From Patescibacteria group bacterium (GTDB lineage: Bacteria > Patescibacteriota > Patescibacteriia > UBA10025 > JAHIVO01): 64,000 nucleotides of DNA. The notes under the pieces are model-generated. The model was not told where the DNA came from. It worked only from the letters and a program-made list of their open reading frames with translations, and searched no databases. The stretch spans positions 305 through 64,304 of the forward strand of contig JAHIVO010000061.1 of the NCBI GenBank assembly GCA_018816445.1. The letters run 5' to 3'. A program made the translations under genes and the position numbers. Below, piece after piece: positions 1 to 64,000 of the stretch (position 1 is the first letter of the stretch; each line of letters begins with the position of its first letter).

Positions 1-1308
1 CGTACGGAGGTTGTTCAGAACCAGCAGCTTGTATGTCTGCCAGAGGTTGTAGACCCGAGGCATGGCGTCAAGCATGACTGCCACCTGGAGTTGGAGGGCT
101 GTCATTCCCAGTGGCCGGAATGTCACATGGAGGCCGTCATACTTTGCCCAGTTATGGACAATAATCCGCCCTTGGTCGACAAAACGCCGGTATAGCGGGG
201 CGCCCGGGATAGGTACCAAAATAAGAAACTGCGTCGTTTCTATGCCCCAGCGGATACAGCAGCGGATTGTCTGTTTGACTGTCTCAATAGTGTCGTCGTC
301 AAACCCCAGCACCCACATGGCGTGGATGGCTATCCCATACCTGTGAAAAACCTTGGTCAGCTTACGCATGTCCGCGAATTTAAGTTTCTTCCCCGCGGCG
401 TCAAGGCTGCGCTGGTTGGTTGACTCATAGCCGACAAAGACGCGGGTCACGCCGGCCATACTCATCATGGCGACTATCCTCGGACGCTTGCCTAAATCAA
501 GGCGCACCTGGCAGGAAAACTCGCGGACGAGTCCATTGCTCACGATGCTGACACAGAGCTGTTTCAGCCGAGTCGGGTTGGCGGCGGCATTATCATCGGC
601 GATAAACACCGGTGTTTCGCCATAAATACTGTCATAGAATCTAAGGTCATCGATCACAAGTTCTTTTGAACGGAATCGGTATTCATTACCGAACATCTCA
701 TATTCGGAACAAAAGTCGCAGTCCCATGGACAGCCGCGCGAAGTAATCAGCGGGATGACGCTGGGCTTGTCAAACCCGACGATCAGCCGGAGGTCAGGAG
801 TCGGCAGAGTGTCCAGATCAACCCATTGTCTCGGCAGATTGGTCGTGTTGTGGTGGTTTTCGCTTCCCACCTTGAATGAAAGGTCGGGAATGTCGAAGAG
901 CTCGCGTGGATCACGCCCGTTCTCCCACCACTTCAGCCACATCGGGAAGCTGAGGTCAGCTTCGTGGCGGAAGACGTAGTCCGCGCCATGGTCGAGCGCT
1001 TCGTCAGGAAGAAACGTCACATGCGGCCCGCCGATGAGGATAGGGACCGTTAATTTGAGTTCTTTCCTGATTTTGCGGATGAAGTCATACGCCCGGGGGA
1101 TGGTTGAAGTAATAGAAGAAATGCAGATAATATCTGCCTGCCGGACCCTTTCCCAGTCAATGGGAGCAATATCTTCACAATAAATTTCACCTTGGTGTCC
1201 CATCTTCTTGGCCATGGTGAAAAGCAGCGGCAATCCCAACCGCGGTAATCGCACGCCGGTGAATATATGCATTCCTGGCGCTCGCGGTTCAATTCCAACA
1301 ATAAACAT
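1..1308 (-). CDS. B12-binding-domain radical SAM protein; 3' end runs off the window start
   Basis: Minus-strand ORF starts at ATG (rc of 1306-1308) with upstream AAGGAGAA RBS. CPWDCDFC (CxxxCxxC) radical SAM motif. The ORF track missed it because it runs off the window edge. GC-rich relative to neighbours. Confidence 0.6.
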   Translation of the reverse strand, partial: MFIVGIEPRAPGMHIFTGVRLPRLGLPLLFTMAKKMGHQGEIYCEDIAPIDWERVRQADIICISSITSTIPRAYDFIRKIRKELKLTVPILIGGPHVTFLPDEALDHGADYVFRHEADLSFPMWLKWWENGRDPRELFDIPDLSFKVGSENHHNTTNLPRQWVDLDTLPTPDLRLIVGFDKPSVIPLITSRGCPWDCDFCSEYEMFGNEYRFRSKELVIDDLRFYDSIYGETPVFIADDNAAANPTRLKQLCVSIVSNGLVREFSCQVRLDLGKRPRIVAMMSMAGVTRVFVGYESTNQRSLDAAGKKLKFADMRKLTKVFHRYGIAIHAMWVLGFDDDTIETVKQTIRCCIRWGIETTQFLILVPIPGAPLYRRFVDQGRIIVHNWAKYDGLHVTFRPLGMTALQLQVAVMLDAMPRVYNLWQTYKLLVLNNLRT

Positions 1309-1494
1309 TAAATTCTCCTTCTTTTTTATTAAGAAACGGTTTTTATTATCTTTTTGTTTGCCTAGTAATATTGCTAGCAAAATAGACTAAAGTCAAGCGG
1401 GGTGTGAAAAGTAGCAAAAAAAATTGAAAAAATTCACAAATTTTCTCACCAGGCAACTCGTTTAGTGAGGTGTTTTTTGGTATAATTTAAATAT

Positions 1495-1746
1495 ATGTAT
1501 CACCTCTACATAGTACGCTGTGCTGATAAAACATTATACACCGGCATAGCGCAGGACGTGAATAAAAGAGTAACCGAGCACAATACCTCCGAAGTTGGCG
1601 CTAAATATACCCGATCCAGGCGGCCTGTGAAGTTGGTATACACGCGCAGGTTTCGCAGCCGCTCTACCGCGTCCCGGGCCGAGGCACGCGTCAAACAGCT
1701 ATCGCGACAAGAAAAACTCGCTATGATACAGACAGCCAAGTGTTGA
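1495..1746 (+). CDS. GIY-YIG nuclease family protein (UPF0213-like)
   Basis: YIVRCADKTLYTGIAQDVNKRVTEHN...GAKYTRSRRPVKLVY matches the GIY-YIG motif pattern. Confidence 0.6.
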   Translation: MYHLYIVRCADKTLYTGIAQDVNKRVTEHNTSEVGAKYTRSRRPVKLVYTRRFRSRSTASRAEARVKQLSRQEKLAMIQTAKC

Positions 1747-1763
1747 TTTGATATATTTAAGAC

Positions 1764-2333
1764 ATGCAAAAGAGTATTAATTTAGATAATAACAAAATTA
1801 CTTATACCCTCAAGCAGAGTAGGCGGACGCGGAGGATGCGTCTGGCGGTTTATTGTGACGGCTCGGTGGTGGTGACTCAGCCATATCACCTTGGGGAATC
1901 TGTGGTAGAAAAGTTTTTGAGCGATAAAAGTGCGTGGCTTTTGGCAAAAGTTACTTTTTTTAAACAGTTACAGGACCGGGAAATTACCCATTATAGCAAG
2001 GCTGACTATTTGAAATATAAACAGAGCGCCTATGGATTAGCTTCAGAAAGACTGGCGTATTATAATAGATTTTATCAATTTTCTTTCAACCGAGTAAATA
2101 TTAGAAACCAAAAAACTAGGTGGGGAAGCTGTTCCAGGAAAGGCAACCTCAACTTTAATTATAAGATTCTGTTTCTGGACCATAAGACGCGGGATTATAT
2201 TATTGTGCATGAGCTGTGCCACCTCAAAGAGTTTAATCACTCCCAGAGATTTTGGGGCTTGGTGGAGAAAATATTTCCAGACTGGCGAGTGATTAAAAAA
2301 GAGCTGAGGAAGAATTCCCTGATTTTAGAATAA
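1764..2333 (+). CDS. YgjP-like metal-dependent hydrolase (DUF45, HExxH)
   Basis: HELCHLKEFNHS zinc motif near the C-terminus, typical of the YgjP/WLM-like family. Confidence 0.5.
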   Translation: MQKSINLDNNKITYTLKQSRRTRRMRLAVYCDGSVVVTQPYHLGESVVEKFLSDKSAWLLAKVTFFKQLQDREITHYSKADYLKYKQSAYGLASERLAYYNRFYQFSFNRVNIRNQKTRWGSCSRKGNLNFNYKILFLDHKTRDYIIVHELCHLKEFNHSQRFWGLVEKIFPDWRVIKKELRKNSLILE

Positions 2334-2369
2334 TATTAGTTATAGGTATGGTTATAATCGTGAGTATGG

Positions 2370-2401
2370 TTGACAGTTGACAGTAGGCTGTCAACTGTCA
2401 A
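2370..2401. promoter_or_regulatory. Perfect 14-bp inverted repeat TTGACAGTTGACAG-N4-CTGTCAACTGTCAA
   Basis: Read directly in the intergenic region upstream of the helicase gene. Each arm is a tandem TTGACAG. No T-run follows, so an operator is more likely than a terminator. Confidence 0.45.
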
Positions 2402-2706
2402 TGAGACAGCGGCACAAATACGAAATAAAAAATTATGCATAGGTAAAATTATAGGTTTATCTATTACAGGTAGTTAAAAAGGATTTGATGTTATTAGTGA
2501 AGTCTAGAATTTAAAAATATATATTTATACTCCGGAAGAAATGAAGCAAGCCCAGTAGCTGATAGATAGGATACTGATTTTATGGGAATACTGTAGCTGT
2601 TTTATGTATTTCGTGCTAGTATGCATCTGTAAAGAGCATCAATCAAGGCACATAGTAGGGTACTGCGCCTTGCTCTAATTTTTTATTATCAATTAATATC
2701 ATCAGT

Positions 2707-3909
2707 ATGACACACGAACCCGCAATAAATTTTTATGGACTTGGGATTGCTCCCAAGCTTCTGGAGATACTTAAAAAAAATCGATTTACTAAACCGACGC
2801 CAATTCAGGCAAAAACCATTCCGCTGGCAATTGAGAGCAAGGACCTGATCGGCATAGCGCAAACCGGGACAGGGAAAACACTTGCCTTTGGCATGCCCAT
2901 GATGCAAAACATCGCACGCTTAAAAACGCGAGGGCTTATTTTGGTTCCCACGCGTGAGTTGGCCGCGCAAGTAGATGAGGTACTTGTGAATTTAGGTAAA
3001 TCATTTGGACTTAAAACAGTGCTCATTATCGGCGGCGCGTCCGCCGGCCAGCAGATACGCGCGCTCAAAGCCACGCCGCATATCATCATAGCCACGCCGG
3101 GCAGGCTCATTGACCACCTCTCAAAACAACCCACCTTACTGCAGGGAATCGGCATTGTCGTGCTTGATGAAGCTGATCGGATGCTTGATATGGGATTTGC
3201 ACCGCAGATTGAAAAGATTCTTATCCGTACTCCCAAACAGCGGCAGACAATGCTTTTTTCGGCAACCATGCCGCAGTCTATAGTCGCGATCGCTAACCGG
3301 CATATGCACTTGCCGTTGCGCGTTGAAATTGCGAAATCCGGAACCACAGTCAAGGAAATAGATCAGGAAGTGATTTTTCTTTCAGCCAACGATAAACGCC
3401 CCACCCTAAAGATTCTTCTTGAGCGCTATAGCGGTTCTATTTTGATATTTTCCCGCACGAAATGGGGCGCGAAAAAACTTGCCAATACAATCCGCCATAT
3501 GGGGTATACGGCATCGGAGATTCATTCAAATAGAAGTTTGGCCCAGCGGCGGTCAGCCATTGAAGGATTTAAAAAAGGTGCGCATCGTATTCTGGTCGCT
3601 ACTGATATCGCCGCCCGCGGTCTTGACGTGAATAACATTGAAGTCGTCATTAATTATGATTTGCCGGGCACGCCAGATGATTATGTCCACCGCATCGGGC
3701 GTACTGCGCGAGCTGGTAAAAAAGGTAAAGCAATTTCATTCGCCACCCCTGACCAAAGACGGGACGTTCAGGACATTGAACGGCTGATACGGACGCAGCT
3801 CGTTGTCGGGAAGGAAACCTCGGTGTCTAAATTGCCCCAGCATCAAGCGCATCATCCGCGGAAACGGCATTCTCGTTACCGTTCACGCCAACATCGCAGA
3901 CGACGATAG
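2707..3909 (+). CDS. DEAD-box ATP-dependent RNA helicase
   Basis: Q-motif, AQTGTGKT, DEAD, SAT and HRIGRTARAG motifs are all present. Basic C-terminal tail. Confidence 0.9.
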   Translation: MTHEPAINFYGLGIAPKLLEILKKNRFTKPTPIQAKTIPLAIESKDLIGIAQTGTGKTLAFGMPMMQNIARLKTRGLILVPTRELAAQVDEVLVNLGKSFGLKTVLIIGGASAGQQIRALKATPHIIIATPGRLIDHLSKQPTLLQGIGIVVLDEADRMLDMGFAPQIEKILIRTPKQRQTMLFSATMPQSIVAIANRHMHLPLRVEIAKSGTTVKEIDQEVIFLSANDKRPTLKILLERYSGSILIFSRTKWGAKKLANTIRHMGYTASEIHSNRSLAQRRSAIEGFKKGAHRILVATDIAARGLDVNNIEVVINYDLPGTPDDYVHRIGRTARAGKKGKAISFATPDQRRDVQDIERLIRTQLVVGKETSVSKLPQHQAHHPRKRHSRYRSRQHRRRR

Positions 3910-3963
3910 TTGTGCGGGTAGTATAAAGTTTTTGGTTTATTTATTTGTGCTATAATTGTTTTA

Positions 3964-4784
3964 TGGAAGCAGAATACGTCATAAAAAATGGTGAATTAAT
4001 TTCCAAGGAAAAGGCCTGTATCTCTGTTTACAATAAGGCCATGTTTTTTGATTTTTGCGTTTATTCAAACATCAAAGTGGTACAGGGCCAGATGATAATG
4101 GCCGAGATAGAAGTAGATCGGCTAATCTCTTCAGCAAAAATAATTGGACTGGATCATAAGTTTAAAAAAGAGGAAATTATTAATTGGGCTAAGCAATTAG
4201 TTGAGAAAAATAATTTACACGACTCATTAATTCGTTTACTGTTAATTGGTCCGGAACAGGATTCTGAAGCGCAGTTATTTTTGTTTCCGGTCGGCCTGAC
4301 TTTCCACCAAAAGCAGTGGTATAAGCAGGGCGCTAAGCTGATTACCTTTCAGGGCGAGCGATTTATGCCCACGGCTAAAGTAAAAAGCCTGTTTATGTCT
4401 TATATGGCTTATAGCCAAGCCAGGAAAGCTGGCGCTTATGATGCGCTCCTAATTGACCGTGATGGGAATATTAGGGAAGGGACACGCTCCAGCTTTTTTG
4501 TTATTAAAGACAATGTGTTAATAGCACCGCCAGCAGAAAAGGTATTGGTCGGAGCCACCCGGACGATTTTAATGGCTATAGTGCCAGATATTATGCAGGT
4601 AAAAGAGGAAGATATCCCCTTAAGCAGGATTAAAGAATATGATGAATATTTTGTGACTGGCACTTCAGTTAAGGTGATGCCGGTTCGGCAGATTGATGAT
4701 ACAGTAGTTAAACAAGGAGAGAGCGAGATGGTTATGAAGTTAAGACAGGCATTTAAGGATTATTGTAAAAAGACAATAGCGTAA
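3964..4784 (+). CDS. Class IV aminotransferase (branched-chain / D-amino-acid aminotransferase family)
   Basis: N-terminal IKNGELISKEKACISVYNKAMFFDFCVYS resembles the class IV N-terminus. EGTRSSFFVIKDN motif. Start chosen at the internal ATG (3964); the track ORF begins at 3945. Confidence 0.6.
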
Positions 4785-4900
4785 TTTAGTATAATAGTTA
4801 TATACAGCTAACCAGGCTGTTTTTTCCTTGACAATAAAAATATTTATGATAATATGCGGGATTAAGAAGATGAATATTTTAAAAGGTATCAAGAGGAATA

Positions 4901-5152
4901 ATGGGCAAAGGAAAATTGGTACAGTTCTCTGAATTGCCCTGGAATAGCTGCTTTCGATTACCAGACGGGGATGAGGTGTTATGGAAACACGCATGTGCTG
5001 TTTATCTCCTCAAATCAAACGGAGGTACGGATGGCTGGTTTCTTGGTTCTGACCATGAGATTTTACCTACTACAGAGGTAGTGTTAGTTGATAAATCTGA
5101 GATAAGCCCTACTGAGATTCCGATAATACAAAATTGCAATGGTGTTACTTGA
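4901..5152 (+). CDS. Hypothetical small protein
   Basis: 83-aa ORF followed by a terminator. No recognisable family. Confidence 0.3.
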   Translation: MGKGKLVQFSELPWNSCFRLPDGDEVLWKHACAVYLLKSNGGTDGWFLGSDHEILPTTEVVLVDKSEISPTEIPIIQNCNGVT

Positions 5153-5167
5153 GATATCCAATTCTCC

Positions 5168-5198
5168 GGGCCCTGCTTTTTCTAAGAGGGCCTTTTTT
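5168..5198 (+). terminator. Rho-independent terminator (GGCCCT...AGGGCC + T6)
   Basis: 6-bp GC stem with a 12-nt loop, followed by TTTTTT. Confidence 0.5.
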
Positions 5199-5283
5199 AT
5201 TTGACTAAATAGTACTTAATGGTATGATAAACTAATTAATAAAAACAAATAAACAAAGGGTTTTTTAACAAGGAGGTGTACAA

Positions 5284-6795
5284 GTGAGTACACAAGAATT
5301 TGATAAGCTGATTGAATTACTTCAGCCAGCAAATCAAAAGGGAAGTATTGCTGCCCGTTTGCATTTTGATGATCAGACAGGCAGTCCACCGGATGAGGAG
5401 GCCAAGAAACAATTAGCCCAGTTAATGGCTCTGGCTGAGCGCGAAGCGCACGAGCTGTTTACAGCCGATTCGATTAGCCAAGCACTCACTGGACGTACCG
5501 GCTTATCCTTAACCGAGCAGCGCATGGTTGACCGTTTACAACTTTCTCATGATATGGCCAAACGGATACCGCCGGAGTTCGTACAGAAGCAGAGAGAGCA
5601 TATTCAGGCCGCTAATCGGGTCTGGATCGAGGCGCGTCAAAAAAGCGACTTTACCCTGTTCCAAAATACTTTTACAAAATCGGTGGAACTGGCGCGGGAA
5701 GAAGCGATCATGCTGGGGGCTGATTCCGGCCGGCCGGAAACTTATTATCCGGCCTTACTGCCGATTTACGAGCCGGGCATGGATTTTGCGCGTCTAAGAG
5801 AAATCATTGAGGCAGTGCAGGGACCGACCGTTGACTTGCTAGGCCGGATCACCAGTTCCGGCAAGGAGTTCACTGATAAGCTGTGGCGCGGTTATTTCGA
5901 AATTGACCGGCAAAAGTCTTTGGGTCAGACTGCCGCTTGGCTAATGGGCTATGATTTTAAGCGGGGCATACTGAAAGTCACAGTCCATCCGTTCATGTCC
6001 ACTGTCGGTTTGAATGATTGTCGGATTACTACTCGCTATGACCCGACCTACCTGCCTCAAGCACTGGGCGGCGTGATGCATGAGGCTGGTCACGGACTGT
6101 ATGAGCAGAATGTGGCTGAAGCGATTCGCCGTTTCATCACCGTACCGCTGGTTCATTCGCACGGCATCCATGAATCAAGTTCTCTGTTGTGGGAATGCTT
6201 TGTCGGGCGCAGTAAGCCGTTCCTGCAGTTCTTCCACCCGATCCTGACGGCTCTTTTTGAGCAGTACCGGGATGTGTCAGTGGATGAGCTGTATCAGGCA
6301 ATTAACCGGGTTATGCCCAGTTTTATTCGTGTGGAAGCGGATGAACTGACTTACAACCTGCACATTATTCTCAGGTTCGGTATGGAGCCGGAAATTTTGG
6401 CCGGCAATATCAAACCAGAGGATGTGCCAGCAGAGTGGAACCGCCGGTTTAAAGAGCTCTTTGGCATCGCGGTTGACACTGATGCAAATGGTTGTTTGCA
6501 AGATATCCACTGGTCGCACGGGTACTTCGGGTATTTCCCGACGTATTTGCTCGGCAAGCTGGGCGCGGCTCAGCTCTTTGCCGCCTTTGTTAAGGCTGTA
6601 CCAAGTTGGCAGGAGCAGTTCCGAATGGGCAATTTCAGAGTTTTGCTTGATTGGCTGTGTAAGAACGTCTATCCCTATGGACATGTTTCGGCTATGGACG
6701 ATCTGATGGTTAAAGCCACAGGTGAGAAGCTGAATCCGAAATATTGGTTTGATCATCTGGAGGAGAAGTTTGGCCAATTGTATGGCTTGAATTAG
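5284..6795 (+). CDS. M32 carboxypeptidase (Taq-type thermostable carboxypeptidase family)
   Basis: HEAGHGLYEQ (HExxH), GYFGYFPTY and DxRxT-like motifs. GTG start preceded by AAGGAGG. Confidence 0.8.
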   Translation: MSTQEFDKLIELLQPANQKGSIAARLHFDDQTGSPPDEEAKKQLAQLMALAEREAHELFTADSISQALTGRTGLSLTEQRMVDRLQLSHDMAKRIPPEFVQKQREHIQAANRVWIEARQKSDFTLFQNTFTKSVELAREEAIMLGADSGRPETYYPALLPIYEPGMDFARLREIIEAVQGPTVDLLGRITSSGKEFTDKLWRGYFEIDRQKSLGQTAAWLMGYDFKRGILKVTVHPFMSTVGLNDCRITTRYDPTYLPQALGGVMHEAGHGLYEQNVAEAIRRFITVPLVHSHGIHESSSLLWECFVGRSKPFLQFFHPILTALFEQYRDVSVDELYQAINRVMPSFIRVEADELTYNLHIILRFGMEPEILAGNIKPEDVPAEWNRRFKELFGIAVDTDANGCLQDIHWSHGYFGYFPTYLLGKLGAAQLFAAFVKAVPSWQEQFRMGNFRVLLDWLCKNVYPYGHVSAMDDLMVKATGEKLNPKYWFDHLEEKFGQLYGLN

Positions 6796-6860
6796 CTCTT
6801 TCGTAGGTAATTTTATGTTTATGGTGCGCAACGTACGTTGCGCACTTTTTTTAATAGGAG

Positions 6861-6890
6861 TATATTTAATTATGGGTATATATTCATAAT
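6861..6890. promoter_or_regulatory. Conserved ~30-bp upstream element TATATTTAATTATGGGTATATATTCATAAT (paralog at 21365-21394)
   Basis: Near-identical sequence about 100 bp upstream of both Gly-rich DUF5320-like genes. Confidence 0.45.
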
Positions 6891-6994
6891 AATTCATTGT
6901 TAATAGTATAAAGTTTATAGTCGATTGCCATTAACAATAAACTATCAACTAAAAATAAAGGTCATTAATTAGTTATCCACAAGGAAATAAAACT

Positions 6995-7261
6995 ATGCCA
7001 AATTACGATGGTCAAGGTCCCGGATGGGGCGGCGGACCAGGCGCTGGCTGGGGATATGGTCCGTGCACCTGCCCGCCATTGGCTTCGCCAACAGGCGAAG
7101 GCAGGCGGGGCGCTGGTCGCGGTTGGGGACGCGGCTGGAGACGTAGAATTAAATGGAGTAAAGAGGATGAGATGAAAATGCTGGAAGATGAAGAAGCGGC
7201 TATAACAGAAGAGCTGGCTGAAATCCAAAAAGCCAAGCAGGAACTTAAAGCTGAACAATAA
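6995..7261 (+). CDS. Glycine-rich DUF5320-like protein with C-terminal coiled coil
   Basis: MPNYDGQGPGWGGGPGAGWGYGPC... followed by EDEMKMLEDEEAAITEELAEIQKAKQELKAEQ. Paralog at 21486-21806. The family assignment is from memory of the MPrgDGTGPmG...coiled-coil pattern. Confidence 0.55.
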   Translation: MPNYDGQGPGWGGGPGAGWGYGPCTCPPLASPTGEGRRGAGRGWGRGWRRRIKWSKEDEMKMLEDEEAAITEELAEIQKAKQELKAEQ

Positions 7262-7439
7262 CACCAGTCCCACTTGTTAATTGACAAGAATTAGGCTAGA
7301 GTATAAGAAAACAAGTGGGGCTAATTCTAGCCATTTAATTAAAATATCAAAATACAAAATTTAAATGGCAATTAATAATTTAGTTTTTAATTTTTTCAAT
7401 GTTATTTTCAATTTTTATAATTAAATTTTCATTTTTATT

Positions 7440-7715
7440 ATGACCAGGCCTCGTTTATGCAGAAGAGTAAAATTCAGACCGCGGACTACCTTTTTTAAGC
7501 CGCGCGGAGTTCCTTTGCGATCTTTGGATATTGTTGAATTATCAAAAGAAGAAGTTGAAGCTATGCGTTTAAAAAATATTTCAGGCTTAGACCAAACCGA
7601 ATGTGCCAAAGCTATGCGTACTTCACAAAGCACTTTCCAGCGCATATTATCTTCTGCTTATAATAAAATCAGCCAGGCAATAATTAAAGGCAAGGCAATT
7701 TCAATTCAAAAATAA
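7440..7715 (+). CDS. DUF134/UPF0251-family predicted DNA-binding protein
   Basis: MTRPRLCRRVKFRPRTTFFKPRG...ELSKEEVEAMRLKNISGLDQTECAKAMRTSQSTFQRIL, sigma-70 region-4-like HTH. Paralog at 22109-22384. Confidence 0.7.
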   Translation: MTRPRLCRRVKFRPRTTFFKPRGVPLRSLDIVELSKEEVEAMRLKNISGLDQTECAKAMRTSQSTFQRILSSAYNKISQAIIKGKAISIQK

Positions 7716-7717
7716 TA

Positions 7718-8857
7718 ATGCTTAATAAGATATTAAAATTTATATTTATATTCTCGACACTGTTGTTTTTTGCATTGCCTGTTTCAGCTAAAGATAACGA
7801 TAGTGTTGAAATTAACTTTTTTTACAGCGATACCTGCCCTCATTGCGCCAAAGAAGAGGTTTTTTTAGATGGGCTGGAACAGGAATTAGGCGATACAATC
7901 TTAATTAGCCGATATGAGGTGTCTGATAAGGATAATTTGGAGATATTTGAGAAGTTTATTGAATCGTCAGGCCAGGAAGTTAGGGGCGTGCCGGCCACTT
8001 TCATCGGCGATAAGGAAGTAATTGTGGGGTTCAACTCCAGCACTGATACAGGCCAGCGCATCAGGAATGTAATTAATGAATGCTTAAGTGAGTGTCCGGC
8101 CGATAATTCATTATTAGTTGATTTGCCGTTGTTCGGTGAAACGGATTTATCAAAATATTCATTGTTCGGTTTAACCGCCGTTGTGGCAGCCATTGACGGA
8201 TTCAATCCCTGCGCTATGTGGGTGCTGATTATCCTGATTGGATTTTTATTGGGCATGGAAAACCGGCGGCGCATGTGGACACTGGGCCTGACGTTTATTG
8301 CGGCCTCGGCTTTGGTTTACTTTATATTTTTAGCCGCCTGGCTGAAGTTTTTTCAGTTTATCGGGGTAGTCAGGCCGGTGCAGATTATTATTGGCTTAGT
8401 GGCTATTAGCGTGGCTATATATTATTTCCGGCGGTTTTGGAAATCACGTCCGGGTGAGTGTGAAGTGACCAATGTGGATCAGCGCCGCAAGATTACAGTG
8501 CGCATGAAAGCGGTTATTCAAAAGCGTTCTTTATTACTTGCCCTAATAGGAATTATTGGATTAGCTTTTGTGGTCAATTTGATTGAACTAGCCTGTTCAG
8601 CCGGTCTGCCTGCTATTTTTGCGCAGGTGCTGGCCTTAAGCGACTTGCCGTCCTGGCAGTATTATTTCTATCTGTTATTATATGTGATTATTTTCATGCT
8701 TGATGACATGATTGTATTTGCCATAGCCATGATAACTATGAAAGCGGCTGGCACTACAGGTAAGTACAGCCGTTATGCCACTTTAATCGGAGCTATTGTA
8801 ATACTGTTTTTAGGACTTTTGTTAATGTTAAAGCCAGAGTGGATTATGTTTGGTTAG
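7718..8857 (+). CDS. Membrane thiol-disulfide oxidoreductase: N-terminal thioredoxin-fold (CPHC) fused to a CcdA/DsbD-like transmembrane domain
   Basis: Signal peptide, FYSDTCPHCAKEE, then a polytopic domain with Cys in TM segments (DGFNPCAMW, LACSAGLP). Confidence 0.45.
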   Translation: MLNKILKFIFIFSTLLFFALPVSAKDNDSVEINFFYSDTCPHCAKEEVFLDGLEQELGDTILISRYEVSDKDNLEIFEKFIESSGQEVRGVPATFIGDKEVIVGFNSSTDTGQRIRNVINECLSECPADNSLLVDLPLFGETDLSKYSLFGLTAVVAAIDGFNPCAMWVLIILIGFLLGMENRRRMWTLGLTFIAASALVYFIFLAAWLKFFQFIGVVRPVQIIIGLVAISVAIYYFRRFWKSRPGECEVTNVDQRRKITVRMKAVIQKRSLLLALIGIIGLAFVVNLIELACSAGLPAIFAQVLALSDLPSWQYYFYLLLYVIIFMLDDMIVFAIAMITMKAAGTTGKYSRYATLIGAIVILFLGLLLMLKPEWIMFG

Positions 8858-8949
8858 ATTAGTTTGTAGTGAGTAGTAGGTTGTAGGTAGTTACAATTAG
8901 TGATTACCTTTTTTGTTTTAAATGATTTTCTGGGATATAATAGGCTCAT

Positions 8950-9636
8950 ATGGCTTTTTTAAATAGTGCATTTGATAAGGTATTTCGCAGGAATAAAGAC
9001 ATCTGGAAAACGGATTTATTTGTGGTGGGAGTTTTTTTATTAATTACGCTGATTTATTTGTTCTGGCAGCCGAAATTACCCACACGCGAGGAAATTGAAC
9101 AGTTAACCTACCATTTTGGCAGTATTGGCCCCTTAGCAATTATTGGTGTAATAATCGTAGAAACAGTAATAGCTCCGATTCCCGGGGCGATAATTCCCAT
9201 AGCTGTCGGCGCTTTATACGGTATTTGGCCGGGCATATTATACGTTTGGATCGGCGATGTGGCCGGTTCAATCATTGCTTTTTGGATATCACGCAAGCTA
9301 GGCCGGCCGGTGGTTGAAAAAATTATAAATAGCAAGAAAATTGACCATTATGACAAGTTCTTGCACCGCAACCAGCTGTTTATTTGGCTGATTTATATTG
9401 TGCCGATATTCCCCATTGATATGATCAGTTTTGTTATTGGCTTGTCAAAAATATCCTTTAAACGGTTTTTATATATTGTTGGCGTGGGTTTTGTTTTGAA
9501 TCTTTTGATTTTAACCTTTTTTGGGGATCAATTAATTACTGCTTCTGGTACTGCAAAAATGTGGTATGCAATAATTATTATGGTTGTAATATTAGTAACA
9601 GTGTCCATTGAAAAGAAAGTGTTTAGAAAAGATTAA
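8950..9636 (+). CDS. DedA/TVP38-family membrane protein
   Basis: Polytopic membrane protein. The GxxxPIPGAIIPIAVG and RFLYIVGVGFV segments are typical of DedA. Confidence 0.6.
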   Translation: MAFLNSAFDKVFRRNKDIWKTDLFVVGVFLLITLIYLFWQPKLPTREEIEQLTYHFGSIGPLAIIGVIIVETVIAPIPGAIIPIAVGALYGIWPGILYVWIGDVAGSIIAFWISRKLGRPVVEKIINSKKIDHYDKFLHRNQLFIWLIYIVPIFPIDMISFVIGLSKISFKRFLYIVGVGFVLNLLILTFFGDQLITASGTAKMWYAIIIMVVILVTVSIEKKVFRKD

Positions 9637-9640
9637 AAAT

Positions 9641-10414
9641 ATGAAAATAAAAGAACTCACAAGTTCTGATAATGAGAAAATAAAGTCTTTGCGAAAATTG
9701 AACCAAAAGAAGTATCGGCTGGAGTCAAGACGTTTTTTTATTGAAAATGCGAAAATAATTAATGATGCTTTATCTTCTGGTACAGTTTTTGAATCATTAT
9801 TTATTACGGAGAATTTTGCAGAAAAAAATAAGGCCTGGCTGGACAAGATATTAAGCCAGGCAAAAACCACACAGTACTATTTAATAACGGACAGCATTAA
9901 TGCAACTTTTTCCAACCTTGATACTCCGCCTGGTATTGGGGCAGTTTATAAAAAAATTGAAAGGCCGATTAAATACAATTCGCATATAGTTTATCTGAAT
10001 GGCATTAATGATCCAGGTAACCTGGGTACAATTTTACGTTCAGCCCTTGCCTTTGGAATAAAAAATATTGTGCTGGACGAAGCGTGTGCGGATGTTTACA
10101 ATTTTAAAACTTTGCAGGCGGCCAAGGATTCAATTTTCAAATTAAACATTTCTTTTGATAAAAATTATCTGGAATTAAAGAAAATTAAATCAGCCATGAA
10201 AGTATATTCAACTAAAATGGATAATGCCGTATCAATGAAAAGCATGAAGCAGGATGATAAGTTCTGTTTGGTGCTAGGCAGTGAGGCGCATGGAGTGAGC
10301 CAGGCCATTCAGGATTTATCGGATGGTTTTGTTAAAATAGATATTAGACAAGACATGGAGTCATTAAACGTGGCCAGCGCTGCGGCCATTTTTTTCTATG
10401 AAATGTCCCAATAG
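9641..10414 (+). CDS. SpoU/TrmH-family RNA 2'-O-methyltransferase
   Basis: YLNGINDPGNLGTILRSALAFGI and LVLGSEAHGVS motifs. ATG at 9641 chosen to avoid overlap with the upstream gene. Confidence 0.7.
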   Translation: MKIKELTSSDNEKIKSLRKLNQKKYRLESRRFFIENAKIINDALSSGTVFESLFITENFAEKNKAWLDKILSQAKTTQYYLITDSINATFSNLDTPPGIGAVYKKIERPIKYNSHIVYLNGINDPGNLGTILRSALAFGIKNIVLDEACADVYNFKTLQAAKDSIFKLNISFDKNYLELKKIKSAMKVYSTKMDNAVSMKSMKQDDKFCLVLGSEAHGVSQAIQDLSDGFVKIDIRQDMESLNVASAAAIFFYEMSQ

Positions 10415-10540
10415 GCTTGACTGATTGTTTAAACTAGTATATACTTTATAAGCTATGAAATATTTATACGCTGAATTGAATAATAATTCAAATAACCGAC
10501 TCCTGCCGGCGTAATTTTGTTTATTTCAATAGCGTTAATT

Positions 10541-10568
10541 GCCGGCACCAAAAGAGCCGGTATTTTTT
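10541..10568 (+). terminator. Rho-independent terminator (CCGGC...GCCGG + T-run)
   Basis: Hairpin followed by TATTTTTTAT. Three self-complementary GCCGGC copies allow alternative pairings. Confidence 0.4.
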
Positions 10569-10672
10569 ATTCCTCCTTCGCCCTTCAGGCCACGGAGGAC
10601 TAGTAGTCTGGGGTAGTTCAATTGGTACCCCGTAAAGGATACGGGGCAGGCAACGCCGCAAGTCTATTAAAT

Positions 10673-10879
10673 TCTAGGGTAGTTTCCGCCAAAGGCGGAT
10701 CCGCCTATGGCGGACAATTGGCCCCGCCACAATGTTCTGGGATAGTTTAATTGGTAAAACCCTGCACTGTTAATGCAGTGATCCTGGTCCGAGTCCAGGT
10801 CCCAGAGTTTTGTGGCGGGGTAAAATAGAACGCTCCGCTGTTAACGGAGAGGTTGGAGGTCCAAGTCCTCCCCCTAGAG
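10673..10879 (+). tRNA. Outer tRNA-Asn (GTT)-like gene interrupted in the D-arm by ~135 nt that contain the complete inner tRNA-Asn
   Basis: Acceptor TCTAGGG (10673-10679) pairs with CCCTAGA (10872-10878). Anticodon stem CTCCG/CGGAG with loop CTGTTAA, T-arm GGAGG-TCCAAGT-CCTCC. D-stem GTTT (10682-85)/GAAC (10828-31). Insert clamped by CCCCGCCACA (10722-31)/TGTGGCGGGG (10811-20). Confidence 0.35.
10736..10807 (+). tRNA. tRNA-Asn (GTT), inner gene of a nested pair
   Basis: Cloverleaf by hand: acceptor TCTGGGA/TCCCAGA, D-stem GTTT/AAAC, anticodon stem CTGCA/TGCAG with loop CTGTTAA, T-arm CCTGG-TCCGAGT-CCAGG. 72 nt, no encoded CCA. T-loop has C at position 55, which is unusual. Confidence 0.65.
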
Positions 10880-11134
10880 TTCAGCGGGTAGATAAGTTAA
10901 CGGTAGTTTAGGTTCGCCCAATCATCCGATTGGGCGCCCCGTCGTATGACGGGGCAAGCCCTCCCCCTAGAGTTCGTCAGGTAGTTAAATTGTATAATAT
11001 TTTGGTTCGCCGTGAACCACTAAAGGGTTCACGGCGCCATGTACCCTTGAGTGGTACATGGCGATCCCAGCCCCCAGAGTTTAGCAGGCTTGTCCCGTAG
11101 GAGCGTCAGCGACTTACGGGATTCGAATCCTGCT

Positions 11135-11446
11135 CCCCGAGCCAATTGCCGAAAGTGACAACTTCTGTGGATAAGTCATAAAAGCCTTTAAATATCGGGT
11201 GAAAGTTGTACCCACTAGTTTTCTGTTTCGCAACTAAAATCTCCCCACCCAAGTAGGATTCGAATTTCTCATTCTTTTTAGCCTAAAATTCTTCCTTGTC
11301 CATCAGCAGTTTGAAGAGGTTTATAAGGTTTTCAGCCATGAGCCAGGCTTCGTCATCCGATATTTCTTCCCCATATTGCTTTTTGTAGATTTCCTTGAAT
11401 TTATCTATGTGATGTTGTTCAAGAGGCATTGATATCACCCCCTCAC
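11135..11446. repeat. Direct repeat copy 1 (~312 bp, ~90% identical to 15443-15756), encodes a 48-aa ORF
   Basis: Hand alignment of the two copies. They bracket the DGR-containing modules. Confidence 0.8.
11283..11429 (-). CDS. Conserved 48-aa protein (MPLEQHHIDKFKEIYKKQYGEEISDDEAWLMAENLINLFKLLMDKEEF)
   Basis: Strong RBS GAGGGGGTGATATCA before the ATG. The two copies differ at 12 nt but only 1 aa, which indicates purifying selection. Below the 60-aa track cutoff. Confidence 0.6.
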   Translation of the reverse strand: MPLEQHHIDKFKEIYKKQYGEEISDDEAWLMAENLINLFKLLMDKEEF

Positions 11447-11529
11447 TTATGCATGATTAATTGTTACTTCCAGCAATTGACAATATCCCGTCAGCTGTCA
11501 GAATTAAGGTATAATTACATAAAATTTTA

Positions 11530-11925
11530 GTGATCAAAATGAGCAAAAAGAACGTCGTCACATTGATTATTATACTTATATTTGGGCTAACTTGGGGTAT
11601 GAGTAGTATTTTTTATATCAACGGTTTTTGTGAAGACACGCATTTAAAAACCAACGAGACATTTACAGAGACACCCACTGATATTAGTCGTCCATGTGCG
11701 TATACAATGCCAGGGTCAATCTTGGCGTTTCCTGCCTGGCTGACTGCGCGATTTATTACGCCTGACGGCATTATTGTCTATAACGGTCCAAATAACGATA
11801 CTGACAATCCCGTTTTATATATCCTCTCCGGGTTAATTGGTATGCTCGTTGCAGGGATTGTGTGGCTGATATTATACGCACTGTTACTTCGTAAGACGCC
11901 GAAAGCGCAATCAAATGCGACGTAG
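11530..11925 (+). CDS. Hypothetical membrane protein
   Basis: 131-aa ORF with N- and C-terminal hydrophobic helices. Confidence 0.4.
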   Translation: MIKMSKKNVVTLIIILIFGLTWGMSSIFYINGFCEDTHLKTNETFTETPTDISRPCAYTMPGSILAFPAWLTARFITPDGIIVYNGPNNDTDNPVLYILSGLIGMLVAGIVWLILYALLLRKTPKAQSNAT

Positions 11926-12370
11926 CATTAATAGTAAAATTATGGAAAACCAACAACCTCAGCGGCCAACACTCAAGTCGGAAATACCTAAGAAGTGGTT
12001 TTATAGATATTTTGGATTAATTTTTATTTTGTTTGGATTTATTTATTACTTAATACTTCCATTTATTTTTGTTTTACTTGACCCCTCACCTGATAGGTAT
12101 CATTGCCCGTCGGAATTTACTGAATTTTCAGAATATATTTATACACCTCCAATTTCGTTGATTATTTTAATTATTCTTTTTATCGTCACTTTAATAATTA
12201 CCATACTGAGATATTTACCAAAATATAAAAATAACTCCGATATAATTTTTATTTATAAAAGAATTAATTTTATTGTATTTATTCTGTTTGTCATTTTTTA
12301 TTTTATAGCAATGCTTATTGTAGTCCCAATGGAATTTTTACCTGCAGAGGGGTGGGTTTCTCCTTGTTAA
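11915..12370 (+). CDS. Hypothetical polytopic membrane protein
   Basis: 151-aa ORF, very hydrophobic, overlaps the upstream ORF by 11 nt. Confidence 0.4.
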   Translation: MRRSINSKIMENQQPQRPTLKSEIPKKWFYRYFGLIFILFGFIYYLILPFIFVLLDPSPDRYHCPSEFTEFSEYIYTPPISLIILIILFIVTLIITILRYLPKYKNNSDIIFIYKRINFIVFILFVIFYFIAMLIVVPMEFLPAEGWVSPC

Positions 12371-12451
12371 TATAAATAACCAAAAATACATCTCATTAAA
12401 TTGGGGGATGTCCTTTCTTCGTTGTACAACTTATTTTTAATTAAGTTGTTA

Positions 12452-12494
12452 CTTCCCGCAAATAGGTTCTAACGTCCTCTACGACCCCGAGCCA
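12452..12494. repeat. Module-boundary motif copy M1 (CTTCCCGCAAA-GGTTCTAACGTCCTCTACGACCCCGAGCCA)
   Basis: Same ~45-nt motif also at 15410-15451, 17093-17138 and 28241-28310. A variant is at 11101-11146. Confidence 0.6.
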
Positions 12495-12610
12495 TCATTT
12501 CACTCCCATAAACATTGACCTTTCTGACATAGGCAAGTAGGACACTCGAACCTTCACTAGAAAAGCCAGTAAATACAGGGATATAAATTATCATCTGTGG
12601 ATCACTGATC

Positions 12611-12639
12611 TTGACAGATTGCCGTATCCATGGTAGCAT
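12611..12639 (+). promoter_or_regulatory. Sigma-70-like promoter TTGACA-N17-TAGCAT upstream of the DGR target gene
   Basis: Perfect -35 and a 4/6 -10 with 17-nt spacing, about 190 nt upstream of the target start codon. Confidence 0.4.
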
Positions 12640-12830
12640 CCATTGTTACTTTCCGCACTTTGTAATCCAAGAGCTAAAATCACGTTACCTCTTCATTTAA
12701 GAGCGGCTCCTTGCTGTAATCTCCGGACAGAGATTTCCAGAGAGCTGTTCTTAAATAACCGAAAGGTATCGCCTGGAAACCACAGTGGTTGACAGGCAGA
12801 TGTTTTTCAAAAACCAAGGAGGATGACGCC

Positions 12831-13448
12831 ATGGCAAAGACCATGACCCCATCTATGACTGATGGCCAGATTGACAAGGTTGTCGAAAACATCACAGCAG
12901 GGTTTCGCAAGAGACTTCGCGATCACAGGGATGAACTATCTTCAGACACAGTTCAAACCGTCCTCGGCCAGAAGGATTTTATTTCTGCCCTGTTCGCCGA
13001 GTTTCGCCAGCGCGTGGAAGCGGTCAGCAACATGATCGTTCGTAAGGTCAAGGTGGATCGCACCAGAACCTCGCAAGAGGCGCTGGACGTGACAGGACGT
13101 AAGCAGTATACCGACGACGATGTTGTGAAGTCCATGCCGAACGGCAAGGGCGATGAAACCGAGGTTATTTTCTTCAAGGTAGGTCGTACAATAAGTGACG
13201 ACGATCTGGAGAAAGAATATGAACTGCGCGGCCTGGTACCGGCTGATCCGTATTCACTCTGTGCCGTAAATGGAAATGATCCGGCGTTTGCCGATGAACA
13301 TCCCAATGGCACCCACTGGAAAGATTCCAACGGAAAATGGTGTTTCGCCTCCTTCGGCCGGTGGATCGACGAGCGCGGGGTGAGCGTCGACCGCGACGGT
13401 CGTGACTGGGCTGACTGCTGTTGGTTTGCCGGTGTCCGCAAGAATTAG
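12831..13448 (+). CDS. DGR target (variable) protein; C-terminal ligand-binding-type domain carries the VR
   Basis: AGGAGG RBS 8 nt before ATG 12831. C-terminus ...FGRWIDERGVSVDRDGRDWADCCWFAGVRKN is encoded by the VR. Confidence 0.75.
   Translation: MAKTMTPSMTDGQIDKVVENITAGFRKRLRDHRDELSSDTVQTVLGQKDFISALFAEFRQRVEAVSNMIVRKVKVDRTRTSQEALDVTGRKQYTDDDVVKSMPNGKGDETEVIFFKVGRTISDDDLEKEYELRGLVPADPYSLCAVNGNDPAFADEHPNGTHWKDSNGKWCFASFGRWIDERGVSVDRDGRDWADCCWFAGVRKN
13340..13441 (+). repeat. DGR variable repeat (VR)
   Basis: 102-nt homolog of TR 13778-13879. The 20 differences are all at TR adenines; every other position is identical. Confidence 0.85.
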
Positions 13449-13498
13449 GCACTTGGTCGCTTGAACGCATGGCACTTGATTGGTGCCCTTGGATACTA

Positions 13499-13528
13499 CA
13501 CTCTGCATGAGCTTGCTCATGCAGAGTG
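13499..13528 (+). terminator. Perfect 13-bp hairpin (CACTCTGCATGAG-CTTG-CTCATGCAGAGTG) + T-run, 58 nt downstream of VR
   Basis: Read directly. Candidate target-gene terminator and/or the DGR VR-flanking hairpin used in homing. Confidence 0.55.
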
Positions 13529-13777
13529 ATTTTTATCTGACAACGTGATATAATTTTATTTGGAGAGTAAGCGATTCAGCTTGCGGGCACGCCTGCAGGC
13601 GGCTGAAATCCGGATCATTGGGAAAGCCGGAATGCCTGTGGTTATGGCGACAGGCAGCGCGCTCCTTGATTCAATACCAACAAAGATACTTGGTGCAATA
13701 TGCTGGCGGAGCTTTTCTCCCGAATAAAATACAGCCCGGAGAGAATTCAACGGGCAGTGGTACGGAAGGCATGTTGC

Positions 13778-13879
13778 ATAATTCGCCAACTTCAACCGGT
13801 GGAACGACGAGCGCAAGGTGAACGTCAACCGCAACGATAATGACTGGAATGACAACTGTTGGTTTGCCGGTGTCCGCAA
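13778..13879 (+). repeat. DGR template repeat (TR), noncoding, rich in AAC/AAT codons in the VR frame
   Basis: In the VR frame TR reads FNRWNDERKVNVNRNDNDWNDNCWFAGVRN. 20 of its 30 adenines are substituted in VR. Confidence 0.85.
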
Positions 13880-13901
13880 CTATCTTTTTTGGAGCAATCC
13901 G

Positions 13902-14309
13902 CTATTTTGGCGGATTGTTTTTCATCAGTTGTTTTCGCCACCCGCCCAGCATTTTTCCAACCTCTACCAATGGAGGCGTGAGTTGGCTATATTTTCTGGT
14001 ATCCAGAACTTTCATTTCCCAGGCGATCTGCAGGAAAAATTTTAGGGCATCAAGCTTGGTTGAAGCACGCTCCACTACAGAGAGCTTCTTTTCCCTGGGT
14101 GAGTATCCGGCCAGAAGAATTAGTTCCAGAGCATCATAAAACAGCAGGTCAATCTTAGACCCGAGCGTAAAGCGGGACAGCCGCGGCAGGTTCGTCAAAT
14201 TCGCGTGCCATAACCTATACCCTGCCGCCAGTTTCTGTATAATGGGAATATCGACCGACAAATCCCTGGGGGGGGTAATCTTATTAATATGAAAACGCTT
14301 TTGACTCAT
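13902..14309 (-). CDS. avd: Avd-like accessory variability determinant (four-helix-bundle protein)
   Basis: LLAGYSPREKK (compare NIAEGYGR), FFLQIAWEMKVL and LVEVGKMLGGWRKQL resemble Avd / 23S-rRNA-IVS proteins. On the strand opposite to TR and RT, overlapping the RT start by 21 nt. Confidence 0.6.
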   Translation of the reverse strand: MSQKRFHINKITPPRDLSVDIPIIQKLAAGYRLWHANLTNLPRLSRFTLGSKIDLLFYDALELILLAGYSPREKKLSVVERASTKLDALKFFLQIAWEMKVLDTRKYSQLTPPLVEVGKMLGGWRKQLMKNNPPK

Positions 14310-15284
14310 GGGTTTAAGGATATTGTATCGATAGACAATCTATTGTCAGCCTGGCGTGAGTTTGTCCCGGGCAAAGCCGGGAAAAAGGATGTCAGGGAAT
14401 TTTACCGCCATCTGGCTGATAATATTATATCACTCCACGAGGAGCTTGAAAACGACACTTACCGACATGGCGGGTATATTCACTTCAGGATCTCCGATCC
14501 CAAGCCTAGGGATATTCACAAGGCAACCATCCGGGACAGGCTGGTGCACCATGCCATCTATCGCGTACTCTACCCCTTTTTAAGTGATACATTCATCGCC
14601 GATTCATATTCCTGCCAGTTGGGAAAGGGAACGCATCGGGCTATCAGAAGATTCCGGACTTTCGCCGGTCAGGTAAGCAGAAACAATACCCAAACCTGCT
14701 GGATATTAAAATGCGATATCAGGAAATTCTTTGCCAGCATTGACCATGCTATATTGATGAATATGCTAAGTGAGTATATTACTGACCAAAGAATTAATAC
14801 TTTATTGCGCGAGGTTATCCAGAGTTTCTGCTGGCAACCGGGCAAAGGTTTGCCGCTTGGCAATCTGACATCCCAGTTGTTCGTTAATGTGTATATGAAT
14901 GAGTTTGACCAATTCATGAAACATACATTAAAAGTCAAGTATTATCTGCGTTATGCTGATGATTTTGTTGTAATGTCTGATAACAGATCGTGGTTAAAAG
15001 GACTCATACCGATTATCAGTAATTTTCTGACGGTCAAACTCAAACTCACGCTTCATCCGAGCAAGGTATTTATTAAAACACTGGCTTCAGGAGTTGATTT
15101 TCTGGGCTGGGTGCATTTTCCGTATCATCAGGTACTCCGCACTTCCTCCAAAAGGCGCATGTTAAACAGGATTACTGAAAACCCGGAAACATCTACTATG
15201 CAGTCATATTTGGGTCTACTACAACATGGCAATGCATACAAGCTGGCAGAGCAGGTGATTAATCAGACCTATCTATGGAAGTAA
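14289..15284 (+). CDS. DGR reverse transcriptase
   Basis: RT motifs 1-7, YADDFVV (YxDD). The DGR-specific LGNLTSQLFVNVY ([I/L]GxxxSQ) replaces the retroviral QGxxxSP. N-terminal NLLSAWREF...VHHAIYRVL is typical of DGR RTs. Confidence 0.85.
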   Translation: MKTLLTHGFKDIVSIDNLLSAWREFVPGKAGKKDVREFYRHLADNIISLHEELENDTYRHGGYIHFRISDPKPRDIHKATIRDRLVHHAIYRVLYPFLSDTFIADSYSCQLGKGTHRAIRRFRTFAGQVSRNNTQTCWILKCDIRKFFASIDHAILMNMLSEYITDQRINTLLREVIQSFCWQPGKGLPLGNLTSQLFVNVYMNEFDQFMKHTLKVKYYLRYADDFVVMSDNRSWLKGLIPIISNFLTVKLKLTLHPSKVFIKTLASGVDFLGWVHFPYHQVLRTSSKRRMLNRITENPETSTMQSYLGLLQHGNAYKLAEQVINQTYLWK

Positions 15285-15409
15285 CCTTATCCACATTTAT
15301 TGTTGGAATACGCAATTGCAAACAAAGTGATTGAAGTATACAGTAAGATTGGGGCACGAGAATATTTCTTAATTTATTTAAAACAGTTTTCAGGAGAATT
15401 AAGTTGTCG

Positions 15410-15451
15410 CTTCTCGCAAAAAAGTTCTAACGTCCTCTACGACCCCGAGCC
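15410..15451. repeat. Module-boundary motif copy M2
   Basis: CTTCTCGCAAAAAGTTCTAACGTCCTCTACGACCCCGAGCCA, immediately followed by direct-repeat copy 2. Confidence 0.6.
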
Positions 15452-15756
15452 AATTGCCTAGAACGACAACTTACTGTGGATAAGTCATATTAACCTTTAA
15501 ATATCGGGTGAAAGTTGTACCCAAGAGTTTTCTATTTACGCAATTAAAATCTCCCCACCCAGGTAGGATTCGAATTTCTCTATCTTTTTAGTCTAAAATT
15601 CTTCCTTATCCATCAGCAGTTTGAAAAGATTTATCAAGTTATTGGCCATGAGCCAGGCTTCGTCGTCCGATATTTCTTCTCCATATTGTTTTTTGTAGAT
15701 TTCCTTAAATTTATCTATGTGATGTTGTTCAAGAGGCATTGGTTATCACCCCCTTT
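15443..15756. repeat. Direct repeat copy 2 (~312 bp)
   Basis: Aligned to 11135-11446 by hand. Confidence 0.8.
15593..15739 (-). CDS. Conserved 48-aa protein, copy 2 (differs at one residue, E33N)
   Basis: Same RBS and frame as copy 1. 10 of the 12 nucleotide differences are synonymous. Confidence 0.6.
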   Translation of the reverse strand: MPLEQHHIDKFKEIYKKQYGEEISDDEAWLMANNLINLFKLLMDKEEF

Positions 15757-15823
15757 GTATAAAAAAACAAAAAACTACTGTAGGTATTGCTTACAGTAGC
15801 CAATGTAAAAAGTTTAACTTAGT

Positions 15824-16153
15824 TTAAATATTTTTAAGCTCTTCAAAATTAACCTCTGGAATTTCAGTGTTTAGTTTTCGTTTGCTGTTCTTTTGTTTTT
15901 CAACAATTGCAAACATCTGATTTACTTCAGGAGATATGTTTTGATAGCTCACTTTTTTAAAGTTCCAGAATTTGTTATGCTGGTCTTTAAGTTGTAGTAA
16001 TTCATGCGCGGCCGAGCGAGAAATAAAAGAGATATTTGAGAAATCCAAAACTACACGACGGTCTGTAGTTTCCTGAATCCGCTGTTTTATAATGCTAATT
16101 ACATCCCTCGATGAGAGCATTGGGGATATATCTTTTAATGCAATATTATTCAT
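15824..16153 (-). CDS. STAS-like / DUF4325-type anti-sigma-factor-antagonist-like protein
   Basis: RVVLDFSNISFISRSAAHELL has a STAS/DUF4325-like signature. Lies downstream of the GHKL gene in the same operon. Confidence 0.45.
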   Translation of the reverse strand: MNNIALKDISPMLSSRDVISIIKQRIQETTDRRVVLDFSNISFISRSAAHELLQLKDQHNKFWNFKKVSYQNISPEVNQMFAIVEKQKNSKRKLNTEIPEVNFEELKNI

Positions 16154-16194
16154 ATATAATCATTATATCACAGTTATATTGTGGATATCCAATT

Positions 16195-17076
16195 TTACTC
16201 TGTATAGGGTGTTATGTCAATAGGACCTTTGGGATAAGGTATTTGATAGGAGATAATAACTCCTTGCCAGTAGAAATTTGGGAGCTGTACAATTACTTGT
16301 TTACCTTGTGAACCTAAAAAGACGCTATTACCAGTGAGAAGTAAAAATTGGCCACCTAGTGCTTTCCTAACTACCAACTGTGATGTACTTAATCCGTAAC
16401 CTCTTCCTTCCATTTTTTTGGTTGACTGTCCTTGAAATGCACGTCGAATTGCTTCATCGTCACCAACTTCTTGTTTCTGAACATCAAAGTATCTTCCAGC
16501 AATGCCCCTGCCGGTGTCAATTATACAAATATCTAATAACTTCTTCTTCGGATAATGTTGTGCAAATATCCAACCATAATTCTTTTGGCTATGTTCGAAT
16601 ATGTTGCCGACTAATTCGCTAATAGGGTACAAGATTGCATTGCTTGCACCCGCTACATTACCTGTTAGTTTTTCGATAATTCTATAAAAATTACTTTCCA
16701 GACCTTGTCTACTTGTTTCGTCTGCTTTCTTAAGAAAACCAATTGGAATTGTATAGCTTAATAAGCTCAATTGATTGGCATTCTCTATTCCATTAGGAAA
16801 AGAAATATCTCTTAAATATCTCTTTACTTGTTCTGATTGAGGTTGTTGATAATTGCTCTGATATTCTCTAACGTGGGCACACACAGTAAGTGTTAATAAA
16901 GGGTGCATCCAAGTACAGGACGATAATCGAAAATTAACTGGATTTTGTTTTATCCCTTTAAAAGTATCATATAGAGCTTTGATTTGATCTTTAAGGTCGT
17001 CAGATTTAGGATTGTTGACCCTTACTTCCTTTAGCATTAATATTTTATTATAGATTATTTGTATATAGTATACCAT
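16195..17076 (-). CDS. GHKL-family ATPase (histidine-kinase-like ATP-binding domain) with ~140-aa N-terminal extension
   Basis: N-box ELVGNIFEHS, G1 box IDTGRGI, G2 box GRGYGLS. Confidence 0.55.
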   Translation of the reverse strand: MVYYIQIIYNKILMLKEVRVNNPKSDDLKDQIKALYDTFKGIKQNPVNFRLSSCTWMHPLLTLTVCAHVREYQSNYQQPQSEQVKRYLRDISFPNGIENANQLSLLSYTIPIGFLKKADETSRQGLESNFYRIIEKLTGNVAGASNAILYPISELVGNIFEHSQKNYGWIFAQHYPKKKLLDICIIDTGRGIAGRYFDVQKQEVGDDEAIRRAFQGQSTKKMEGRGYGLSTSQLVVRKALGGQFLLLTGNSVFLGSQGKQVIVQLPNFYWQGVIISYQIPYPKGPIDITPYTE

Positions 17077-17092
17077 CTAGTAATTAATCTTT

Positions 17093-17138
17093 TAAGTTGT
17101 CTCTTCCCGCAAAAAAGTTCTAACGTCCTCTACCACCC
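17093..17138. repeat. Module-boundary motif copy M3 with an inserted GC hairpin CACCCAGAGCTGGGTG
   Basis: CTTCCCGCAAAAAAGTTCTAACGTCCTCTAC + hairpin. The 3' CCCCGAGCC part is missing. Confidence 0.55.
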
Positions 17139-17290
17139 AGAGCTGGGTGCTTATGCGCAGTGAAAGACGAAATATTGTTTCGTCTTCTTTGGATTGATTT
17201 TAATCCCTTTATGAGGGATAATATAGGCGGGATTACTTGGTTATTATTGAAAATCATGCTGAAGCGAAAAATTAAAATAATCAATAATTT

Positions 17291-17866
17291 ATGGCTAAAA
17301 AGATAAAACCTAATTGGGAAGCTTATCCCGTATCTGATAATGCCTTAGATGAAATGAATTTTCTTTTACTTTGCCCGAGATGTTTAAAAAAGACAGACCT
17401 TACTGATTATACCGTGAAAGTAGGAAAGAAAAAAAGAAAGAAAAAAATGACCATGCCTATCTGCCAGCCGTGCAAGAAGGCGGCGGTTCGGAAATTAAGA
17501 AAAGAGATGTTAATAATATTTGCTATTTGGGCTCCGGTGTCCTGGGGTCTTTTTATAGTTTTAGCAAAAACAGGTATTCTGGGAAGAACTATAGAAGCCT
17601 TGGGATTTCCTTGGGGGCTATTTCTTCCGGCGATTTTGCTTGGGATACCCCTGTATGCCCTGTACCTGCTTATTAGTTGCTTTATTCCTCCGAAAAAAGG
17701 AGGTTGGCCAATTGAATTGAAAGAACCATTATGGTCTCTCATGTTTGAAAACGAGACTTATGTCAGAGAGTTTACAAAGGCCAACGTCCAAAGGCTTAAT
17801 AGTGTTACGAATTACAACGTCGAGCCGCCTGAAGAGTTAATGAAAGATGGTCGTCTGCTTATCTAA
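17291..17866 (+). CDS. Hypothetical membrane protein with N-terminal CxxC...CxxC zinc-ribbon-like region
   Basis: LLCPRCLKK...MPICQPCKK followed by three hydrophobic helices. Confidence 0.4.
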   Translation: MAKKIKPNWEAYPVSDNALDEMNFLLLCPRCLKKTDLTDYTVKVGKKKRKKKMTMPICQPCKKAAVRKLRKEMLIIFAIWAPVSWGLFIVLAKTGILGRTIEALGFPWGLFLPAILLGIPLYALYLLISCFIPPKKGGWPIELKEPLWSLMFENETYVREFTKANVQRLNSVTNYNVEPPEELMKDGRLLI

Positions 17867-18022
17867 GCGGTGGTACACTCAAGAGGAAACCAAGAAAATT
17901 TTTTATCACCTGTCGCATAAGACTTTTGGAGGTGGGTCAGTTCGTCTTTCTTGGAGTGTGGGGTGTTGATTTTTAGTATATTTTTTCTTGATTAATGGGC
18001 TAAGTTGCGGGATAATCAAGGT

Positions 18023-18050
18023 GTATGATTATTATTATTATAAATCATGC
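18023..18050. promoter_or_regulatory. Putative NikR operator GTATGA-N16-TCATGC
   Basis: Matches the E. coli NikR site GTATGA-N16-TCATAC at 11 of 12 half-site positions. Lies ~190 bp upstream of nikR. Only a TCATGC half-site is present in the related repeat at 17237-17290. Confidence 0.4.
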
Positions 18051-18242
18051 TGAAACGAAAAACTAAAAAAATTAATAAAGCGGATCCGCCTTTGGTGAAG
18101 ATTTTGGCCCACGGAGTTCGGGGTTTATTATGTTGTTTTGATTTAAGGTGAGAGTCTCAGAGCACCGCGGCCGCGGGGTGAAAATCCCGCCATATGGCGG
18201 GGCGACTCGCGAAGTTAGGATCTGATGTGATATAATTAAATT

Positions 18243-18662
18243 ATGAGTACAATAAAGAGATTTAGCATTTCTCTCGACAACGCCCTCCTGGAAAAATTTA
18301 AGAGGAAGATAATGACCAAAGGCTATGCCAACCGCTCACAGGCCATGGCGGATTTAATTAGGAAATCTTTGGTAAATATAGAATGGGATGCTTCGCAAGG
18401 CGAGGTTATTGGGACAGTTACCCTCGTGTACAACCATCACCGTAAGGATATCGTCAATCAGCTTGTCTCTTTACAGCATCAATTTCACCAAGGCATTCTC
18501 GCCACGACACACATTCACATGGACAAGGAAAATTGTTTGGAGGTTTTAGTGGTTAAGGGTAAGGCGAAAAAGATTCGAGAGGTTTATAATCAGTTGGGGA
18601 GACTTAAAGGAATTAAATTCAGCGATTTATCCACAGCCACCACCGGCAGGCATTTGACTTGA
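18243..18662 (+). CDS. nikR: Nickel-responsive regulator NikR
   Basis: N-terminal ribbon-helix-helix (KRFSISLDNALLEKF) and C-terminal metal-binding domain with H-rich motifs (HHRKD, HIHMD). Confidence 0.75.
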   Translation: MSTIKRFSISLDNALLEKFKRKIMTKGYANRSQAMADLIRKSLVNIEWDASQGEVIGTVTLVYNHHRKDIVNQLVSLQHQFHQGILATTHIHMDKENCLEVLVVKGKAKKIREVYNQLGRLKGIKFSDLSTATTGRHLT

Positions 18663-18740
18663 TCCTTAATTTTTTTTATAATAACAGTGTTACGATATTT
18701 AAATTCGTAATACTTATTAACTATTAAACTATAATAATTT

Positions 18741-19436
18741 ATGCACATTCCAGACGGATTTTTGAATTCCGGCACCTCGGGAAGCCTGATTGTGGCAGCA
18801 GTTGGGTTTTTAAGCTTGGCAGTGAGCCGGGTGAGGCAGGGATTTTTTGAGAAAGTAAGAACGGCAACACTGGCAACGCCAGAGGGCGCTGAATTCGGCA
18901 GCACTACGGTTGCCAAGCTGACCTCATACGGCCGAAATAAAATGTTTCGCATGGCGGTAGTCGGTGCTTTTGTGTTCGCCGCGCAGATGGTAGATTTTCC
19001 GGTGGTGCACGGAACATCCGGTCATCTTTTGGGCGGTGTGCTAGCGGCAATCCTGCTCGGACCCTGGGCAGGCATGTTGGTTATTGCCGCGGTTTTGGCC
19101 GTGCAGTCGCTGATGTTCGCTGACGGCGGCCTGGTGGCTTTGGGCGCTAATATTATTAATATGGGTGTTATTGGCGCTGTTGGCGGTTATTATGCTTATA
19201 GGTTTTTGTTTAAGCGAATTAAAAAAGTTTTGCCAGCGGCTTTTATTGCGGCTTGGCTGTCCGTGGTGGTTGCCGCTTCGGTTTGCGCGGTTGAATTGTC
19301 AGTTTCAGGCACGGAAAACCTGGCGCAGTCTTTTTCAGCCATGGCAGGTATTCACGCCCTGATTGGTTTGGGAGAGGGTCTGATTACCGTTATGGTTTTA
19401 ATCGGATTAAAGCATAAGGAGAAAAACAATGAATAA
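18741..19436 (+). CDS. cbiM: ECF-type cobalt/nickel transporter substrate-capture component CbiM/NikM
   Basis: Begins MHIPDGFL, the canonical CbiM N-terminus. Polytopic. Confidence 0.8.
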   Translation: MHIPDGFLNSGTSGSLIVAAVGFLSLAVSRVRQGFFEKVRTATLATPEGAEFGSTTVAKLTSYGRNKMFRMAVVGAFVFAAQMVDFPVVHGTSGHLLGGVLAAILLGPWAGMLVIAAVLAVQSLMFADGGLVALGANIINMGVIGAVGGYYAYRFLFKRIKKVLPAAFIAAWLSVVVAASVCAVELSVSGTENLAQSFSAMAGIHALIGLGEGLITVMVLIGLKHKEKNNE

Positions 19437-19722
19437 AAAATATATTTATTTAGCCCTTATTGCGTTTTTAATTGGTGGCATTGTTTCCTTGTTTGCTTCT
19501 TCGTCACCAGACGGCCTGGAAAAAGTAGCTGAAGACAAAGGTTTTATTCAAACAGCTCTGGACTATCCTTTTCAAACATTGTTGCCGGATTATACTTTCC
19601 CAGTGAACAATGAATACTTAGCTACTGCCTTGGCTGGTACTATTGGTACAGTCGTGGTTTTTCTGATTATTTTGCTGGCAGGGAAGGTTTTATTTCCCGC
19701 CCGGCCCGGGGCAGGGACATGA
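19429..19722 (+). CDS. PDGLE-domain small membrane protein (CbiN/NikN-like)
   Basis: SSPDGLEKV motif and two TM helices. Overlaps the cbiM stop. Confidence 0.55.
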   Translation: MNKKYIYLALIAFLIGGIVSLFASSSPDGLEKVAEDKGFIQTALDYPFQTLLPDYTFPVNNEYLATALAGTIGTVVVFLIILLAGKVLFPARPGAGT

Positions 19723-19793
19723 AATGCGGGATAGTGTCGTCACCAGAAAATTTTTTTAGTTAAAAACGACGGTAATTTTCCACTCCAGTTATT

Positions 19794-20840
19794 TCAATCA
19801 CCTAATACGTAGGCAAAAATGAGAGGCGCCACGATTGTAGCGTCGCTTTCGATGATGAAGCGCGGGGTTTCCGGTTCCAATTTATTCCAGGTGATTTTTT
19901 CGTTAGGTACGGCGCCGCTGTATGAGCCGTATGAAGTGGTACTGTCGGATATCTGACAGAAGAATTGCCACGGTCGGCATTTTCTCTGCAGGTCAAGGCG
20001 GATCAGCGGCACCACGCAAATGGGGAAATCTCCGGCTATGCCGCCGCCGATTTGGAAAAAGCCGATTCCCGCTCCCGCAGCGTCAGTTTTTTCGTACCAT
20101 TGTACAAGTTCAAGCATGTATTCAATTCCCGATTTGACCGTGTGCGGATTTTTCAATGTTTTTTGCATGATGAGTTCACTGGCGAAACTATTGCCCATAG
20201 TGCTGTCTTCCCAACCTGGTACGAATAGGGGAAGGTTTTTTTTCGCGGCCGCCAATACCCAGGAGTCTCTGGGGTTAATTTCATAGTATTGTTCAAGCTT
20301 TCCCGATAGCAAAATTTCGTAAAAGAATTCGTAAGGAAATTTGCGCTGGCCTGATTTTTCAGCTAAGGACCAGATTTCTACCATTATCTGGTCGATTTTT
20401 GTCATTGCCTCATCTTCGGGAATACAGGTATCCGTGACCCGGCTTAGGCCGCTTTGGCGGAGTTCGTTTTCCTGCTGCGCGGTCAGTTCGCGATAATGAG
20501 GCAGACGTCGGTAGTGATTATGGGCCACGAGATTGAAGATGTCCTCTTCCAGGTTGGCTCCGGTGCAACTGACGGCGTGGATTTTGTCCCGACGGATCAT
20601 TTCTGCCAGCGACACGCCCAGTTCAGCTGTACTCATAGCTCCGGCCAGAGTAGCCATCATTTGGCCGCCTTTTTGCAAGTGTTCGCAATAGGCATGAGCT
20701 GCGTCTTTGACAACTGCCGCGTTAAAATGACGGTAGTTATGGTTGATAAACTGCCGTATTTCCTTATAATTATTTTTATTTTTTGTATTGATTATCTCAT
20801 ATTGGTTATTTGTAGCCATAATTAAAAAACAGTTATTCAA
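19794..20840 (-). CDS. Deoxyhypusine synthase-like protein
   Basis: HAVSCTGANLEEDIF, QIGGGIAGDFPI and SDSTTSYGSYSGA align with DHS family motifs. Confidence 0.7.
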   Translation of the reverse strand: MNNCFLIMATNNQYEIINTKNKNNYKEIRQFINHNYRHFNAAVVKDAAHAYCEHLQKGGQMMATLAGAMSTAELGVSLAEMIRRDKIHAVSCTGANLEEDIFNLVAHNHYRRLPHYRELTAQQENELRQSGLSRVTDTCIPEDEAMTKIDQIMVEIWSLAEKSGQRKFPYEFFYEILLSGKLEQYYEINPRDSWVLAAAKKNLPLFVPGWEDSTMGNSFASELIMQKTLKNPHTVKSGIEYMLELVQWYEKTDAAGAGIGFFQIGGGIAGDFPICVVPLIRLDLQRKCRPWQFFCQISDSTTSYGSYSGAVPNEKITWNKLEPETPRFIIESDATIVAPLIFAYVLGD

Positions 20841-21364
20841 TTTAGTTAGAATGTCTTGTTAAATTAAAAATGGCTAGGCCGCAAACACCAAGTGAATAAA
20901 ATTGATGCTAGTTTTTTTCTGAATGAATATACGAAAAAATACTGCTCAAATTTGTTGAAAGCAAGATGGTTTGACTGCGGCCGTTTAATATAATTTTTAT
21001 AACGCATCTGATTGGAAAAAATATTTATTTTATTATACTACATCTGTTTTATTATACTATAATATTTGGCAATGTAAAGGTTTTTTAAAAATATTTTTTT
21101 AGGCACTTTAAAAGGAATTGAGTTATAAAATTAGAGGCGAAGAATTTCTAAGATTATATTCATTTATCTTATTGAACATTTTAAATGATTAAAAGGGTAG
21201 AGTGATAATTTTGGAGAATATGGCAGAGTTAGTGAAGTTGGTGAAGAGTAGAATAAGGGTAAGATAAGAAATTATTAAACAATTAAGTAAGTATTTAGAA
21301 AAAAGCAATATAGATTTAAAAAATGGTGATTGGTTCCTATACTTGACAAAAGAAGTTGGAGGAA

Positions 21365-21394
21365 TATACTTAATTATGGGTATATATTCATAAT
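21365..21394. promoter_or_regulatory. Conserved upstream element (paralog of 6861-6890); a TTGACA hexamer lies at 21343-21348
   Basis: ATATACTTAATTATGGGTATATATTCATAAT versus TATATTTAATTATGGGTATATATTCATAAT. Confidence 0.45.
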
Positions 21395-21485
21395 TGTTGA
21401 TAACTCATTAATTTAGCTAGTTTTGGGTAAATATTCAATATCAAAAAAGTCGAATTTAATAATTAACCAATAAGGAAATAAATAT

Positions 21486-21806
21486 ATGCCAAGACAAGAT
21501 AGTCAAGGTCCCAGATGGGGCGGCGGTCCAGGCGCTGGTTGGGGCATGGGACCCTGCGGTGCAGGTTGGGGTGGCGGCCCATGTTTCGGTAGAGGTGGAA
21601 GGCGAGGCCGAGGACGCGGCATGGGCTGGGGTTTCATGCCCAGCAGAATGTACGGCGGATATAATTACGGCTACCAACTAAGCAAGGATGACGAGCTGAA
21701 AATGATAGAAGATGAGGAAGCAGCCCTTAAAGGTGAGCTTGAGGCCTTACAGCAGGCCAAGCAGCAATTGCGATCCGAAAAAAATCCGCCAAAAGCGGGC
21801 AAGTAA
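21486..21806 (+). CDS. Glycine-rich DUF5320-like protein with C-terminal coiled coil (paralog of 6995-7261)
   Basis: MPRQDSQGPRWGGGPGAGWGMGPCGAGWGGGPC... followed by ELKMIEDEEAALKGELEALQQAKQQL. Confidence 0.55.
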   Translation: MPRQDSQGPRWGGGPGAGWGMGPCGAGWGGGPCFGRGGRRGRGRGMGWGFMPSRMYGGYNYGYQLSKDDELKMIEDEEAALKGELEALQQAKQQLRSEKNPPKAGK

Positions 21807-21916
21807 GATAGTCCTGTTCCATTAACTCTAAATAATGGGCTAGAGCTTTGAACATTCAACAGGACTATCTTTAGCCCAATTTTTAATCAGTTTATAATAG
21901 TAAATCAAATAAATTT

Positions 21917-22099
21917 ATGACAATAGGAGATCAGGCAGGAGGTGGCCGTGTATTAAGTGGCCGTGGTTTGGGACCGGCCGGTTCAAGTATTTGCGTTTGT
22001 CCGAAGTGTGACTATAAAGAAGCACACAAACGTGGTGTGCCCTGCAATCAGATATCGTGTCCTAAATGTGGAACAAAGATGAGGGGTGAAAATTGCTAG
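21917..22099 (+). CDS. Small Gly-rich N-terminus + 7-Cys zinc-ribbon-like protein
   Basis: GGGRVLSGRGLGPAG followed by CVCPKC...CNQISCPKC...C. Present only in cassette 2. Confidence 0.4.
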   Translation: MTIGDQAGGGRVLSGRGLGPAGSSICVCPKCDYKEAHKRGVPCNQISCPKCGTKMRGENC

Positions 22100-22108
22100 G
22101 GTATACAT

Positions 22109-22384
22109 ATGCCACGACCCCAATTATATCGGAGAATTAAATTTAGCCCACGAGTCACTTATTTTAAGCCGCAGGGTATTCCTTTGCGTGCTCTTGAAGT
22201 TGTAGAGTTAAGTAAAGAAGAAGCTGAAGCCTTGCGTTTGAAGAACGTGACCGGACTTGATCAGCATGAGTGCGCTAAAAAAATGCATACTTCGCAAAGC
22301 ACGTTTCAGCGTATTTTATCGTCAGCCTATCGTAAAATCAGCTATGCCCTGATAAAAGGTAAGGCCATTTCAATAGAGAAATAA
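22109..22384 (+). CDS. DUF134/UPF0251-family predicted DNA-binding protein (paralog of 7440-7715)
   Basis: About 70% identical to the 7440 product by eye. Confidence 0.7.
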   Translation: MPRPQLYRRIKFSPRVTYFKPQGIPLRALEVVELSKEEAEALRLKNVTGLDQHECAKKMHTSQSTFQRILSSAYRKISYALIKGKAISIEK

Positions 22385-22495
22385 AATATCATAAAAAGTA
22401 ATTAATTTTTTATATAAACCGTCTCATCTTCATTGTTGACAATTTTTTATTATGGTGATAATTTTAAAGTTAAGTATACTTAACTTATAATCACT

Positions 22496-22900
22496 ATGGT
22501 TAAACAAAACCAGGAAGATTATTTGCGAGCAATCTATAACTTTTGGGAACACCATGATAGAGTTATTCGTTCCGTGGATATTGCCGGGTATTTGAATATT
22601 TCCAAAGCGTCAGTTTCTCAAATGTTAAAAAAGCTGGCTCAACAGAGGTACGTAAAAATTAAGCCTTATTCATATGTATTATTTACCACTAAAGGTTTAG
22701 CATTGGCCAAAAGATTGATGTACAAACATAGAATTATTGAAGTTTTTTTAAGGGAGATACTGGGTATTAATAAAAAGAATGTTCATGAGGAGGCAAACAG
22801 ACTCGAACACGGTTTTTCTGATGAGACAATCAGGAAATTAGCAAAATTTATAAATAATCCGAAATATTGCCCAGGTGGTAAAAAAATTCCAAAATTATAA
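22496..22900 (+). CDS. DtxR/MntR-family metal-dependent transcriptional repressor
   Basis: EDYLRAIY, ISKASVSQMLKKL HTH and a dimerisation helix. Confidence 0.75.
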   Translation: MVKQNQEDYLRAIYNFWEHHDRVIRSVDIAGYLNISKASVSQMLKKLAQQRYVKIKPYSYVLFTTKGLALAKRLMYKHRIIEVFLREILGINKKNVHEEANRLEHGFSDETIRKLAKFINNPKYCPGGKKIPKL

Positions 22901-22906
22901 AAAATT

Positions 22907-23134
22907 ATGAAACAAGCTTTAATTACTTTTAGGGAGGGCGACAAGGTAAAAATAGAATGTGTGCATTGCGGGAAGAATTTTAGGAAGCGGTTGATTGATT
23001 TAGGTTTGTTTGATGGCGCAGAAATAGAGATTATTAAAAATGATAAATACGGTCCCCTGATTCTTAAAATTTTTAATTCCCAAATTGCCTTGGGTCGAGG
23101 CCAGGCTGCTAAAATATATGGAAATAAAATCTAA
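22907..23134 (+). CDS. feoA: FeoA
   Basis: 75-aa SH3-like protein. [12 protein letters not shown]...[11 protein letters not shown] is a FeoA pattern. Confidence 0.7.
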
Positions 23135-25175
23135 TCTAATTATTGGTTTAGCCGGCAATCCTAATGTTGGTAAATCTACCTTGTTTAACACTTTAACCGG
23201 GGCTCATCAGCATGTCGGTAATTGGCCGGGCAAGACCGTAGAGAAGAAGCACGGGGAATTTACTTATTTAGACAAAAAGATTAAGGTCGTTGATTTACCC
23301 GGTTCCTACAGTCTGACTGCCTATACTGAAGAAGAGACAATCACGGCTGATTTTATTTTAGAAGAAAAACCGGATGTAGTGGTGCAGATAATTGATGCAC
23401 AGAATCTGGAAAGGAATTTGTTTCTGACCATCCAATTGATTGAACTGGGTGCTCCTTTAGTTATTGCTTTAAATATGGTTGATTTGGCAATAAATACTGA
23501 TCAGAAAATAAATATAAAAGCACTGTCTGAACTCTTATGCGTACCGGTTGTTGAAATGGATGCCAGAAGTAAAAAACATCTTGGTAGTTTTATGAAAGCT
23601 GTTTTTGAAAAAGCTTTTTCCGATAAAAAAGCGGATAAAATAAAATTAACGTACGGCACTGATATTAATGATGAGTTGGGAAAAATTAGGCAGTTTTTAC
23701 GAGAAAAAGAAAATAATGTTACTGAAGAGGAAATAAATTGGACAGCAATAAAGTTATTAGAAGGTGATTACCGGGCTGAGCAAAAAGCCAGCAATAAAGC
23801 CCATTATTCGGAACTTAAATTGTTAGTAAAAAGAAGCATTGCGCGTTTGCATAAAATTTGTAATAAGGATATTAATACAATTTTAGCTCGTGCTCGCTAT
23901 GGTTTTATCAAAGGTTTAAGCGAGGATGTTATTGGTCGACATACAATTTCCGGGCATAAAAAGTTGGCAGACAAATTTGATCACATCGTTACAAATAAGT
24001 ATTTAGGTATTCCGTTTTTTGCGATTGTGGCCTGGGTTTTGTTTCAGACGACATTTAAGTTATCAAAACCACTGATGGGCTGGATAGAGTTACTTTTTGA
24101 ATTTCTCGGCGCCAACCTCACTTCTTTAATGGCAACATGGAATGCACCTACCTGGGTAAGCTCATTGTTAGTTGATGGTGTTATTGGCGGAGTGGGCGGT
24201 GTATTGGTATTTGTCCCAATTATTGGTATTTTATTTTTACTAATGGCTTTATTGGAAGATTCCGGATATATGGCGCGAGTGGCTTATGTAATGGATAAAT
24301 TTATGCACCGCATTGGTTTGCATGGCAAAGCTTTCATCCCTCTCATATTGGGTTTTGGATGTAATGTACCTGGCATAATGGCTACACGTACTCTGCCAAC
24401 AAAAAAAGACAGGTTATTGACCATTTTAATTAATCCTTTTATGTCTTGTGGGGCCCGCTTGCCCGTATATATTTTATTTGCCGGTGCTTTTTTCTCTGCA
24501 TATCAGGGCTGGGTAATATTCTCATTATATTTTTTAGGAATTATCGTAGCTATTGTTATGGGATTCCTATTTAAAAAATTCTTATTCAAGAAACTTTCCT
24601 CGCCATTTGTAATTGAATTACCACCATATCGCTGGCCAGCCATTAAGGGTGTATTAATTCACGTTTGGGAGCGGGTTTGGATTTTTATTAAAAAAGCAGG
24701 CACAATAATTTTAGCCTTCTCTATTATAATTTGGTTGTTGGCAAGTGCGCCATTTGGCGTAGATTATGGTTCGCAGGATAGTTTGGCAGGTTCAATCGGC
24801 CAGACAATATCGCCGGTATTCAGGCCGTTGGGTTTTGACAATTGGCAGTCTTCCGTTGCTTTGATGTTCGGTTTTGTAGCAAAAGAAGTCATAGTCAGTA
24901 CCTTTGGCACGCTTTACGGCATTGATGATGTAGAAGATGGCGAGGGAGGCACTTCGTTGAGTAATGCTTTACAGGATAATTTTACGCCTTTGGCTGCATA
25001 CGCGTTTATGATATTTGTTTTATTATATGCTCCATGCTTGGCTGTTTTAGCAGTAGTTAAGCGTGAGACTAATTCTTGGAAATGGCCGTTATTTATGGTT
25101 GGGTATACAACAGCTGTTGCTTGGATTTTTGCCTTTATTGTTTATCAAGGAGGGAATTTATTAAACTTTGGATAG
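23118..25175 (+). CDS. feoB: Ferrous iron transporter FeoB
   Basis: G-domain [17 protein letters not shown]. Gate motifs in the membrane domain. Start taken at ATG 23118. Confidence 0.85.
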
Positions 25176-25176
25176 T

Positions 25177-25323
25177 ATGAATTTATTAGGGATTTTAATT
25201 GTTATATTAATTACCATAGCGTGTTTGGCGTATATTGTTTCTTATATAAAGAAGACATTTAATAAAGTAAATAGTTCGTGCGAGGAGTGTCCCTATTCGG
25301 ACGCTTGCAGTAAGAAGCAATGA
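25177..25323 (+). CDS. FeoB-associated Cys-rich small membrane protein
   Basis: 48 aa: one TM helix plus CEECPYSDAC. Starts 2 nt after the feoB stop. Below the track cutoff. Confidence 0.5.
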   Translation: MNLLGILIVILITIACLAYIVSYIKKTFNKVNSSCEECPYSDACSKKQ

Positions 25324-25397
25324 TTTGGTAAGTAAAATATTATTTTTTAATATTATTATTAATAAAAAAATTGCATCTAATTAGTATGGGATTCTTT

Positions 25398-26543
25398 ATG
25401 AAAAAATATTTATTTATCATTGTTATCGCTTGTTTGTTTGTTGTTCCGCTGTTAGTCAATTCGCAAGAGGTTAATATCGGCGAAGAAGAAGTTCTTAAAG
25501 CTCGTGTCATTGAAGTTATTGAACAAAATATTGTTACTTCAGAGGATGGTTCTTCCGTAATACAACAAAAACTGAAATTAAAAGGTTTATCAGGCAATTG
25601 GGCAGACAAAGAGTTTATTTTTGACGGTACACAGTATGAAGTCATTTCCGCTAGTGCATATAAAATAGGCGATAAAGTAATGGTATCTTACTCTCCGGAT
25701 ATGGAAGGTAATGACATTTTTTACGTTACTGATTATGTCAGGCAAGGTAAGATATATTGGTTAGCCTTGTTGTTTGCGATTGCAGTGATTGCAGTTGGCC
25801 GGCTAAAAGGAGTCAGGGCGTTAGTTGTTTTGGTATTAACCTTTCTGATTATTCTTGGATTTATTATCCCCAGAATTTTAGCTGGCAACAGTCCTTTGTT
25901 TATTAGTATTATTGGGTCATTATTTATTCTGATTTTAGCTATTTACATCACTGAAGGGTTTAAACGTACCTCAACAATTGCTGTTGTTTCAATATTCATT
26001 TCTTTGATTATCACCGGATTTTTATCAGTTTGGTTTACGGCACTGACTAAATTAACTGGCTTTGCGAGCGATGAAGCTATTTATTTAATGGGGCTAAAGG
26101 GCGGAGATATCAATGTTCAGGGTTTGCTTTTAGCCGGTATAATTATCGGCGCGCTTGGTGTTTTGGATGACGTGATTATTTCCCAGGTAACGTTAGTGCG
26201 GGAATTAAAACAGGCAAATCCACATCTGCCAATAAAGCAGTTGTACGGCAAGGCAATGAAGGTCGGCGTTTCCCATATGAGTGCCATGGTAAATACTCTG
26301 TTTTTGGCGTACGCGGGTGCTGCATTGCCATTACTAATATTATTCAGCGTGAAAGAACCGCCGTTTTTAACTTTAGGGCAGGTTTTAAATAATGAGATGA
26401 TTGCCACGGAAATAGTTCGGACAATAACGGGCAGTATTGGTTTGGTATTAGCCATACCGATCGCTACTCTGTTGGCGGTTCATTTTATACGGTTCACTGG
26501 GCATAAAGAGAGTGTGACGAATGAATTATCCACAATGAACTAA
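25398..26543 (+). CDS. YibE/F-family membrane protein
   Basis: Signal-anchor, extracellular domain, then 7-8 TM helices with the YibE/F-like GxxDDVIISQ region. Confidence 0.45.
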   Translation: MKKYLFIIVIACLFVVPLLVNSQEVNIGEEEVLKARVIEVIEQNIVTSEDGSSVIQQKLKLKGLSGNWADKEFIFDGTQYEVISASAYKIGDKVMVSYSPDMEGNDIFYVTDYVRQGKIYWLALLFAIAVIAVGRLKGVRALVVLVLTFLIILGFIIPRILAGNSPLFISIIGSLFILILAIYITEGFKRTSTIAVVSIFISLIITGFLSVWFTALTKLTGFASDEAIYLMGLKGGDINVQGLLLAGIIIGALGVLDDVIISQVTLVRELKQANPHLPIKQLYGKAMKVGVSHMSAMVNTLFLAYAGAALPLLILFSVKEPPFLTLGQVLNNEMIATEIVRTITGSIGLVLAIPIATLLAVHFIRFTGHKESVTNELSTMN

Positions 26544-26588
26544 TTGCAAATCATTTGCAATTATATTCATGCCGTGCTACCATAGGTT

Positions 26589-26975
26589 ATGCCTATGGAT
26601 TTTGTGGATAACATCAAAAGAAACGATTACAAGCTGACACAGCCCCGGCTTAAGATACTACGCTGTCTTCAGAATAATCAGAAGCCGCAGACTCCTCAGG
26701 AAATTCATTTGTCATGCCGAAAACAAGGAATTGATTTAGTAACGGTATATCGCACGTTGGAGCTATTTCAACGTATTGGAATAGTTCATCGTGAGGAAAT
26801 TTTTAGAGAAACAAGATATTACCTTGACCAGAATGAACACCATCACATTGCCTGCCGAAAATGCCTTACGATTAAGTGTATCCCGTGTAAAATGGAGTTT
26901 TCTAAGATCAAAGGTTTTTCCAATATTCAGCATTTCCTAACGCTGACCGGCATATGCAAACAATGCAGTAGTTAA
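26589..26975 (+). CDS. Fur-family metalloregulator
   Basis: Winged-helix N-terminus (TVYRTLELFQRIGIVHRE), HHH, and CxxC pairs. Confidence 0.7.
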   Translation: MPMDFVDNIKRNDYKLTQPRLKILRCLQNNQKPQTPQEIHLSCRKQGIDLVTVYRTLELFQRIGIVHREEIFRETRYYLDQNEHHHIACRKCLTIKCIPCKMEFSKIKGFSNIQHFLTLTGICKQCSS

Positions 26976-27031
26976 TTCAGTCGTTTAGTTATAAAATAAT
27001 CTTTATTAATTATAAAATGTATTAGTGTTAT

Positions 27032-27781
27032 ATGACAGAAGTTTGGTTATATACAATTTTAAGTGTTTTTATCGTTAGTCTCGTTTCTCTGATAGGTATT
27101 TTGACGATTTCAGTAAATATGGAGAAGTTAAAAAAGATTCTTCTGTTTTTAGTTAGTTTTGCGGCGGGTTCATTACTTGGTGGTGCTTTTATTCATTTAT
27201 TACCGGAAGCGTTCGGGGAGTTAGAAGATACAGCACTTTTACCCTTTTATATCCTTCTAGGGATTGTTCTATTTTTTATTTTGGAGAAAATATTGAATTG
27301 GCGCCACTGTCATATACCAACGTCAGATAAACATCCTCATCCTTTAGGTATTAATAATATTATTGGTGACGGATTCCATAATTTTATCGATGGTATGATT
27401 ATTGCCGCTAGTTATATGGTAAGTGTACCGTTGGGTATTGCTACTACAATCGCCGTTTTGTTGCATGAAATTCCGCAGGAAATAGGTGATTTTGGCATTC
27501 TTGTTTACGCTGGATACACAAAAAAGAAAGCATTATTTTTTAATTATCTTTCCGCTTTTACGGCTGTTGTGGGTGCGGTTTTAACTCTTATTATCGGTTC
27601 ATCAATTACTGGCATGAAAGATTTTTTAATTCCCTTTACCATTGGCGGTTTTATTTATATTGCCACGGCGGATTTGATCCCTGAATTAAAGAAAGAAACT
27701 GATCTTGGTAAATCAGCCTTACAGCTCGTAGCCTTTTTATTTGGGATAGGGATTATGACACTCTTACTATTATTAGAATAG
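27032..27781 (+). CDS. zupT: ZIP-family zinc transporter (ZupT-like)
   Basis: HEIPQEIGDFGIL and H-rich motifs, 8 TM helices. Confidence 0.75.
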   Translation: MTEVWLYTILSVFIVSLVSLIGILTISVNMEKLKKILLFLVSFAAGSLLGGAFIHLLPEAFGELEDTALLPFYILLGIVLFFILEKILNWRHCHIPTSDKHPHPLGINNIIGDGFHNFIDGMIIAASYMVSVPLGIATTIAVLLHEIPQEIGDFGILVYAGYTKKKALFFNYLSAFTAVVGAVLTLIIGSSITGMKDFLIPFTIGGFIYIATADLIPELKKETDLGKSALQLVAFLFGIGIMTLLLLLE

Positions 27782-28030
27782 TTAATATTACGCTGAAGTA
27801 AGCCAAATGAGTCTCAGCCAGAGGCTGATCCGCCTTTGGCGGAAATAATGAGACACCCCTATGTACTGTCTTACTTGTTCCGTTACGAGCGCGAGTTTAC
27901 GGGATTTGTCTCATTTCCTGCCCCGTTGAATGACGGGGTCGCTTCTTGAAAGACTCCCTAAAAGTTTTTGAAAAAAGCAAGCCTAATCTCGGCTCTTATT
28001 AAAAGGGATTAGCTGCTCTGTAAACAACTA

Positions 28031-28219
28031 AGGACAATACTGTTGCCATTGAGGACTCGGCATCCGGCGTTAAGTCAGCAAAAGCTGCGGGTATTAAATG
28101 TATCGCTGTCCTTCATACTACTCATAAGGATCGCCTGTGGGAAGCTGATAAGATTGTAAATTCGATCATGGGCATTGATAGCTCGACAATCCAACAAGTA
28201 TTCCCTCATTTGCAATGAA
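28031..28219 (+). pseudogene. C-terminal fragment of a HAD-family hydrolase (beta-phosphoglucomutase-like)
   Basis: Translates to KDNTVAIEDSASGVKSAKAAGIKCIAVLHTTHKDRLWEADKIV..., with no N-terminal half or start codon. Confidence 0.5.
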
Positions 28220-28240
28220 TCACAGACAGTTTATTGTCCC

Positions 28241-28310
28241 TTTCCGCAAAAAGGTTCTAACATCCTCTACCCAGCCTCTCGCGAGAGGCTGGGTCTACAA
28301 CCCCGAGCTA
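28241..28310. repeat. Module-boundary motif copy M4 with inserted GC hairpin CCCAGCCTCTCGCGAGAGGCTGGG flanked by duplicated TCTAC
   Basis: CTTTCCGCAAAAAGGTTCTAACATCCTCTAC-[hairpin]-TCTACAACCCCGAGCTA. Confidence 0.55.
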
Positions 28311-28390
28311 ATTTATAAGTATTACTTGACTAAGTTTATAAAATTGATTACAATTTATTAATCAAATTATTAATAACTAACAATAAATTT

Positions 28391-28696
28391 ATGGGCGATC
28401 CAGAAAATAGAGAATTCGATCCAGGTGAAAACCGCGTTGAAGCAGAAATAAATCACGTTGCTAATGACACAGCTAGAAAAGACTGGCCAGAGGTTTTACA
28501 GGAGCTTCAATCAGAAGTGCCTCGTGAGCTTGATGAGGCTTTAAGTGGTGGAATATTGAATGCCAAGCAAAGGGTTGATTATTTTAAAACGTTAACTGGA
28601 GTAGCGGATAAGGTAAAGGCAGAGGATGATTTTGAACAGAAGCAACAGATACTTGATGCGATTGAAAAAATCCAAAAAAAATTAGAAATTAGCTAG
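28391..28696 (+). CDS. Hypothetical acidic protein
   Basis: 101-aa ORF with no recognisable family. Confidence 0.3.
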   Translation: MGDPENREFDPGENRVEAEINHVANDTARKDWPEVLQELQSEVPRELDEALSGGILNAKQRVDYFKTLTGVADKVKAEDDFEQKQQILDAIEKIQKKLEIS

Positions 28697-28755
28697 AAGG
28701 TTAATTTTTTTAAAGGCGTATATTTAAGTCGCTTGATTTGTGTTATTTTTAGAAT

Positions 28756-29748
28756 ATGGACATAGACCGACTGGAAAAAATATTAAAGGACGAGAAGCCA
28801 TACCGCCTGCGGCAGGTTCGGCGCGCGGTTTTTCATGACTTTATTGATGATTGGAGTCAGGCTACCACCTTGGCGGCTGATTTGCGGAAAAAATTGAACA
28901 GCCAGTGCCCGCTGGGGGTTAAAAATAAATTATTTATTTCAGCTGACAAAAAAACAATTAAAGCACTGCTGGAATTTGCCGACGCACAAAAGGCGGAGGC
29001 GGTGCTGATGCGGCATCGGGACGGCCGCAATACGGTTTGTGTTTCTTCCCAGATTGGCTGTCCGGTAGGCTGCGTTTTTTGTGCTACCGGCCAAATGGGG
29101 CTTAGAAGAAATCTGGCGCTGGGTGAGATTATTGAACAGGTGCTGGTTTTTAGCCGATTTTTGAAAAAAGATTCAGGCCGGATTACCAACGTTGTATTCA
29201 TGGGCATGGGCGAGCCGTTTCTAAATTATGATAATGTCGTAGCCGCTCTGCGTCTGCTGAATTCTCCGGACTACTTCGGTTTGGGTTCTAGAAAATTGTC
29301 CATTTCAACTGCGGGCATCGTGCCCGGAATAGAAAAGTTTGGCCGGGAAGATTGGCAGGTCAATCTAGCTGTCTCGCTGCACGCGCCCGACAATGCTTTG
29401 CGAACCAAGCTGATGCCCATCAATAAGGTCTATCCAATTGAAAAAGTTTTGGCAGCGGTTGATGATTATATTGCAAAAAAGAATAGAAGGGTGATGTTTG
29501 AATACTTGATGATCAAAGGAGTCAATGATTCTGAGGAGCAGGCCCGGCAGCTTGCCAAAATTTTAAATAAGCCGCTGTATATGGTTAATCTAATCAGATA
29601 CAATCAGACCGGCTCGTATTACCCTTCTGAAAGCGATACAATTTCAAAATTTATGCAGGCACTGCTTGATGCCGGCCTGACTGCTACCCAGCGCTACAGC
29701 TTTGGCCATGACATCAAAGCGGCGTGTGGACAGCTGGCAGCCCAATAG
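28756..29748 (+). CDS. rlmN: 23S rRNA (adenine2503-C2)/tRNA methyltransferase RlmN (radical SAM)
   Basis: VCVSSQIGCPVGCVFCATGQMGLRRNL and GMGEP motifs closely resemble RlmN/Cfr. Confidence 0.8.
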   Translation: MDIDRLEKILKDEKPYRLRQVRRAVFHDFIDDWSQATTLAADLRKKLNSQCPLGVKNKLFISADKKTIKALLEFADAQKAEAVLMRHRDGRNTVCVSSQIGCPVGCVFCATGQMGLRRNLALGEIIEQVLVFSRFLKKDSGRITNVVFMGMGEPFLNYDNVVAALRLLNSPDYFGLGSRKLSISTAGIVPGIEKFGREDWQVNLAVSLHAPDNALRTKLMPINKVYPIEKVLAAVDDYIAKKNRRVMFEYLMIKGVNDSEEQARQLAKILNKPLYMVNLIRYNQTGSYYPSESDTISKFMQALLDAGLTATQRYSFGHDIKAACGQLAAQ

Positions 29749-29879
29749 TAAATATATATTTAGAGAAAATTCCGTATTGGTTCATTTGATGCTGGGGTAA
29801 GTTTGACAATTATTAATCTAAATGATAATTATTAAGTACAAATAAAAACACACACAGCAACTTTTGGTGGAGGACCTTT

Positions 29880-30062
29880 ATGGAATGGCAACAGGTAGGA
29901 TTAGGCATAAAAGTACAATGTACAAAAGATGGCAGCCGCACTGGCTCAGGAGAAGTCACCAAACTTCACCCTGATAGGCAGCGGTTTGATATGAGTCAGG
30001 AATGCGATGGTGCTACTGCAAACGTGCTAAACTGCAATCCAGAGGATTTTGATCCAGCATAA
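29880..30062 (+). CDS. Small Cys-containing protein; candidate precursor peptide for the downstream rSAM-SPASM enzyme
   Basis: 60 aa with three Cys in the C-terminal half. Its own terminator follows at 30080-30107. Confidence 0.3.
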   Translation: MEWQQVGLGIKVQCTKDGSRTGSGEVTKLHPDRQRFDMSQECDGATANVLNCNPEDFDPA

Positions 30063-30079
30063 ATAGTGATTAGGCATAT

Positions 30080-30107
30080 AGCAGCTCCCATGGGGCTGCT
30101 TTTTTTG
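30080..30107 (+). terminator. Rho-independent terminator (GCAGCTCCCATGGGGCTGC + T8)
   Basis: Read directly. Confidence 0.5.
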
Positions 30108-30177
30108 TTGACATAAAGCTTTGGCCTTGATAAGGTGTGGGGAATTGATCTTTTCATGCATGAAGGAGGATGTGCAA

Positions 30178-30300
30178 ATGGCTAAATTGGCTAAATCTGC
30201 AATTATCTGGGTAATTACCTCGGTCGTTACAGTACGGTTGTATCTTTGGGTCTCAGTTGCCTTTTTTTACTGTCAAACGCTTGGCGCAAGAATTGGGTAG
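30178..30300 (+). CDS. 40-aa hydrophobic peptide (MAKLAKSAIIWVITSVVTVRLYLWVSVAFFYCQTLGARIG)
   Basis: GAAGGAGGA RBS 6 nt upstream. Below the track cutoff. Confidence 0.35.
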   Translation: MAKLAKSAIIWVITSVVTVRLYLWVSVAFFYCQTLGARIG

Positions 30301-30335
30301 CCCTTACCTATCGGCAGGTAGGTTCCGAAGAGTTT

Positions 30336-31361
30336 ATGAGATGGATTACTACGCTGGAGAAGACGCTAGCCAACAGTTCCAAGAACAGAAAGCTACGCCA
30401 GGAAGGGCTGCTGTTTCCGTCCGCGCAGACTTGGTTTATCACAGATGAATGCACCAAACATTGTGCCGGCTGTCCAAATGCGGATGGCAAGCTGGACGGC
30501 GATATGTCTGAAGACGATTGGGTTGCCTTGGGGCAAGAGTCGATCAAGTTTGGCTGTATGATCGCCATGATTTTAGGTGGAGAACCGATGCTGAAGAAGG
30601 AGATGGTCAAGCGCATTAAGCAGCGTCTGGGCAATCAAATGTTATTTCTGGTTTTCACCAATGGTGATTTAATTACCGATCAGGACATGCAGGACTTCCG
30701 GCGTTTGGGAATTGCCCTGGCTGTGAATATCGGCTCGGGCAGGAAAAGTGATGATGGCGCCTTGCGGACGCTACAGCTGGCCAAGAAGCACGGAGTAATG
30801 GCTGGCGCTTCGATTACCATAACCCAGCAAAATTATAAGCAGGTAACTTCACAGGCCTATATGGATTGGCTGGTATTACAAGGCGCACTGTTCGCCTTCC
30901 ACTTCCATTATGTTCCGACCGGTTGCGATGCTGATCAACGTTTTACGTTGCAAGGCGACACTTTTTACGACGTGGAAAGGCGCTTAATTGCTTTACGCGG
31001 ACCGATTCGGGTAATTCACTACTCTCAATGCCGTGCCGCGCATGCGTTGGCTTCAGTAGACCTGGACGGCAACGTGAAGCTATGCGCGTTTTGCGGCGGC
31101 AAGAAATCTGTCGGGAATGTACTGGGTTCGTCGATGCTGGACGTGTTCAATAATGATCGCTTCGGTCAGCTTCGTAGATTAAATAAGGGTCAGGCTTGCA
31201 TGGTTCTGCAGCATACTGATAGGCTGGGTGAACTTGGTTATTTGCCGGCTAAAACAGTACAAGCTGTCAATCAGTGCCAGTATCCGCGCGGCTATATCCG
31301 AAGACCAGGCTGGTGGCACGAGTTAAGCGTTAGGCTCAGAGATTGGGCCTGGGCTCGATGA
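30336..31361 (+). CDS. Radical SAM / SPASM-domain peptide-modifying enzyme
   Basis: CTKHCAGC (Cx3Cx2C) near the N-terminus and a C-terminal Cys cluster (CAFCGG...). Start taken at ATG 30336; the track ORF starts at 30246 in the same frame. Confidence 0.6.
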   Translation: MRWITTLEKTLANSSKNRKLRQEGLLFPSAQTWFITDECTKHCAGCPNADGKLDGDMSEDDWVALGQESIKFGCMIAMILGGEPMLKKEMVKRIKQRLGNQMLFLVFTNGDLITDQDMQDFRRLGIALAVNIGSGRKSDDGALRTLQLAKKHGVMAGASITITQQNYKQVTSQAYMDWLVLQGALFAFHFHYVPTGCDADQRFTLQGDTFYDVERRLIALRGPIRVIHYSQCRAAHALASVDLDGNVKLCAFCGGKKSVGNVLGSSMLDVFNNDRFGQLRRLNKGQACMVLQHTDRLGELGYLPAKTVQAVNQCQYPRGYIRRPGWWHELSVRLRDWAWAR

Positions 31362-31430
31362 TAGTTGAGCGGAAATTCATTTTGGACTTCCGCTTTTTAA
31401 TTAATCTTATTATGTTAATATAAACTTATT

Positions 31431-32184
31431 ATGGACTTAAGCACCTATGGAGTTATTATAATACTTGCGCTTTTATCCGGCATGACCACGATCGTGGGCG
31501 TGTCGCTTGCGTACGTATTTAACAAAAAACAGAAAAAATTTTATTGTCATCGGCATTAGTTTTTCTACCGGGATCATGGTGCTGGTCTCTGTTTTTGAAT
31601 TAGTGCCGGCCGCACTTATTAATGGAAGTTTTTTTTCGGTTGCAACAGCAGTCTTAGCAGGAATTTTTTTGGCAGTCTTGGCCAATCATCTGGTGCCTCA
31701 TTCACATATCATTAAGGAAGAACATAGGCACAGACGCATTGCCCTAAAAACAGCATATTTAATTGCTGCCGGCCTGATACTGCATGATTTTCCCGAAGGC
31801 TTTGCTATGGCCAATTCGTATGTTTATGCCCCGTCGTTGGGTATTATAGTAGCCATGGCCATTGCCTTGCATAATATTCCAGAAGAATTTGCCATGGCTA
31901 TGCCATTGATTGCCGCTGGTGAGAAAAAGAAAACAATTTATAAAATTGCATTTTTGTCCGGTTTGGCTGAGCCAGTCGGGGCTGTAATTTGCTTACTGGC
32001 TATCCAGTTTTTTATCGGCCTGAATGCCTGGCTCATGGCCTTTGCCGCGGGGATTATGGTTTACGTGGCAATTCATGAGCTATGGCCCATGGCGAGATCA
32101 TACGAAAAACCTCGGTATTTACCAATTGGAATATTACTAAGTCTAATTGTTTATTTAATTTTAATTTATGCTGTACCAAGCTAG
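31431..32184 (+). CDS. ZIP-family metal transporter interrupted by a frameshift at an A-run (~31521-31536)
   Basis: Frame-0 ORF from ATG 31431 encodes the TM1 segment MDLSTYGVIIILALLSGMTTIVGVSLAYVFNKKQKK. The rest (KNFIVIGISFSTGIMV... HNIPEEFAMAMPL) is in the +1 frame starting at 31507. Confidence 0.55.
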
Positions 32185-32302
32185 AGCAGGAATTATTTTT
32201 TGTATTAATTATGTATTTGCTTAAAATTAATATTATTGATAAAATTAAGGCAGAAATTAGCCAAGAATTTAAAATACTATTAAGTAATTAACAATCACAA
32301 TT

Positions 32303-32725
32303 ATGGATGATCAAAAAATTTCCACCAGCGTAAAAACAAATGTAACTACTGGCCAAAAAGTGTTGCTAGTTTTAGCCGTGGTGGGATTGATAGGATTTGG
32401 TTTTGCTATTGCTCTGGTTTCTAGCAAGTCGCTAGGGATTGAATCTAAGCCAGTAACTTATACTTTTGCTGGTACAACGCTTGATGCGGTAAAGGAGCAA
32501 ATGTATAAAGAAGCAGAAAATATGTACTATAACCAAACAGAAGTTGATATGATAGTTGATATTTTTTCTAAGTACAGCAGTGATGTAGAAAAAGGCATTA
32601 TCAAATGCCGACCATGTGATTTTGATAGTGAGAGTGGAGTTTGCGCTTTAGGCGCTTGTGTTGGCGGTCATGCGCGCCCGGGCGATTATGAAATTAGGGT
32701 GACTATACATTTTGATGTTTGGTAA
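32303..32725 (+). CDS. Membrane-anchored Cys-rich small protein, paralog A
   Basis: N-terminal TM (GQKVLLVLAVVGLIGFGF) and C-terminal CRPCDFDSESGVCALGACVGG. Confidence 0.45.
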   Translation: MDDQKISTSVKTNVTTGQKVLLVLAVVGLIGFGFAIALVSSKSLGIESKPVTYTFAGTTLDAVKEQMYKEAENMYYNQTEVDMIVDIFSKYSSDVEKGIIKCRPCDFDSESGVCALGACVGGHARPGDYEIRVTIHFDVW

Positions 32726-32747
32726 TTATCATTAATAATAGTCAAAT

Positions 32748-33200
32748 ATGGAGAACAGCCAGGATTTGAAAAAAACTAACATTACCACAAAAACCCAAAC
32801 TACAGTCGGGCAAAAGGTCTTATTAATTCTGGGAGTTATTGGTTTAATTGGTTTTGGCATGATGGCGGCTGTTATAGCCAATCAGGCCACCGTGGTTGAG
32901 CATGAAACGCCGAACTACAAAACAGCCAGCTTTACAGCAATTTCCTTGGCAGAAGTTGAGGATAAGACCAAGGAAGCAATTATGGACATCCGGCCGCAGA
33001 CCACTCCTACTGATCTTAATACCTATACTCAGAATATGGTAAATTTTGTTGAAGAGCAGGATGAAGGTATGATTACTTGGCCCAGTTTCAGATGCAGCGG
33101 ATGCGGAGGGGGTTCAGGCGCGTGTTTAGGTGACATGCTGTGTGGCAATGCCAGTGGCAGTTTTAACCGCTGGCGGGCAACTATTACTTACCACTTTTAA
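32748..33200 (+). CDS. Membrane-anchored Cys-rich small protein, paralog B
   Basis: N-terminal TM (GQKVLLILGVIGLIGFGM) and C-terminal CSGCGGGSGACLGDMLCG. Confidence 0.45.
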   Translation: MENSQDLKKTNITTKTQTTVGQKVLLILGVIGLIGFGMMAAVIANQATVVEHETPNYKTASFTAISLAEVEDKTKEAIMDIRPQTTPTDLNTYTQNMVNFVEEQDEGMITWPSFRCSGCGGGSGACLGDMLCGNASGSFNRWRATITYHF

Positions 33201-33209
33201 ATGTAGAAC

Positions 33210-34751
33210 ATGCCCAGATCATGGTTTAAGGAGCTGACAGCTTCAATTATTGAGAGGATTGAGCAAAGGAAGCTGCCATTAATTTACTGGCTGCTTTCTT
33301 TTGTTGTGATTGCGCTATTAAGGATGTATATCGAAGATTTTACCGTACCGGGCGGCAGCCGGGGATTTTTTAATGCCGGTAATCAAATCCATGAATTTAT
33401 GTTTTATGCCGTGGCCATGCTGGTGATTGCGGCAATTTTGCATTTATTTACCAGGACGGAAATCAAAAATGTATTTAAAACAGTAATCAGCTTTTCACCG
33501 ATTATACTAGCTGCTCCGGTGATTGATTATATTGTGACCTTGGGCCAAGGTTGGCGCATATCGTATGTGTATGATTTAACTGTGCAGAGTCCCTGGATAC
33601 GATTTATAACTTTAGGCGGAGAATGGAGCGGGGGCGGAGCCACGCCCGGGATAAAGATAGAGATCCTGTTTATTTTAGCATTTATTTTCCTTTATATTTG
33701 GTCTAAGACGGGGAGAAAAATAAAGTCAATGGCCGGCTCGTTCTTATTGTATTGTTATTTATCAGTAGCCGCTTTACTGCCGTGGTGGGTAGCGCAATAT
33801 TATTCTTGGTTTGGATTAGTGGGGGAGGGCGAGCATACCATCTTTGGGATTAAACTTCTGCTGTTGGTATTTTTAATAATTTCCCTTTGGCTATATAAAA
33901 GTAAAAGCCAGAAAATTTTTCTTGCTATACTGGCTGAATTGCGCATATCCAGAATTATTTTTTATCTTGCCCTGCTAGGCATGGGCTTGGTTCTGTCGGT
34001 AATGACCATTGTTAATAATAAACCGACTCCAGAATTAATTATTGATGCAGTATTAGCTGCGGAGGCGATTATATTATCATCTGTATTCCTGATGATGGTT
34101 AATGATCGGGAAGATTACGAGATTGATAAAGTATCAAATCCAGAGCGGATTTTACCCTCGGGCCGCATAAGCGAGTTATCTTACAGCCAGATTGGCATTT
34201 TCTGCATTATATTTGCTTTATTATTTGCAGCAGCTGTAGGTGTAGAAATATTCTTTTTAATTTTATTGGGCAATTTACTGTTTGTGCTATATTCAGCGCC
34301 CCCGTTTAAACTAAAGAATTACATTATATTATCAAAAATGACTATTGCCAGTGCAGGTGTAGTTGTCATGACTACCGGGTTTCTGTTAGACCATACCAGG
34401 TGTTCAGCTTTTCTGCCTACGCCAATTTTAATATCCCTCTGGATTGGAGTGTTGGCAGGATCGTTTGTTATTGATCTGAAAGACTTTGAGGGTGATAAAA
34501 AAGCCGGTGTGATTACCTTGCCAGTTAAAGTGGGTTTAAAAAATGCTAAATTGATTATCAGTACCTTGGTCATTATTGCCTTTGTAGCAATTACCCTATT
34601 ATTGGAAAAAAGTGGATATATATTGTATTCGATAATTCTCGGATTGCTAGTGGCTGCAGCCATGCATAAAAAACCATATAATGAACCATTAGTATTTTTT
34701 GGATTCATTTTGAGTTTGATATATTTTTCTATAGTATACTTATTTTTTTAA
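33210..34751 (+). CDS. Polytopic membrane protein with C-terminal UbiA-family prenyltransferase domain
   Basis: NDREDYEIDKVSNP (NDxxDxxxD) and DLKDFEGDKKAGV (DxxxD) motifs. An extra N-terminal ~280-aa TM domain. Confidence 0.55.
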   Translation: MPRSWFKELTASIIERIEQRKLPLIYWLLSFVVIALLRMYIEDFTVPGGSRGFFNAGNQIHEFMFYAVAMLVIAAILHLFTRTEIKNVFKTVISFSPIILAAPVIDYIVTLGQGWRISYVYDLTVQSPWIRFITLGGEWSGGGATPGIKIEILFILAFIFLYIWSKTGRKIKSMAGSFLLYCYLSVAALLPWWVAQYYSWFGLVGEGEHTIFGIKLLLLVFLIISLWLYKSKSQKIFLAILAELRISRIIFYLALLGMGLVLSVMTIVNNKPTPELIIDAVLAAEAIILSSVFLMMVNDREDYEIDKVSNPERILPSGRISELSYSQIGIFCIIFALLFAAAVGVEIFFLILLGNLLFVLYSAPPFKLKNYIILSKMTIASAGVVVMTTGFLLDHTRCSAFLPTPILISLWIGVLAGSFVIDLKDFEGDKKAGVITLPVKVGLKNAKLIISTLVIIAFVAITLLLEKSGYILYSIILGLLVAAAMHKKPYNEPLVFFGFILSLIYFSIVYLFF

Positions 34752-34943
34752 TATTTTAGGGTTGACAAGGGAACGTTGATGTGATAATATTGGACGTTGA
34801 ACATTGAATATTAAACTCAAGGAGTCCTAATGCGTTTTATTGCAGTTTTGTTGGTACTGATCATATTTCTGTTTTCTGGCTGTGCTTGGAAAAGCAAGCT
34901 GGCCTGAAAAGGCGGTCAAGAACCCGCTGGTCAGCGGATAACC

Positions 34944-35171
34944 ATGGTCAGGTTGATACCTTCGGAGCAGGGCCAAGATAGCCTACAGTTAGTATTATCC
35001 AGTGATTTCCGCCGGGAGGTTATGTCTATTGCCAGAGATCAAATCGAATTTAAATATGATTCTGGCGTGAAGGACTATCCTATTCTGGCCCAGGAACTGA
35101 CTGGTTATGTAGTATATTGTAGGGATTGGGAACAGAAAATGAAGAAGTTCCCCTTCGCTCTTATGGATTGA
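34944..35171 (+). CDS. Hypothetical protein
   Basis: 75-aa ORF. Confidence 0.25.
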   Translation: MVRLIPSEQGQDSLQLVLSSDFRREVMSIARDQIEFKYDSGVKDYPILAQELTGYVVYCRDWEQKMKKFPFALMD

Positions 35172-35295
35172 TAAACCGGGGGTTTCACGACTGCCGGTTT
35201 TTTTTATCCTGCATCATACTGGGGCGGGGGTAAATTTGACTTTTTTTGTGTGACTCGCTAGACTTAGGACTATTAACAATTAATATTTTTTCAAT

Positions 35296-35547
35296 ATGCC
35301 ATCAGCTAAGAAAAAATCTAAGCCAAAGAAGAAAATTAAAAAAATTAAGCCAGCTATTACAAAAAAAATATTAATGGGTGAGCTAATTGAAAAATATCCT
35401 GGGTCAGCCGAAGTATTAGCTGATTACGGTATTCACTGTATTGGCTGTATGTTTTCACCTTATGAATCGTTAGAAGCAGGCGCAACAGTACATGGCATAC
35501 CTTTGCAGCCATTAATAAAAAAACTTAACGCTGCTATTAAAAAATAA
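35296..35547 (+). CDS. DUF1858 (hybrid-cluster-protein-associated redox disulfide) domain protein
   Basis: ILMGELIEKYPGSAEVLADYGIHCIGCMFSPYESLE pattern with a CxxC. Confidence 0.6.
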   Translation: MPSAKKKSKPKKKIKKIKPAITKKILMGELIEKYPGSAEVLADYGIHCIGCMFSPYESLEAGATVHGIPLQPLIKKLNAAIKK

Positions 35548-35649
35548 GCATTATTTTATTAAAACATTAACCGAATAGTAGGATAGTGTTTTTATTACTA
35601 TTGATTTTTTCAGTAAAATATAGTATAATAGAATATATAATGACTTAAA

Positions 35650-36582
35650 TTGCTTTATATGTCTTTAAAGACGGTAGCCATTTTTAAGTTACGGTGGATT
35701 CATATCAGCCCTATCTCTGATGAGGATATTGGCTACTTGGAGCAGAATTTTCGTTTCCACAACTTGGATCTAAAAGACTGCCGCGAAGGGGTTCAGCGGC
35801 CTAAGCTTGATATTTATAAACATTATTTATTCATGATTTTTCACTTTCCCATGTTCAACAAGCAGACCAGGCGGGTGGGCATACAGTCCTTGAATGTATT
35901 TTTGGGGGAAGATTATTTGATTACCGCCACCAATGACAGGGATCATTTTTTAGAAAGATACTTCAACCGCTTTCGCAAGAGCGGCAAGCGCAGTTTGCAC
36001 TATGATCCGTTTAAAAATAACGCCAGTTACCTGCTTTATAAAATAATTGACATCATGTACCATCGCACTTTGCCTGTTATTAATGAGATTGGAGTTTACT
36101 TAAGTGAGGTTGAGGAAGAGGTTTATTCTCATAAAAACAAGGATGCAACCACCAACTTGTCAATTATACGCCGCAATATCCTGAATTTGAGGAGGATTCT
36201 GGAACCCCAGCTGAAAATGGTAGATCGCTTGGTACACATGAAGGCCAGCTTTTTTTCAGAAAAATTGTCAGTTTATTATGATGATGTACATGATTACCTG
36301 GAAAACATGTGGGCTGCCCTGGGCAATTATAAGGATACTCTTGATGGTTTATTCAATACTAACGAGTCATTCATTAACCAAAGAACCAATGAGGTTATCA
36401 AGACATTGACCGTTATTTCAGTGGCCTTGCTGCCGATGACTTTAGTGGCCAGTATTTATGGCATGAATGTCACAAATTTACCGCTAGCTGATCACCCTAT
36501 CGGCATTTGGGTGATCCTTTTTATTTTAGCCAGCATTGTTTTGGCTAGCATATATTTTGCCAAACGAAAAAAAATTATTTAG
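35650..36582 (+). CDS. corA: CorA magnesium/cobalt transporter
   Basis: YGMNV (GMN) motif before the last TM pair. Confidence 0.8.
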   Translation: MLYMSLKTVAIFKLRWIHISPISDEDIGYLEQNFRFHNLDLKDCREGVQRPKLDIYKHYLFMIFHFPMFNKQTRRVGIQSLNVFLGEDYLITATNDRDHFLERYFNRFRKSGKRSLHYDPFKNNASYLLYKIIDIMYHRTLPVINEIGVYLSEVEEEVYSHKNKDATTNLSIIRRNILNLRRILEPQLKMVDRLVHMKASFFSEKLSVYYDDVHDYLENMWAALGNYKDTLDGLFNTNESFINQRTNEVIKTLTVISVALLPMTLVASIYGMNVTNLPLADHPIGIWVILFILASIVLASIYFAKRKKII

Positions 36583-36591
36583 GGTCATAGT

Positions 36592-36669
36592 TAATGGTTG
36601 ATAGTTTATCTCCCTACGGGAGATCACCCGAAGGGTGATTGTATATGGTTAATGGTTGATAGTTGATGG
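36592..36669. repeat. Tandem TAATGGTTGATAGTT motif (x2) flanking two small hairpins; related to the 2366-2383 half-palindrome
   Basis: ATGGTTGATAGTTGATGG here versus ATGGTTGACAGTTGACAG at 2366-2383. Confidence 0.4.
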
Positions 36670-36722
36670 TCATGTATTAATAAACTCGATTTCAGTTAAA
36701 AATTAAAAAAATAATATAAAAC

Positions 36723-38252
36723 ATGCCTTTTTTTCTCAGGGCCAGGAAACTAGATTTTTCCTCAGGCGGACAGCCATGGGTCGTAGTCCTGCAGGAAAAG
36801 GAAGCGCGCACTCTCGGCATAGTCATGGGCGACCTGATTGAGATACGCTGGGGACGCCAGCGGGCTATTGTTATTGCTTATTATACCCGTAAAAAGGTTA
36901 CCTCAGGTGAAGTCGGCTTGTTCAGGGAAATCTGGAAATACCGGCACGTTAAGAACGGGGAGGTTGTGTCTGTGAAAGTGCTGTCCCGGCCGCCTTCCAT
37001 TGAAGCTATCACAAAAAAACTATTGGGCGAGGAATTGTCATATAATGAGATGCGGTCAATAATCAGCGATATTGTCCATCATAAGCTGAGCAAAGTTGAA
37101 ATCACATATTTTGTGGCCTCCAGTTTTTCCAAAGAGTTTACAGACCAGGAACTGTATTACATGACCAAAGCTATGGCAGAAACCGGCGAGATGCTTCATT
37201 TACCCAGTAAGGTAGTGGCGGATAAGCATTCTGTCGGCGGCGTGGCCGGTAACAGAACAACCATGGTGGTTATCCCGATAGTTGCTTCATACGGCGTGGT
37301 AATTCCTAAAACCTCTTCTCGGGCTATCACCTCACCGGCTGGTACAGCTGATACCATGGAAGTATTAGCTCCTGTTTCATTGCGGTTCAGCAAAGTTAAG
37401 GAGATTATCAAGAAAATTAATTGTTGTATGATCTGGGGCGGAAGCGTGAGGATGGCCCCGGCTGATGATTATATTATTCGCGTCCAGCGTTCATTAGCGC
37501 TGGAGCCGCTGGATAAAATGGTAGTCAGCATTATGGCTAAGAAAGTGGCCATGGGCGTTACCCACCTGGTGGTTGATATGCCTTATGGCACGAATATAAA
37601 AATTAAAAGCCTTCAGGACGCCTTAGAGGTAAAAAGGAAGTTTGAATATTTGGCCAAGCGTTTTGGCATAAAAATTGAGGTAGTCATGGCTGATACCAAG
37701 GAGCCGGTAGGCCGCGGCATAGGGCCATCTTTGGAAGCGCGGGACGTACTTCGTGTTTTACAGCGTAAGGATTACCGGCCTTCAGATTTAGAGAAAAAAA
37801 GCATTAAATTAGCCGGCCGCTTGCTGGAGTTGTGCGGCCGGGCGCGCAAAGGCAAAGGCCATATGATGGCTTCCGAGGCCCTGACTTCAGGCCAGGCCTG
37901 GAAAAAAATGCAGCAGATTATTAAAGCACAAGGCGGCAACTCCACCGTAGACTCAGAAGACTTGACCATGGCCGCGGTCAGGCATCGTTTTCATGCGCCT
38001 TACAGCGGTAAGGTGGTGGTAGTAAATGATAAGATGGTTGACCAGGTAGCCCGTATTTTGGGTGCGCCGCATGAGAAATTAGCCGGTATTTACATTAACA
38101 AGAGATACGGCCAAAAAGTACGGAAAGGTGAGAGGCTGTATACTTTGTATGCAAAAAATAATGACAGGATTAAACTTGCCCTGGAAGCCTTAAAGCTGAA
38201 AAAAATATTTGAAATCAAGAGGATGAATATCCGCGAAAGCAAAAAGGGGTAA
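36723..38252 (+). CDS. AMP phosphorylase (archaeal-type DeoA, thymidine-phosphorylase family)
   Basis: KHSVGGVAGNRTTMVVIPIVAS, KTSSRAITSPAGTADTMEV and the N-terminal AMPpase-specific domain are collinear with T. kodakarensis AMPpase. Confidence 0.85.
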   Translation: MPFFLRARKLDFSSGGQPWVVVLQEKEARTLGIVMGDLIEIRWGRQRAIVIAYYTRKKVTSGEVGLFREIWKYRHVKNGEVVSVKVLSRPPSIEAITKKLLGEELSYNEMRSIISDIVHHKLSKVEITYFVASSFSKEFTDQELYYMTKAMAETGEMLHLPSKVVADKHSVGGVAGNRTTMVVIPIVASYGVVIPKTSSRAITSPAGTADTMEVLAPVSLRFSKVKEIIKKINCCMIWGGSVRMAPADDYIIRVQRSLALEPLDKMVVSIMAKKVAMGVTHLVVDMPYGTNIKIKSLQDALEVKRKFEYLAKRFGIKIEVVMADTKEPVGRGIGPSLEARDVLRVLQRKDYRPSDLEKKSIKLAGRLLELCGRARKGKGHMMASEALTSGQAWKKMQQIIKAQGGNSTVDSEDLTMAAVRHRFHAPYSGKVVVVNDKMVDQVARILGAPHEKLAGIYINKRYGQKVRKGERLYTLYAKNNDRIKLALEALKLKKIFEIKRMNIRESKKG

Positions 38253-38369
38253 TTAATAAAAAAATCAGCCAGTTTAATAATGGCTAGTTTTGTGTTGGCT
38301 TTGAGTGGCGCTGGGTTAGTCTGGGAGATTATCCAGGGCTGAAGCAAGCTCTGAGGTACATAGGCATTT

Positions 38370-38567
38370 TTAATCAGCTTCCCCGGCGAATCTAACGATG
38401 TAGAATGGGCCTTGTTCAGAAGAACTGGGATTACTGGCAAGAGTTGCCCTATTTGAAATAGCGAACGTCATAACCTCAGTAAATGACGGTTTTTCGCCGT
38501 CTCCCAGTTGCACGCAATTTATGGCGCCGATTTCAGTATGATTACCCTTGGCTGGTATAGCCAGCAT
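38370..38567 (-). CDS. Hypothetical 65-aa protein
   Basis: AAGGAGG RBS 5 nt before the ATG. GC-rich. Confidence 0.35.
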   Translation of the reverse strand: MLAIPAKGNHTEIGAINCVQLGDGEKPSFTEVMTFAISNRATLASNPSSSEQGPFYIVRFAGEAD

Positions 38568-38689
38568 ATCTGCCTCCTTGAATATGGTAATAATTTACGA
38601 TTTTTATTATTAGGGAAGTATAGGTAAATATAAGGGATGTGTCAAGACTAGTAATTGATTTTCATTAGTAATATGTGTAAAATTTAAAT

Positions 38690-39448
38690 ATGAAGGTAGT
38701 TAAAAAAACCATAAATATATTGCTAGTACTTAGTATTATTGTATTTGCAGCTACCTTTTTTTTGCGCCATAGCTTGCCGGCTGTAGAAGCGATAATGCCC
38801 GAGGTTTATATTGCGCCGCAACAGGAGCAGGTTCAAGAAAACGTTGTGTCTATTGAAAAGGACGGTTTTGTGGCAGTGGTTACAAAAAAGTATAAGTATA
38901 ATTTAAGCGGCCTGGTGGTTTCCCAGCATAATTCTAATGTTTGGTATGATTATTATCACAAGTCAGATCCATTCAACACTAAAGATTTATGCGTTACCTG
39001 GGGGGATAATATTACGAATGGCAGCTACCTGAATGGTAAATACAAAAGCGGGGACTTTACATGTTATTGGGATTTTAAAACCTGGGAGGATTATGAAGAG
39101 CTTGACGATTACCAGATTGCCAACAACCATTTAATTCCGGCTAATGACGAGATTGAAAAGAAAATTAAGAGCGTTAAAATTGGCGACCAAATTTCCTTTT
39201 CCGGTTATTTAAGCAATTATTCCACCACTACGGCTGATGGGCAGACATTAGGTACACGCGGCACCAGTATTACCAGGGAGGATACGGGTGATAATTCCTG
39301 CGAGGTGGTTTATGTTACGGATTTTAATGTTTTAAAAAAAAATACTAACATTTTCGTTTTAGCTTACCAGTATTCAATATATTTGGTGGCAGGTTTTTTA
39401 ATTTTCAGGATAGCGCTGTTTTTCACCGGGGGAGTGAGATGGAACTAA
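38690..39448 (+). CDS. Hypothetical secreted/membrane-anchored protein
   Basis: N-terminal signal anchor and C-terminal TM helix. Confidence 0.4.
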   Translation: MKVVKKTINILLVLSIIVFAATFFLRHSLPAVEAIMPEVYIAPQQEQVQENVVSIEKDGFVAVVTKKYKYNLSGLVVSQHNSNVWYDYYHKSDPFNTKDLCVTWGDNITNGSYLNGKYKSGDFTCYWDFKTWEDYEELDDYQIANNHLIPANDEIEKKIKSVKIGDQISFSGYLSNYSTTTADGQTLGTRGTSITREDTGDNSCEVVYVTDFNVLKKNTNIFVLAYQYSIYLVAGFLIFRIALFFTGGVRWN

Positions 39449-39575
39449 AAAAAGACCGAGAGAGTATTTTGTCCGTCTTTTTGAATACCATCGGTTAGAA
39501 TGCGTATTCTTGGATTTTCCCCTGGTTCGAGAATCAGAGGCGCGGTTTTGGTTTTCCTCTCTCGGTTAATTTGTG

Positions 39576-39782
39576 CTAGTCAGAGGAGTTGACACTACAA
39601 GGTTTATCATCGGGTACGATTCCGATGACTGTCTCACCTTCTTGACATCGTTTTGCAGCGTTTTGCATGCGCTCATCTTCAGTCTGGCCGGTTATCCCAT
39701 GGATTTCCCGTGTGCCACTGGTTTTACATCGGATTGTAGCAATAAATTTACCTACTCCGCCGCCACCATCTTCAATACCCAT
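39576..39782 (-). CDS. Hypothetical 68-aa protein (MGIEDGGGGVGKFIATIRCKTSGT...)
   Basis: AAGGAGGAAAAA RBS directly upstream of the internal Met. The track ORF extends to 39824. Three Cys. Confidence 0.35.
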   Translation of the reverse strand: MGIEDGGGGVGKFIATIRCKTSGTREIHGITGQTEDERMQNAAKRCQEGETVIGIVPDDKPCSVNSSD

Positions 39783-39965
39783 TTTTTCCTCCTTTTGGTG
39801 CTTTTCTATTTTTAAATTTATCATAGATAATTTATTTTTACAACTTGGTTTTAAAAAAGTACCATTAGTATTATATTATTAGGTAGTAATCCGTTTTTCA
39901 ATTGACAAATAATTAGCATAGTAGTAAAATTCTTATTAAGAATCATTCCTAATAAGGATTTTAAT

Positions 39966-40517
39966 ATGGCTACAAAAATAGCTAAAATAAGCGAAAAACG
40001 TGATTATAGGCTGACAAAACAGCGATTGATTATCTTGGAACAGGTCCGTAAGAATTATGCGCATCCTACGGCTGATGTAATTTTTAATCAGGTTAAAAAA
40101 AGAATTTCTAGTATTAGCCTAGGAACGGTTTACCGCAATTTACGGTGGTTGGCCGAACACGGATTATTAAAGGAATTTATGATTGGTAAAGTGTCGCATT
40201 TTGAAGCGCGGGTGGACTCACACGTGCATTTTGTGTGTGAACAATGCCATGGCATTGAAGATTTAGAAGGCTATAAAGACAAAGGTTTAATCAAGCAGCT
40301 ACAGAGTTTAGCCAAGAAAAATAAGTTTATGATTCGATCAGAAAACTACGAGGTCAGAGGAATATGCAAAAAGTGCCGTAAGACCGCGTCGCCGAAAAAA
40401 CTGGTACCTGAATTATTTTGCATTGCTTGCGGGTCATTAAATGATGATCTTAAACAGGAGACACCGGTATGTCAGGCATGTTCGTTTAAGGTTAATTGTA
40501 ATTATATTAAGAAATGA
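39966..40517 (+). CDS. Fur-family regulator with Cys-rich C-terminal extension, upstream of the suf operon
   Basis: Fur-like DNA-binding domain (LGTVYRNLRWLAEHGLL), HVHFVCEQCHG, plus additional CxxC pairs. Confidence 0.6.
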   Translation: MATKIAKISEKRDYRLTKQRLIILEQVRKNYAHPTADVIFNQVKKRISSISLGTVYRNLRWLAEHGLLKEFMIGKVSHFEARVDSHVHFVCEQCHGIEDLEGYKDKGLIKQLQSLAKKNKFMIRSENYEVRGICKKCRKTASPKKLVPELFCIACGSLNDDLKQETPVCQACSFKVNCNYIKK

Positions 40518-40560
40518 CCAATAATCAATTTCCAATTATTCAATAACCAATATTTTAAAT

Positions 40561-41295
40561 ATGTCACAATTACAGATAAAAGACCTTCACGTATCAATTG
40601 AAGGAAAGAAAATATTAAAAGGCATTAACTTGAATATAAAGCCCGGGGAGATTCATACGCTTATGGGCCCCAACGGTTCTGGCAAGTCCACCTTAGCTTC
40701 TACGCTGATGGGGCATCCGAATTTCAGGATCACCAAGGGAACGATTTTACTGAACAAAAAAATGATAAATACCAAATCTCCGGATGACAGGGCGCAGTTA
40801 GGTTTGTTTTTATCATTTCAGTATCCAGTAGAAATTGCCGGGCTGTCATTTGAACATTTTTTACGCCAAGCCTATAACACGTTAAATTCTGATGCAATTT
40901 CTCCAATTGATTTTAGAAAACTTGTTGAACAGAAGATGAAATTACTGCGAATAAAAAAAGAATTCATGGAGAGATACTTAAATGAAGGATATTCCGGCGG
41001 AGAAAAGAAAAAGTCAGAAATTTTACAAATGGCTGTATTGCAACCCAAGGTGGCAATTCTTGACGAAACGGATTCCGGGCTTGACGTTGACGCACTAAAA
41101 GACGTGGCTCAGGGAATCAATAAAGTAAAAACGCCAGAGATGAGCATTTTACTGATTACGCATTATTATAGGATCCTAAAATATATAAAGCCAGATAAAG
41201 TACATATCATGGTGGATGGCCGGATTGTAAAATCAGGGGGTAGGGATTTGGCAACTCGGGTTGAGAACAATGGATATAATGGATTAACCGGTTAA
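40561..41295 (+). CDS. sufC: SufC Fe-S cluster assembly ATPase
   Basis: Walker A GPNGSGKST, ABC signature and D-loop. Confidence 0.85.
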   Translation: MSQLQIKDLHVSIEGKKILKGINLNIKPGEIHTLMGPNGSGKSTLASTLMGHPNFRITKGTILLNKKMINTKSPDDRAQLGLFLSFQYPVEIAGLSFEHFLRQAYNTLNSDAISPIDFRKLVEQKMKLLRIKKEFMERYLNEGYSGGEKKKSEILQMAVLQPKVAILDETDSGLDVDALKDVAQGINKVKTPEMSILLITHYYRILKYIKPDKVHIMVDGRIVKSGGRDLATRVENNGYNGLTG

Positions 41296-41301
41296 ACTCT
41301 A

Positions 41302-42699
41302 ATGCCCAGTCATCCAATTATAAATAAGTCTTTTACCAAGCAACGACCGGATAAGGTCAGTTATTTGTATAGGACAAAAAAAGGCTTAAATGAGCGTATT
41401 GTTAAGGAAATATCGCATATAAAGAATGAGCCAGACTGGATGCGTAATGTCCGTTTAAGGGCCTATCAGACTTTTAAAAAAAAGCCCATACTGAGCTGGG
41501 GGGCTGATTTGTCCGCTTTAGATCTGGACGATATTTATTATTATATGAAACCGACGGACAAGGTTGGACGAAAGTGGTCGGAAGTGCCGCAGAATATTCG
41601 TAAAACCTATGATAGACTAGGTATACCTGCTGCGGAAAAAAAATGGCTGGGCGGAGTCATGGCCCAGTATGAATCAGAAGCCGTGTACCACAGTATAAAA
41701 AATAAAATGTCCAACCTCGGCGTAATTTTTGAAGATATGGACACGGCTTTGAAAAAGTATCCGGATATAATTAAAAAATATTTCAGTACAGTAGTACCAG
41801 CTGGTGATAATAAATTTTCTGCCTTAAATACAGCGGTCTGGTCAGGCGGCAGTTTTCTGTATGTACCCGAGGGTGTGCATGTACAATTTCCTTTGCAATC
41901 GTATTTTAGGATAAATGCAGAAAAAGTTGGTCAGTTTGAGCGTACGCTTATCATTGCCGAGCCGGGTTCGTTTGTGCATTATATAGAAGGCTGCACTGCG
42001 CCGATCTATTCTACCAGCTCGTTGCACGCGGCAGTGGTTGAAATCATAGTCAAACCGGGCGCGCGGGTCAGATATACCACTGTTCAGAACTGGTCAAAAA
42101 ATGTGTTCAACCTGGTGAGCAAGCGGGCCTTTGTCTATGAGGAAGGAATTATGGAATGGGTAGACGGAAATCTGGGCAGCCAGGTGACTATGAAGTACCC
42201 GTCGATTTATTTGCTCGGCCGCAAAGCTAAAGGTGACGTGTTATCAATTGCCATGGCCAATAATGGCCAGCACCAAGACGTTGGTTCCAAGGCCATTCAC
42301 GGGGCGCCAGAAACCTCCTCGTCAATTATTTCAAAATCTGTTTCCAAGGGCTCAGGCCGAACTTCTTATCGTGGCCTTGTTAAAGTACCAAAATGCATGA
42401 AAGGCTGTAAGTCAAGCGTTGTTTGCGATGCCTTGCTGTTGAGTAGAAATTCCAGGTCAGATACTTATCCAACTATGGACATAGAAGAAGCTGATACGCA
42501 AATTAGCCATGAGGCCTCGGTTGGCAGGGTGGGCGAGGAGCAATTGTTTTATTTAATGAGCCGGGGGTTGTCTGAGCAAGAAGCCGTGTCCATGATTGTG
42601 TCGGGATTTATAGAACCAATTGCCAAAGAACTGCCCATGGAGTTTGCCGTAGAATTAAACCGTTTAATTGAATTAGAAATGGAAGGAAGCGTGGGTTAA
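41302..42699 (+). CDS. sufB: SufB
   Basis: 465 aa with SufB-family C-terminal motifs (RGLSEQEAVSMIVSGF). Confidence 0.85.
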   Translation: MPSHPIINKSFTKQRPDKVSYLYRTKKGLNERIVKEISHIKNEPDWMRNVRLRAYQTFKKKPILSWGADLSALDLDDIYYYMKPTDKVGRKWSEVPQNIRKTYDRLGIPAAEKKWLGGVMAQYESEAVYHSIKNKMSNLGVIFEDMDTALKKYPDIIKKYFSTVVPAGDNKFSALNTAVWSGGSFLYVPEGVHVQFPLQSYFRINAEKVGQFERTLIIAEPGSFVHYIEGCTAPIYSTSSLHAAVVEIIVKPGARVRYTTVQNWSKNVFNLVSKRAFVYEEGIMEWVDGNLGSQVTMKYPSIYLLGRKAKGDVLSIAMANNGQHQDVGSKAIHGAPETSSSIISKSVSKGSGRTSYRGLVKVPKCMKGCKSSVVCDALLLSRNSRSDTYPTMDIEEADTQISHEASVGRVGEEQLFYLMSRGLSEQEAVSMIVSGFIEPIAKELPMEFAVELNRLIELEMEGSVG

Positions 42700-42703
42700 A
42701 TAT

Positions 42704-43363
42704 ATGAAACCGATATTATTAAATAAAAACCAAGTATTAGAAATAGGCCAAAAAAAGGCTGAATTTGTGATAAATTCGGGCATAAAAGCAGTTTTAATTA
42801 TTAAAAAAAGTGGTAAATTTACAGTTAATATTAAAAAGGATGGCAATGTACAAGTGCTGTATTTTATTCGGCATCAGTCCGCGCTTGATAGTAAAGTAAT
42901 AATTAATCTTGAAGGTACAGGAGCCGAAGCCAGGGTATCCGGCGCTTTGCATGGTCATAGGAATGACAGACATCAGGTTAAAATTAATCTAAATCATAAT
43001 GTTAAACAAACTAAGGGATATATTCTTGTTAAAGGAGTGTATGAAGGCAAGTCACGCGGTAATATTAATGGATTAATAAAAATTGATAAAAAAGCGCAAC
43101 AGGTTGATTCATTATTTACTAATAATGTATTATTATTAGATCAAGCTATGGCTATTTCAAAGCCTCAGCTGGAAATTGAAGCCAATGATGTCAGAGCTTC
43201 CCATGGTTCCACGACCAGCCGCGTTGACCAAGAGCAATTGTTTTACCTTACCTCGCGGGGGATTAAAAAAAAGGTGGCAGAAAAAATGATCATTAGCGGA
43301 TTTTTGAATGAAGCCATAAGGCGTTTTCCCAGGAAAGTTTTACCATTAATTGTTAAAAAATGA
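42704..43363 (+). CDS. sufD: SufD-like (short form)
   Basis: The C-terminal QEQLFYLTSRGI...ISGFL is shared with SufB/D. Only 219 aa. Confidence 0.6.
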   Translation: MKPILLNKNQVLEIGQKKAEFVINSGIKAVLIIKKSGKFTVNIKKDGNVQVLYFIRHQSALDSKVIINLEGTGAEARVSGALHGHRNDRHQVKINLNHNVKQTKGYILVKGVYEGKSRGNINGLIKIDKKAQQVDSLFTNNVLLLDQAMAISKPQLEIEANDVRASHGSTTSRVDQEQLFYLTSRGIKKKVAEKMIISGFLNEAIRRFPRKVLPLIVKK

Positions 43364-43513
43364 CTAATCTAATATAGACAATATTAATTATATCTTTCGG
43401 CGGAGATAAATCTCCACCTACGCGGTTGAATGTAATCCCATTCGCTACGCGTAACTGGGGATTCATCCCTAGTTAATAATTAAATAAATTTTTCTATTAA
43501 TTATAGAAAAACA

Positions 43514-44017
43514 ATGCAAATAAATCGTTATAAACAAAAAAATAAATTATCCTGCGGGCCAGTGGTTTTAAAGATGACTCTATCTTATTGCAGCAAAAGT
43601 GTATCCGAAAGGGATATTATTAACGGGGTGGGTGGCTTAAAGAAATTCGGCGTAAGAACTGTAAAATTGGCGGAGTTTGCCAGGAAATTAGGATTTAAAG
43701 TTGCGTATTATTCATTTAATAGGCAATTAGCTGATAATAGAGCGGTTATAAAGAAGCCATCCATTAAAGATGTTAAAAAGTTTTTAAAGAGAAAGATTCC
43801 GGTAATTTTATCAGTAAATTCTAGGATCTTATATAACAATTTAAAGCAGAAAATCACCGGTCATTTTATCGTCATCACAAAGTATAAGAATGGAATTTTT
43901 TGGTATAATGATCCTAAGGATGGAAGACGACATTCAATTAAAGAAGACGATTTAATTTTTGCATGGCATAATAATATTTTGGATTCAAGCGGTTATTTAT
44001 TAATAATAGAAAAATGA
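43514..44017 (+). CDS. Papain-like peptidase C39-like domain protein
   Basis: Catalytic Cys context KLSCGPVVL and His context GHFIVITKY. Confidence 0.45.
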   Translation: MQINRYKQKNKLSCGPVVLKMTLSYCSKSVSERDIINGVGGLKKFGVRTVKLAEFARKLGFKVAYYSFNRQLADNRAVIKKPSIKDVKKFLKRKIPVILSVNSRILYNNLKQKITGHFIVITKYKNGIFWYNDPKDGRRHSIKEDDLIFAWHNNILDSSGYLLIIEK

Positions 44018-44844
44018 AAACAATTTTAGTGACAAGATCGTGGGATGATATAAAGATTAAAGAATTTACCAAGAGAATGATTGGCGCGGTTGATCATATA
44101 ATCGTATGTATCAACGTAAAAAAGGAGAATAAAGTTGATACAAGAGCGTTATTGCAGGAAATGAAGAATATGACAACTATTCCTATTGAACAGTGGGGAG
44201 CTTCTAATCCATTGAATATTGGCTTTACAGAGGCAATAAAAAGAAAGGCAGATTTTATTTTAGCAATATCGCCCGAAGTTAATCAGTTAAAGAAAGAGCA
44301 CATTGATGAAATGGAAAAGGAATTAAATAAAGATACAGAAAATAATTTAGTGATTGGTTATTCACTTAAAAGTGAATGGCCAAAAAAGAGGAAATGGCCT
44401 AAGGATTGTCGAAACAAAGACTTTTTTAAAAAAGATTTTATTAAAGGACATAGTTCAAATTCAAGTGAATTTGCCTATCGGATACCATGGAATACATGCG
44501 CCTTATGGAACGCTAAATTATTTAGAAAATATGTAATTACATTTAACACCATATGTGACGTGAATGAATTTGATGAAATACCAGTAAAGATTGGTAAATG
44601 TTATTATTGTACGCCTGTAGAAGGTATGGAGGACGGTTTAGCGATTATGCAGGCTTACGAAAGAAATTGCAAATTAAAGTGTTTTTTAATCAAAAGGCCA
44701 CAGGTTTGGGATAAGATGGAATTTGATGAGCATAAATTATTGGGTGATCAAAAAAAATTAAGCAGAAAACAAAAAGTATTAGAAGTTTATCGGAAAAAAT
44801 TTGATTTGGAGTTTCCTCCTGCCAGTAATGTGCTAATTATATGA
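44014..44844 (+). CDS. Hypothetical protein
   Basis: 276 aa, inserted in the suf cluster. No recognisable family. Confidence 0.35.
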   Translation: MKTILVTRSWDDIKIKEFTKRMIGAVDHIIVCINVKKENKVDTRALLQEMKNMTTIPIEQWGASNPLNIGFTEAIKRKADFILAISPEVNQLKKEHIDEMEKELNKDTENNLVIGYSLKSEWPKKRKWPKDCRNKDFFKKDFIKGHSSNSSEFAYRIPWNTCALWNAKLFRKYVITFNTICDVNEFDEIPVKIGKCYYCTPVEGMEDGLAIMQAYERNCKLKCFLIKRPQVWDKMEFDEHKLLGDQKKLSRKQKVLEVYRKKFDLEFPPASNVLII

Positions 44845-46067
44845 AAGATATTTTAGGCAAACAAATAAAAAAAGATTTCCCAATTTTTAAGAACAATCCG
44901 GATTTAATTTTTCTGGATTCTGCGGCCAGCACCCAAAAACCCCAAGTGGTTATTGATGCGATAAAAGACTGTTATGAAAAATATTACGCTAATGTGCATC
45001 GCGGCCTGTATCAATTATCAGCAAAGTCTTCTGAAGCGTATGAAGGTGTACGTGACAAGGTGGTTAAGTTTATTAATGCCAGCAGTATTTCAGAAATTAT
45101 TTTTACCAAAAATACAACTGAAAGCATCAATCTAGTAGCTTATGCCTGGGGCCGGCAGAATATTGATAAGGGCGATGAGATAATTCTCACTGCCATGGAG
45201 CACCACGCCAATATTGTGCCTTGGCAGCAATTAGCCAAGGAAAAGAGTGCTGTTTTAAAATTCATTCCGGTTGATAAGGATTATCGATTAGGTATCAGCG
45301 AATTAAGCAAGCTGTTAACAAAAAAAACGAAGTTAGTTGCAGTAACTCATATGTCTAATGTGCTGGGGACGATAAATCCGGTTAAGGATATTATCAATAA
45401 AGCGAAAAGCTTTAATAAGGATATCAAGGTAATTGTTGACGGGGCGCAGTCTGTGCCACACTTTGCAGTTGATGTGCAGGATTTAAACGCTGATTTTTTT
45501 GCTTTTTCCTCGCATAAAATGGCAGGCCCTGGCGGAGTTGGTGTTTTGTATGCCAAGCAGGAATTATTGGAAAAAATGCCGCCTTTTTTAACCGGCGGCG
45601 ACATGATTACAGAGGTAACATTAAAACAGGCTACCTGGAATGAGCTGCCGTACAAATTTGAAGCAGGTACGCCGGCTATTGCTGAGGTTATTGGTCTGGG
45701 AGCGGCCATTGATTATTTGTATAAAGTAGGTTTGGATAAGGTTTTCCAGCATGAGGAAGAGCTGACTAAAATAGCTCTTAAGAAAGTTAGCGCAATTCCC
45801 GGTGTTGAGATATTCGGCCCTAAACAAGTTAAGGATCGGGGCGGGGCAGTAGCCTTTACAGTTAAGGATGTGCATCCGCATGATGTAGCTTCCATTTTGG
45901 ACAACCAGGGAGTGGCAGTCCGAGCTGGCAACCATTGTACCCAGCCTTTGCATGATAAGTTTGGCATACAGTCTACTGTGCGGGCCAGTTTTTATTTATA
46001 CAATCAGCCAGAGGATATTGATGCATTAGTTAAGGGCATTAATAAAGTAAAGGAGGTTTTTAAATAG
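44841..46067 (+). CDS. sufS: Cysteine desulfurase SufS
   Basis: PLP-binding lysine context SSHKMAGPGG. Class-V aminotransferase fold, group II desulfurase loop. Confidence 0.85.
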   Translation: MKDILGKQIKKDFPIFKNNPDLIFLDSAASTQKPQVVIDAIKDCYEKYYANVHRGLYQLSAKSSEAYEGVRDKVVKFINASSISEIIFTKNTTESINLVAYAWGRQNIDKGDEIILTAMEHHANIVPWQQLAKEKSAVLKFIPVDKDYRLGISELSKLLTKKTKLVAVTHMSNVLGTINPVKDIINKAKSFNKDIKVIVDGAQSVPHFAVDVQDLNADFFAFSSHKMAGPGGVGVLYAKQELLEKMPPFLTGGDMITEVTLKQATWNELPYKFEAGTPAIAEVIGLGAAIDYLYKVGLDKVFQHEEELTKIALKKVSAIPGVEIFGPKQVKDRGGAVAFTVKDVHPHDVASILDNQGVAVRAGNHCTQPLHDKFGIQSTVRASFYLYNQPEDIDALVKGINKVKEVFK

Positions 46068-46069
46068 AA

Positions 46070-46378
46070 ATGCTAGTTTGGATTTTGATTTTTATAATCT
46101 GTGCAATAATCGGCTACGTAGTGGCTAAACTAACCTCAGGGCCAAGCGAAGGGGTAACTGGAAAATGGCCTTCGTTACGTTTTAGTATCGGAGAATATAC
46201 GATTTGGCTGCACCATTGGTTTTACTTGAGTATGGTAATAATAATTTTGATTTTTTTCAGAATTAGCTATGCCTGGCTTTATGGTCTTTTTTTTGGAGCA
46301 ATAATCCAAGGATTGGGATATAAAGATTTTTATTATTTATTTTTTAAAACTAAAAATTATCCATACAAAAAAATATGA
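46070..46378 (+). CDS. Hypothetical small membrane protein
   Basis: 102 aa, three TM helices. Confidence 0.35.
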   Translation: MLVWILIFIICAIIGYVVAKLTSGPSEGVTGKWPSLRFSIGEYTIWLHHWFYLSMVIIILIFFRISYAWLYGLFFGAIIQGLGYKDFYYLFFKTKNYPYKKI

Positions 46379-46755
46379 GTTTAGATATGTATAGGGAAAT
46401 TATCCTTGACCATTACAAAAATCCCAGGAATTTTGGGGAGCTTAAAAAGCCAGATAAAAAAGCAGGCAAGAGCAACGCTGTCTGCGGCGATCATATTGAT
46501 ATTGCTTTGAAACTTGATAAGAGAGGTAAGATTGTTGATATCAAGTTTTCAGGTGCAGGTTGCAGTGTTTCCCGCGCTGGAGGCTCAATATTAACAGAGA
46601 TTGTAAAAGGGAGAACCGTTAATACAATAAAGAAATATACAGATAAGCAATTTATGGCTGACATGGACGTCCCGATAACGCCAGCCAGGAAAAGGTGTGC
46701 TTTGTTAGCTTTGGAAACATTACGCCAGGCTTTAGATATTCCCAAAAAAAAGTAA
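46375..46755 (+). CDS. sufU: SufU/IscU-like Fe-S scaffold (NifU N-terminal domain family)
   Basis: AVCGDHIDIAL, GAGCSVSRAG and a C-terminal Cys. Confidence 0.7.
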   Translation: MSLDMYREIILDHYKNPRNFGELKKPDKKAGKSNAVCGDHIDIALKLDKRGKIVDIKFSGAGCSVSRAGGSILTEIVKGRTVNTIKKYTDKQFMADMDVPITPARKRCALLALETLRQALDIPKKK

Positions 46756-46875
46756 TCCCGTTAGAAATCAATTAAAAAATAAAAACATTGCGATGATTAT
46801 AAATTTCTAACGGGATAAAATGCACGTTTTGCATTTATCAAAATATAAGCTTATACTAGATAAGCAAGATTTTTA

Positions 46876-47502
46876 ATGTTCAAATTTATGAAAAAACAGT
46901 ATCAAACTCCAGAACTTCCCTATAAGTATGATGCTCTTGAGCCTTATATTGATAAGGAAACAATGGCCATTCACCATGATAAACACCACGAAGCTTATAC
47001 AAAAAAACTAAACTCCACTTTAGAAAATAACCCAAAAATGTTTGACAAAACACCAGTAGAGTTATTAATGGACTTAAGCGCTATTCCAGAGTCTATACGC
47101 ACAGCAGTTAGAAATAACGGTGGCGGCCATGTTAACCATAATCTTTTTTGGGAAGTTATGGGTTCAGAAGCAGGCGGCCAGCCGCAAAGCGATTTACTGG
47201 CAGCTATTAAAAAGAATTTTGGCAGTTTTGAAGAATTCCAAGAGGAATTTGAACAGGCTGCTACCACTCAGTTTGGTTCAGGTTGGGCCTGGCTGACTCT
47301 AAGTGGCGGCAAGTTAATGGTAGAAAAAACTGCTAACCAGGATACGCCTTTATCAGAGGGTCGTACTCCATTGCTGGCGCTTGATGTATGGGAGCATGCT
47401 TATTACCTGAAATACCAGAACAAGCGCCCTGATTATATCAAAGCCTTTTGGCAGGTAGTGAATTGGGACGCAGTTAATGAAAAGTATCAGCAAGCTAAAT
47501 AA
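46876..47502 (+). CDS. sodA: Fe/Mn superoxide dismutase
   Basis: [21 protein letters not shown]. Confidence 0.9.
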
Positions 47503-47529
47503 TTTTAAAATTAAATTTGGAACAAGTTT

Positions 47530-48024
47530 ATGATTAATAAAAAGATTGAATCCGCAATTAATGGCCAAATACAGGCTGAACTGTATTCATCTTATCTGTA
47601 TTTAGCCATGTCAGCCTATTGCCAGTCCCTGAATTTCAAGGGATTTGCGCATTGGTTAAAAATGCAGGCCGAGGAAGAGGTTGAGCATGCTCTGAAGTTT
47701 TATAACTTTCTGCTGGATAGAGGCGGCACAGTAGAACTATTAGCCATTCAAAAGCCACCAGTGTCGTTCGTGACGCCAGCCAAGGCATTTTCCCAGGCTT
47801 ATGGACATGAACAGAAAGTAACTGGTCTGATTAATAAGCTCTATGAATTAGCAAGACAGGAAAAAGACTATGCTTTTGAGCAGTTACTGCACTGGTTTAT
47901 TGACGAGCAGGTGGAAGAGGAAGCGCAAACCCAGGAAATTTCTGAAATATTAGCCAAGCTAGGCGGCAAGGGCAATGGGATATGGATGCTGGACCACCGC
48001 CTGGGCAAACGTAAGGGAGAATAG
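47530..48024 (+). CDS. ftn: Non-heme ferritin
   Basis: Ferroxidase-centre residues (E..EEE.H pattern). 164 aa. Confidence 0.75.
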   Translation: MINKKIESAINGQIQAELYSSYLYLAMSAYCQSLNFKGFAHWLKMQAEEEVEHALKFYNFLLDRGGTVELLAIQKPPVSFVTPAKAFSQAYGHEQKVTGLINKLYELARQEKDYAFEQLLHWFIDEQVEEEAQTQEISEILAKLGGKGNGIWMLDHRLGKRKGE

Positions 48025-48106
48025 TATTCATATGATTTAAAAATATAAGCAGTATGTGCTATAATTAGCAGGTACTGTTTTTATCATTAATAATAAAACA
48101 TAAAGT

Positions 48107-48316
48107 ATGAAAATAAAAATTCTACGAGATAAATGCATTTCTGCCGGCACTTGCGTGGCTATTGCGCCGGATGTTTTTGAATTGGATGACGAGGGTAAGG
48201 TAACCCTAAAAAATGAAAAAGGGGCGGACGAACAAACAATTATTGATGCTGCCAAGTCATGCCCAACCCAGGCCATTGAAATTTATGATGACGAGGATAA
48301 GAGACTATTTCCATAA
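48107..48316 (+). CDS. Single-cluster [4Fe-4S]/[3Fe-4S] ferredoxin
   Basis: DKCISAGTC...SCP pattern, 69 aa. Confidence 0.65.
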   Translation: MKIKILRDKCISAGTCVAIAPDVFELDDEGKVTLKNEKGADEQTIIDAAKSCPTQAIEIYDDEDKRLFP

Positions 48317-48322
48317 AAAATT

Positions 48323-49033
48323 ATGGATAACAAAGAAAATTATAAGTCAGCTTCCACAACAAAATCTAAAAAGAAAAAGAAATGGCCATGGATTGTGGGT
48401 GCAGTTTTGTTAATATTTATTATCCTGATTTTTTATTTCTACTCGCTAGTTGTAAATAACCTGGAAAATTTAAATGCCGGTATTGATGGTGAAGGCACTT
48501 TTACCAGGATTACCACCACTGACGATCCTTATCTTGGCAATCCGGATGCGGATATTGTTATTGTTGAATTTTCTGATTTCCAATGCCCTTACTGTTTCCA
48601 GACATTTCCCATTATGCATGATGTTGTAGATAAGTATGCTGATGAAATTAAATATATTTATAGAGATTTTCCATTATCTGATATTCACCCCCAAGCGCAA
48701 ATGGCTGCTGAAGCCGGAGAATGTGCCCAGGACCAGGGTAAGTTTTGGGCCATGCATGACAAGATGTTTATTAACAGGGATGACCTGTCGTTAGCTTCTT
48801 TAAAAAACTATGCTACAGAGATTGGATTAAATATTGCTGAATTTGTTGTATGTTTAGAAGGAAACAAATATAAGGAAGAGGTGGAAGAGGACTATTTTGA
48901 TGGGCTGATAGCCGGCGTAGATGGCACTCCTACTTTTTATGTAAATGACCATAAATTTGAGGGCGTGCCGACTTATGAGAATTTCCAGGAGCTTATTGAG
49001 GAATTAATTACAATATACGAAGCAGAACAATAA
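48323..49033 (+). CDS. DsbA-like thioredoxin-fold protein (CPYC)
   Basis: Signal anchor and FSDFQCPYC. Confidence 0.7.
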   Translation: MDNKENYKSASTTKSKKKKKWPWIVGAVLLIFIILIFYFYSLVVNNLENLNAGIDGEGTFTRITTTDDPYLGNPDADIVIVEFSDFQCPYCFQTFPIMHDVVDKYADEIKYIYRDFPLSDIHPQAQMAAEAGECAQDQGKFWAMHDKMFINRDDLSLASLKNYATEIGLNIAEFVVCLEGNKYKEEVEEDYFDGLIAGVDGTPTFYVNDHKFEGVPTYENFQELIEELITIYEAEQ

Positions 49034-49112
49034 TTATTTAATCTTGACATAACAATGTGTTTTGTTATGATGTAATATAAGTATTAATTAATAATTAACT
49101 AGGAGTAATAAT

Positions 49113-49871
49113 ATGTCTGAACATGATCAGGAGAATAAAGAAAATGTAGTGTATAAAACTCCCCCAAAAATTGCTTTTATATTAGGCATTTTAGTTGGAG
49201 TTTCCGTAGCTTCGTTAACCGCCTTTGGATTGACCTACTCTCTTCTAAGGGCAGAGACTGGTGATGGGACAACCAATACTAACGCAAAAGTAGCTGGAGT
49301 GGAAGCTAATACGAATACTGCCGTTGTCAATACAGCACCTACAGTACCAACTAAGGTTGATATTGAGGTTAAAGATGGGGAATATGTTAGAGGTGATGCA
49401 AATGCAGCAGTAACTCTGATTCAGTATTCCGATTTTGAGTGCTCATACTGCGGCCGCGTACAACCAACTTTGGATCAATTGTTAGAAGATTATGACGGCC
49501 AAATTAATCTTGTCTACCGCCATTTTCCGTTGAGCTTTCACACTACCGCCCAAAAAGCTGCGGAAGCATCAGAGTGCGCCGGAGAACAGGGTAAATTTTG
49601 GGAGATGCACGATATGATGTTTGCCAACCAAACGGCTCTTAGTGTAGACAACTTAAAGAGTTATGCAAAAGATTTGGGTTTAAGCACATCCCAATTTGAT
49701 AGTTGTCTAGATGATGGAAAATTTGCTCAAAAGGTAGAAGATGATTTTAATGAGGGCGCTGCTTATGGCGTACAAGGCACACCTGCCACTTTTGTAAATG
49801 GTACCATGGTATCTGGTGCACAGCCATATGAGAATTTTCAGTCTGCAGTGGAGAATGCATTAAACGAGTAG
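49113..49871 (+). CDS. DsbA-like thioredoxin-fold protein (CSYC), paralog
   Basis: Signal anchor and SDFECSYCGR. Confidence 0.7.
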   Translation: MSEHDQENKENVVYKTPPKIAFILGILVGVSVASLTAFGLTYSLLRAETGDGTTNTNAKVAGVEANTNTAVVNTAPTVPTKVDIEVKDGEYVRGDANAAVTLIQYSDFECSYCGRVQPTLDQLLEDYDGQINLVYRHFPLSFHTTAQKAAEASECAGEQGKFWEMHDMMFANQTALSVDNLKSYAKDLGLSTSQFDSCLDDGKFAQKVEDDFNEGAAYGVQGTPATFVNGTMVSGAQPYENFQSAVENALNE

Positions 49872-49899
49872 ATTACATTTCGTGCCAATATAATAGGAG

Positions 49900-50706
49900 A
49901 TGAATATTCTTCATTCAGCTTATCCAAATTATGTTGCTTTTTCACTATTTGGCCTGGATATCCGCTGGTATGGAATAATTCTGGCCTTGGCCATACTTAT
50001 AGGTTTTATACTCATTTTAAAAATAGCCAAAGAAAAGCAGGTTGATACGAACCATTTCTACAACCTGTTTTTCTTATTTGTTTTTTTTGGCTTAGTTGGC
50101 GGCCGGCTTGGTCATGTAATTGCTGAATGGAGTTATTATTGTACTAACCTTTTGCAGATACCTAAAATATGGGAAGGAGGATTAGCAATACATGGGGTTA
50201 TAATTGGCAGTATTATCACGCTATTTTTATACAGCAGATACAAGAAAATATCATTTTGGCTGATATCAGATATAATTATTGTTATCTTACCTCTGATGCA
50301 GGCTATTGGCCGCTGGGGGAATTATTTTAATCAGGAGATATTTGGTACGCCTAGTAATTCAGCCTGGAGCATTCCTATTGCTCAAATCAACAGACCAGCT
50401 GGATTTGAAAGTTATGAGTTTTTTCATCCGTTATTTTTATATGAGTCAGGTTTGATGCTTTTAGTATTTTTAATAATGGTGTTATTATTCAGATCTGAAA
50501 AATTAAAAACAGGGCAGTTAACTCTGGTATATTTTATCTTATTTTCTGTAGTTAGATTTTGTCTTGAATTTCTGCGTATTGAGGCGCCAGTAGTTTGGTG
50601 GTTGAATCTTGGCCAGTGGGTAAGTCTGTTATTTTTTGTAATGCCGCTGATTATTTTGTTACGGAAGTCGGGTCAGATCAGAAAGGGTAAAGTGCCAGTA
50701 CAATAA
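49900..50706 (+). CDS. lgt: Prolipoprotein diacylglyceryl transferase Lgt
   Basis: Lgt signature GRWGNYFNQEIFG. Confidence 0.8.
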   Translation: MNILHSAYPNYVAFSLFGLDIRWYGIILALAILIGFILILKIAKEKQVDTNHFYNLFFLFVFFGLVGGRLGHVIAEWSYYCTNLLQIPKIWEGGLAIHGVIIGSIITLFLYSRYKKISFWLISDIIIVILPLMQAIGRWGNYFNQEIFGTPSNSAWSIPIAQINRPAGFESYEFFHPLFLYESGLMLLVFLIMVLLFRSEKLKTGQLTLVYFILFSVVRFCLEFLRIEAPVVWWLNLGQWVSLLFFVMPLIILLRKSGQIRKGKVPVQ

Positions 50707-51205
50707 ATAATCCTAAATATAAAATTTGAATGGCTACTCCCAAACCACTGGGGGTAATTTTTTTATTGACTAGGCTATCAATATAATTATGAATTTTTCG
50801 GTGGTGGTTGAGTATCCTTTCCAGCTGTGACTTAACCATAGGATAACGAAAAACCCTAAATTGTTCAAAGTATCTTTTATACAGTTCATAGATAACCCAA
50901 AGCACGTCCGGCAGCATGCCGCCGATTATGGCAGCCGCGAATATCGGGGCGGAGGGGAAGGCCATTTTCTGCGATAAAGTGAAAAAGAAAATGGTAATTA
51001 AGATTATGTCAGTAAAGAATACCGTAATGGCGCGTTTGAAATATGATCCACGCTTAATCCATTCGTCTATCGGCTTATCGCCATGAGGCACAAGATCAAG
51101 CAGGTAATGTGATAATAAGGAAATAAAAAAAGCCCACCAGGGACTGGGAGTATGCTGACTTATTACTACACTAGCTAAAACGTGCGTAGTAGCAAACATA
51201 CATAC
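50678..51205 (-). CDS. DUF457-like membrane-bound metal-dependent hydrolase
   Basis: HVLASVV...HYLLDLVPHGD motifs. Start set at the internal Met. The longer track ORF runs into the GC-rich tRNA-flanking segment. Confidence 0.45.
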   Translation of the reverse strand, partial: VCMFATTHVLASVVISQHTPSPWWAFFISLLSHYLLDLVPHGDKPIDEWIKRGSYFKRAITVFFTDIILITIFFFTLSQKMAFPSAPIFAAAIIGGMLPDVLWVIYELYKRYFEQFRVFRYPMVKSQLERILNHHRKIHNYIDSLVNKKITPSGLGVAIQILYLGLFIVLALYPF

Positions 51206-51240
51206 ATTATTGTTAATGATTTTATATTTGTCAACTAAAG

Positions 51241-51258
51241 TAGCAGGGGGGGGATTCT
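51241..51258. repeat. 18-bp duplicate of the tRNA-Met 3' end (GTAGCAGGGGGGGGATTC)
   Basis: Identical to 51450-51467 inside tRNA-Met. About 190 bp of GC-rich, hairpin-rich sequence lies between the copies. Confidence 0.6.
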
Positions 51259-51446
51259 CGTCCTGGGCAGCGGTAATAGAATCACTTTTCCCGGGGTGCC
51301 ACGGCGGTTCCCGCACCGTGCCACCCGCGTTCGCGGCCTCGACTGAAACTATTCAGTCGCTCTTCTCCGCTCACGCCCCGTTCGAATCCATTTATTTTAA
51401 TATACTCGTGTTGTTTTAATCTGTTTTGGATTTAAAAATTGGCTTA

Positions 51447-51523
51447 TGGTAGCAGGGGGGGGATTCGAACCCCCGGCCTAAGGCTTATGAGTCCTTCGCT
51501 CTAACCAACTGAGCTACCCTGCC
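51447..51523 (-). tRNA. Elongator tRNA-Met or tRNA-Ile2 (anticodon CAT), CCA encoded
   Basis: Folded by hand: acceptor GGCAGGG/CCCTGCT (G1-U72), D-arm GCTC-AGTTGGTTA-GAGC, anticodon loop CTCATAA, T-arm GGGGG-TTCGAAT-CCCCC. Confidence 0.75.
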
Positions 51524-51529
51524 GCGTCA

Positions 51530-51589
51530 GAATCGTACTTCGCCTTCCGTTTCCAGTAATGGCTGAAAACTACAGGCTTCGTACGATTC
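51530..51589 (-). promoter_or_regulatory. Conserved ~60-nt structured leader upstream of tRNA-CAT (copy 1)
   Basis: About 85% identical to 52135-52194. Terminal 9-bp inverted repeat GAATCGTAC...GTACGATTC. Confidence 0.4.
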
Positions 51590-51684
51590 TTCTTTGCCTC
51601 GCTCAAACTACTATTTGAGCTCGGTTTTTATTTTAATAGTTGACTTACCAGCCAAAACTTCCAAGGGAAACGAAGGTTGGTTAT

Positions 51685-51927
51685 TTAAATTAATCTTTTA
51701 TTCATAAAAGCTATACCAGATCCTGACTTTAAATACCTTTCAAAGGTTAATGCTTTCTGTTTGGTAGTAAAAACGCAATAAAAGATTAATTTCCAAGGTT
51801 TATATTTTGCAGAATAAGTAGTACTTTTTGAGTTATGTTTTTTAAGGCGCTGCTGTAGATTAGTGGTATATCCTTTATATATCATTTTTGGATATTTTAT
51901 ACTCCTTAATATATAAACTATATGCAT
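51685..51927 (-). CDS. GIY-YIG nuclease family protein
   Basis: MHIVYILRS...IYKGYTTNLQQRLKKHN. Confidence 0.55.
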   Translation of the reverse strand: MHIVYILRSIKYPKMIYKGYTTNLQQRLKKHNSKSTTYSAKYKPWKLIFYCVFTTKQKALTFERYLKSGSGIAFMNKRLI

Positions 51928-52052
51928 ATTATTTCTTGATGCCCACCTTCGCTAAAGCTTCGGTGGACAACCTTCTCTGAATGGTGAAATACTTAGTTGG
52001 TAATTTATATATGGTTGGCGTGCCAACCGAAGCTTCCGAAGGAAGCGGAGGT

Positions 52053-52127
52053 TGGTTGCCGGGGGGGGATTCGAACCCCCGACCTCGGGATTATGAGCCC
52101 CGCGAGCTGCCACTGCTCTACCCGGCG
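52053..52127 (-). tRNA. Initiator tRNA-fMet (CAT), CCA encoded
   Basis: C1xA72 mismatch, three consecutive G-C pairs in the anticodon stem (CGGGG/TCCCG), anticodon loop CTCATAA, T-arm GGGGG-TTCGAAT-CCCCC. Confidence 0.75.
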
Positions 52128-52134
52128 GCGTTAG

Positions 52135-52194
52135 GAATCGCACTCCGCCTTCCGTTTCCAGTAGTGGCTGAAAACTGCAGGCTGCGTGCGTTTC
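52135..52194 (-). promoter_or_regulatory. Conserved ~60-nt structured leader upstream of tRNA-CAT (copy 2)
   Basis: GAATCGCACTCCGCCTTCCGTTTCCAGTAGTGGCTGAAAACTGCAGGCTGCGTGCGTTTC. Confidence 0.4.
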
Positions 52195-52387
52195 CTCCTT
52201 TCCTCGCAAATATCTCTTAACTTTTAGCTTGGATTTTTTTATTTAGTTAAAATCAAAGTATCTCTAGTATTATAAGTTATTAAAGATAAAATAGCAAGGT
52301 TTAGGTATTTATTGGTGCCGGGAGAGACCCCGTATAATTTCTCACTACGTTCAAAATATACGGGGCAGGGAGTCTCACTAATTCACA

Positions 52388-52569
52388 TGCCGAAGGTGGG
52401 AGTCGAACCCACACGAGGTTGCCCTCATGCGATTTTGAGTCGCACGCGCCCGCCTGCCTCTGCCGAGAGGGAGAGTCGAACTCCCATGAGGTTGCCCCCG
52501 CAGGATTTTGAGTCCTGTGCGTCTACCAGTTCCGCCATCTCGGCAAAGGCAGGCGGGCGCCACTTCGGC
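52388..52569 (-). tRNA. Outer tRNA-Leu (CAA)-like gene with the D-arm replaced by a 13-bp clamp helix that carries the inner tRNA-Leu
   Basis: Acceptor GCCGAAG (rc 52563-69)/CTTCGGC (rc 52389-95). Clamp GCGCCCGCCTGCC/GGCAGGCGGGCGC. Anticodon stem TGCGA/TCGCA with loop CTCAAAA, T-arm GTGGG-TTCGACT-CCCAC. Confidence 0.4.
52461..52544 (-). tRNA. tRNA-Leu (CAA), inner gene of a nested pair
   Basis: Acceptor GCCGAGA/TCTCGGC, D-arm GCGGAACTGGTAGACGC, anticodon stem CAGGA/TCCTG with loop CTCAAAA, 15-nt variable arm, T-arm GGGAG-TTCGACT-CTCCC. 84 nt. Confidence 0.75.
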
Positions 52570-52813
52570 TTATTAACTATTTCGCTAATTACGTCTACCA
52601 ATGGAGTTTATCCCGTACTTGGAGTGGTAGCGACATAGTACGGGACCATCCCGGCATGTAGTTATTTGAATGAATCAGCCATTAAAATATATTAGGCCCC
52701 TCGCTTGCGCTCGGGGTGAGTTTGTTGAGTTGATCAACAAACTCAATTCTAAATAAAAACGCTGTTTTTGTCAATGAATATTTGCTATAATATACGTATC
52801 AATTTACCAATAT

Positions 52814-53581
52814 ATGCCAAGAATTATTTCAATTGTTAATCAGAAAGGCGGAGTAGGCAAAACCACCACGGCGGTTAACTTAGCCGCTTATTTAGCAAAT
52901 ATGGGTAAGTTTGTGTTACTTGTAGACCTGGATCCGCAGGGCAATGCTTCATCAGGCATTGGCATTGATTACCGTTCAATAGCCAAAGGGATTTATGATC
53001 CCTTAGTATCTGAAACTTCAATAAAAGATATAATAGTTCCGTCCAAAGTTGACGGCTTAAGTGTAGCTCCAGCTACGGCAGATTTAGCCGGAGCCCGGAT
53101 TGACCTGGTTGACCTGGAACTAAGGGAATTCCGGTTGCATAATAATGTACTAGAAGTACGCAATGATTATGAATATATAATTATTGATTGTCCTCCTTCA
53201 TTGTGTTTATTAACAGTTAATGGTTTAGTAGCTTCTGAAGAGGTTCTAATACCAGTACAAACTGAATATTACGCCATGGAAGGGCTTAGCCAGCTGATGA
53301 ATACGATAAGTTTAGTCAAAGACAGCCTCAAACCCGAATTGAAAATTTTAGGCGCTTTAATGACGATGTATGACACTAAGAGTAAATTATCAGGCGATGT
53401 CTTCAATGAATTATATAAATTTTTTCCTGATAAAATTTTCAGAACGGTAATTCCCCGTAATGTCAAGCTGGCAGAAGCACCCAGTTTTGGTAAGAGTATT
53501 CTGCATTATGATAAGCATTCGTCAGGCAGTAGGGCTTATAAACGATTGGCTCAGGAAGTTGTGGCTCAAGAAAATTCTTAA
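52814..53581 (+). CDS. parA: Chromosome partitioning ATPase ParA
   Basis: KGGVGKTT deviant Walker A. Confidence 0.85.
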   Translation: MPRIISIVNQKGGVGKTTTAVNLAAYLANMGKFVLLVDLDPQGNASSGIGIDYRSIAKGIYDPLVSETSIKDIIVPSKVDGLSVAPATADLAGARIDLVDLELREFRLHNNVLEVRNDYEYIIIDCPPSLCLLTVNGLVASEEVLIPVQTEYYAMEGLSQLMNTISLVKDSLKPELKILGALMTMYDTKSKLSGDVFNELYKFFPDKIFRTVIPRNVKLAEAPSFGKSILHYDKHSSGSRAYKRLAQEVVAQENS

Positions 53582-53591
53582 TATAAAAATA

Positions 53592-54455
53592 ATGCCAACA
53601 AGTACATTAGGTAGGGGATTGGAATCGTTAATCCCGCAAAAACAAATAAGGGGTAATGTGGGTTCGGTTCCTGATGCATCAGCCAAGGATCAGATCAAAG
53701 AGATTGAGGTAGGTTTAATACAGCCCAATCCTCACCAGCCAAGAGAGGACTTTGACAGGGCATCCCTGGAAGATCTTATTAATTCCATTAAGGAGCACGG
53801 CATAATTCAGCCTTTGGTGGCCCAAAAGCATGAGGATGGGTACCAGCTGATAGCTGGGGAGCGCAGACTGAGGGCGGCTAAGGTTTTGAAAATGAAAAAA
53901 GTGCCGGTAGTAATCAGAAGCGCCACCGAGCAGCAAAAACTGGAATTAGCTCTGGTTGAAAATGTCCAGCGTCAGAATTTAAATGCTATTGAAAGGGCTT
54001 ATGGTTATCTGCAGTTAGTTGATGAGTTTAATATTACCCAGGAAGAAGTAGCAAAAAAAGTCGGCCAAAGCCGGGCAGCTGTGACTAATACCATTCGCTT
54101 GCTAACTTTGCCTATTGACATCCAGACTGCCATTAAGAGCAAAAAGATTACAGAAGGCCATGCCAAGGTACTGCTGGGTGTTAAATCCCAGGAAGAGCAG
54201 AACAAAATATTTAAGGATATTTTAAGAGACAATTTAAGCGTTCGCTCAGTTGAGTCAGCAGTAAAAAAAGTAGTTGTCAGAAAACATACTCGTAGCAGGA
54301 GTAAAGATCCTAATTTAGAAGCCAAAGAGCAGCAGCTGCAGGAAGCTTTGGGCACTAAAGTGGAGATAAGCAAAACAGGGCAGCAAGGGACTGTTAAAAT
54401 TCATTTTTATTCAGGGGAAGAATTATACGAAATTATTAAAAAAATAAGCAGATAA
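53592..54455 (+). CDS. parB: ParB
   Basis: GERRLRA ParB box and HTH. ATG at 53592 (MPTSTLGRGLESLIP). Confidence 0.85.
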   Translation: MPTSTLGRGLESLIPQKQIRGNVGSVPDASAKDQIKEIEVGLIQPNPHQPREDFDRASLEDLINSIKEHGIIQPLVAQKHEDGYQLIAGERRLRAAKVLKMKKVPVVIRSATEQQKLELALVENVQRQNLNAIERAYGYLQLVDEFNITQEEVAKKVGQSRAAVTNTIRLLTLPIDIQTAIKSKKITEGHAKVLLGVKSQEEQNKIFKDILRDNLSVRSVESAVKKVVVRKHTRSRSKDPNLEAKEQQLQEALGTKVEISKTGQQGTVKIHFYSGEELYEIIKKISR

Positions 54456-54457
54456 AT

Positions 54458-56671
54458 ATGTGGCGGAAATTTTTATTTAGAAAAAAAACATTTGAAGTGC
54501 CTGACCAAAAACAGGATTCTTTTATTAAGGTAGCGCGCTGGCTGATAATAGCTGTTGTCTTCCTGACGCCAATTTTTTTCCTGCCGATTAGTTCTGATCC
54601 TTTTGAATTGAATAAGGTTTTCTTGTTCAATATTATTATTTTGGTATCTGCCTTGTGCTACCTAATTTCTGAATTTAGAAAAAGAGAGGTTATGTTTTTT
54701 TCCGGGCCATGGCAATGGTGGATGGCAGGATATTGCTTTTTTTATTTATTATCGTTTTTTCTTTCTAAAAGCTATTACCAGAGTGCCGTTGGCGTGAGCG
54801 GTTATTTCAGTGCCAGTATAATCAGTGCGTTTTGTTTTGCTATATTTTTCTATTTAATAATTAAATTATTCCGTACGAGGCGAATAATTTATTATCTGCT
54901 AGGATCACTGCTGGCCTCTTCCTTTGTAATAATAATACTAAATTTATTTCAGCTATTTGAGGTTTATTTGCTGCCTTGGGACATGACCAAGAATGCAAAT
55001 TTTAACCTGCTGGCCAACTCATCAACTACCTTAGCGGTTTTTTGCGCGACGACTTTGTTTATCGGCTTTGGGCTGTTTCTATTTACTAAGATCCGCTGGC
55101 AAAAAATTGTTCTGGGAGTGTATCTGCTGGCGGCGCTGGCATTATTATTCTTTATTGACAAGGAAATCGCTTTTTATCCTTTAGCCCTTGTGTTATTTGC
55201 CTGGTTGATATTTATCAGCCTGAAAGCCAAACAATTTTCCAACTGGTGGGTTATTTTACCTACCTTAATTTTATTAATTGTGGTGGTTTTTATTTTTATT
55301 AATGGTTCAGCCTTGTTAAAGAATCCGGTCAGTGAAAGCATATTCCTGGATAATGAAACGTCTTTATCAATAACCTGGCAAAGCATACTGAAGTCGCCAT
55401 TATGGGGTTCTGGACCGCAGACCTTTAGTTATGATTTCGCAACTTATCGGCCGGTTGAATTCAATGATTCTGCATTTTGGAGCTTAAGGTTCATCAAAGC
55501 TTCCAATGAGTGGTTTACCCAAGCCGCTACCCTGGGTCTAGCTACCGGCCTGGCCATGCTCGGCTTGGTACTCTGGGTATTAGTAAAAAGTGTGAATAAG
55601 ATTGTCACTGCCAAAGGCGATGAGAAAGACTGGGTATTGGGCTTAATCATATTACTGGCCTGGTTCATGATTTTTGTAACTAGCTTAATGATGCCCTTTA
55701 ATTTTATTTTATTTTTATTGGATTGGCTGTTATTAGCATTAGCGGCCAGGATATTCGTTGTTAACCGCGATAAGATAAAAGTTTTCAAGCTAAATAAAAA
55801 CACGGCCGTGAGATTAGTTATTATGGGCGGCCTGGCTTTAATGTCAATAAGTATAGTCTTATTGTTTTTATTCGGCGGCCGGGTGTGGCTGGCTGATTAC
55901 TATACTCAGCAGGCGCAATCCGGCATTGCTGCCAAGCAGGAGTTTAAAGATATTGAAAAGAATTTAATCAGGTCTACGGAATTAAATCCATATGAGATTC
56001 AGCCCTATATTACCTTGGCTCAAGGGTATGCTACGCAGGCGCAACTAGCTGCCCTGGAAGGCGAAACACAAACCGTGCCTGCCCAGCAATATACCCAGCA
56101 GGCCTTAGACACATTAAAATCATTAAAAGAAAAACAACCTGACAATCCAATAATATATCGGCAGGAGGCTCTGTTGTATGAATCATTGCGTAGTTTAGTT
56201 GGTAATGTGGATGAATTAGCAGAAAAAGCTTATACCAGGATTGTTGAGCTGGAGCCGAATGACGCCCTGGCACGTTTTAACTTGGGGCGCACTAGGCTGT
56301 TTTACGGCCAGACGCTGTTAGCCAGTAATCCGGAACTGGCACAGGAAATATTAATTAAGGCAATAAGCGATTTCCGGCAAGCTGCTGAATTAAAGACAGA
56401 TTACCACGCCGCCTTGTTGAATACGGGATATGCGTATGAAGCTTTGGGCGACCCGCAGGCCGCCCTGACTAATTACACCACACTGGCACCTGATGAATCA
56501 GTAGATTCAGAAATCAGGGCAGAAGCGTACTGGCGGCAGGGCAATATTTATGAAGCACTGGAGCAAACGGATTTAGCTATTAGTGCTTATGAGGCTATAT
56601 TGTTATTAAGTCCTGAAAATCAGGTAGTTAATGAAAAATTAAATCAGCTGCGGGTTCCGGCAGAAGAATAA
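54458..56671 (+). CDS. O-antigen ligase (Wzy_C)-family membrane protein with C-terminal TPR repeats
   Basis: Polytopic N-terminal domain with a large periplasmic loop. The C-terminal ~250 aa carry TPR-like repeats. Confidence 0.55.
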   Translation: MWRKFLFRKKTFEVPDQKQDSFIKVARWLIIAVVFLTPIFFLPISSDPFELNKVFLFNIIILVSALCYLISEFRKREVMFFSGPWQWWMAGYCFFYLLSFFLSKSYYQSAVGVSGYFSASIISAFCFAIFFYLIIKLFRTRRIIYYLLGSLLASSFVIIILNLFQLFEVYLLPWDMTKNANFNLLANSSTTLAVFCATTLFIGFGLFLFTKIRWQKIVLGVYLLAALALLFFIDKEIAFYPLALVLFAWLIFISLKAKQFSNWWVILPTLILLIVVVFIFINGSALLKNPVSESIFLDNETSLSITWQSILKSPLWGSGPQTFSYDFATYRPVEFNDSAFWSLRFIKASNEWFTQAATLGLATGLAMLGLVLWVLVKSVNKIVTAKGDEKDWVLGLIILLAWFMIFVTSLMMPFNFILFLLDWLLLALAARIFVVNRDKIKVFKLNKNTAVRLVIMGGLALMSISIVLLFLFGGRVWLADYYTQQAQSGIAAKQEFKDIEKNLIRSTELNPYEIQPYITLAQGYATQAQLAALEGETQTVPAQQYTQQALDTLKSLKEKQPDNPIIYRQEALLYESLRSLVGNVDELAEKAYTRIVELEPNDALARFNLGRTRLFYGQTLLASNPELAQEILIKAISDFRQAAELKTDYHAALLNTGYAYEALGDPQAALTNYTTLAPDESVDSEIRAEAYWRQGNIYEALEQTDLAISAYEAILLLSPENQVVNEKLNQLRVPAEE

Positions 56672-56959
56672 TAAAGTAAATAATAAATATTGGGGAATAC
56701 CTATATTTAGCTTATTTTTGTTGATTAATTTGACAATTATTTAAATATGTGTCATTAATAAGGCATGTACATTGAGAAGAGATATTTTTTCGTTTTTACC
56801 TATTAGCAGGTAATTCTTATCACATTTATACTATTTTACGAAAGGAGGGAGTATTTTTCGTTTACGCATAATTATGTGATAAGTATCTTTGAGTATGCAT
56901 TTGGTAAAATGCGAAAAGTGTCGACATGGAGTTAACCTTTTCTAGAAGAGGAGTACAGT

Positions 56960-57580
56960 ATGTCAAAGAAGTTGTTTTTCTTCGCTGTATTCATTCTCGC
57001 TCTTGCAGTTCTGACAAGCACAGCGTGTTCGTACTCATTGATGGGGCATTCGAGCGCCATCAACCCGAACGGTGAGCAGCAGATCACGAGCGAGAAGGCG
57101 ATTCTGGCAAATTTGCATAACCCGATGACCCAGAACTATCCGAATCCGTTTAACTATGCTGATGGTATTAACTCGGCGTGGATGATCAACGTCCAAAACT
57201 TGCCTTCCGCGAGTATCGAGAACAATGCCAATGTGACGGACGAGGAGAATACCCCCACGTATCCTGATAGGGAAATGTGGGGTGGCGATACCGGTTTACG
57301 GCGTTCGAGTGAGGTTTCGATGCCCAATAAAGCGATGATCGCCGACGATTCCGAGGATAACTCGCTGGCCAAGCTAGCACCATTTGCGACGCCAGTTGGT
57401 ATCTACAACGTTTCTGGGAATTCAATGTTTGACGGCTCCGGTAGTGGACCGATGGCAGTAGTTGACGAAGAGAATAGTCGCGGCGACCCACACTCTGTTT
57501 TACAGTGTGAGAATCCGAATATTATGGCCACCGGTATCGCGAATCTGACTACGACGACGGCCAGCACCTGCCACGCTTGA
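56960..57580 (+). CDS. Hypothetical secreted protein / lipoprotein, GC-rich
   Basis: Signal peptide with LTSTAC lipobox-like cysteine. GC content far above the surrounding sequence. Confidence 0.45.
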   Translation: MSKKLFFFAVFILALAVLTSTACSYSLMGHSSAINPNGEQQITSEKAILANLHNPMTQNYPNPFNYADGINSAWMINVQNLPSASIENNANVTDEENTPTYPDREMWGGDTGLRRSSEVSMPNKAMIADDSEDNSLAKLAPFATPVGIYNVSGNSMFDGSGSGPMAVVDEENSRGDPHSVLQCENPNIMATGIANLTTTTASTCHA

Positions 57581-57607
57581 CGGGAAATGGTCGTGAATTC
57601 TACAAGC

Positions 57608-57641
57608 CCCTGCTGTTTTACAGCTGGGGCTTTTTTTAATA
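57608..57641 (+). terminator. Rho-independent terminator (AGCCCC...GGGGCT + T7)
   Basis: Read directly. Confidence 0.55.
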
Positions 57642-57737
57642 CAGACAAGCTCACCCGCGGAGAGGTGAGCTTGGGGTTTGGAAGTTGGATCCGCACGCTG
57701 GAGAGCGTTTATTCCGCACCCTAGAAAGGGTGCGGTG
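57641..57737. repeat. Hairpin pair A (GCACGCTGGAGAGCGT + TTATTCCGCACCCTAGAAAGGGTGCGG)
   Basis: The same two hairpin motifs recur in permuted order at 60701-60755. Confidence 0.45.
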
Positions 57738-60164
57738 TTAGTGTTCTTCTATGTAGTGGTTAATAAGCCCGCGGCTGTTGCCTAGGGCATCAAGTAATTC
57801 CTGTTCTTGTTCTTCGGTAAAGCTATAATATGGTTTTAGAATTTCTGATTGGTTGGCAAACAGCATAGCCAGATTTTCAATAGGATTAAACTTGGCATAA
57901 TATTCCAGATCAGAAAATTCCAAAATAGGATGGTCATCTGTATGCAGATCTTTACCATAAACCAGATCACCAACATCTTCTTCTCCTAACAGCAGGGTAG
58001 CACTTAGGTCATAAGCATTATTTATGGCAATGCTCTGTAGGTCGGTAGCCACAGGTTCTATTTTAGCAGCCAGTGTATTGATATCAATAACCAATTTTTC
58101 TGGAGTACCGATAAATACCAAGAAGCCAGTTGGTTCTGGGTAATAATACCAAATAGTAGTATGCGGGAAAATTGATTTAAAGCTGGCAATCAATATGGTT
58201 AGGTCATCAGGGGAAATACCGCCTAAAGGCGCCCAGGCAGCAGCTACGCCACGGGGAGTTAACTGGTCTTTCATTATCTGGAAATAGTCAGTGGTGTATA
58301 AATACGGATTATTTTTATACTTCAGGTTAGTAACATCAGTAACAATAGTATCAAATTTCTGATCAGTATTTTTTAAATAATTTCGCGCATCATCAATAAC
58401 TATGTCAACGTTAGATTTTGTATCAGCGCGGTGATTAACATCGCTAAATTGGTCTTTTGCTGCTTCGACAACTTGCTGTTCAATTTCCAAAGCGGTTACT
58501 TGTGCATCATAAAGTGACATACTATAAGTAGTAATGCCAGAACCATAGCCGATGGTGGAAATTTGTTCTGGGCTATCAGTTAATAAAACAGGCAGATGAG
58601 CAAGAATTTTAGCATCAATTATTCCGGTTAAATAAGTACCAGCCACGGTCTGACTGTCTACATTAAGGTATTTATTTTGTGAGTCACCAATTGTTTCACC
58701 ATGTACAGTGATGGTGGCTGATAGCCCTTCCGCATAAAACAATTGTTCGTTATCAGCCGGCGAGCGGTAAAAAGTCGGGCCGGTAAAAAATATTATCAAA
58801 ATAGTGATTACAATTGAAGTAATTGAAAAAGTTATCAACTTTTTATTATTTCGTAATTTTATTAAAAAATAAATACCGATCAGCAGGCACATGGCAATTA
58901 GTATGATGGCTGTGTTTTTAATACCCGCGAAAGGTATCAAGACAAATCCGGCTGCCAAACTGCCCGCTATCATACCCAGGGAGTTGATAAAATATGCCCG
59001 GCCGGTTTTTTTCCCGATTAGGTTTTTATTGCCGGCATAAAGGCGGACACCCAGCGGAAAAAAGGTACCCAGTACAATGGCAATTATAAATGACAAACCA
59101 AAGCCGATCCATGATTCTGAAAGAAGTACGAAATAACTGCCAAACTGGTCTGATAATATACTCTGTAAACGACTAAAAATAAAAAGTATGATAGCGCTAA
59201 GCAATCCAGCCATGACAGCATATACAGAAAAATGCCAGGTCATGTTTTTCATTCGGTCAATTACCCTGGAAATATAAATACTGCCTATGACAAAGCCAAT
59301 TAAAAAACCGCCCAGTATTAAAGTAGAAGCTAGGGTTGTGCCTGAACCGAAATTTGTCAGTACCCTAATCCACAGCACTTCCAGGCCAAGGGTTATAAAC
59401 CCGGTTAAAAAAAGTATCGGCAGCATACATTTATTTGGTTTAAAATTTTTTTCATCAGCACTATCTATAATTTCGTGTTGGTCAATGTCATTTGGCCGGA
59501 TATTTTTCTTTGCTAACAGTACAATTATGGCAAAAATCATCAGATTAATGATTACCGCTGTGGCAAAGGTTATGATTGTGCCAAAAAACCTGACCAGCAG
59601 TAAGCCGGTTAACATAGCACCACAGAAAGCGCCTAGAGTGTTCAGATAGTATATAACGCTGAATTGGGAGCCCAGTTTTTTATTGCTCTTCACCAGACAT
59701 TTTGTAACTACGGGGACAGTGCCGCCCATAGCAATAGTTGGGGCTATTAGTATAACTGCAGCTATTACCAGTCTAATGATTGACTGCCCATAAAAACCAA
59801 ATTGGTTATAGCTGGTTGACATGATTTGGTCAAAAAACGAGGTATACTGCAGGATAATAAATATTGAGGCTGATAATAAGCCAATACTAAGTTCTAGCCA
59901 GGCGTAGAGTTTAAGAATGTTTTTTGTTTTTTCTGATTTTTTGCCAAAAAATATACTGCCCAAACCTAAGCCAAGCAAGAAAATTGCAAAGACCGTGGCT
60001 ACAGCACAACTACTGACCCCGAAAGTAAGGTTCAATAGGCGGATCCAGACAAGCTCATAGATCAGGGCGGCTAAGCCTGAAAAAAAGATTAAGGCATACA
60101 ATAAATTACGGCTGGCGAGCCAGCCAGCAGTGTTTATTTTTTGTTCGTTTTGTATTTTTTCCAT
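57738..60164 (-). CDS. Fused MFS-like transporter / spermidine-synthase-like (aminopropyltransferase fold) membrane protein
   Basis: About 12 TM helices, then IGYGSGITTYSM...ALEIE...DIVIDDARNYL...DTIVTDVTN (SAM-binding fold). Confidence 0.55.
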   Translation of the reverse strand: MEKIQNEQKINTAGWLASRNLLYALIFFSGLAALIYELVWIRLLNLTFGVSSCAVATVFAIFLLGLGLGSIFFGKKSEKTKNILKLYAWLELSIGLLSASIFIILQYTSFFDQIMSTSYNQFGFYGQSIIRLVIAAVILIAPTIAMGGTVPVVTKCLVKSNKKLGSQFSVIYYLNTLGAFCGAMLTGLLLVRFFGTIITFATAVIINLMIFAIIVLLAKKNIRPNDIDQHEIIDSADEKNFKPNKCMLPILFLTGFITLGLEVLWIRVLTNFGSGTTLASTLILGGFLIGFVIGSIYISRVIDRMKNMTWHFSVYAVMAGLLSAIILFIFSRLQSILSDQFGSYFVLLSESWIGFGLSFIIAIVLGTFFPLGVRLYAGNKNLIGKKTGRAYFINSLGMIAGSLAAGFVLIPFAGIKNTAIILIAMCLLIGIYFLIKLRNNKKLITFSITSIVITILIIFFTGPTFYRSPADNEQLFYAEGLSATITVHGETIGDSQNKYLNVDSQTVAGTYLTGIIDAKILAHLPVLLTDSPEQISTIGYGSGITTYSMSLYDAQVTALEIEQQVVEAAKDQFSDVNHRADTKSNVDIVIDDARNYLKNTDQKFDTIVTDVTNLKYKNNPYLYTTDYFQIMKDQLTPRGVAAAWAPLGGISPDDLTILIASFKSIFPHTTIWYYYPEPTGFLVFIGTPEKLVIDINTLAAKIEPVATDLQSIAINNAYDLSATLLLGEEDVGDLVYGKDLHTDDHPILEFSDLEYYAKFNPIENLAMLFANQSEILKPYYSFTEEQEQELLDALGNSRGLINHYIEEH

Positions 60165-60187
60165 TAACTGTATTATATAGGCTGAAG

Positions 60188-60700
60188 CTATTTTTCGCCA
60201 GCCTGGGAAAATTTACATGCCTTATTTGAGCAGCGAATTTTATTGTTGGCAGTAATGGTTAAAAGCGAATTACAGTCAGAGCACTTTTCTCCGGTAGGTT
60301 TTTGCCATAGTGCAAATTTGCACTCAGGATATTTATTGCATGAATAGAAAATCCGGCCCTGACGAGAACGCTTGGCTACTATGTCGCCCTGCTTGCATTT
60401 CGGACAGGCAACGCCGGTTGATTGTTCAATATTCTTGATATTCCTGCAGTCAGGATAACCACTGCAGGCGATAAAAGGGCCATAACGGCCGTTTTTTTCA
60501 ACCATTGCTGAGCCGCATTTTTCACATTTTTCATTAGTAGGTTTTACTGCTGGAGGTTTATTGAAGTTTCCGTTGTCATTTAGGGGTTTAGTCGTTTTAC
60601 AATCCGGATAACCAGAGCAAGCAAAAAACTGGCCAAAACGACCTTCCTTGATGTTCATGGTGGAGCCGCATTTGGGGCAAATTTCGTTGTTTTCAGTCAT
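60188..60700 (-). CDS. Stand-alone topoisomerase-I-type zinc-ribbon protein (YrdD-like)
   Basis: Four repeats of CPKCG...GRFGxFxxCSGYPDC. Confidence 0.65.
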   Translation of the reverse strand: MTENNEICPKCGSTMNIKEGRFGQFFACSGYPDCKTTKPLNDNGNFNKPPAVKPTNEKCEKCGSAMVEKNGRYGPFIACSGYPDCRNIKNIEQSTGVACPKCKQGDIVAKRSRQGRIFYSCNKYPECKFALWQKPTGEKCSDCNSLLTITANNKIRCSNKACKFSQAGEK

Positions 60701-60755
60701 ATGCTTTTATTCCACATCCTAGAAAGGATGCTTTTCGCATGCTGGAGAGCATGCG
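60701..60755. repeat. Hairpin pair B (TTATTCCACATCCTAGAAAGGATGC + GCATGCTGGAGAGCATGC)
   Basis: Lies between the topA stop and the Zn-ribbon gene start. Confidence 0.45.
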
Positions 60756-62957
60756 TTACTTTAGTTTATGCGGATTATGGTTAGGGCAGGTTTTATCACT
60801 GCATCTTTCAGGAATGGTTTTGGTACCTTCCATCATCAGGGCGCCACAAGTTCCACTCTCCCTGACGTAGTCGCAATTTTTTCCAGTCGGTTTAGCTTTA
60901 ATCGCGTATTTGCATTTTGGATATTCAGAGCAGCTGTAAAACAGTCCAAAACGACCCCGGCGTTCAACCAGTTCTCCTTTTTTGCATTCTGTACATTTAA
61001 TGCCGGTTGAATTTTGATTATTTTCGCTATTTTTTATATGTTTGCATTTCGGATAATTTGAACACGAAATAAATTTTCCAAACCGCCCTTCCCTTTCTAC
61101 TAATTTTCCATCTTTGCAATCCGGGCACTTTTCTCCAGTTTCTTTCGGTCCTTCCAATTCTATACCCTCAATAGTCCTGGCGCCGACACAGTCGGGGAAC
61201 TTAGCGCAACTTAGAAATTTTCCAGAACGTCCTAGTTTGATAACCATTTTTAATCCGCATTTAGGGCATTTGATGTTTTTATCAGCCTCGCCAAGAGTAG
61301 TAATTTTTTTAATATTTTCTTTGTCTTTTACGTCTTTGGAAAAAGGGCCATAAAAATCTTTTAGGGTTTTTAAATATTCCCTCTTACCGTTGGCGATTTC
61401 ATCAAGCTCATCTTCCAATTCGGCTGTAAAGGAATCGCTGATATACTTAGCAAAATTATTTTCCAGGAATTCGCTGACTACTTCACCCGTGTCAGTCGGA
61501 TGCAGTGACCTGTTTTCTCGTTCAACATAACCTCGATCAACAATAGTCTTGATAATTGCAGCGTAAGTACTGGGTCGCCCAATACCTCGTTTTTCAAGTT
61601 CTTTAACTAGTCCAGCCTCAGAATAACGCGGTAAAGGCTGGGTTTGCTTTTCTTCAGAATTAATATCAATAAGAGTTAAGGGATCTTTGGCAGCAACTTT
61701 TGGCAGATCCACTTCTTTATTACGCGCGGCGGGATCAGCCAGCAGCCAGCCGGGGTAGGTAATTCGTGAACCATTAACAGAGAAGTCCGGAATTTTTTGC
61801 TTATTGATGGTGGCGATAATTTTAGTTTTTTTCAGTTGTGCATCAGCCATTTGCGAAGCCAGGGTCCTTTGCCTGATTAATGTATAAAGCCTTTTTTGTT
61901 CATCATTGTGGCCGGCAATTTGCTTGTATAGTTTAGTTGGCCGAATAGCTTCGTGAGCTTCTTGTGCGTTTTTGGAAGTGGTTTTGTAATTCTTAAGTTG
62001 CAGGTGCTCCTGGCCGTATTCTTTATTAATTACTGATGCTATTTGTGGAATTATTTCTTTACTAATATTAACACTATCCGTCCTCATATAAGTAATGTGT
62101 CCGGCTTCATATAGCCGCTGGGCAGTACGCATGGTGCGTGATGGCGCATAACCCAGGCGTGAACTGGCAGTCTGCTGCAGGGTTGAGGTGGTGAAAGGAG
62201 CTCGCGGCACGCGGGTCATTTTTGATTCTTTAACCTCAGCTACCTGCCATGGTTCCTTTTTCCCGGCTTGCAGTATTCCTTCAACGGTTTTTTTATCTTT
62301 CGGCTCTTTGTGGCAGGTGAATTTGATTTTATCTCCGGCTTTTGTTTTCAGGTCAGCGGTTATTGACCAATAGGTGACAGGTTTAAAAGCTTTAATTTCC
62401 CGTTCCCTTTCTACTAAGATTCTTAGGGCAGGTGACTGTACGCGGCCGGCTGATAAGCCGTACCTTACTTTTTTCCAGATTAGCCCGCTTAAATCATAAC
62501 CAACCAGCCGATCAAGCACGCGGCGTGCTTCCTGAGCCTTTCTGAGCGATTGGTCAATCAGCCGCGGATTTTTTATGGCCTCTTCAATGGCTGATTTAGT
62601 GATTTCATGAAAGACCACCCTTTTAATATCATATTGCTTGGGATTATCACCATTTTTTAAGATTTCTGCTATATGCCAGGCAATAGCTTCTCCTTCCCGG
62701 TCAGGGTCAGTAGCCAGGTAGATTTGATCTGCTTTGGTTGCTAGTTTTTTCAGTTCCTGGACAATTTTTTCTTTGCCTTTGGAAATTTCATAATGCGGGA
62801 CAAAACCCGCTTTAATGTCAATTGCTTTTTTATTGCTCTTCGGCAGATCTCGGATATGGCCTACGCTGGCTTTAACATCAAAAGGCAGACTGCTTAAGTA
62901 TTTAGAAACAGTTCTTGCTTTGGTGGGGGATTCAACTATAATTAAATTTTTCGCCAT
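60756..62957 (-). CDS. topA: DNA topoisomerase I
   Basis: TOPRIM (IVESPTKA), active-site region, three C-terminal Zn ribbons. Confidence 0.9.
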   Translation of the reverse strand: MAKNLIIVESPTKARTVSKYLSSLPFDVKASVGHIRDLPKSNKKAIDIKAGFVPHYEISKGKEKIVQELKKLATKADQIYLATDPDREGEAIAWHIAEILKNGDNPKQYDIKRVVFHEITKSAIEEAIKNPRLIDQSLRKAQEARRVLDRLVGYDLSGLIWKKVRYGLSAGRVQSPALRILVEREREIKAFKPVTYWSITADLKTKAGDKIKFTCHKEPKDKKTVEGILQAGKKEPWQVAEVKESKMTRVPRAPFTTSTLQQTASSRLGYAPSRTMRTAQRLYEAGHITYMRTDSVNISKEIIPQIASVINKEYGQEHLQLKNYKTTSKNAQEAHEAIRPTKLYKQIAGHNDEQKRLYTLIRQRTLASQMADAQLKKTKIIATINKQKIPDFSVNGSRITYPGWLLADPAARNKEVDLPKVAAKDPLTLIDINSEEKQTQPLPRYSEAGLVKELEKRGIGRPSTYAAIIKTIVDRGYVERENRSLHPTDTGEVVSEFLENNFAKYISDSFTAELEDELDEIANGKREYLKTLKDFYGPFSKDVKDKENIKKITTLGEADKNIKCPKCGLKMVIKLGRSGKFLSCAKFPDCVGARTIEGIELEGPKETGEKCPDCKDGKLVEREGRFGKFISCSNYPKCKHIKNSENNQNSTGIKCTECKKGELVERRGRFGLFYSCSEYPKCKYAIKAKPTGKNCDYVRESGTCGALMMEGTKTIPERCSDKTCPNHNPHKLK

Positions 62958-62975
62958 GAAATTAAGTTATTAATA

Positions 62976-63995
62976 CTAGTCTGAGAGAACGTAGTACGCT
63001 CCTCCTAAGTTTCTTACAAATCCTTTCATTTCCAGCATGGTCAGGCAGGAATTTACGATACTGCTTTTTAGTTTACTACTCTTAATTATTTCGTCAATAT
63101 GCAGGGCTTCAGATGATAAATATTCCAAAATTATTTTTTCTTCCTGAGAAGCAGGAATAATTTTTTTATTAGTTTTAAATTGCTGTGCCTGCTCAATGTT
63201 AAGCGCCTGTAAAATATCATTAGCACTAGTCACAACTGAAGCGCCCATTTTTATCAATTTGTTAGGGCCGCGGGAAGACTGGCTGAAAATGTTGCCCGGT
63301 ACGGCAAAAACCTCGCGATTCTGTTCCAGGGCGAAGTTTGCCGTGATAAGCGAACCCGAATCCTGGCCGCCTTCAATTACTAGGACGCCTTTTGACAGGC
63401 CGGAAATAATCCTGTTTCTGGCTGGAAAATGGTATTTTAGCGGCTGGGTGCCAGGAGGGTACTCAGAGATTAAAGCGCCTTTCTCCCTGAGAATTTTTTC
63501 AGATAATTGGCGGTTAGTAGCTGGATAAATGATATCCAGGCCGCAGCCCAATACTGCTATTGTTATACCGCCCGCTTCAAGTGCTGCCTGGTGAGCCAGG
63601 GCGTCAATTCCCAGGGCTAGCCCAGAGATGATTGTTAGTCCAGCCTTGCTTAGTTCTGATGTAATCTCTAAAACCGCTTGGCGGCCGTAGCTGCTTGTTT
63701 TTCTTGTACCTACCACGGCCAGAGAATATTCTGAATCTACAGGCCATTGTCCTTTAACATATAAAAGAGCGGGTGGTAAGTGGATTTGCTTTAACAGATG
63801 CGGATAATTTGCATGTTTTATAGTAATAACTTGAATATTATTTTCTGTCAAATCTTCCCAAAGCTTATCAGGATTAATACCTCCCCTTTTAGTAAATATT
63901 GTTTCAGCATCTTTATTTGTTAATCCCGCAGCATGCAATTCTGAATAACTGGCTCGCCAGGCGTTTTTCATGCTGGAAAAATGATTGTAAAGCAT
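62976..63995 (-). CDS. dprA: DNA processing protein DprA
   Basis: Rossmann-fold motif GLALGIDALAHQAALEAGGITIAVLGCGLD. Confidence 0.85.
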   Translation of the reverse strand: MLYNHFSSMKNAWRASYSELHAAGLTNKDAETIFTKRGGINPDKLWEDLTENNIQVITIKHANYPHLLKQIHLPPALLYVKGQWPVDSEYSLAVVGTRKTSSYGRQAVLEITSELSKAGLTIISGLALGIDALAHQAALEAGGITIAVLGCGLDIIYPATNRQLSEKILREKGALISEYPPGTQPLKYHFPARNRIISGLSKGVLVIEGGQDSGSLITANFALEQNREVFAVPGNIFSQSSRGPNKLIKMGASVVTSANDILQALNIEQAQQFKTNKKIIPASQEEKIILEYLSSEALHIDEIIKSSKLKSSIVNSCLTMLEMKGFVRNLGGAYYVLSD

Positions 63996-64000
63996 TTTAA

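What the first reader, a model, noticed from the sequence alone, without database searches (positions are those of the whole stretch)
11101..28310. Recurring ~45-nt motif TTAAGTTGT-N-CTTCCCGCAAAAA-GGTTCTAACGTCCTCTAC-(GA)CCCCGAGCC delimits successive gene modules
Copies lie at 12452-12494 (before the DGR), 15410-15451 (after the RT, before repeat copy 2), 17093-17138 (after the STAS/GHKL pair) and 28241-28310 (after a HAD pseudogene fragment). A variant at 11101-11146 shares only the CCCCGAGCCAATTGCC end and abuts repeat copy 1.
The motif does not fold as a terminator and its spacing is irregular, so it is not CRISPR. It therefore looks like a recombination or attachment site, or a cassette-boundary element, in an integron-like or modular accessory region.
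Basis: seen in the sequence. Interest (0 to 1): 0.6.

Follow-up and report, generated by a model that had tools for sequence, protein, structure and literature searches.

The report
Serine-recombinase scars bounding tRNA-linked islands
The repeated motif is the leftover last 17 codons of a serine-recombinase (integrase) gene joined to the tail of a tRNA-Asn gene. It marks where four mobile gene islands were inserted one after another, and it points to a widespread, apparently undescribed integrase family that targets tRNA genes and has its own C-terminus swapped by integration.

Summary
Four same-strand copies of a 54-nt motif (12441-12494, 15399-15452, 17092-17145, 28220-28310) lie at gene-module boundaries, against 0.05 expected by chance. 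The motif is not an RNA, terminator, CRISPR repeat or integron attC.

Read on the minus strand, each copy is an open frame, W-L-G-V-VEDVRT-F/Y-LRE-x-TT-stop. This is the C-terminal end of a large serine recombinase (LSR) gene. The last 7-10 nt (CCCCGAGCCA or CCCAGAG) copy the 3' end of tRNA-Asn.

In related genomes the same sequence ends intact LSR genes. Most homologues break off exactly at this point and continue as antisense tRNA (…RGAYRESNPD…). So attP lies inside the LSR gene, and integration into a tRNA 3' end swaps the enzyme's C-terminus.

A complete 15.4-kb element in another Patescibacteria genome (tRNA-His, LSR, DGR, restriction-modification genes, then the motif) confirms the model.

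In the window, 11081-11146 is the attL-type junction. The four copies are internal or right-end junctions of four tandem elements, and all four have lost their LSR. They are fossil scars, increasingly decayed with distance from the tRNA.

"Integron-like" is not. The window locus is ordinary decay; the LSR family behind it is the interesting part.

The parts
10735..10808 (+). Intact tRNA-Asn(GTT). Its acceptor 3' end is TCCCAGA-G and it encodes no CCA. It is the likely living target gene of the island array.
   Evidence: ARAGORN; Rfam tRNA 64.7 bits. Its 3' end CCCAGAG recurs in the tail of junction J3.
10809..11080 (+). Pile of partial tRNA-Asn-like pieces with 3' parts ending CCCTAGAG, CCCTAGAG and CCCCAGAG, between the intact tRNA and J0.
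   Evidence: Rfam tRNA 28.9 bits at 10817-10875, with a GTT anticodon arm; by eye. Origin not resolved.
11081..11146 (+). J0, the attL-type junction. It holds a tRNA-Asn-like T-arm (GCAGG..TTCGAATCCTGC, interrupted by a 33-nt hairpin), then acceptor 3' strand TCCCCGA-G-CCA.
   Evidence: Antisense reading gives ..EVVTFGNWLG-EQDSNPVSR*. This is the same form as integrated LSRs P0049/P0068 (..LRGQDSNLEPTP), which overlap tRNA-Asn.
11147..11431 (-). P' side of element 1. It holds the last ~10 LSR codons before the junction (EVVTFGNW), plus a probable decayed LSR remnant that includes a 48-aa ORF (11283-11429).
   Evidence: 91% repeat of 15453-15741. One-frame blastx similarity to LSR residues ~301-402, weak (E 0.007 against a 240-protein set). 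No Pfam hit.
11432..12440 (+). Cargo of element 1: two small membrane-protein genes (11539-11925, 11915-12370).
   Evidence: the ORF listing; no Pfam family.
12441..12494 (-). J1: LSR C-terminal remnant WLGVVEDVRTYLREVTT* plus the tRNA-end core CCCCGAGCCA.
   Evidence: blastx to LSR C-termini, e.g. P0135 WRGIVEDVRTFCVEAT.
12495..15398 (+). Element 2: a diversity-generating retroelement. Target gene 12789-13448, TR ~13782-13879, bAvd 13902-14309 (-), RT 14289-15284.
   Evidence: Pfam bAvd 8e-12 and RVT_1 5e-23. VR/TR repeat D5.
15399..15452 (-). J2: LSR C-terminal remnant WLGVVEDVRTFLREATT* plus core. It continues rightwards into the P' remnant (..VVVLGN).
   Evidence: blastx P0179 MSNWLGAVEDVRTFV, P0151 NWRGIVKDVRTFCLEAREEFS. 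GTTCTA/TAGAAC inverted repeat centred on the core.
15453..17091 (-). Element 3: second copy of the P'/48-aa ORF block (15453-15741), a STAS-like gene (15824-16153) and a GHKL ATPase (16195-17076).
   Evidence: repeat. Pfam STAS/DUF4325 (weak) and HATPase_c 2e-8.
17092..17145 (-). J3: LSR C-terminal remnant QLWVVEDVRTFLREETT*. The core variant CCCAGAG matches the 3' end of the intact tRNA-Asn.
17146..28219 (.). Element 4, an 11-kb metal-homeostasis island: NikR, CbiM, deoxyhypusine-synthase-like, DtxR-type repressor, FeoAB, YibE/F, Fur, ZIP and a HAD C-terminal fragment.
   Evidence: Pfam. That it is an inserted element is inferred from the flanking junctions only.
28220..28310 (-). J4, the oldest and most decayed junction: *LGV-VEDVRTFLRKGTINCL*. 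The W codon is mutated (CCA to CTA), the original stop is lost, and a 22-nt palindrome is inserted at 28271-28292.
   Evidence: 66% identity to J1.

Best explanation
The motif is not a free-standing DNA or RNA element. It is the last 17 codons plus stop of a large serine recombinase (LSR) gene, read on the minus strand, joined to a 7-10-nt copy of the 3' end of tRNA-Asn.

In this LSR family the attP site lies inside the recombinase's own coding sequence, 13-35 codons before its stop. The codons at the crossover (W/R-x-G) are the antisense of the tRNA's acceptor end.

Recombination with the 3' end of a tRNA gene (attB) has three consequences:
(i) It regenerates the tRNA.
(ii) It leaves the body of the LSR gene next to the tRNA, reading into it. 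The enzyme therefore loses its VEDVRT tail and acquires either an antisense-tRNA tail or an immediate stop.
(iii) It strands the C-terminal coding fragment plus the tRNA-end core at the far end of the element (attR).

Repeated insertion at the tRNA-proximal site produces tandem elements separated by P-core-P' junctions.

The window holds such an array downstream of tRNA-Asn. J0 (11081-11146) is the attL-type junction. J1-J3 are internal junctions and J4 is the distal end. Together they delimit four elements: small membrane proteins; a DGR; a STAS/GHKL pair; and an 11-kb metal island. All four have lost their LSR genes, so the copies are immobile scars.

Shown: homology to the LSR C-terminus, the coding signal, the tRNA match, and the two alternative C-terminal forms together with one complete element in relatives.

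Inferred: that the window's four modules each arrived by this route, the order of arrival, and that the 17-mer doubles as the recombinase's P-half binding site.
For: 1. Coding. The reverse complement of the 17-mer reads V-E-D-V-R-T. All four window copies are open from W to a stop, exactly 54 nt. In 43 Patescibacteria copies, third-codon-position entropy is 1.00 bit against 0.49 and 0.42 bits at positions 1 and 2, outside the searched 17-mer. Synonymous series such as GTG/GTT/GTA and AGG/AGA/CGA are seen.

2. LSR identity. The motif is the C-terminus of full-length recombinases of 504-559 aa in L084, L045, L070, L090, L098 and L071. These carry PF00239 + PF07508 + PF13408.

3. Two forms.
- Of 120 homologues of the L084 LSR, 5 end ..G(A/D)V-VEDVRT... 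At least 54 end in antisense-tRNA peptides (YRESNPD.., RDSNSRPLGPQPRALPTELRPP, QDSNLEPTP), and many others stop right after ..RG(A/G/D).
- P0086 and P0093 are 96.5% identical over residues 1-521 and then diverge after SSSLG. P0033 and P0050 are 92.7% identical over 1-562 and then diverge after VILDTVWGA.

4. Complete element in contig CAWITU010000002.1. tRNA-His is overlapped by the 3' end of LSR P0031, and the cargo includes bAvd+RT (a DGR) and R-M genes. The motif lies 15.4 kb away. The shared core is GGCACCCCT. Joining P from attR to P' from attL rebuilds ..VILRNERGAVVEDVRTIFERKNDATIYIP...

5. tRNA linkage. The motif lies 0.5-5 kb downstream of, and on the same strand as, a tRNA in 44 cases: His 28, Trp 7, Gly 3, Asn 2, others 4. 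The tail after the motif co-varies with that tRNA's 3' end.

6. Window target. LSRs with ..RGQDSNL.. tails overlap tRNA-Asn. J0 antisense reads NWLG-EQDSNPVSR*. J3's tail CCCAGAG equals the 3' end of the intact tRNA-Asn.

7. Decay gradient with distance from the tRNA: J2 91%, J3 82%, J4 66% identity to J1. J4 also has a mutated W codon and a palindrome insertion.
Against: - No LSR body exists in the 64-kb window (tblastn).
- No full-length LSR with the window's exact tail (NWLGVVEDVRTFLRE) was found. The link for this subfamily therefore rests on 17-20 residues of similarity to LSR C-termini, plus the tRNA-Asn logic.
- The LSR-like nature of the P' flanks of J1, J3 and J4 is weak.
- Canonical LSRs recombine attP only with attB, so it is unexplained how tandem P-core-P' arrays arise.
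- The array is identical in four samples, so there is no direct evidence that these modules were ever mobile in this lineage.
- Element 4 consists of housekeeping-looking metal genes.
- The pile of tRNA-Asn fragments at 10809-11080 is not explained by LSR insertion.
Confidence: 0.85

Rival explanations
1. The copies are still-functional attachment sites of LSR-less gene cassettes. A recombinase encoded elsewhere in the genome would shuffle them in trans, giving an integron-like platform whose 'attI' is the tRNA 3' end.
For: - Arrays of one-gene, LSR-less cassettes sit downstream of tRNA-His in L005/L076: 8 copies in 16 kb, each with a conserved P-core-P' junction and a common P' boundary.
- L135 has an intact attP-form LSR distal to an LSR-less cassette.
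- Insertion between the tRNA and a resident LSR would restore that LSR's native tail.
Against: In the window:
- J3 and J4 are decayed, with the W codon lost and a palindrome insertion.
- P' flanks differ between junctions.
- No LSR is present in 64 kb.
- The array is invariant in four samples.

In general, LSRs are not known to recombine attP-like sites with each other.
Confidence: 0.12
2. Integron attC sites or CALIN-type cassette array recombined by a tyrosine IntI.
For: Repeats at boundaries of gene modules, all in one orientation.
Against: - No conserved hairpin or bulged palindrome: alifold energy -0.1 kcal/mol, 0 compensatory pairs.
- The sequence is explained as LSR coding sequence.
- Modules are multi-gene and on both strands.
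- The end of the repeat matches a tRNA, not an R'/R'' box.
Confidence: 0.02
3. A cis-acting RNA or DNA signal of the host, such as a promoter, terminator, sRNA or tRNA-like processing signal, placed between operons.
For: - Intergenic position.
- The tail looks like a tRNA acceptor end.
- Small hairpins are nearby: 12426-12449, and 17134-17149 plus 17165-17185.
Against: - No Rfam family, even at E<=1 on relatives.
- No consensus fold.
- Variation follows codon positions of the opposite strand.
- The unit starts and ends exactly at a stop codon and a W codon.
Confidence: 0.03
4. Ordinary tyrosine-integrase tRNA islands (Islander type), with the repeats being displaced tRNA 3' fragments.
For: - Tandem islands with partial tRNA repeats are the norm for Y-integrases (PMC4383910; bioRxiv 10.1101/2020.12.28.424599).
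- The tRNA-Asn fragments at 10809-11080 and the partial tRNA-Leu at 52388-52445 look like that type.
Against: - Only 7-10 nt of tRNA are repeated at J1-J4.
- The adjoining 45 nt are serine-recombinase coding sequence.
- In relatives, the recombinase abutting the tRNA is an LSR.
Confidence: 0.03

Closest known systems
Large serine recombinase (serine integrase) integrative elements: phiC31, Bxb1, A118, TP901-1, TnpX/CcrAB type
   Same: Same enzyme architecture: Resolvase + Recombinase + zinc-ribbon domains. The core identity between attL and attR is short. The recombinase gene sits at the end of the element next to its att site.
   Different: - The target is the 3' end of tRNA genes. A 2020 survey called serine-integrase use of t(m)RNA genes previously unreported and in need of proof, with 14 of 297 predicted cases (PMC7192596).
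- attP lies inside the recombinase ORF, so integration replaces its C-terminus.
- No record among 50,697 phages or 72,556 plasmids covers at least 80% of the protein, and identity is at most 30%.
- Only the catalytic domain matches PDB entries.
SSV-type archaeal tyrosine integrases, whose int gene is partitioned by integration into a tRNA gene
   Same: attP lies inside the integrase gene. Integration into a tRNA gene splits the gene and leaves int fragments flanking the element, and such fragments persist as genomic scars (own knowledge; reviewed in PMC8371274, which was listed but not read).
   Different: The enzyme superfamily differs (tyrosine versus serine) and so does the domain of life. 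SSV splits off an N-terminal piece and inactivates the gene. Here only the last 13-35 residues are exchanged, and the catalytic and DNA-binding domains stay intact.
Integration-dependent immunity of mycobacteriophages (BPs/Brujita type)
   Same: attP lies within the 3' end of a phage gene, so integration at a tRNA gene changes that protein's C-terminus and thereby its behaviour (own knowledge, not checked here).
   Different: There the remodelled protein is the repressor and the integrase is a tyrosine recombinase. Here the remodelled protein is the serine recombinase itself, and a functional consequence is only hypothesised.
Tandem tRNA-linked islands / tycheposons of Prochlorococcus
   Same: Successive integrations at one tRNA push older elements outward. 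Partial tRNA repeats and degraded integrase fragments mark old junctions, and the cargo is adaptive, including metal homeostasis (bioRxiv 10.1101/2020.12.28.424599).
   Different: 910 of 937 of those elements use tyrosine recombinases. The repeat there is a ~40-nt partial tRNA rather than recombinase coding sequence plus 7-10 nt of tRNA.
Integron gene-cassette arrays (attC)
   Same: Directly repeated recombination sites separate accessory genes. Some relatives have one-gene cassettes without a recombinase (L005/L076).
   Different: There is no folded attC and no IntI. The repeat is coding sequence of a serine recombinase, and the platform is a tRNA gene.

Membership tests
LSR att junction (attL / attR / attP-like) of a tRNA-targeting serine-integrase element | The sequence on one side of the junction is homologous to the C-terminal coding end of LSR genes. 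| tested here: met
   The window copies translate to W-L-G-V-VEDVRTFLRE... They match LSR C-termini such as NWRGIVKDVRTFCLEA and WLGAVEDVRTFV. The same 17-mer ends full-length LSRs.
LSR att junction (attL / attR / attP-like) of a tRNA-targeting serine-integrase element | A short core is shared with the 3' end of the target tRNA gene found upstream on the same strand. | tested here: met
   CCCCGAGCCA is shared with 11135-11144, and CCCAGAG with tRNA-Asn at 10801. In 44 related cases the tail co-varies with the upstream tRNA.
LSR att junction (attL / attR / attP-like) of a tRNA-targeting serine-integrase element | An attL-type partner in which the recombinase frame runs into the antisense tRNA. 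| tested here: met
   J0 antisense reads ..GNWLG-EQDSNPVSR*. At least 54 of 120 homologues have such tails. Direct overlap with a tRNA gene is seen in L118, L119, L120 and L133; L134 is cut off at the contig end and shows only a tRNA-Asn-like 3' end.
LSR att junction (attL / attR / attP-like) of a tRNA-targeting serine-integrase element | A recombinase gene is present in the element. | tested here: not met
   tblastn with two family LSRs finds nothing in the window. Only possible decayed remnants remain. The sites are therefore scars of such elements, not parts of an intact one.
LSR att junction (attL / attR / attP-like) of a tRNA-targeting serine-integrase element | Recombination activity: excision circles, empty sites, or an in vitro reaction. 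| not testable with these tools
   Four samples carry the same array. No reads or assays are available.
Integron attC / cassette array | An imperfect palindrome that folds as a bulged hairpin with R''-L''/L'-R' boxes. | tested here: not met
   Consensus fold energy -0.1 kcal/mol, with 5 invariant pairs and no covariation.
Integron attC / cassette array | An adjacent intI (tyrosine recombinase) with attI. | tested here: inconclusive
   No such gene appears among the ORFs scanned in 8-31 kb. The whole window was not scanned against Pfam.
CRISPR array | Regularly spaced identical repeats with short spacers. | tested here: not met
   Spacings are 2958, 1693 and 11137 nt.
Known RNA family / intrinsic terminator | A match to an Rfam covariance model, or a GC hairpin plus U-tract. 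| tested here: not met
   No Rfam hit in the window or in 4 related loci at E<=1. No fold.
Tyrosine-integrase tRNA island (Islander type) | The displaced fragment is a long (typically tens of nt) copy of the tRNA 3' part, and a Y-Int gene lies next to the tRNA. | tested here: not met
   Only 7-10 nt of tRNA are repeated at J1-J4. In relatives the gene abutting the tRNA is an LSR.

The most novel reading that the evidence does not exclude
The family behind these scars may be a distinct kind of serine-integrase system. Because attP sits inside the recombinase gene, the integration state is written into the protein. The free (attP) form carries a conserved C-terminal peptide (VEDVRTxFERxNDATIYIP in Patescibacteria). 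The integrated form loses it.

This could act as a built-in directionality or stability switch. Insertion of a further cassette between the tRNA and a resident LSR would restore the tail. That would make the tRNA end an integron-like acquisition platform that accumulates LSR-less cassettes carrying DGRs, defence genes and metal genes in ultra-small Patescibacteria genomes.
Probability: 0.3. Interest if true: 0.8.

Novelty: new variant of a known kind. Interest (0 to 1): 0.6.

Why it matters
For this window, the result turns four puzzling repeats into a readable history. The DGR, the STAS/GHKL pair and an 11-kb metal-uptake island are successive insertions at tRNA-Asn, and their boundaries are known to the nucleotide.

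More broadly, the trail leads to a large recombinase family: 755 and 5053 homologues at E<=1e-10 in two searches. It spans Patescibacteria, Acidobacteriota, Abditibacteriota and others, and it targets the 3' ends of tRNA genes (His, Trp, Asn, Gly, Gln, Asp, Lys). This behaviour was described in 2020 as unreported for serine integrases.

These enzymes appear to be a main route by which genome-reduced Patescibacteria acquire DGRs, restriction-modification and defence genes.

The exchange of the enzyme's own C-terminus on integration is a testable candidate for a new way of controlling serine-integrase directionality. That is a practical concern, since these enzymes are genome-engineering tools. 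tRNA-end attB sites are also short, conserved and predictable.

Tried and rejected
- RNA hypotheses. An Rfam gathering scan of the window, an E-value scan of four related loci and RNAalifold on 43 copies gave nothing.
- tRNA-like minihelix reading of the + strand. Dropped once the codon pattern appeared.
- Viral contigs. The 4 matches to the 17-mer are all chance hits inside unrelated ORFs, so the elements are not typical phages.
- Metagenome scan with a window-specific pattern. Only another subfamily was found (WQCIVEDVRTVLRG..).
- Protein search with a 63-aa reconstructed window LSR end.
- Strain comparison via exact-protein look-ups of RlmN, the VTT-domain protein and the DGR RT. All contigs show the same array. 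One Logan contig (L129) differs to the left of 27813, but its breakpoint is a REP-like hairpin repeat, not the motif. This may be an assembly join, so it is inconclusive.
- The 48-aa ORF duplicated at 11283-11429 and 15593-15739. It has no Pfam family and no homology to the small ORFs upstream of LSRs in L118, L120 or L071. There is only weak in-frame similarity to an internal LSR segment.
- Dyad symmetry of the putative attP. Only one 6-nt pair (GTTCTA/TAGAAC) is centred on the core, and only in J2. It was not seen consistently in relatives, so it is not used as evidence.
- attR of the L120 element. Not within 10 kb.

Full report
**Observation**

The 18-nt core GGTTCTAACGTCCTCTAC occurs four times in the 64-kb window with at most one mismatch, always on the + strand. 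Shuffles expect 0.05. The repeat finder groups the copies into one 56-nt family with identities of 100, 91, 82 and 66%. The flanks to the left are unrelated.

The 'variant' at 11101-11146 shares only CCCCGAGCCAATTGCC. The ~290 nt to its right recur at 91% identity after copy 2.

**Not an RNA or an attC**

No Rfam family matches the copies in the window. None matches equivalent copies in four related loci, even at E<=1.

These are overwhelmingly Patescibacteria/CPR (Saccharibacteria, Paceibacterota and others) and share about 70 nt of conserved sequence. RNAalifold on 43 of them gave -0.1 kcal/mol, five invariant pairs and no covariation.

**It is coding sequence on the other strand**

The reverse complement reads V-E-D-V-R-T. 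In the relatives the frame continues as ..(L/W/R)G(A/D)V-VEDVRTVFER(L/R)NDATIYIP.. and then stops.

Variation is codon-like. Outside the searched 17-mer, column entropy is 0.49, 0.42 and 1.00 bits at codon positions 1, 2 and 3. Synonymous series such as GTG/GTT/GTA and AGG/AGA/CGA are seen.

Each of the three undisrupted window copies (J1-J3) is exactly one open frame from a W (or Q) codon to a TAA stop; J4 is the same frame in disrupted form:
- J1 12441-12494: WLGVVEDVRTYLREVTT*
- J2 15399-15452: WLGVVEDVRTFLREATT*
- J3 17092-17145: QLWVVEDVRTFLREETT*
- J4 28220-28310: *LGV|VEDVRTFLRKGTINCL*, interrupted by a 22-nt palindrome with a TCTAC duplication

**Whose coding sequence**

In L084 (Paceibacterota), L045 (Abditibacterium), L070/L090/L098 (Acidobacteriota) and L071 (Gracilibacteria), the motif is the 3' end of a 504-559-aa ORF with an ..IYCRVSTEEQ.. 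N-terminus.

Database searches with two of these proteins found 755 and 5053 homologues at E<=1e-10. All carry Resolvase + Recombinase (+ Zn_ribbon_recom) domains, so they are large serine recombinases.

The window peptides fit the family's C-terminal consensus N-W-(R/L)-G-(I/V)-V-(E/K/Q)-D-V-R-T-F. Examples are P0151 NWRGIVKDVRTFCLEAREEFS and P0179 MSNWLGAVEDVRTFV.

**Two C-terminal forms reveal the mechanism**

Among the 120 best homologues of the CPR enzyme, only 5 keep the VEDVRT tail. At least 54 continue after the same ..RG(A/G/D) point with peptides such as YRESNPDRELHKLQC, RDSNSRPLGPQPRALPTELRPP or QDSNLEPTP. These are antisense translations of tRNA T-arms. Many others stop immediately.

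Near-identical pairs diverge at a fixed residue. P0086 and P0093 are 96.5% identical over residues 1-521 and then differ. P0033 and P0050 are 92.7% identical over 1-562 and then differ.

Genomic look-ups show the LSR 3' end overlapping tRNA-His in L118, L119 and L120, and tRNA-Asn in L133. L134 is cut off at the contig end, so no tRNA gene is called there, but the sequence under its LSR's 3' end has a tRNA-Asn-like 3' end.

**One complete element**

On contig CAWITU010000002.1 the layout is as follows:
- tRNA-His is followed by LSR P0031 on the opposite strand.
- The cargo includes a DGR (bAvd + RT) and restriction-modification genes.
- 15.4 kb from the tRNA lies the motif found in L035.

attL reads ..CCCTGTAGGCACCCCTTTCGTTTC.. 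and attR reads ..CTCTACGACGGCACCCCTAAAGAG.., so the shared core is GGCACCCCT. Joining the P side of attR to the P' side of attL rebuilds an uninterrupted ..VILRNERGAVVEDVRTIFERKNDATIYIP.. reading frame.

attP therefore lies inside the recombinase gene. Integration at the tRNA 3' end swaps the last 13-35 residues and strands the old tail at the far end of the element.

**tRNA linkage is general**

In 44 motif occurrences a tRNA lies 0.5-5 kb upstream on the same strand: His 28, Trp 7, Gly 3, Asn 2, and Gln, Lys, Glu and Asp 1 each. In most of them the nucleotides after the motif match that tRNA's own 3' end. Examples are GGCACCC or GTCGCCC for His, CCCTGCCA for Trp, GCCCCAGCCAG for Gln and ACGGAGC for Asn. 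Where the tRNA gene encodes CCA, the recombinase has a TGG (W) codon there.

**Reading the window**

An intact tRNA-Asn(GTT) sits at 10735-10808.

At 11081-11146 a tRNA-Asn-like T-arm and acceptor end (..TTCGAATCCTGCTCCCCGAGCCA) is followed by the last codons of an LSR. On the minus strand this reads ..EVVTFGNWLG-EQDSNPVSR*, the integrated-type end. It resembles the tRNA-Asn-targeting LSRs, which end ..LRGQDSNLEPTP. This is junction J0 (attL type).

J1, J2 and J3 are P-core-P' junctions, and J4 is the distal end. The tails are CCCCGAGCC(A/T) in J1, J2 and J4. In J3 the tail is CCCAGAG, which is identical to the end of the intact tRNA-Asn.

The junctions delimit four elements:
- E1: two small membrane proteins.
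- E2: a DGR (bAvd 8e-12, RVT_1 5e-23).
- E3: a STAS-like gene plus a GHKL ATPase.
- E4: an 11-kb metal-homeostasis island with NikR, CbiM, DtxR-type repressor, FeoAB, Fur and ZIP (and the gene tables).

The P' sides of E1 and E3 share a 290-nt block. This block reads in one frame through a 48-aa ORF and weakly resembles an internal LSR segment, so it is probably a collapsed recombinase gene.

No recombinase body survives in the window.

Identity to J1 falls with distance from the tRNA (91, 82, 66%), and J4 is mutated and interrupted. This fits newer elements inserting next to the tRNA and pushing older ones outward (inference).

The same array occurs unchanged in four samples. In this lineage the copies are fossils.

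**What remains uncertain**

- No full-length LSR with the window's own tail was found.
- It is unexplained how an LSR, which canonically recombines only attP with attB, builds tandem P-core-P' arrays. Arrays are nevertheless common: the window, L002, L005/L076 (8 copies), L023, L063, L069 and L135.
- The idea that the 17-mer doubles as the P half-site is only inferred from its position, 3-20 nt from the core.
- The distal tail (FERxNDATIYIP) varies at third codon positions. This argues that it is conserved as protein rather than as DNA, and therefore that the tail lost on integration has a function. What that function might be is speculation.

**Comparison with the known**

The enzymes are bona fide LSRs but distant from studied ones. 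Only the catalytic domain matches PDB entries. No phage or plasmid record covers at least 80% of the protein, and identity is at most 30%.

A 2020 survey stated that serine integrases were not known to target tRNA genes and found 14 of 297 predicted cases needing proof (PMC7192596). My literature searches found no description of this family or of its gene-embedded attP. The library is incomplete, so prior description cannot be excluded.

Conceptual relatives are:
- SSV-type partitioned tyrosine integrases.
- Integration-dependent immunity of mycobacteriophages. These first two rest on my own knowledge.
- Tandem tRNA islands / tycheposons.

**Verdict**

The window locus itself is an ordinary set of decayed insertion scars. 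The recombinase family and its C-terminus-swapping architecture, which explain those scars, are a new variant of a known kind and deserve follow-up.

Noticed in passing
window 10590-11146: Dense nest of tRNA-Asn-like pieces around the one intact tRNA-Asn.
- 5' halves TCTGGGG (10607) and TCTAGGG (10673) appear to pair with 3' ends CCCCAGAG (11072) and CCCTAGAG (10872, 10965).
- A second GTT anticodon arm lies at ~10835, scoring 28.9 bits against Rfam tRNA.
- T-loops are interrupted by GC hairpins.
- The 551-nt stretch folds at -247 kcal/mol.
It could be serial decay of duplicated tRNA genes, or a genuinely nested or split tRNA arrangement. This is unresolved.
   Followed up: partly
window 10723-10733 / 10811-10821 and 52548-52560 / 52446-52458: The tRNA genes are embedded in long perfect inverted repeats: CCCCGCCACAA..TTGTGGCGGGG around tRNA-Asn, and GCGCCCGCCTGCC..GGCAGGCGGGCGC around tRNA-Leu(CAA). 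These look like processing stems, which is unusual for bacterial tRNAs.
   Followed up: no
window 51447-52545 (minus strand): Second tRNA-linked rearrangement zone.
- tRNA-Leu(CAA) is followed directly by a partial copy running from the anticodon arm to the 3' end (52388-52445).
- tRNA-Met plus its 73-nt upstream block is duplicated 605 nt apart.
- An 80-aa GIY-YIG nuclease gene (51685-51927, Pfam 1e-16) lies between the two copies.
   Followed up: partly
window 10692-10725, 18077-18110, 27821-27854: REP-like palindromic repeat (..GGCGGATCCGCC(T/A)TTGGCGG..). Short-read contigs from other samples end or change partner exactly there (L128, L129, L132). L129 joins it to a different left flank carrying tRNAs and a GIY-YIG gene.
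   Followed up: partly
window 28271-28292: 22-nt perfect palindrome CCAGCCTCTCGCGAGAGGCTGG, inserted into junction J4 with a 5-nt TCTAC duplication. It behaves like a miniature mobile hairpin. Similar GC hairpins interrupt the tRNA-like pieces at 10900-11120.
   Followed up: no
window 12495-15398; L118 4829-6441: DGRs travel as cargo of these serine-recombinase elements. Both the window's element 2 and the complete 15.4-kb tRNA-His element in another Patescibacteria genome carry bAvd + RT. Other family elements carry R-M, Mrr, TerB_N, a 449-aa RT, SLFN/AlbA_2, TIR and AbiEii genes (L118, L133-L135).
   Followed up: partly
L005 4240-6860 and L076 (contig CAVYBO010000001.1, 32-48 kb): Eight motif copies lie in 16 kb downstream of tRNA-His. 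They separate mostly single genes with no recombinase. Several junctions share a further ~75-nt right-hand block ending ..ATGGGTCTAAAGAGAATCGGACTTTT, which gives a common cassette boundary.
   Followed up: partly
window 6856-7066 vs 21360-21557; 17241-17287 vs 18032-18078: Two further repeat pairs.
- A 42-nt AT-rich block plus the start of paralogous DUF5320-type glycine-rich genes.
- A 47-nt AT-rich element (87% identity) upstream of 17291 and of nikR (18243), possibly a shared operator or promoter.
   Followed up: no

Follow-up and report, generated by a model that had tools for sequence, protein, structure and literature searches.

A 312-bp direct repeat occurs twice in the stretch of Patescibacteria group DNA analysed here (64,000 nt in full; the window), once on either side of a segment that holds two membrane-protein genes and a DGR, and each copy carries a minus-strand gene for a 48-aa protein (the sORF). 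The locus raises the question of whether the repeats and everything between them form one composite mobile unit, as a sequence-only reading had proposed, or whether the repeats are parts of some other structure. The region consists of three head-to-tail cassettes behind a decayed tRNA-Asn-like gene, and its features are collected in Table 1.

Table 1. Coordinates of features in and around the cassette array (window numbering)
Feature	Position	Strand	Remarks
tRNA-Asn and tRNA-Asn-like gene nest	10607-11134	+	RNA fold z = -8.4; tRNA calls
tRNA-Asn, intact	10735-10808		330 bp upstream of first core
Second tRNA match, weak	10817-10875		
Decayed tRNA-like 3' end	11083-11134		Ends ...GGGATTCGAATCCTGCT; left, attB-type flank; homologous pseudo-unit ends in L033, L034
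Core copy 1, CCCCGAGCCA	11135-11144	+	Start of repeat copy 1
Non-coding arm ('tail'), repeat copy 1	11145-11282	.	89% identity to 15453-15592; heptamer clustering; hairpins
AAGTTGT heptamers, copy 1 arm	11158-11164 (-), 11203-11209 (+)		
sORF copy 1	11283-11429	-	48 aa, acidic (12 D+E vs 6 K+R); E33; common RBS at 11433-11441
Cassette 1 cargo	11530-12370	+	Two small membrane-protein genes, 11530-11925 and 11915-12370
D2a, right-end repeat of cassette 1	12439-12494	+	Terminal core 12485-12494
Cassette 2, complete DGR	12495-15396	+	RT, bAvd, TR/VR
DGR target gene	12789-13448		VR at 13344-13441
DGR TR	13782-13879		
DGR bAvd	13902-14309	-	8e-12
DGR RT	14289-15284		RVT_1 5e-23
D2b, right-end repeat of cassette 2	15397-15452	+	Terminal core 15443-15452
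Non-coding arm, repeat copy 2	15453-15592	.	Heptamers 15466-15472 (-), 15512-15518 (+)
sORF copy 2	15593-15739	-	48 aa, N33
Cassette 3 cargo	15824-17076	-	STAS-like gene 15824-16153; GHKL ATPase gene 16195-17076
D2c, right-end repeat of cassette 3	17090-17145	+	Degenerate core CCCAGAGCTG; backbone beyond
Fourth D2-like copy	28228-28310	+	Interrupted by 24-nt GC hairpin

The repeat pair and its 48-aa gene

The two copies (11135-11443/6 and 15443-15754/6) are 90.06% identical over 312 columns, in agreement with the ~90% first given for 11135-11446 and 15443-15756, and both begin exactly at the 10-nt core CCCCGAGCCA. Assembly duplication, which the sequence-only reading had named as a risk, was rejected: the copies are 10% diverged, their flanks differ, and window segments 10400-12184 and 11402-25283 were recovered at 99.7-99.9% identity in three other assemblies, namely one NCBI MAG (contigs L004 and L041) and two Logan assemblies (L042 and L043). 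Because all three reproduce the arrangement, it is no artefact.

The sORF is a real gene under strong purifying selection. A codon recount gave the same tally as before, with 12 nucleotide differences between the copies, 10 of them in codons whose amino acid is unchanged and two in the codon responsible for the single protein difference, E33N; in a Nei-Gojobori comparison, pS was 0.38 and pN 0.025, and the resulting dN/dS of about 0.05 (binomial P = 1e-5) upholds the selection originally proposed. The GAGGGGG ribosome-binding site ascribed to each copy is present at copy 1 but not at copy 2, and GGGGGTGAT is what the two have in common. The non-coding remainder (11135-11282 vs 15443-15592) had been described as the more diverged part, at ~13%; the measured value is 11%, with 133 of 150 columns identical and two 1-nt indels. 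This part nevertheless diverges less than the synonymous sites (17/150 vs 9/24, Fisher P = 0.003), and the non-coding arm is thus itself under constraint. Of the two blocks in it that were thought to be perfectly conserved, CCTTTAAATATCGGGTGAAAGTTGTACCCA is exact in both copies (11185 and 15494), whereas only copy 2 (15544) matches TTAAAATCTCCCCACCCA in full; in copy 1 the first base is C, which leaves a common stretch of 17 nt. Two hairpins also lie in the copy 1 arm, GGGT-N9-ACCC and a terminator-like one 3' of the sORF. Six occurrences of the 19-nt motif TTGC.GRAAG..ACAACT were counted against 0.22 expected, and six of the seven AAGTTGTNNC sites in the 64 kb fall inside the array.

Outside this contig the ORF is conserved, a point on which the first interpretation had made itself depend: a 96% identical copy lies in another MAG in a different genomic context, and the family comprises 159 representatives at E <= 1e-3 (235 clusters), mostly from Patescibacteria. 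No Pfam, NCBIfam or PADLOC entry matches the sORF, whose family is large, unannotated and made up of two-helix CPR proteins of about 50 aa from defence/mobile islands. Neighbours of the homologues include R-M systems, KAP NTPase, HEPN/AbiU2, DUF3800 and UvrD, as well as resolvase, ParB-methylase and HTH_17 genes; since these islands are variable, the earlier label of a module-associated factor fits, if loosely. In some long homologues the sORF domain is fused to a zinc ribbon and an HTH_17/Xis-MerR (excisionase/MerR-type) fold. The 48-aa protein aligns only to the N-terminal two helices of these fused homologues, and the winged helix-turn-helix DNA-binding fold is absent from it, the HTH being confined to the long forms.

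The 48-aa protein is too acidic for DNA binding itself, and its gene is the only one common to cassettes 1 and 3. We tentatively suggest, as a possibility, that it could be a protein-binding accessory or regulator of the element rather than cargo, for example one modulating an excisionase-type or integrase partner. tRNAs were found near sORF homologues in only 1 of 11 contexts, which gives the idea of a recombination role for the protein little footing. A third copy, on L001, has neither arm nor core. Silent-site pS values among the three copies (0.38, 0.375 and 0.46) are about equal; the pair in the window is therefore not a recent local duplication.

A tRNA-derived repeat and a shared core

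A second repeat, D2, is present three times in the array and comprises a 46-nt arm followed by the core (56 nt in all). The core is found at 11135, 12485 and 15443 (10/10 each) and in degenerate form at 17136 (7/10). By alignment, the 3' half of D2 duplicates the T-loop/acceptor/CCA end of tRNA-Asn, and its 3' 34 nt align with the 3' ends of tRNA-Asn genes in the relatives L034 and L033 and in the window (GGTTCGAA... GAGCCA). Ahead of the first core the sequence departs from a canonical tRNA, and neither ARAGORN nor Rfam calls one there. When compared with the block formed by D2b and repeat copy 2, copy 1 is homologous from 11135 onwards and D2a up to 12494, and these two partial matches overlap on exactly the 10-nt core; the continuous D2b-core-arm stretch is the undivided, attP-like form. 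D2 and the shared core therefore divide the region into three cassettes. At its left end, cassette 2 shows no resemblance to the sORF-type arm. In cassette 3, the STAS-like and GHKL genes lie upstream of the second sORF on the same strand. Both flanks have a positive GC skew; over 10.9-17.2 kb it is flat or negative. Across the genome, metagenome and viral scans, D2 was detected only in this lineage and on L001, a small sample. The fourth D2-like copy of the window is part of an insertion that separates two ZIP genes; in the relative L032 these genes are neighbours.

Comparison of L034 and L033, which are colinear at 80-89% nucleotide identity, revealed an empty and an occupied site. In L034 the site is empty and reads tRNA-Asn ...GGGGGAGCCA/GTTATTTTG. 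In L033, 2.64 kb of extra DNA follows the tRNA-Asn gene, and homology resumes exactly at GAGCCA/GTTATTTGG. The extra DNA begins with a pseudo-tRNA end homologous to window 11083-11144 and contains three small genes; one D2-like repeat stands behind the second of these and another behind the third (nhmmer E = 2e-4 and 9e-7). This core-bounded presence and absence is seen in these relatives, not at the exact locus of the window. L032, the closest syntenic relative, has unrelated genes downstream of SpoU-tRNA-Asn, indicating that the site is a variable hot spot.

Probable site-specific insertion and its alternatives

We consider it probable, with modest confidence, that three small integrative cassettes, inserted site-specifically at a tRNA-Asn-type 3' end, make up window 11135-17145 as a tandem array: one of 1.35 kb with the sORF and two membrane genes, one of 2.96 kb with the complete DGR, and one of 1.69 kb with GHKL, STAS and sORF genes. 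Conservative site-specific recombination would have brought each cassette into the 3' end of the tRNA-Asn-type gene, and every insertion would recreate the core for the next one, producing a head-to-tail stack. The 312-bp repeat would then be the homologous left end of cassettes 1 and 3, made up of the core, a constrained arm of roughly 140 nt and the sORF gene, which would be why its first base is that of the core and why it ends shortly upstream of the sORF RBS; the AAGTTGT heptamers are candidate arm-type binding sites. Against this reading, no recombinase gene was recognised in the cassettes or the window ORFs scanned, among the families listed (the 25 most frequent in one of the scans). 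The unlike left end of cassette 2, the degenerate last core, the non-canonical sequence ahead of the first core, the few places where D2 occurs, the L001 sORF without arm or core and the rarity of tRNAs beside sORF homologues weigh against it too. We infer the type of recombinase, its action in trans (or its loss) and the order of insertion.

Unlikely, but deserving the closest attention among the alternatives, is an ancient duplication of a segment comprising a small gene, its 3' UTR and its terminators, D2 being a lineage-specific REP-like or regulatory intergenic repeat and site-specific recombination playing no part. The conserved blocks indeed coincide with terminator-like hairpins on both strands, the D2 copy of L001 has a strong terminator hairpin, D2c is located immediately upstream of a promoter-like site of the GHKL operon, and the recombinase scan described above is also in its favour. 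It leaves unexplained, however, why copy 1 and D2a have their homology breakpoints in one and the same 10-nt stretch, why D2 copies a tRNA-Asn 3' end, and why the insertion seen between L034 and L033 is bounded at GAGCCA and carries D2-like repeats; moreover, the sORF copies of the window are as far from each other as from the L001 copy.

We regard as improbable that the units are non-autonomous transposon-like elements with terminal inverted repeats of about 20 bp (ATTGCCGAAAGTGACAACTT ... AAGTTGTTACTTCCCGCAAAT) and a transposase encoded elsewhere. Cassette 1 has the 19-20-nt motif in inverted orientation at its two sides (11145 and 12444), as does cassette 3 (15453 and 17095), and a weaker copy at 11459 flanks the first sORF unit; but cassette 2 has a single copy, no target-site duplications adjoin the inverted repeats, and about 25-35 nt of tRNA-derived D2 lies outside the right inverted repeat and yet belongs to the conserved unit. 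In the relatives, it is the tRNA 3' end that delimits the empty and occupied sites; inverted repeats do not.

Less credible again is an integron-like platform in which the D2 junctions are attC-type folded sites used for capture by an integron integrase, as in a CALIN-like array. The units are small, stacked head to tail and free of an integrase, and the D2b/copy 2 junction, as single-stranded DNA, folds into an imperfect 14-bp hairpin spanning 15400-15473 (z = -3.1); yet only one of the four junctions folds in this way, no RYYYAAC...GTTRRRY box order is seen, and the hairpin places the shared core in its loop instead of at an outer R' box. The multi-gene cassettes with both strands in use, the origin of the site in a tRNA 3' end and the lack of intI among the window ORFs scanned (families listed) also argue against it.

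The composite unit proposed initially, with the two repeats as arms carrying the DGR or the 48-aa protein as a DGR accessory factor, has almost nothing left to recommend it: the DGR does sit between both copies, but the repeats code for a 48-aa helical protein (the sole ORF conserved between them) and no transposase, no duplication flanks the pair (the flanks ...GAATCCTGCT and GTATAAAAAA... are unrelated), and D2a and D2b part the DGR from both sORF modules, splitting the interval, membrane genes included, into separate cassettes. The DGR is the middle cassette, without a sORF. Recurrence beside DGRs in other genomes, which the sequence-only reading had suggested checking, was not seen either: in eight other contexts, the 5-6 kb or so around sORF homologues gave no RT (RVT_1) gene call, and no DGR lies near the L001 copy. 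These contexts thus show no sORF-DGR association, and a role as DGR accessory factor is very improbable.

Going beyond the preferred site-specific insertion, we speculate, at rather long odds, that this CPR lineage might possess a miniature gene-capture platform at tRNA-Asn 3' ends, served by a recombinase in trans, with widespread, cassette-borne helical proteins of the 48-aa type steering that recombinase or an excisionase-type partner. If so, the lineage would insert, stack and exchange recombinase-less cassettes of 1-3 kb by way of a tRNA-derived att site, and these cassettes would include a whole DGR as well as defence-type modules; the platform would be a functional analogue of the integron on a different site and with a different accessory protein.

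Comparison with known systems

On the preferred reading, the array is a well-known type of insertion, though unusually small and without an integrase gene. Tandem accretion of integrative elements at the 3' ends of tRNA and tmRNA genes has been reviewed (PMC5704250), including CIMEs, cis-mobilizable elements that keep attL and attR but have lost the integrase (PMC5704250). The array resembles these in the direct repeats of the target RNA 3' end at every boundary, the head-to-tail stacking, the elements without an integrase of their own, and the empty and occupied sites in related genomes. It differs in that its units measure only 1.3-3 kb, with one to four genes and no traces of decayed integration or transfer genes, and in that the host belongs to the CPR, the target tRNA-like gene is decayed and nested with other tRNA-Asn copies, and mobility is putative. 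The Dehalococcoides genomic islands, for which PMC3146451 describes tandem integration at the 3' end of ssrA, are similar in that a bacterium with a small genome serves as host and integration is site-specific at a small RNA gene's 3' end, and in that account they carry adaptive cargo; they are, however, larger and described there as site-specifically mobilised, whereas no integrase was found here among the window ORFs scanned.

Integron cassettes and CALIN share with the array the serial arrangement of small recombinase-less cassettes, each with a terminal recombination-site repeat, but the site here derives from a tRNA 3' end and lacks attC boxes, the cassettes are multi-gene and use both strands, and no IntI was found among the window ORFs scanned. 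Unlike the excisionase/MerR-type HTH_17 proteins (P2 Cox, Pukovnik Xis, RdfS, AlpA and BldC), the 48-aa protein of the window is acidic, has neither HTH nor zinc ribbon, and consists of the N-terminal two-helix domain only. Cassette 2 is a canonical DGR, with all 17 of its 17 TR/VR mismatches on TR adenines, and it is like the DGRs of CPR bacteria in its RT, bAvd, TR/VR and adenine-only mismatches; in contrast to those, the whole DGR here sits between two att-type repeats as a 3-kb unit.

Repeats, core and cassettes

The sequence-only reading had described two direct repeats of about 90% identity, each with a minus-strand ORF for a 48-aa protein under purifying selection. Both repeats were recovered, at 11135-11446 and 15443-15756 (90% identity over 312 columns), and each carries the ORF as quoted (sORF1, 11283-11429; sORF2, 15593-15739). 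The two ORFs differ at 12 nucleotides, 10 of which lie in codons with an unchanged amino acid and 2 in the sole replacement codon, E33N; a dN/dS of ~0.05 between the window copies (pS = 0.38, Nei-Gojobori) upheld the proposed selection. An assembly duplication was excluded by the 10% divergence between the copies and by the difference in their flanks. Independent assemblies also agreed: 10400-12184 and 11402-25283 of the window were recovered at 99.7-99.9% identity from an NCBI MAG (two contigs) and from two Logan assemblies of other runs.

Outside the ORF, 133 of 150 columns are identical and two 1-nt indels occur; therefore, this remainder is not coding, and a second ORF in the non-coding arm was rejected because the indels break its frames. 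The remainder is less diverged (17/150) than the synonymous sites (9/24; Fisher P = 0.003), indicating that the non-coding part is under a constraint of its own. The first of the two blocks previously singled out as conserved is a small hairpin, the loop of which contains one AAGTTGTNNC heptamer, and the second is a terminator-like hairpin immediately 3' of the sORF. In this comparison of two sequences, 2 compensatory pairs among the 17 differences are no more than suggestive of RNA structure in the arm. Rfam searches at gathering and E-value thresholds matched nothing in the repeats except tRNAs and a chance RAGATH-33, and no copy of the arm beyond this population was found when it was used as an nhmmer query.

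The 10-nt core, CCCCGAGCCA, opens both 312-bp copies and ends all three copies of a second repeat, D2, being degenerate in the last. Within 15397-15756, D2b, the core and the arm form one uninterrupted block; relative to this block, the homology of D2a ends at the core end and that of copy 1 begins at the core start, the arrangement characteristic of a site that is undivided in one place and present as recombinant halves elsewhere. The layout of D2 and the core therefore splits the interval into three head-to-tail units, and the earlier proposal that the repeats bracket the DGR as a composite mobile unit was abandoned. The DGR itself was borne out by the presence of the RT and bAvd and by TR/VR mismatches that all fall on TR adenines (17/17). 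A 19-nt motif, TTGC.GRAAG..ACAACT, occurs 6 times compared with 0.22 expected, and of the seven AAGTTGTNNC sites across the 64 kb, six lie within the array: in the D2 arm and, at two positions, in the sORF arm.

Features of the array and its surroundings (window positions)
Feature	Position	Content or remark
Nested tRNA-Asn genes	10607-11134	whole stretch folds, z = -8.4
Second tRNA-Asn-like gene, acceptor	10673-10679 / 10872-10878	TCTAGGG / CCCTAGA
Second tRNA-Asn-like gene, anticodon arm	10833-10849	
Second tRNA-Asn-like gene, T arm	10855-10871	
D2a	12439-12494	56 nt
D2b	15397-15452	56 nt
D2c	17090-17145	56 nt
Unit 1		sORF1, two membrane genes, D2a
Unit 2		DGR, D2b
Unit 3		sORF2, STAS, GHKL, D2c
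Fourth D2-like copy	28228-28310	in DNA inserted between two ZIP genes adjacent in L032, the closest syntenic relative

The 48-aa protein and its family

The sORF is not confined to this contig, as a 96% identical copy is present in another MAG (L001/L002), where it adjoins unrelated genes. At the DNA level, conservation with that copy is limited to the RBS and ORF (92%); D2-type motifs lie upstream and the arm is absent. Silent-site divergence is about equal among the three copies (pS 0.38-0.46), and therefore the window copies are not a recent duplication; nearly all residues are constant. The L001 record (CAZJUO010000034.1) is labelled 'uncultured Gammaproteobacteria' and has near-identical mobile sequences in common with the Patescibacteria contig, a sign either that the contig was mis-binned or that DNA moved between an epibiotic CPR bacterium and its host.

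An exhaustive HMMER search yielded 159 representatives of the family at E <= 1e-3, and a profile search yielded 235 clusters, mostly of 45-80 aa and mostly from Patescibacteria. None of these had a Pfam or NCBIfam assignment, and sequence searches of Pfam, NCBIfam, PHROGs, PADLOC and PDB assigned the 48-aa protein to no family. Neighbours of the homologues include type I, IIG, ISP and AlwI restriction-modification genes, KAP NTPase, HEPN/AbiU2 and DUF3800, together with UvrD, Schlafen/AlbA, ParB-methylase, resolvase and small HTH_17 proteins, and some members carry the domain in fusion with DNA-binding modules of excisionase type. The suggested association of the protein with DGRs did not hold: no RT gene was called in eight homologue contexts, and hence the sORF is not linked to DGRs. 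No partner gene recurred among the cassettes of the window, L001 and the remaining loci with homologues, and we found no additional sORF paralogue in the window or in the relatives L032-L034.

Outside the window, one homologue of 136 aa (P0027) contains the domain twice in tandem, and another of 262 aa (P0217) has it fused to a C-terminal region, in which a D...E-S-K motif looks nuclease-like by eye, with no Pfam match. On five 'viral' IMG/VR contigs (L035-L039), fused or small homologues are accompanied by AlwI and type I restriction genes, methylases, a resolvase, ParB-methylase and Schlafen/AlbA. The ORFs scanned on these contigs included no structural phage gene, and the contigs bear a closer resemblance to defence or mobile islands.

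The window protein consists of the N-terminal helix-loop-helix only and is acidic (12 D+E versus 6 K+R). A type I toxin-antitoxin was rejected, the peptide being acidic rather than hydrophobic. Because its gene is the sole one common to cassettes 1 and 3 and is located beside the arm, we favour a role in element maintenance or regulatory partner binding; this assignment is nevertheless doubtful, given that most homologues are not near tRNAs and that the L001 copy is without the arm.

tRNA-Asn genes of the window and its relatives

The left flank of the first core, in which ...GGGATTCGAATCCTGCT directly precedes CCCCGAGCCA, resembles a tRNA 3' end. Alignment with the tRNA-Asn genes of relatives established, at the level of sequence, that the 34 nt at the 3' end of D2 duplicate the tRNA-Asn T-loop, acceptor strand and CCA. 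Two more D2 copies were detected by nhmmer in L033, which was reached through the neighbouring SpoU methylase and is colinear with L034 (80-89% identical nucleotides). The tRNA-Asn of L034 ends in ...GGGGGAGCCA, and directly after it come GTTATTTTG and an HD-domain gene, whereas L033 has 2.64 kb of extra DNA after tRNA-Asn, with homology restarting exactly at the junction of GAGCCA with GTTATTTGG. This extra DNA opens with the decayed end of a tRNA, homologous to 11083-11144 of the window; of the three small genes that it contains, the second and third each have a D2-like repeat after them. L034 and L033 thus represent an empty and an occupied site for the same kind of array. Consistent with this reading, L032 has unrelated genes at this hot spot after SpoU-tRNA-Asn, GC skew is flat or negative over 10.9-17.2 kb and positive on both flanks, and a fourth D2-like copy lies in inserted DNA. 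A 17-nt direct repeat in L033, ATCCGCCTCCGGCTATTG (17220-17238, 18450-18468 and 19012-19028), flanks a 386-aa gene and is similar to the window's CCCCGAGCCAATTGCC junction; both genomes have the motif GTGGATAA 3' of the core (at 11168-11175 in the window and 17243-17250 in L033).

Within the tRNA nest, an intact tRNA-Asn gene (10736-10808) is enclosed by an 11-bp stem (CCCCGCCACAA, 10722-10732; TTGTGGCGGGG, 10810-10820) that interrupts the D-loop of the second tRNA-Asn-like gene. At 10607-10627 there is a third 5' half, TCTGGGGTAGTTCAATTGGTA, which is a match to the tRNA-Asn of L032; its complementary CCCCAGA lies at 11072-11078. The nest could reflect 'Russian-doll' disruption and replacement of tRNA genes, or could be a large structured RNA. 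The tRNA-like 3' parts at 10908-10977 and 11003-11082 have two GC-rich hairpins in the T-loop; L032 displays the same architecture with other hairpin sequences (2866-2939), and compensatory changes affect 4 of 21 predicted pairs. The fourth D2 copy is interrupted (28266-28297) by a perfect GC-rich palindrome of 24 nt, CCCAGCCTCTCGCGAGAGGCTGGG, with TCTA duplicated on either side, and the L001 copy (7300-7345) has a different GC hairpin at the equivalent place; insertion of small palindromes may be an active process in this lineage.

Other repeats were also observed. Immediately beyond the right end of the array, upstream of nikR, 47-nt direct repeats (17241-17287 and 18032-18078, 87% identical) flank a 191-aa membrane/zinc-ribbon ORF, an arrangement that may represent a further inserted unit or the duplication of a regulatory region. 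The palindromic motif GCCAAAGGCGGATCCGCCT(A/T)TGGCGGA occurs near the tRNA nest (10685-10714), upstream of nikR (18080-18095) and after a ZIP gene (27817-27845). Both tRNA-Met genes (51524-51600 and 52128-52200) are followed on the + strand by ~60 nt that are similar by eye (...cgccttccgtttccagta(a/g)tggctgaaaact(a/g)caggct...).

Probable integration at tRNA-Asn and known systems

The best-supported explanation for the array is that its units integrated site-specifically at the 3' end of a tRNA-Asn-type gene. Cassettes would integrate at this end and every insertion would regenerate the core, so that units would accrete in tandem, as described for integrative elements and CIMEs without their former integrase (PMC5704250). 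A recombinase would presumably act in this process; none was recognised in the cassettes or the scanned window ORFs, a scan confined to the 64 kb of a contig that is ~18 kb longer. Several features weaken this explanation: the left end of cassette 2 is different, with no similarity to the sORF arm; the last core is degenerate; and D2 is known only from this lineage and L001, since a pattern scan that covered GTDB genomes, JGI metagenomes and IMG/VR returned no more than the L001 contig and GC-rich chance matches.

To our knowledge, little is known about how small CPR/Patescibacteria genomes acquire and exchange accessory genes. The locus offers a concrete picture, in which the tRNA-Asn 3' end may serve as a landing site where very small integrase-less cassettes pile up, and the presence of a whole DGR as one cassette suggests a possible route of DGR spread in these lineages. 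It also flags a large unannotated family of ~50-residue proteins that accompanies restriction-modification genes and genes of the abortive-infection type on CPR islands, for which these proteins are candidate regulators or accessory factors.

Compared with known systems, the DNA architecture has most of the sequence-level features of tandem accretion at tRNA genes, whereas testing for attC sites of the integron type gave a negative result, as did testing for a composite transposon. The array is unusual in its 1.3-3 kb units with no mobility-gene remnant, its CPR host, the complete DGR that forms one unit and the small protein in common.

Follow-up and report, generated by a model that had tools for sequence, protein, structure and literature searches.

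A recently active diversity-generating retroelement with a reversed avd gene and a structured RNA domain upstream of its template repeat in a Patescibacteria genome

The window analyzed here, a stretch of 64,000 nt from the Patescibacteria group bacterium GCA_018816445.1 (contig JAHIVO010000061.1, positions 305 to 64,304 of the forward strand), contains a diversity-generating retroelement (DGR) that is complete and recently active and whose template repeat (TR) is preceded by a structured RNA domain that appears to be undescribed in the literature searched. Its parts, all four of them intact, are ordered as target gene with variable repeat (VR), TR, avd on the reverse strand, and reverse transcriptase (RT), and we put the probability that this cassette is a functional DGR of a Patescibacteria (CPR) bacterium with that gene order at roughly 90%. 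A complete DGR had been proposed in an earlier note on this DNA; each defining component was tested and found, and the coordinates given there for the target gene and for the VR as its last 33 codons were confirmed (Table 1).

Table 1. Positions of the DGR components, RNA elements, and flanking repeats in the window
Feature	Position	Strand	Basis or remarks
Left 56-nt direct repeat	12439..12494	.	Brackets cassette
Promoter-like site of target gene	12611..12639	+	TTGACA-17-TAGCAT, TG before -10
Target gene 5' UTR	12646..12830	+	~185 nt; inferred from promoter position
Target (variable protein) gene	12831..13448	+	205 aa; AAGGAGG 9 nt before ATG
VR	13344..13441	+	Last 33 codons of target; repeat alignment
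Hairpin after VR	13499..13528	+	13-bp stem, 4-nt loop, then ATTTTTAT
Extended -10 element for DGR RNA	13546..13554	+	TGATATAAT
Structured 5' domain	13561..13781	+	220 nt, seven helices; conserved in 43 loci
P1	13570-13573/13601-13604
P2	13579-13588/13591-13600
P3	13620-13627/13661-13667		Window row poorly aligned
P4	13633-13643/13646-13656
P5	13693-13704/13768-13779
P6	13707-13711/13717-13721
P7	13734-13738/13751-13755
Bridging strand	13677..13704	+	Consensus AAAUGAAGAUAC-UUG-GUACAGAGU
TR	13782..13879	+	Repeat alignment
3' stem-loop	13891..13921	+	Then U-tract to ~13926; overlaps avd stop codon
avd (accessory variability determinant)	13902..14309	-	135 aa, pI 10.2, four-helix bundle
DGR reverse transcriptase	14289..15284	+	331 aa; Pfam RVT_1
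RT motif LGNLTSQ	14856-14876	+	[I/L]GxxxSQ motif 4
RT active site YADD	14952-14963	+	YxDD
Right 56-nt direct repeat	15397..15452	.	91% identical to left copy

The repeat pair carries the signature of the element. VR and TR are 98 nt each, lie on the same strand 438 nt apart, and end in a common, invariant, G+C-rich 24-nt sequence, GTTGGTTTGCCGGTGTCCGCAA, a candidate for the IMH that DGRs have at the VR 3' end. They differ at 17 positions, every one of which is an adenine in the TR; with 27 A in the 98 nt of the TR, the chance of such a distribution is 1.8e-12 (hypergeometric). All 27 TR adenines fall at codon position 1 or 2 of the VR frame, and none falls at the third. Adenine restriction of the mismatches had been named as a refutation test of the DGR claim, and it survived the recount. 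The TR begins 333 nt after the target stop codon, rather than the 337 bp reported previously, and although it is noncoding, as had been stated, it is not a bare repeat but forms part of a conserved, structured RNA approximately 370 nt long.

Both of the RT motifs on which the original assignment relied, LGxxxSQ and YADD, were located on the coding sequence. The best solved relative of the enzyme is bRT of Bordetella phage BPP-1 (8ub7_A; E 7.5e-43), and the next, a retron-type/group II RT, follows at E 1.4e-18, a gap of 24 orders of magnitude; at the level of sequence comparison, the RT is shown to belong to the DGR clade. Sub-threshold NCBIfam matches to group II intron, Drt, and retron RT models could be read as a sign that the enzyme derives from some other retroelement (a group II intron, a retron, or a defence RT) and that the repeat is an ordinary duplication, but none of these matches reaches its cut-off, RNA families of introns or retrons were not detected, and the closeness of bRT, the adjacent avd gene, and mismatches that are confined to adenines and avoid third codon positions make this origin barely credible. 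The 5' end of avd and the start of the RT gene share 21 nt. Its product scores 46 bits against the Pfam model bAvd (PF22296; cut-off, 40) and 71 bits against the NCBIfam model DivGenRetAVD (NF033474), below the cut-off of 80. PDB sequence searches returned no match for either the target protein or Avd, and fold comparison, used for both, revealed a resemblance of the latter to solved Avd, a basic four-helix bundle. The Avd-like gene postulated earlier is thus upheld by fold and by Pfam match, and its strand, which had been left unstated, is minus.

The enrichment of DGRs in Patescibacteria is already known, and A-biased TR/VR pairs with the same gene order were present in ~47 of 80 species-level loci, avd having the same orientation in all relatives that possess it. 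The arrangement, with avd between TR and RT on the reverse strand, is architecture B3, TR-(avd)-RT, described for CPR DGRs by Wu et al. (2018; PMC5758913). The cassette also resembles the CPR DGRs of that study and of Roux et al. (2021; PMC8144416), placed by the latter in DGR clade 2, in its Patescibacteria host, in being cellular and not viral, and in having a target without a recognisable membrane or Pfam domain; its gene order is no different. As a DGR, the cassette therefore adds little, the gene order having already been catalogued.

Direct natural evidence of the activity of this compact cassette was obtained, without read data, from two public genomes. Over 10,695 nt, the identity between the window and GCA_018813575.1 (L001) is 99.86%. 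Of the 14 substitutions that separate them, 12 lie in the VR, each at a TR-A site (binomial P 6e-30), and no difference was seen in TR, avd, or the DGR RNA. The VR, for which hypervariability had been predicted, is the only hypervariable stretch between these near-identical genomes, and since they diverged its changes have been confined almost entirely to TR-adenine positions. A concentration of this kind, 12 of 14 differences over 10.7 kb, requires homing after a very recent split. The differences are mosaic, with 6 mutated sites shared and 12 differing, so that partial conversion or several events are needed to account for them. An intact-looking cassette could nevertheless be a fossil that no longer homes and whose VR differences are old: DGR decay is common in the target family, and at 33 of 80 loci the target stands without a DGR, several of these loci retaining fragments of the leader or of the RT. 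We consider this very improbable for the present element, in which all open reading frames are intact and nearly all divergence from L001, where TR, avd, and the RNA are identical, is at the sites that homing would alter. No further VR alleles emerged when JGI metagenome contigs were searched for the 41-nt 3' junction of the VR.

The target gene is preceded by a promoter-like site that matches 10 of 12 consensus positions, and a TTGAC-N17-TAtaaT consensus is kept at the same place in relatives of the locus, in line with the promoter assigned there previously; in one relative (L003), homology to the window begins at position 12610. Alignment of the relatives shows a long hairpin in the 5' UTR, the final 10 nt of which, GGATGACGCC, are nearly invariant; the UTR gave no Rfam match. 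The hairpin beyond the VR, a possible target-site cruciform, starts 58 nt downstream of it, further off than the cruciform of BPP-1. It is found with its T-run at the same place in nearly all members of the target family and has the appearance of a terminator for the target gene. The protein itself comprises three N-terminal helices followed by a C-type-lectin fold, as had been anticipated for its C terminus, so that the VR lies inside coding sequence and in a fold tolerant of variation. In this respect, and in its adenine-only TR/VR differences, the system is like the BPP-1 DGR (mtd-avd-TR-brt), where the VR is likewise at the C terminus of a C-type-lectin fold, but the target here is a small, signal-less cellular protein and not a phage tail fibre. 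Its lectin domain of ~140 residues is much smaller than the solved C-type-lectin folds of Treponema TvpA (2y3c), BPP-1 Mtd (1yu0), and Bdellovibrio Bd2740 (8oks), with which it shares 2 to 10% identity, and the three-helix N-terminal part takes the place of a fibre, lipoprotein, or secretion signal. No signal peptide, membrane segment, or Pfam match (neither FGE-sulfatase nor DUF1566) was detected in the target; since it lacks the first two, its ligand is probably encountered in the cytoplasm or after non-classical export.

The target is not peculiar to this DGR: the protein belongs to a Patescibacteria family of >960 members, ~40% of those surveyed having no DGR nearby. The contig index held no exact copy of the window's target protein, and a 95%-identical relative (P0002) led to the informative locus. 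This very large family of well-folding, 200-residue lectin-fold proteins without export signals, with or without a DGR, offers a tractable system for establishing what the non-membrane targets of CPR DGRs bind.

The TR sits inside a ~370-nt non-coding plus-strand RNA, predicted to extend from ~13561 to ~13926, in which a 5' domain of seven helices precedes it and a stem-loop follows it on the 3' side. A TAnAAT element ~10 nt before the leader is kept in 43 loci; this -10 element would direct the start of the DGR RNA. The 53 pairs of the 5' domain are 95.5% paired, compared with 38 to 47% in slid controls, and 44 of them show changes on both sides (compensatory), a number reached by none of 500 shuffles. 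G-U pairs are frequent, which assigns the domain to the plus strand, and a single-sequence fold of the window recovers P4 to P7. The leader RNA matched no Rfam family at or above the gathering threshold, and no description of a structured RNA upstream of the TR was found in the accounts of CPR TR-(avd)-RT DGRs that were consulted. The covariation-supported alignment could found an RNA family. Downstream of the TR, a stem-loop is present in 42 of 43 loci, with a stem of 8 to 14 bp and variable sequence, and is followed by TTTTGTTT; helices 2 and 3 of this region are 88 to 90% paired, with changes on both sides in 7 of 8 pairs. Stem-loop and U-tract together may be a terminator only, but the stem-loop is also the positional equivalent of the Avd-binding stem-loops predicted in other DGRs; Handa et al. 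place these just downstream of the TR in many DGRs, CPR ones included.

A single leader strand appears to bridge the two flanks of the TR. In its 5' half it is paired with 13881-13892, immediately beyond the TR, and in its 3' half, within P5, with 13768-13779, immediately in front of the TR. The window's minimum-energy fold recovers both duplexes, with the TR looped out between them, and the duplexes end 2 to 3 nt or less from the two borders of VR/TR homology. Cognate leader/post-TR duplexes have a mean of -7.2 kcal/mol against -6.0 for non-cognate combinations, a difference reached by 0 of 10000 permutations in a test that is inflated by the relatedness of the loci. This duplex covaries modestly, with 80% of its pairs formed and a mismatch at one position in 40 of 43 loci. 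Alternatively, this part of the leader can fold locally into a 5-bp hairpin, CUUCA-A6-UGAAG, whose conserved sequence leaves no covariation to observe.

BPP-1 provides a model for this arrangement. There, too, one RNA strand appears to be paired with both TR flanks in two adjacent duplexes, four nt apart here and two in BPP-1. What comes next in our RNA, as in the BPP-1 spacer (Sp), is a short stem-loop, then single-stranded A-rich sequence, then another stem-loop. In contrast to BPP-1, avd is on the opposite strand and between TR and RT, and the scaffold, of ~220 nt, lies 5' of the TR, with only ~45 nt after it; the Rfam motif of the BPP-1 spacer found no sequence match in the DGR RNA. We lean, on balance, towards the view that this RNA is its BPP-1 counterpart in circularly permuted form, with the whole scaffold (primer strand, stop-duplex strand, short stem-loop, A-rich strand, and protein-binding stem-loops) 5' of the TR and priming at the TR 3' end from A13688. 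The RT-Avd complex would bind the RNA, in which strand 13677-13704 would form two adjacent duplexes, with the 12 nt after the TR and with the 12 nt before it, looping the TR out between them. In the manner of Sp A56 in phage BPP-1, A13688, at the end of the first duplex, would prime cDNA synthesis in cis; copying would begin at C13880/A13879 and halt at the second duplex, limits that are those of the VR/TR homology, and the cDNA, with adenines miscopied, would replace the VR. The mechanism would then be that of the Bordetella phage with its spacer-like scaffold shifted from the 3' to the 5' side of the TR, the reversed avd gene leaving no space downstream. We infer the priming site, the RNA start, and the role of each helix.

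An alternative is that the DGR is real but its RNA conventional: the functional spacer would lie downstream of the TR, carried by read-through RNA complementary to avd, and the 5' domain would serve another purpose, for instance in stabilising the RNA, controlling the amount of TR RNA, or recruiting a host factor. The spacer of BPP-1 is indeed 3' of its TR, TR and RT share a strand here so that a transcript running from one to the other is possible, the leader/post-TR covariation is only moderate, and the stem-loops of Handa et al. come right after the TR, in CPR DGRs as elsewhere. We nevertheless regard it as unlikely. A stem-loop and U-tract occur 12 to 45 nt after the TR in 42 of 43 loci, and what lies beyond is avd coding sequence; the 5' domain, on the other hand, has the Sp order of elements, its duplexes stop within 2 to 3 nt of the homology borders, and the minimum-energy fold presents the TR as a loop between them. 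If the permuted arrangement is correct, this RNA represents an undescribed class of structured RNA, with seven helices and a long-range duplex, and DGRs conserve the geometry of cis-priming and not the linear order of its elements. The 5' domain supplies a testable model of cDNA priming in DGRs with a reversed avd gene.

Weinberg et al. (2017; PMC5737381) described two RNA motifs associated with RTs, RT-7 (RF03028) and RT-16 (RF03019), to which no role has been assigned. The RT-7 hairpin aligns with P4 of the window (E 0.004) and RT-16 with the P5-P7 module, including AUAAAAUACAG (E 0.43), both below threshold. This resemblance is an unconfirmed lead and was dropped as evidence: the scores are 21 to 22 bits, against gathering thresholds of 117 and 50, and there was no such match in nine relatives or in the consensus-like locus L030.

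The G+C content of the target is 0.53, that of leader plus TR 0.53, that of avd 0.47, and that of the RT 0.43, compared with 0.34 in the flanks and a window mean of 0.41. The GC shift claimed in the earlier note was therefore borne out by measurement, whereas the horizontal origin deduced from it is only plausible, on the basis of GC content and of the 56-nt direct repeats on either side of the cassette. The direct repeats and the GC shift are the only pointers to an island or integron, and this interpretation of the repeats was rejected in view of the lack of an integrase and of a recognisable att site; Pfam identified no integrase among the neighbouring genes, and no tRNA is encoded by the repeat. 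In the tRNA-like array at 10600-11145, ARAGORN (introns allowed) detected no further tRNA or tmRNA. The 56-nt repeats, possibly part of the element, occur in four copies within the window, and the right-hand copy continues into a 300-nt duplicate of 11131-11431.

The earlier note had proposed a complete diversity-generating retroelement (DGR), and both the observation and its interpretation were upheld, subject to some corrections, with VR, TR, avd and RT all present (see table for positions other than that of avd). VR and TR lie in the same orientation at an offset of 438 nt; a recount found 17 mismatches between them, and all 17 have A in TR, as the adenine restriction proposed in that note predicted. 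TR contains 27 A in 98 nt, giving a chance probability of 1.8e-12 for 17/17 mismatches on A, and in the VR frame every one of these adenines falls at the first or second position of a codon, chiefly as AAC or AAT. The final 33 codons of the target ORF are VR, again as claimed, and adenine-only mismatches, adenines confined to these codon positions and the location of VR at the ORF end together constitute the DGR VR/TR signature; no further VR-like copy was found within the window. The closest relative of the RT among solved structures was the Bordetella phage BPP-1 DGR RT (8ub7_A; E, 7.5e-43), followed by a retron-type/group II intron RT (1.4e-18), and the DGR-type motifs were confirmed as LGNLTSQ (residues 190-196) and YADD (residues 222-225).

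Features of the DGR cassette, flanking repeats and decayed relatives (window numbering unless a locus is named)
Feature	Position	Strand	Remark
56-nt repeat copies	12439-12494, 15397-15452, 17090-17145, 28227-28282		
Target promoter-like site	12611-12639	+	Upstream of target ORF
Target 5' UTR	12646-12830	+	~185 nt
Target ORF	12831-13448	+	AAGGAGG 9 nt upstream of ATG
VR	13344-13441	+	Upstream copy of 98-nt direct repeat
Hairpin with T-run	13499-13528	+	First element after target stop codon
Extended -10	13546-13554	+	TGATATAAT; after hairpin, before leader
TR	13782-13879	+	Downstream copy of 98-nt direct repeat
RT	14289-15284	+	Pfam RVT_1 match
L003/L004	876-1067		DGR remnant; locus is 87% identical to the window over 12610-13638, homology ends inside leader
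L024	6334-6719		DGR remnant; leader nt ~85 fused to last third of RT
L082	945-1301		DGR remnant; leader nt ~85 fused to last third of RT
L044 and L079			Further loci with DGR decay

The element is demonstrably active and is one more member of a known CPR type. A contig of the near-identical genome GCA_018813575.1 (L001) was aligned to window positions 12307-23000, with 99.86% identity; 12 of the 14 substitutions were located inside VR, all at sites where TR has A, and the remaining two were at 14606 and 17946. The binomial probability of at least 12/14 substitutions hitting these 27 of 10,695 sites is 6e-30. TR was unchanged between the two genomes, and the VR substitutions altered ten residues of the target protein. 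The VR A-sites form a mosaic, with 6 mutated sites common to both genomes and 12 that differ, which is indicative of either partial conversion or repeated events. Separately, a G8 homopolymer at 14269-14276, unchanged in L001 and 12 nt upstream of the RT start codon, corresponds on the opposite strand to C8 in avd codons 12-14 (PPP), within the unstructured Avd N-terminus, and could be a slippage switch.

Scanning a single genome from each GTDB species recovered 80 loci with target relatives, mainly in Paceibacteria and Parcubacteria-type MAGs. About 47 have the same cassette of target (+), TR (+), avd (-) and RT (+), with TR 310-430 nt downstream of the target and TR/VR mismatches overwhelmingly at A; because this gene order is shared, the reversed avd is a lineage trait. 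In the scheme of Wu et al. (PMC5758913) this arrangement is architecture B3, TR-(avd)-RT, and both the host range and the domain-less target agree with clade 2 of Roux et al. (PMC8144416), which is restricted to Patescibacteria. At the other ~33 loci the target is present and no TR, avd or RT was found within 6 kb; one such locus adjoins rpsL-rpsG-fusA, and several retain cassette fragments, so the DGR has recurrently been lost from loci that keep the target. The decayed loci break off within the initial 60-90 nt of the leader RNA, perhaps because this is a hot spot for deletion or because the loci share ancestry. Two relatives (L031, 10428-12148; L040, 5305-7025) carry a second, distantly related DGR-like avd/RT pair a few kilobases from the first cassette, in same-strand orientation, with Avd 25% and RT 31% identical to those of the window.

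What merits follow-up is the conserved RNA domain 5' of TR and the permuted priming geometry that it implies. The distance from the target stop codon to TR is 333 nt, rather than the 337 bp first reported, and contains the hairpin, the -10 and a leader of ~220 nt conserved across 43 loci. RNAalifold predicted 48 base pairs in the leader alignment; with one helix added, there were 53 pairs in seven helices, 95.5% paired, compared with 38 to 47% when the partners were slid by 1-3 columns. Both sides had changed in 44/53 pairs, and 0/500 shuffles reached any of five measures. Abundant G-U pairs in the helices indicate that the + strand is the RNA. On the 3' side of TR, ~12 conserved nt are followed by an 8-14 bp stem-loop and a U-rich tract in 42/43 loci; the stem-loop varies in sequence with pairing preserved, and it overlaps the stop codon of avd. 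In the window and in 16 relatives alike, the RNA around TR matched no Rfam family at or above threshold. The conserved 5' RNA domain is well supported by these alignments, and from it we infer a function. A 55-aa ORF annotated in a relative (window 13560-13727) falls within this structured RNA and is probably spurious. Between the target stop codon and the terminator hairpin (13449-13498), most family members have 3-6 copies of CTT[TGA]G spaced 7-8 or 15-16 nt apart (window and relatives L007-L087); these are present with or without a DGR and could form a protein- or RNA-binding array.

In BPP-1, nucleotides 47-56 of the spacer RNA (Sp), which lies 3' of TR, pair with the TR 3' end, with A56 as the primer, and two nucleotides further on Sp 59-70 pairs with a segment just upstream of TR to form the stop duplex; beyond that come a short stem-loop, then unpaired adenosines and a ring of single-stranded RNA, and then a long stem-loop that binds the RT, while an Avd-binding stem-loop directly follows TR. 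We infer the same double pairing role for one leader strand here, the bridging strand (consensus AAAUGAAGAUAC-UUG-GUACAGAGU; 13677-13704, +). Its first half pairs with 13881-13892, immediately 3' of TR; at alignment columns 222/520 the pair alternates among A-U, C-G and U-A, the window itself has two compensated changes, and cognate duplexes were more stable than noncognate ones in 10,000/10,000 permutations. Its second half is helix P5, whose partner (13768-13779) ends three nt before TR, and downstream of it are P6, a short stem-loop, then the A-rich GAAUAAAAUACAG, and P7, a further stem-loop. The minimum-energy fold of the window RNA alone gave the same arrangement with TR looped out (z, -2.6). 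Since the Sp element order is kept, with the difference that the whole strand lies 5' of TR, the RNA is probably a circular permutation of the BPP-1 arrangement. Copying of cDNA would start next to the bridging/post-TR duplex, with A13688 as the predicted primer (paired A-U with U13881 in 42/43 loci), and would stop at the P5 duplex; the VR/TR homology borders (13782 and 13879) fall within 2-3 nt of these duplexes, in agreement with copying that begins beside one and ends at the other. A permuted arrangement with the scaffold 5' of TR was not described in the literature searched, in which one comparative DGR analysis covered only 40 nt upstream of TR.

The promoter-like site and leader sequence that the earlier note placed before the target also stood, with a 5' UTR slightly shorter than its ~190 nt. 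In relatives this UTR contains a long hairpin, ATAGCCAAAAG...CTTTTGGCTATG, in which compensatory changes can be seen; the hairpin is less clear in the window. The 10 nt directly upstream of the ATG, GGATGACGCC, are almost invariant at the nucleotide level. The cassette is indeed GC-rich (0.43-0.53 versus 0.34 in the flanks), and a horizontal origin is plausible; since its surroundings yielded neither an integrase nor a recognisable attachment site, mobility is no more than possible. The four copies of the 56-nt repeat (minus-strand core, GTAGAGGAYGTTAGAACYTTTTTGCGGRAAGNGACAAY) are all intergenic and 66-91% identical to the first; the first two flank the cassette as direct repeats, and the sole Rfam match, RAGATH-33 (E, 0.59), is at chance level. 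A 300-nt duplicate (11131-11431 and 15440-15741; 91% identical) carries in each copy a minus-strand ORF of 48-51 aa (MPLEQHHIDKFKEIYKKQYGEEISDDEAWLM...) with no Pfam match. Directly to the right of the cassette, a STAS/DUF4325-like protein (subthreshold; 15824-16153) adjoins a 293-aa HATPase_c protein (16195-17076), both on the minus strand, and a copy of the 56-nt repeat bounds this pair too. To the left, an array of degenerate tRNA-like units (10600-11145) contains tRNA-Asn (10735-10808) and a unit at 10817-10875 that scores 28.9 bits against a tRNA threshold of 29, likewise with GTT in the anticodon loop; the two look nested, because the matching 5' acceptor strand of this unit, TCTAGGG, sits at ~10675, upstream of the intact tRNA.
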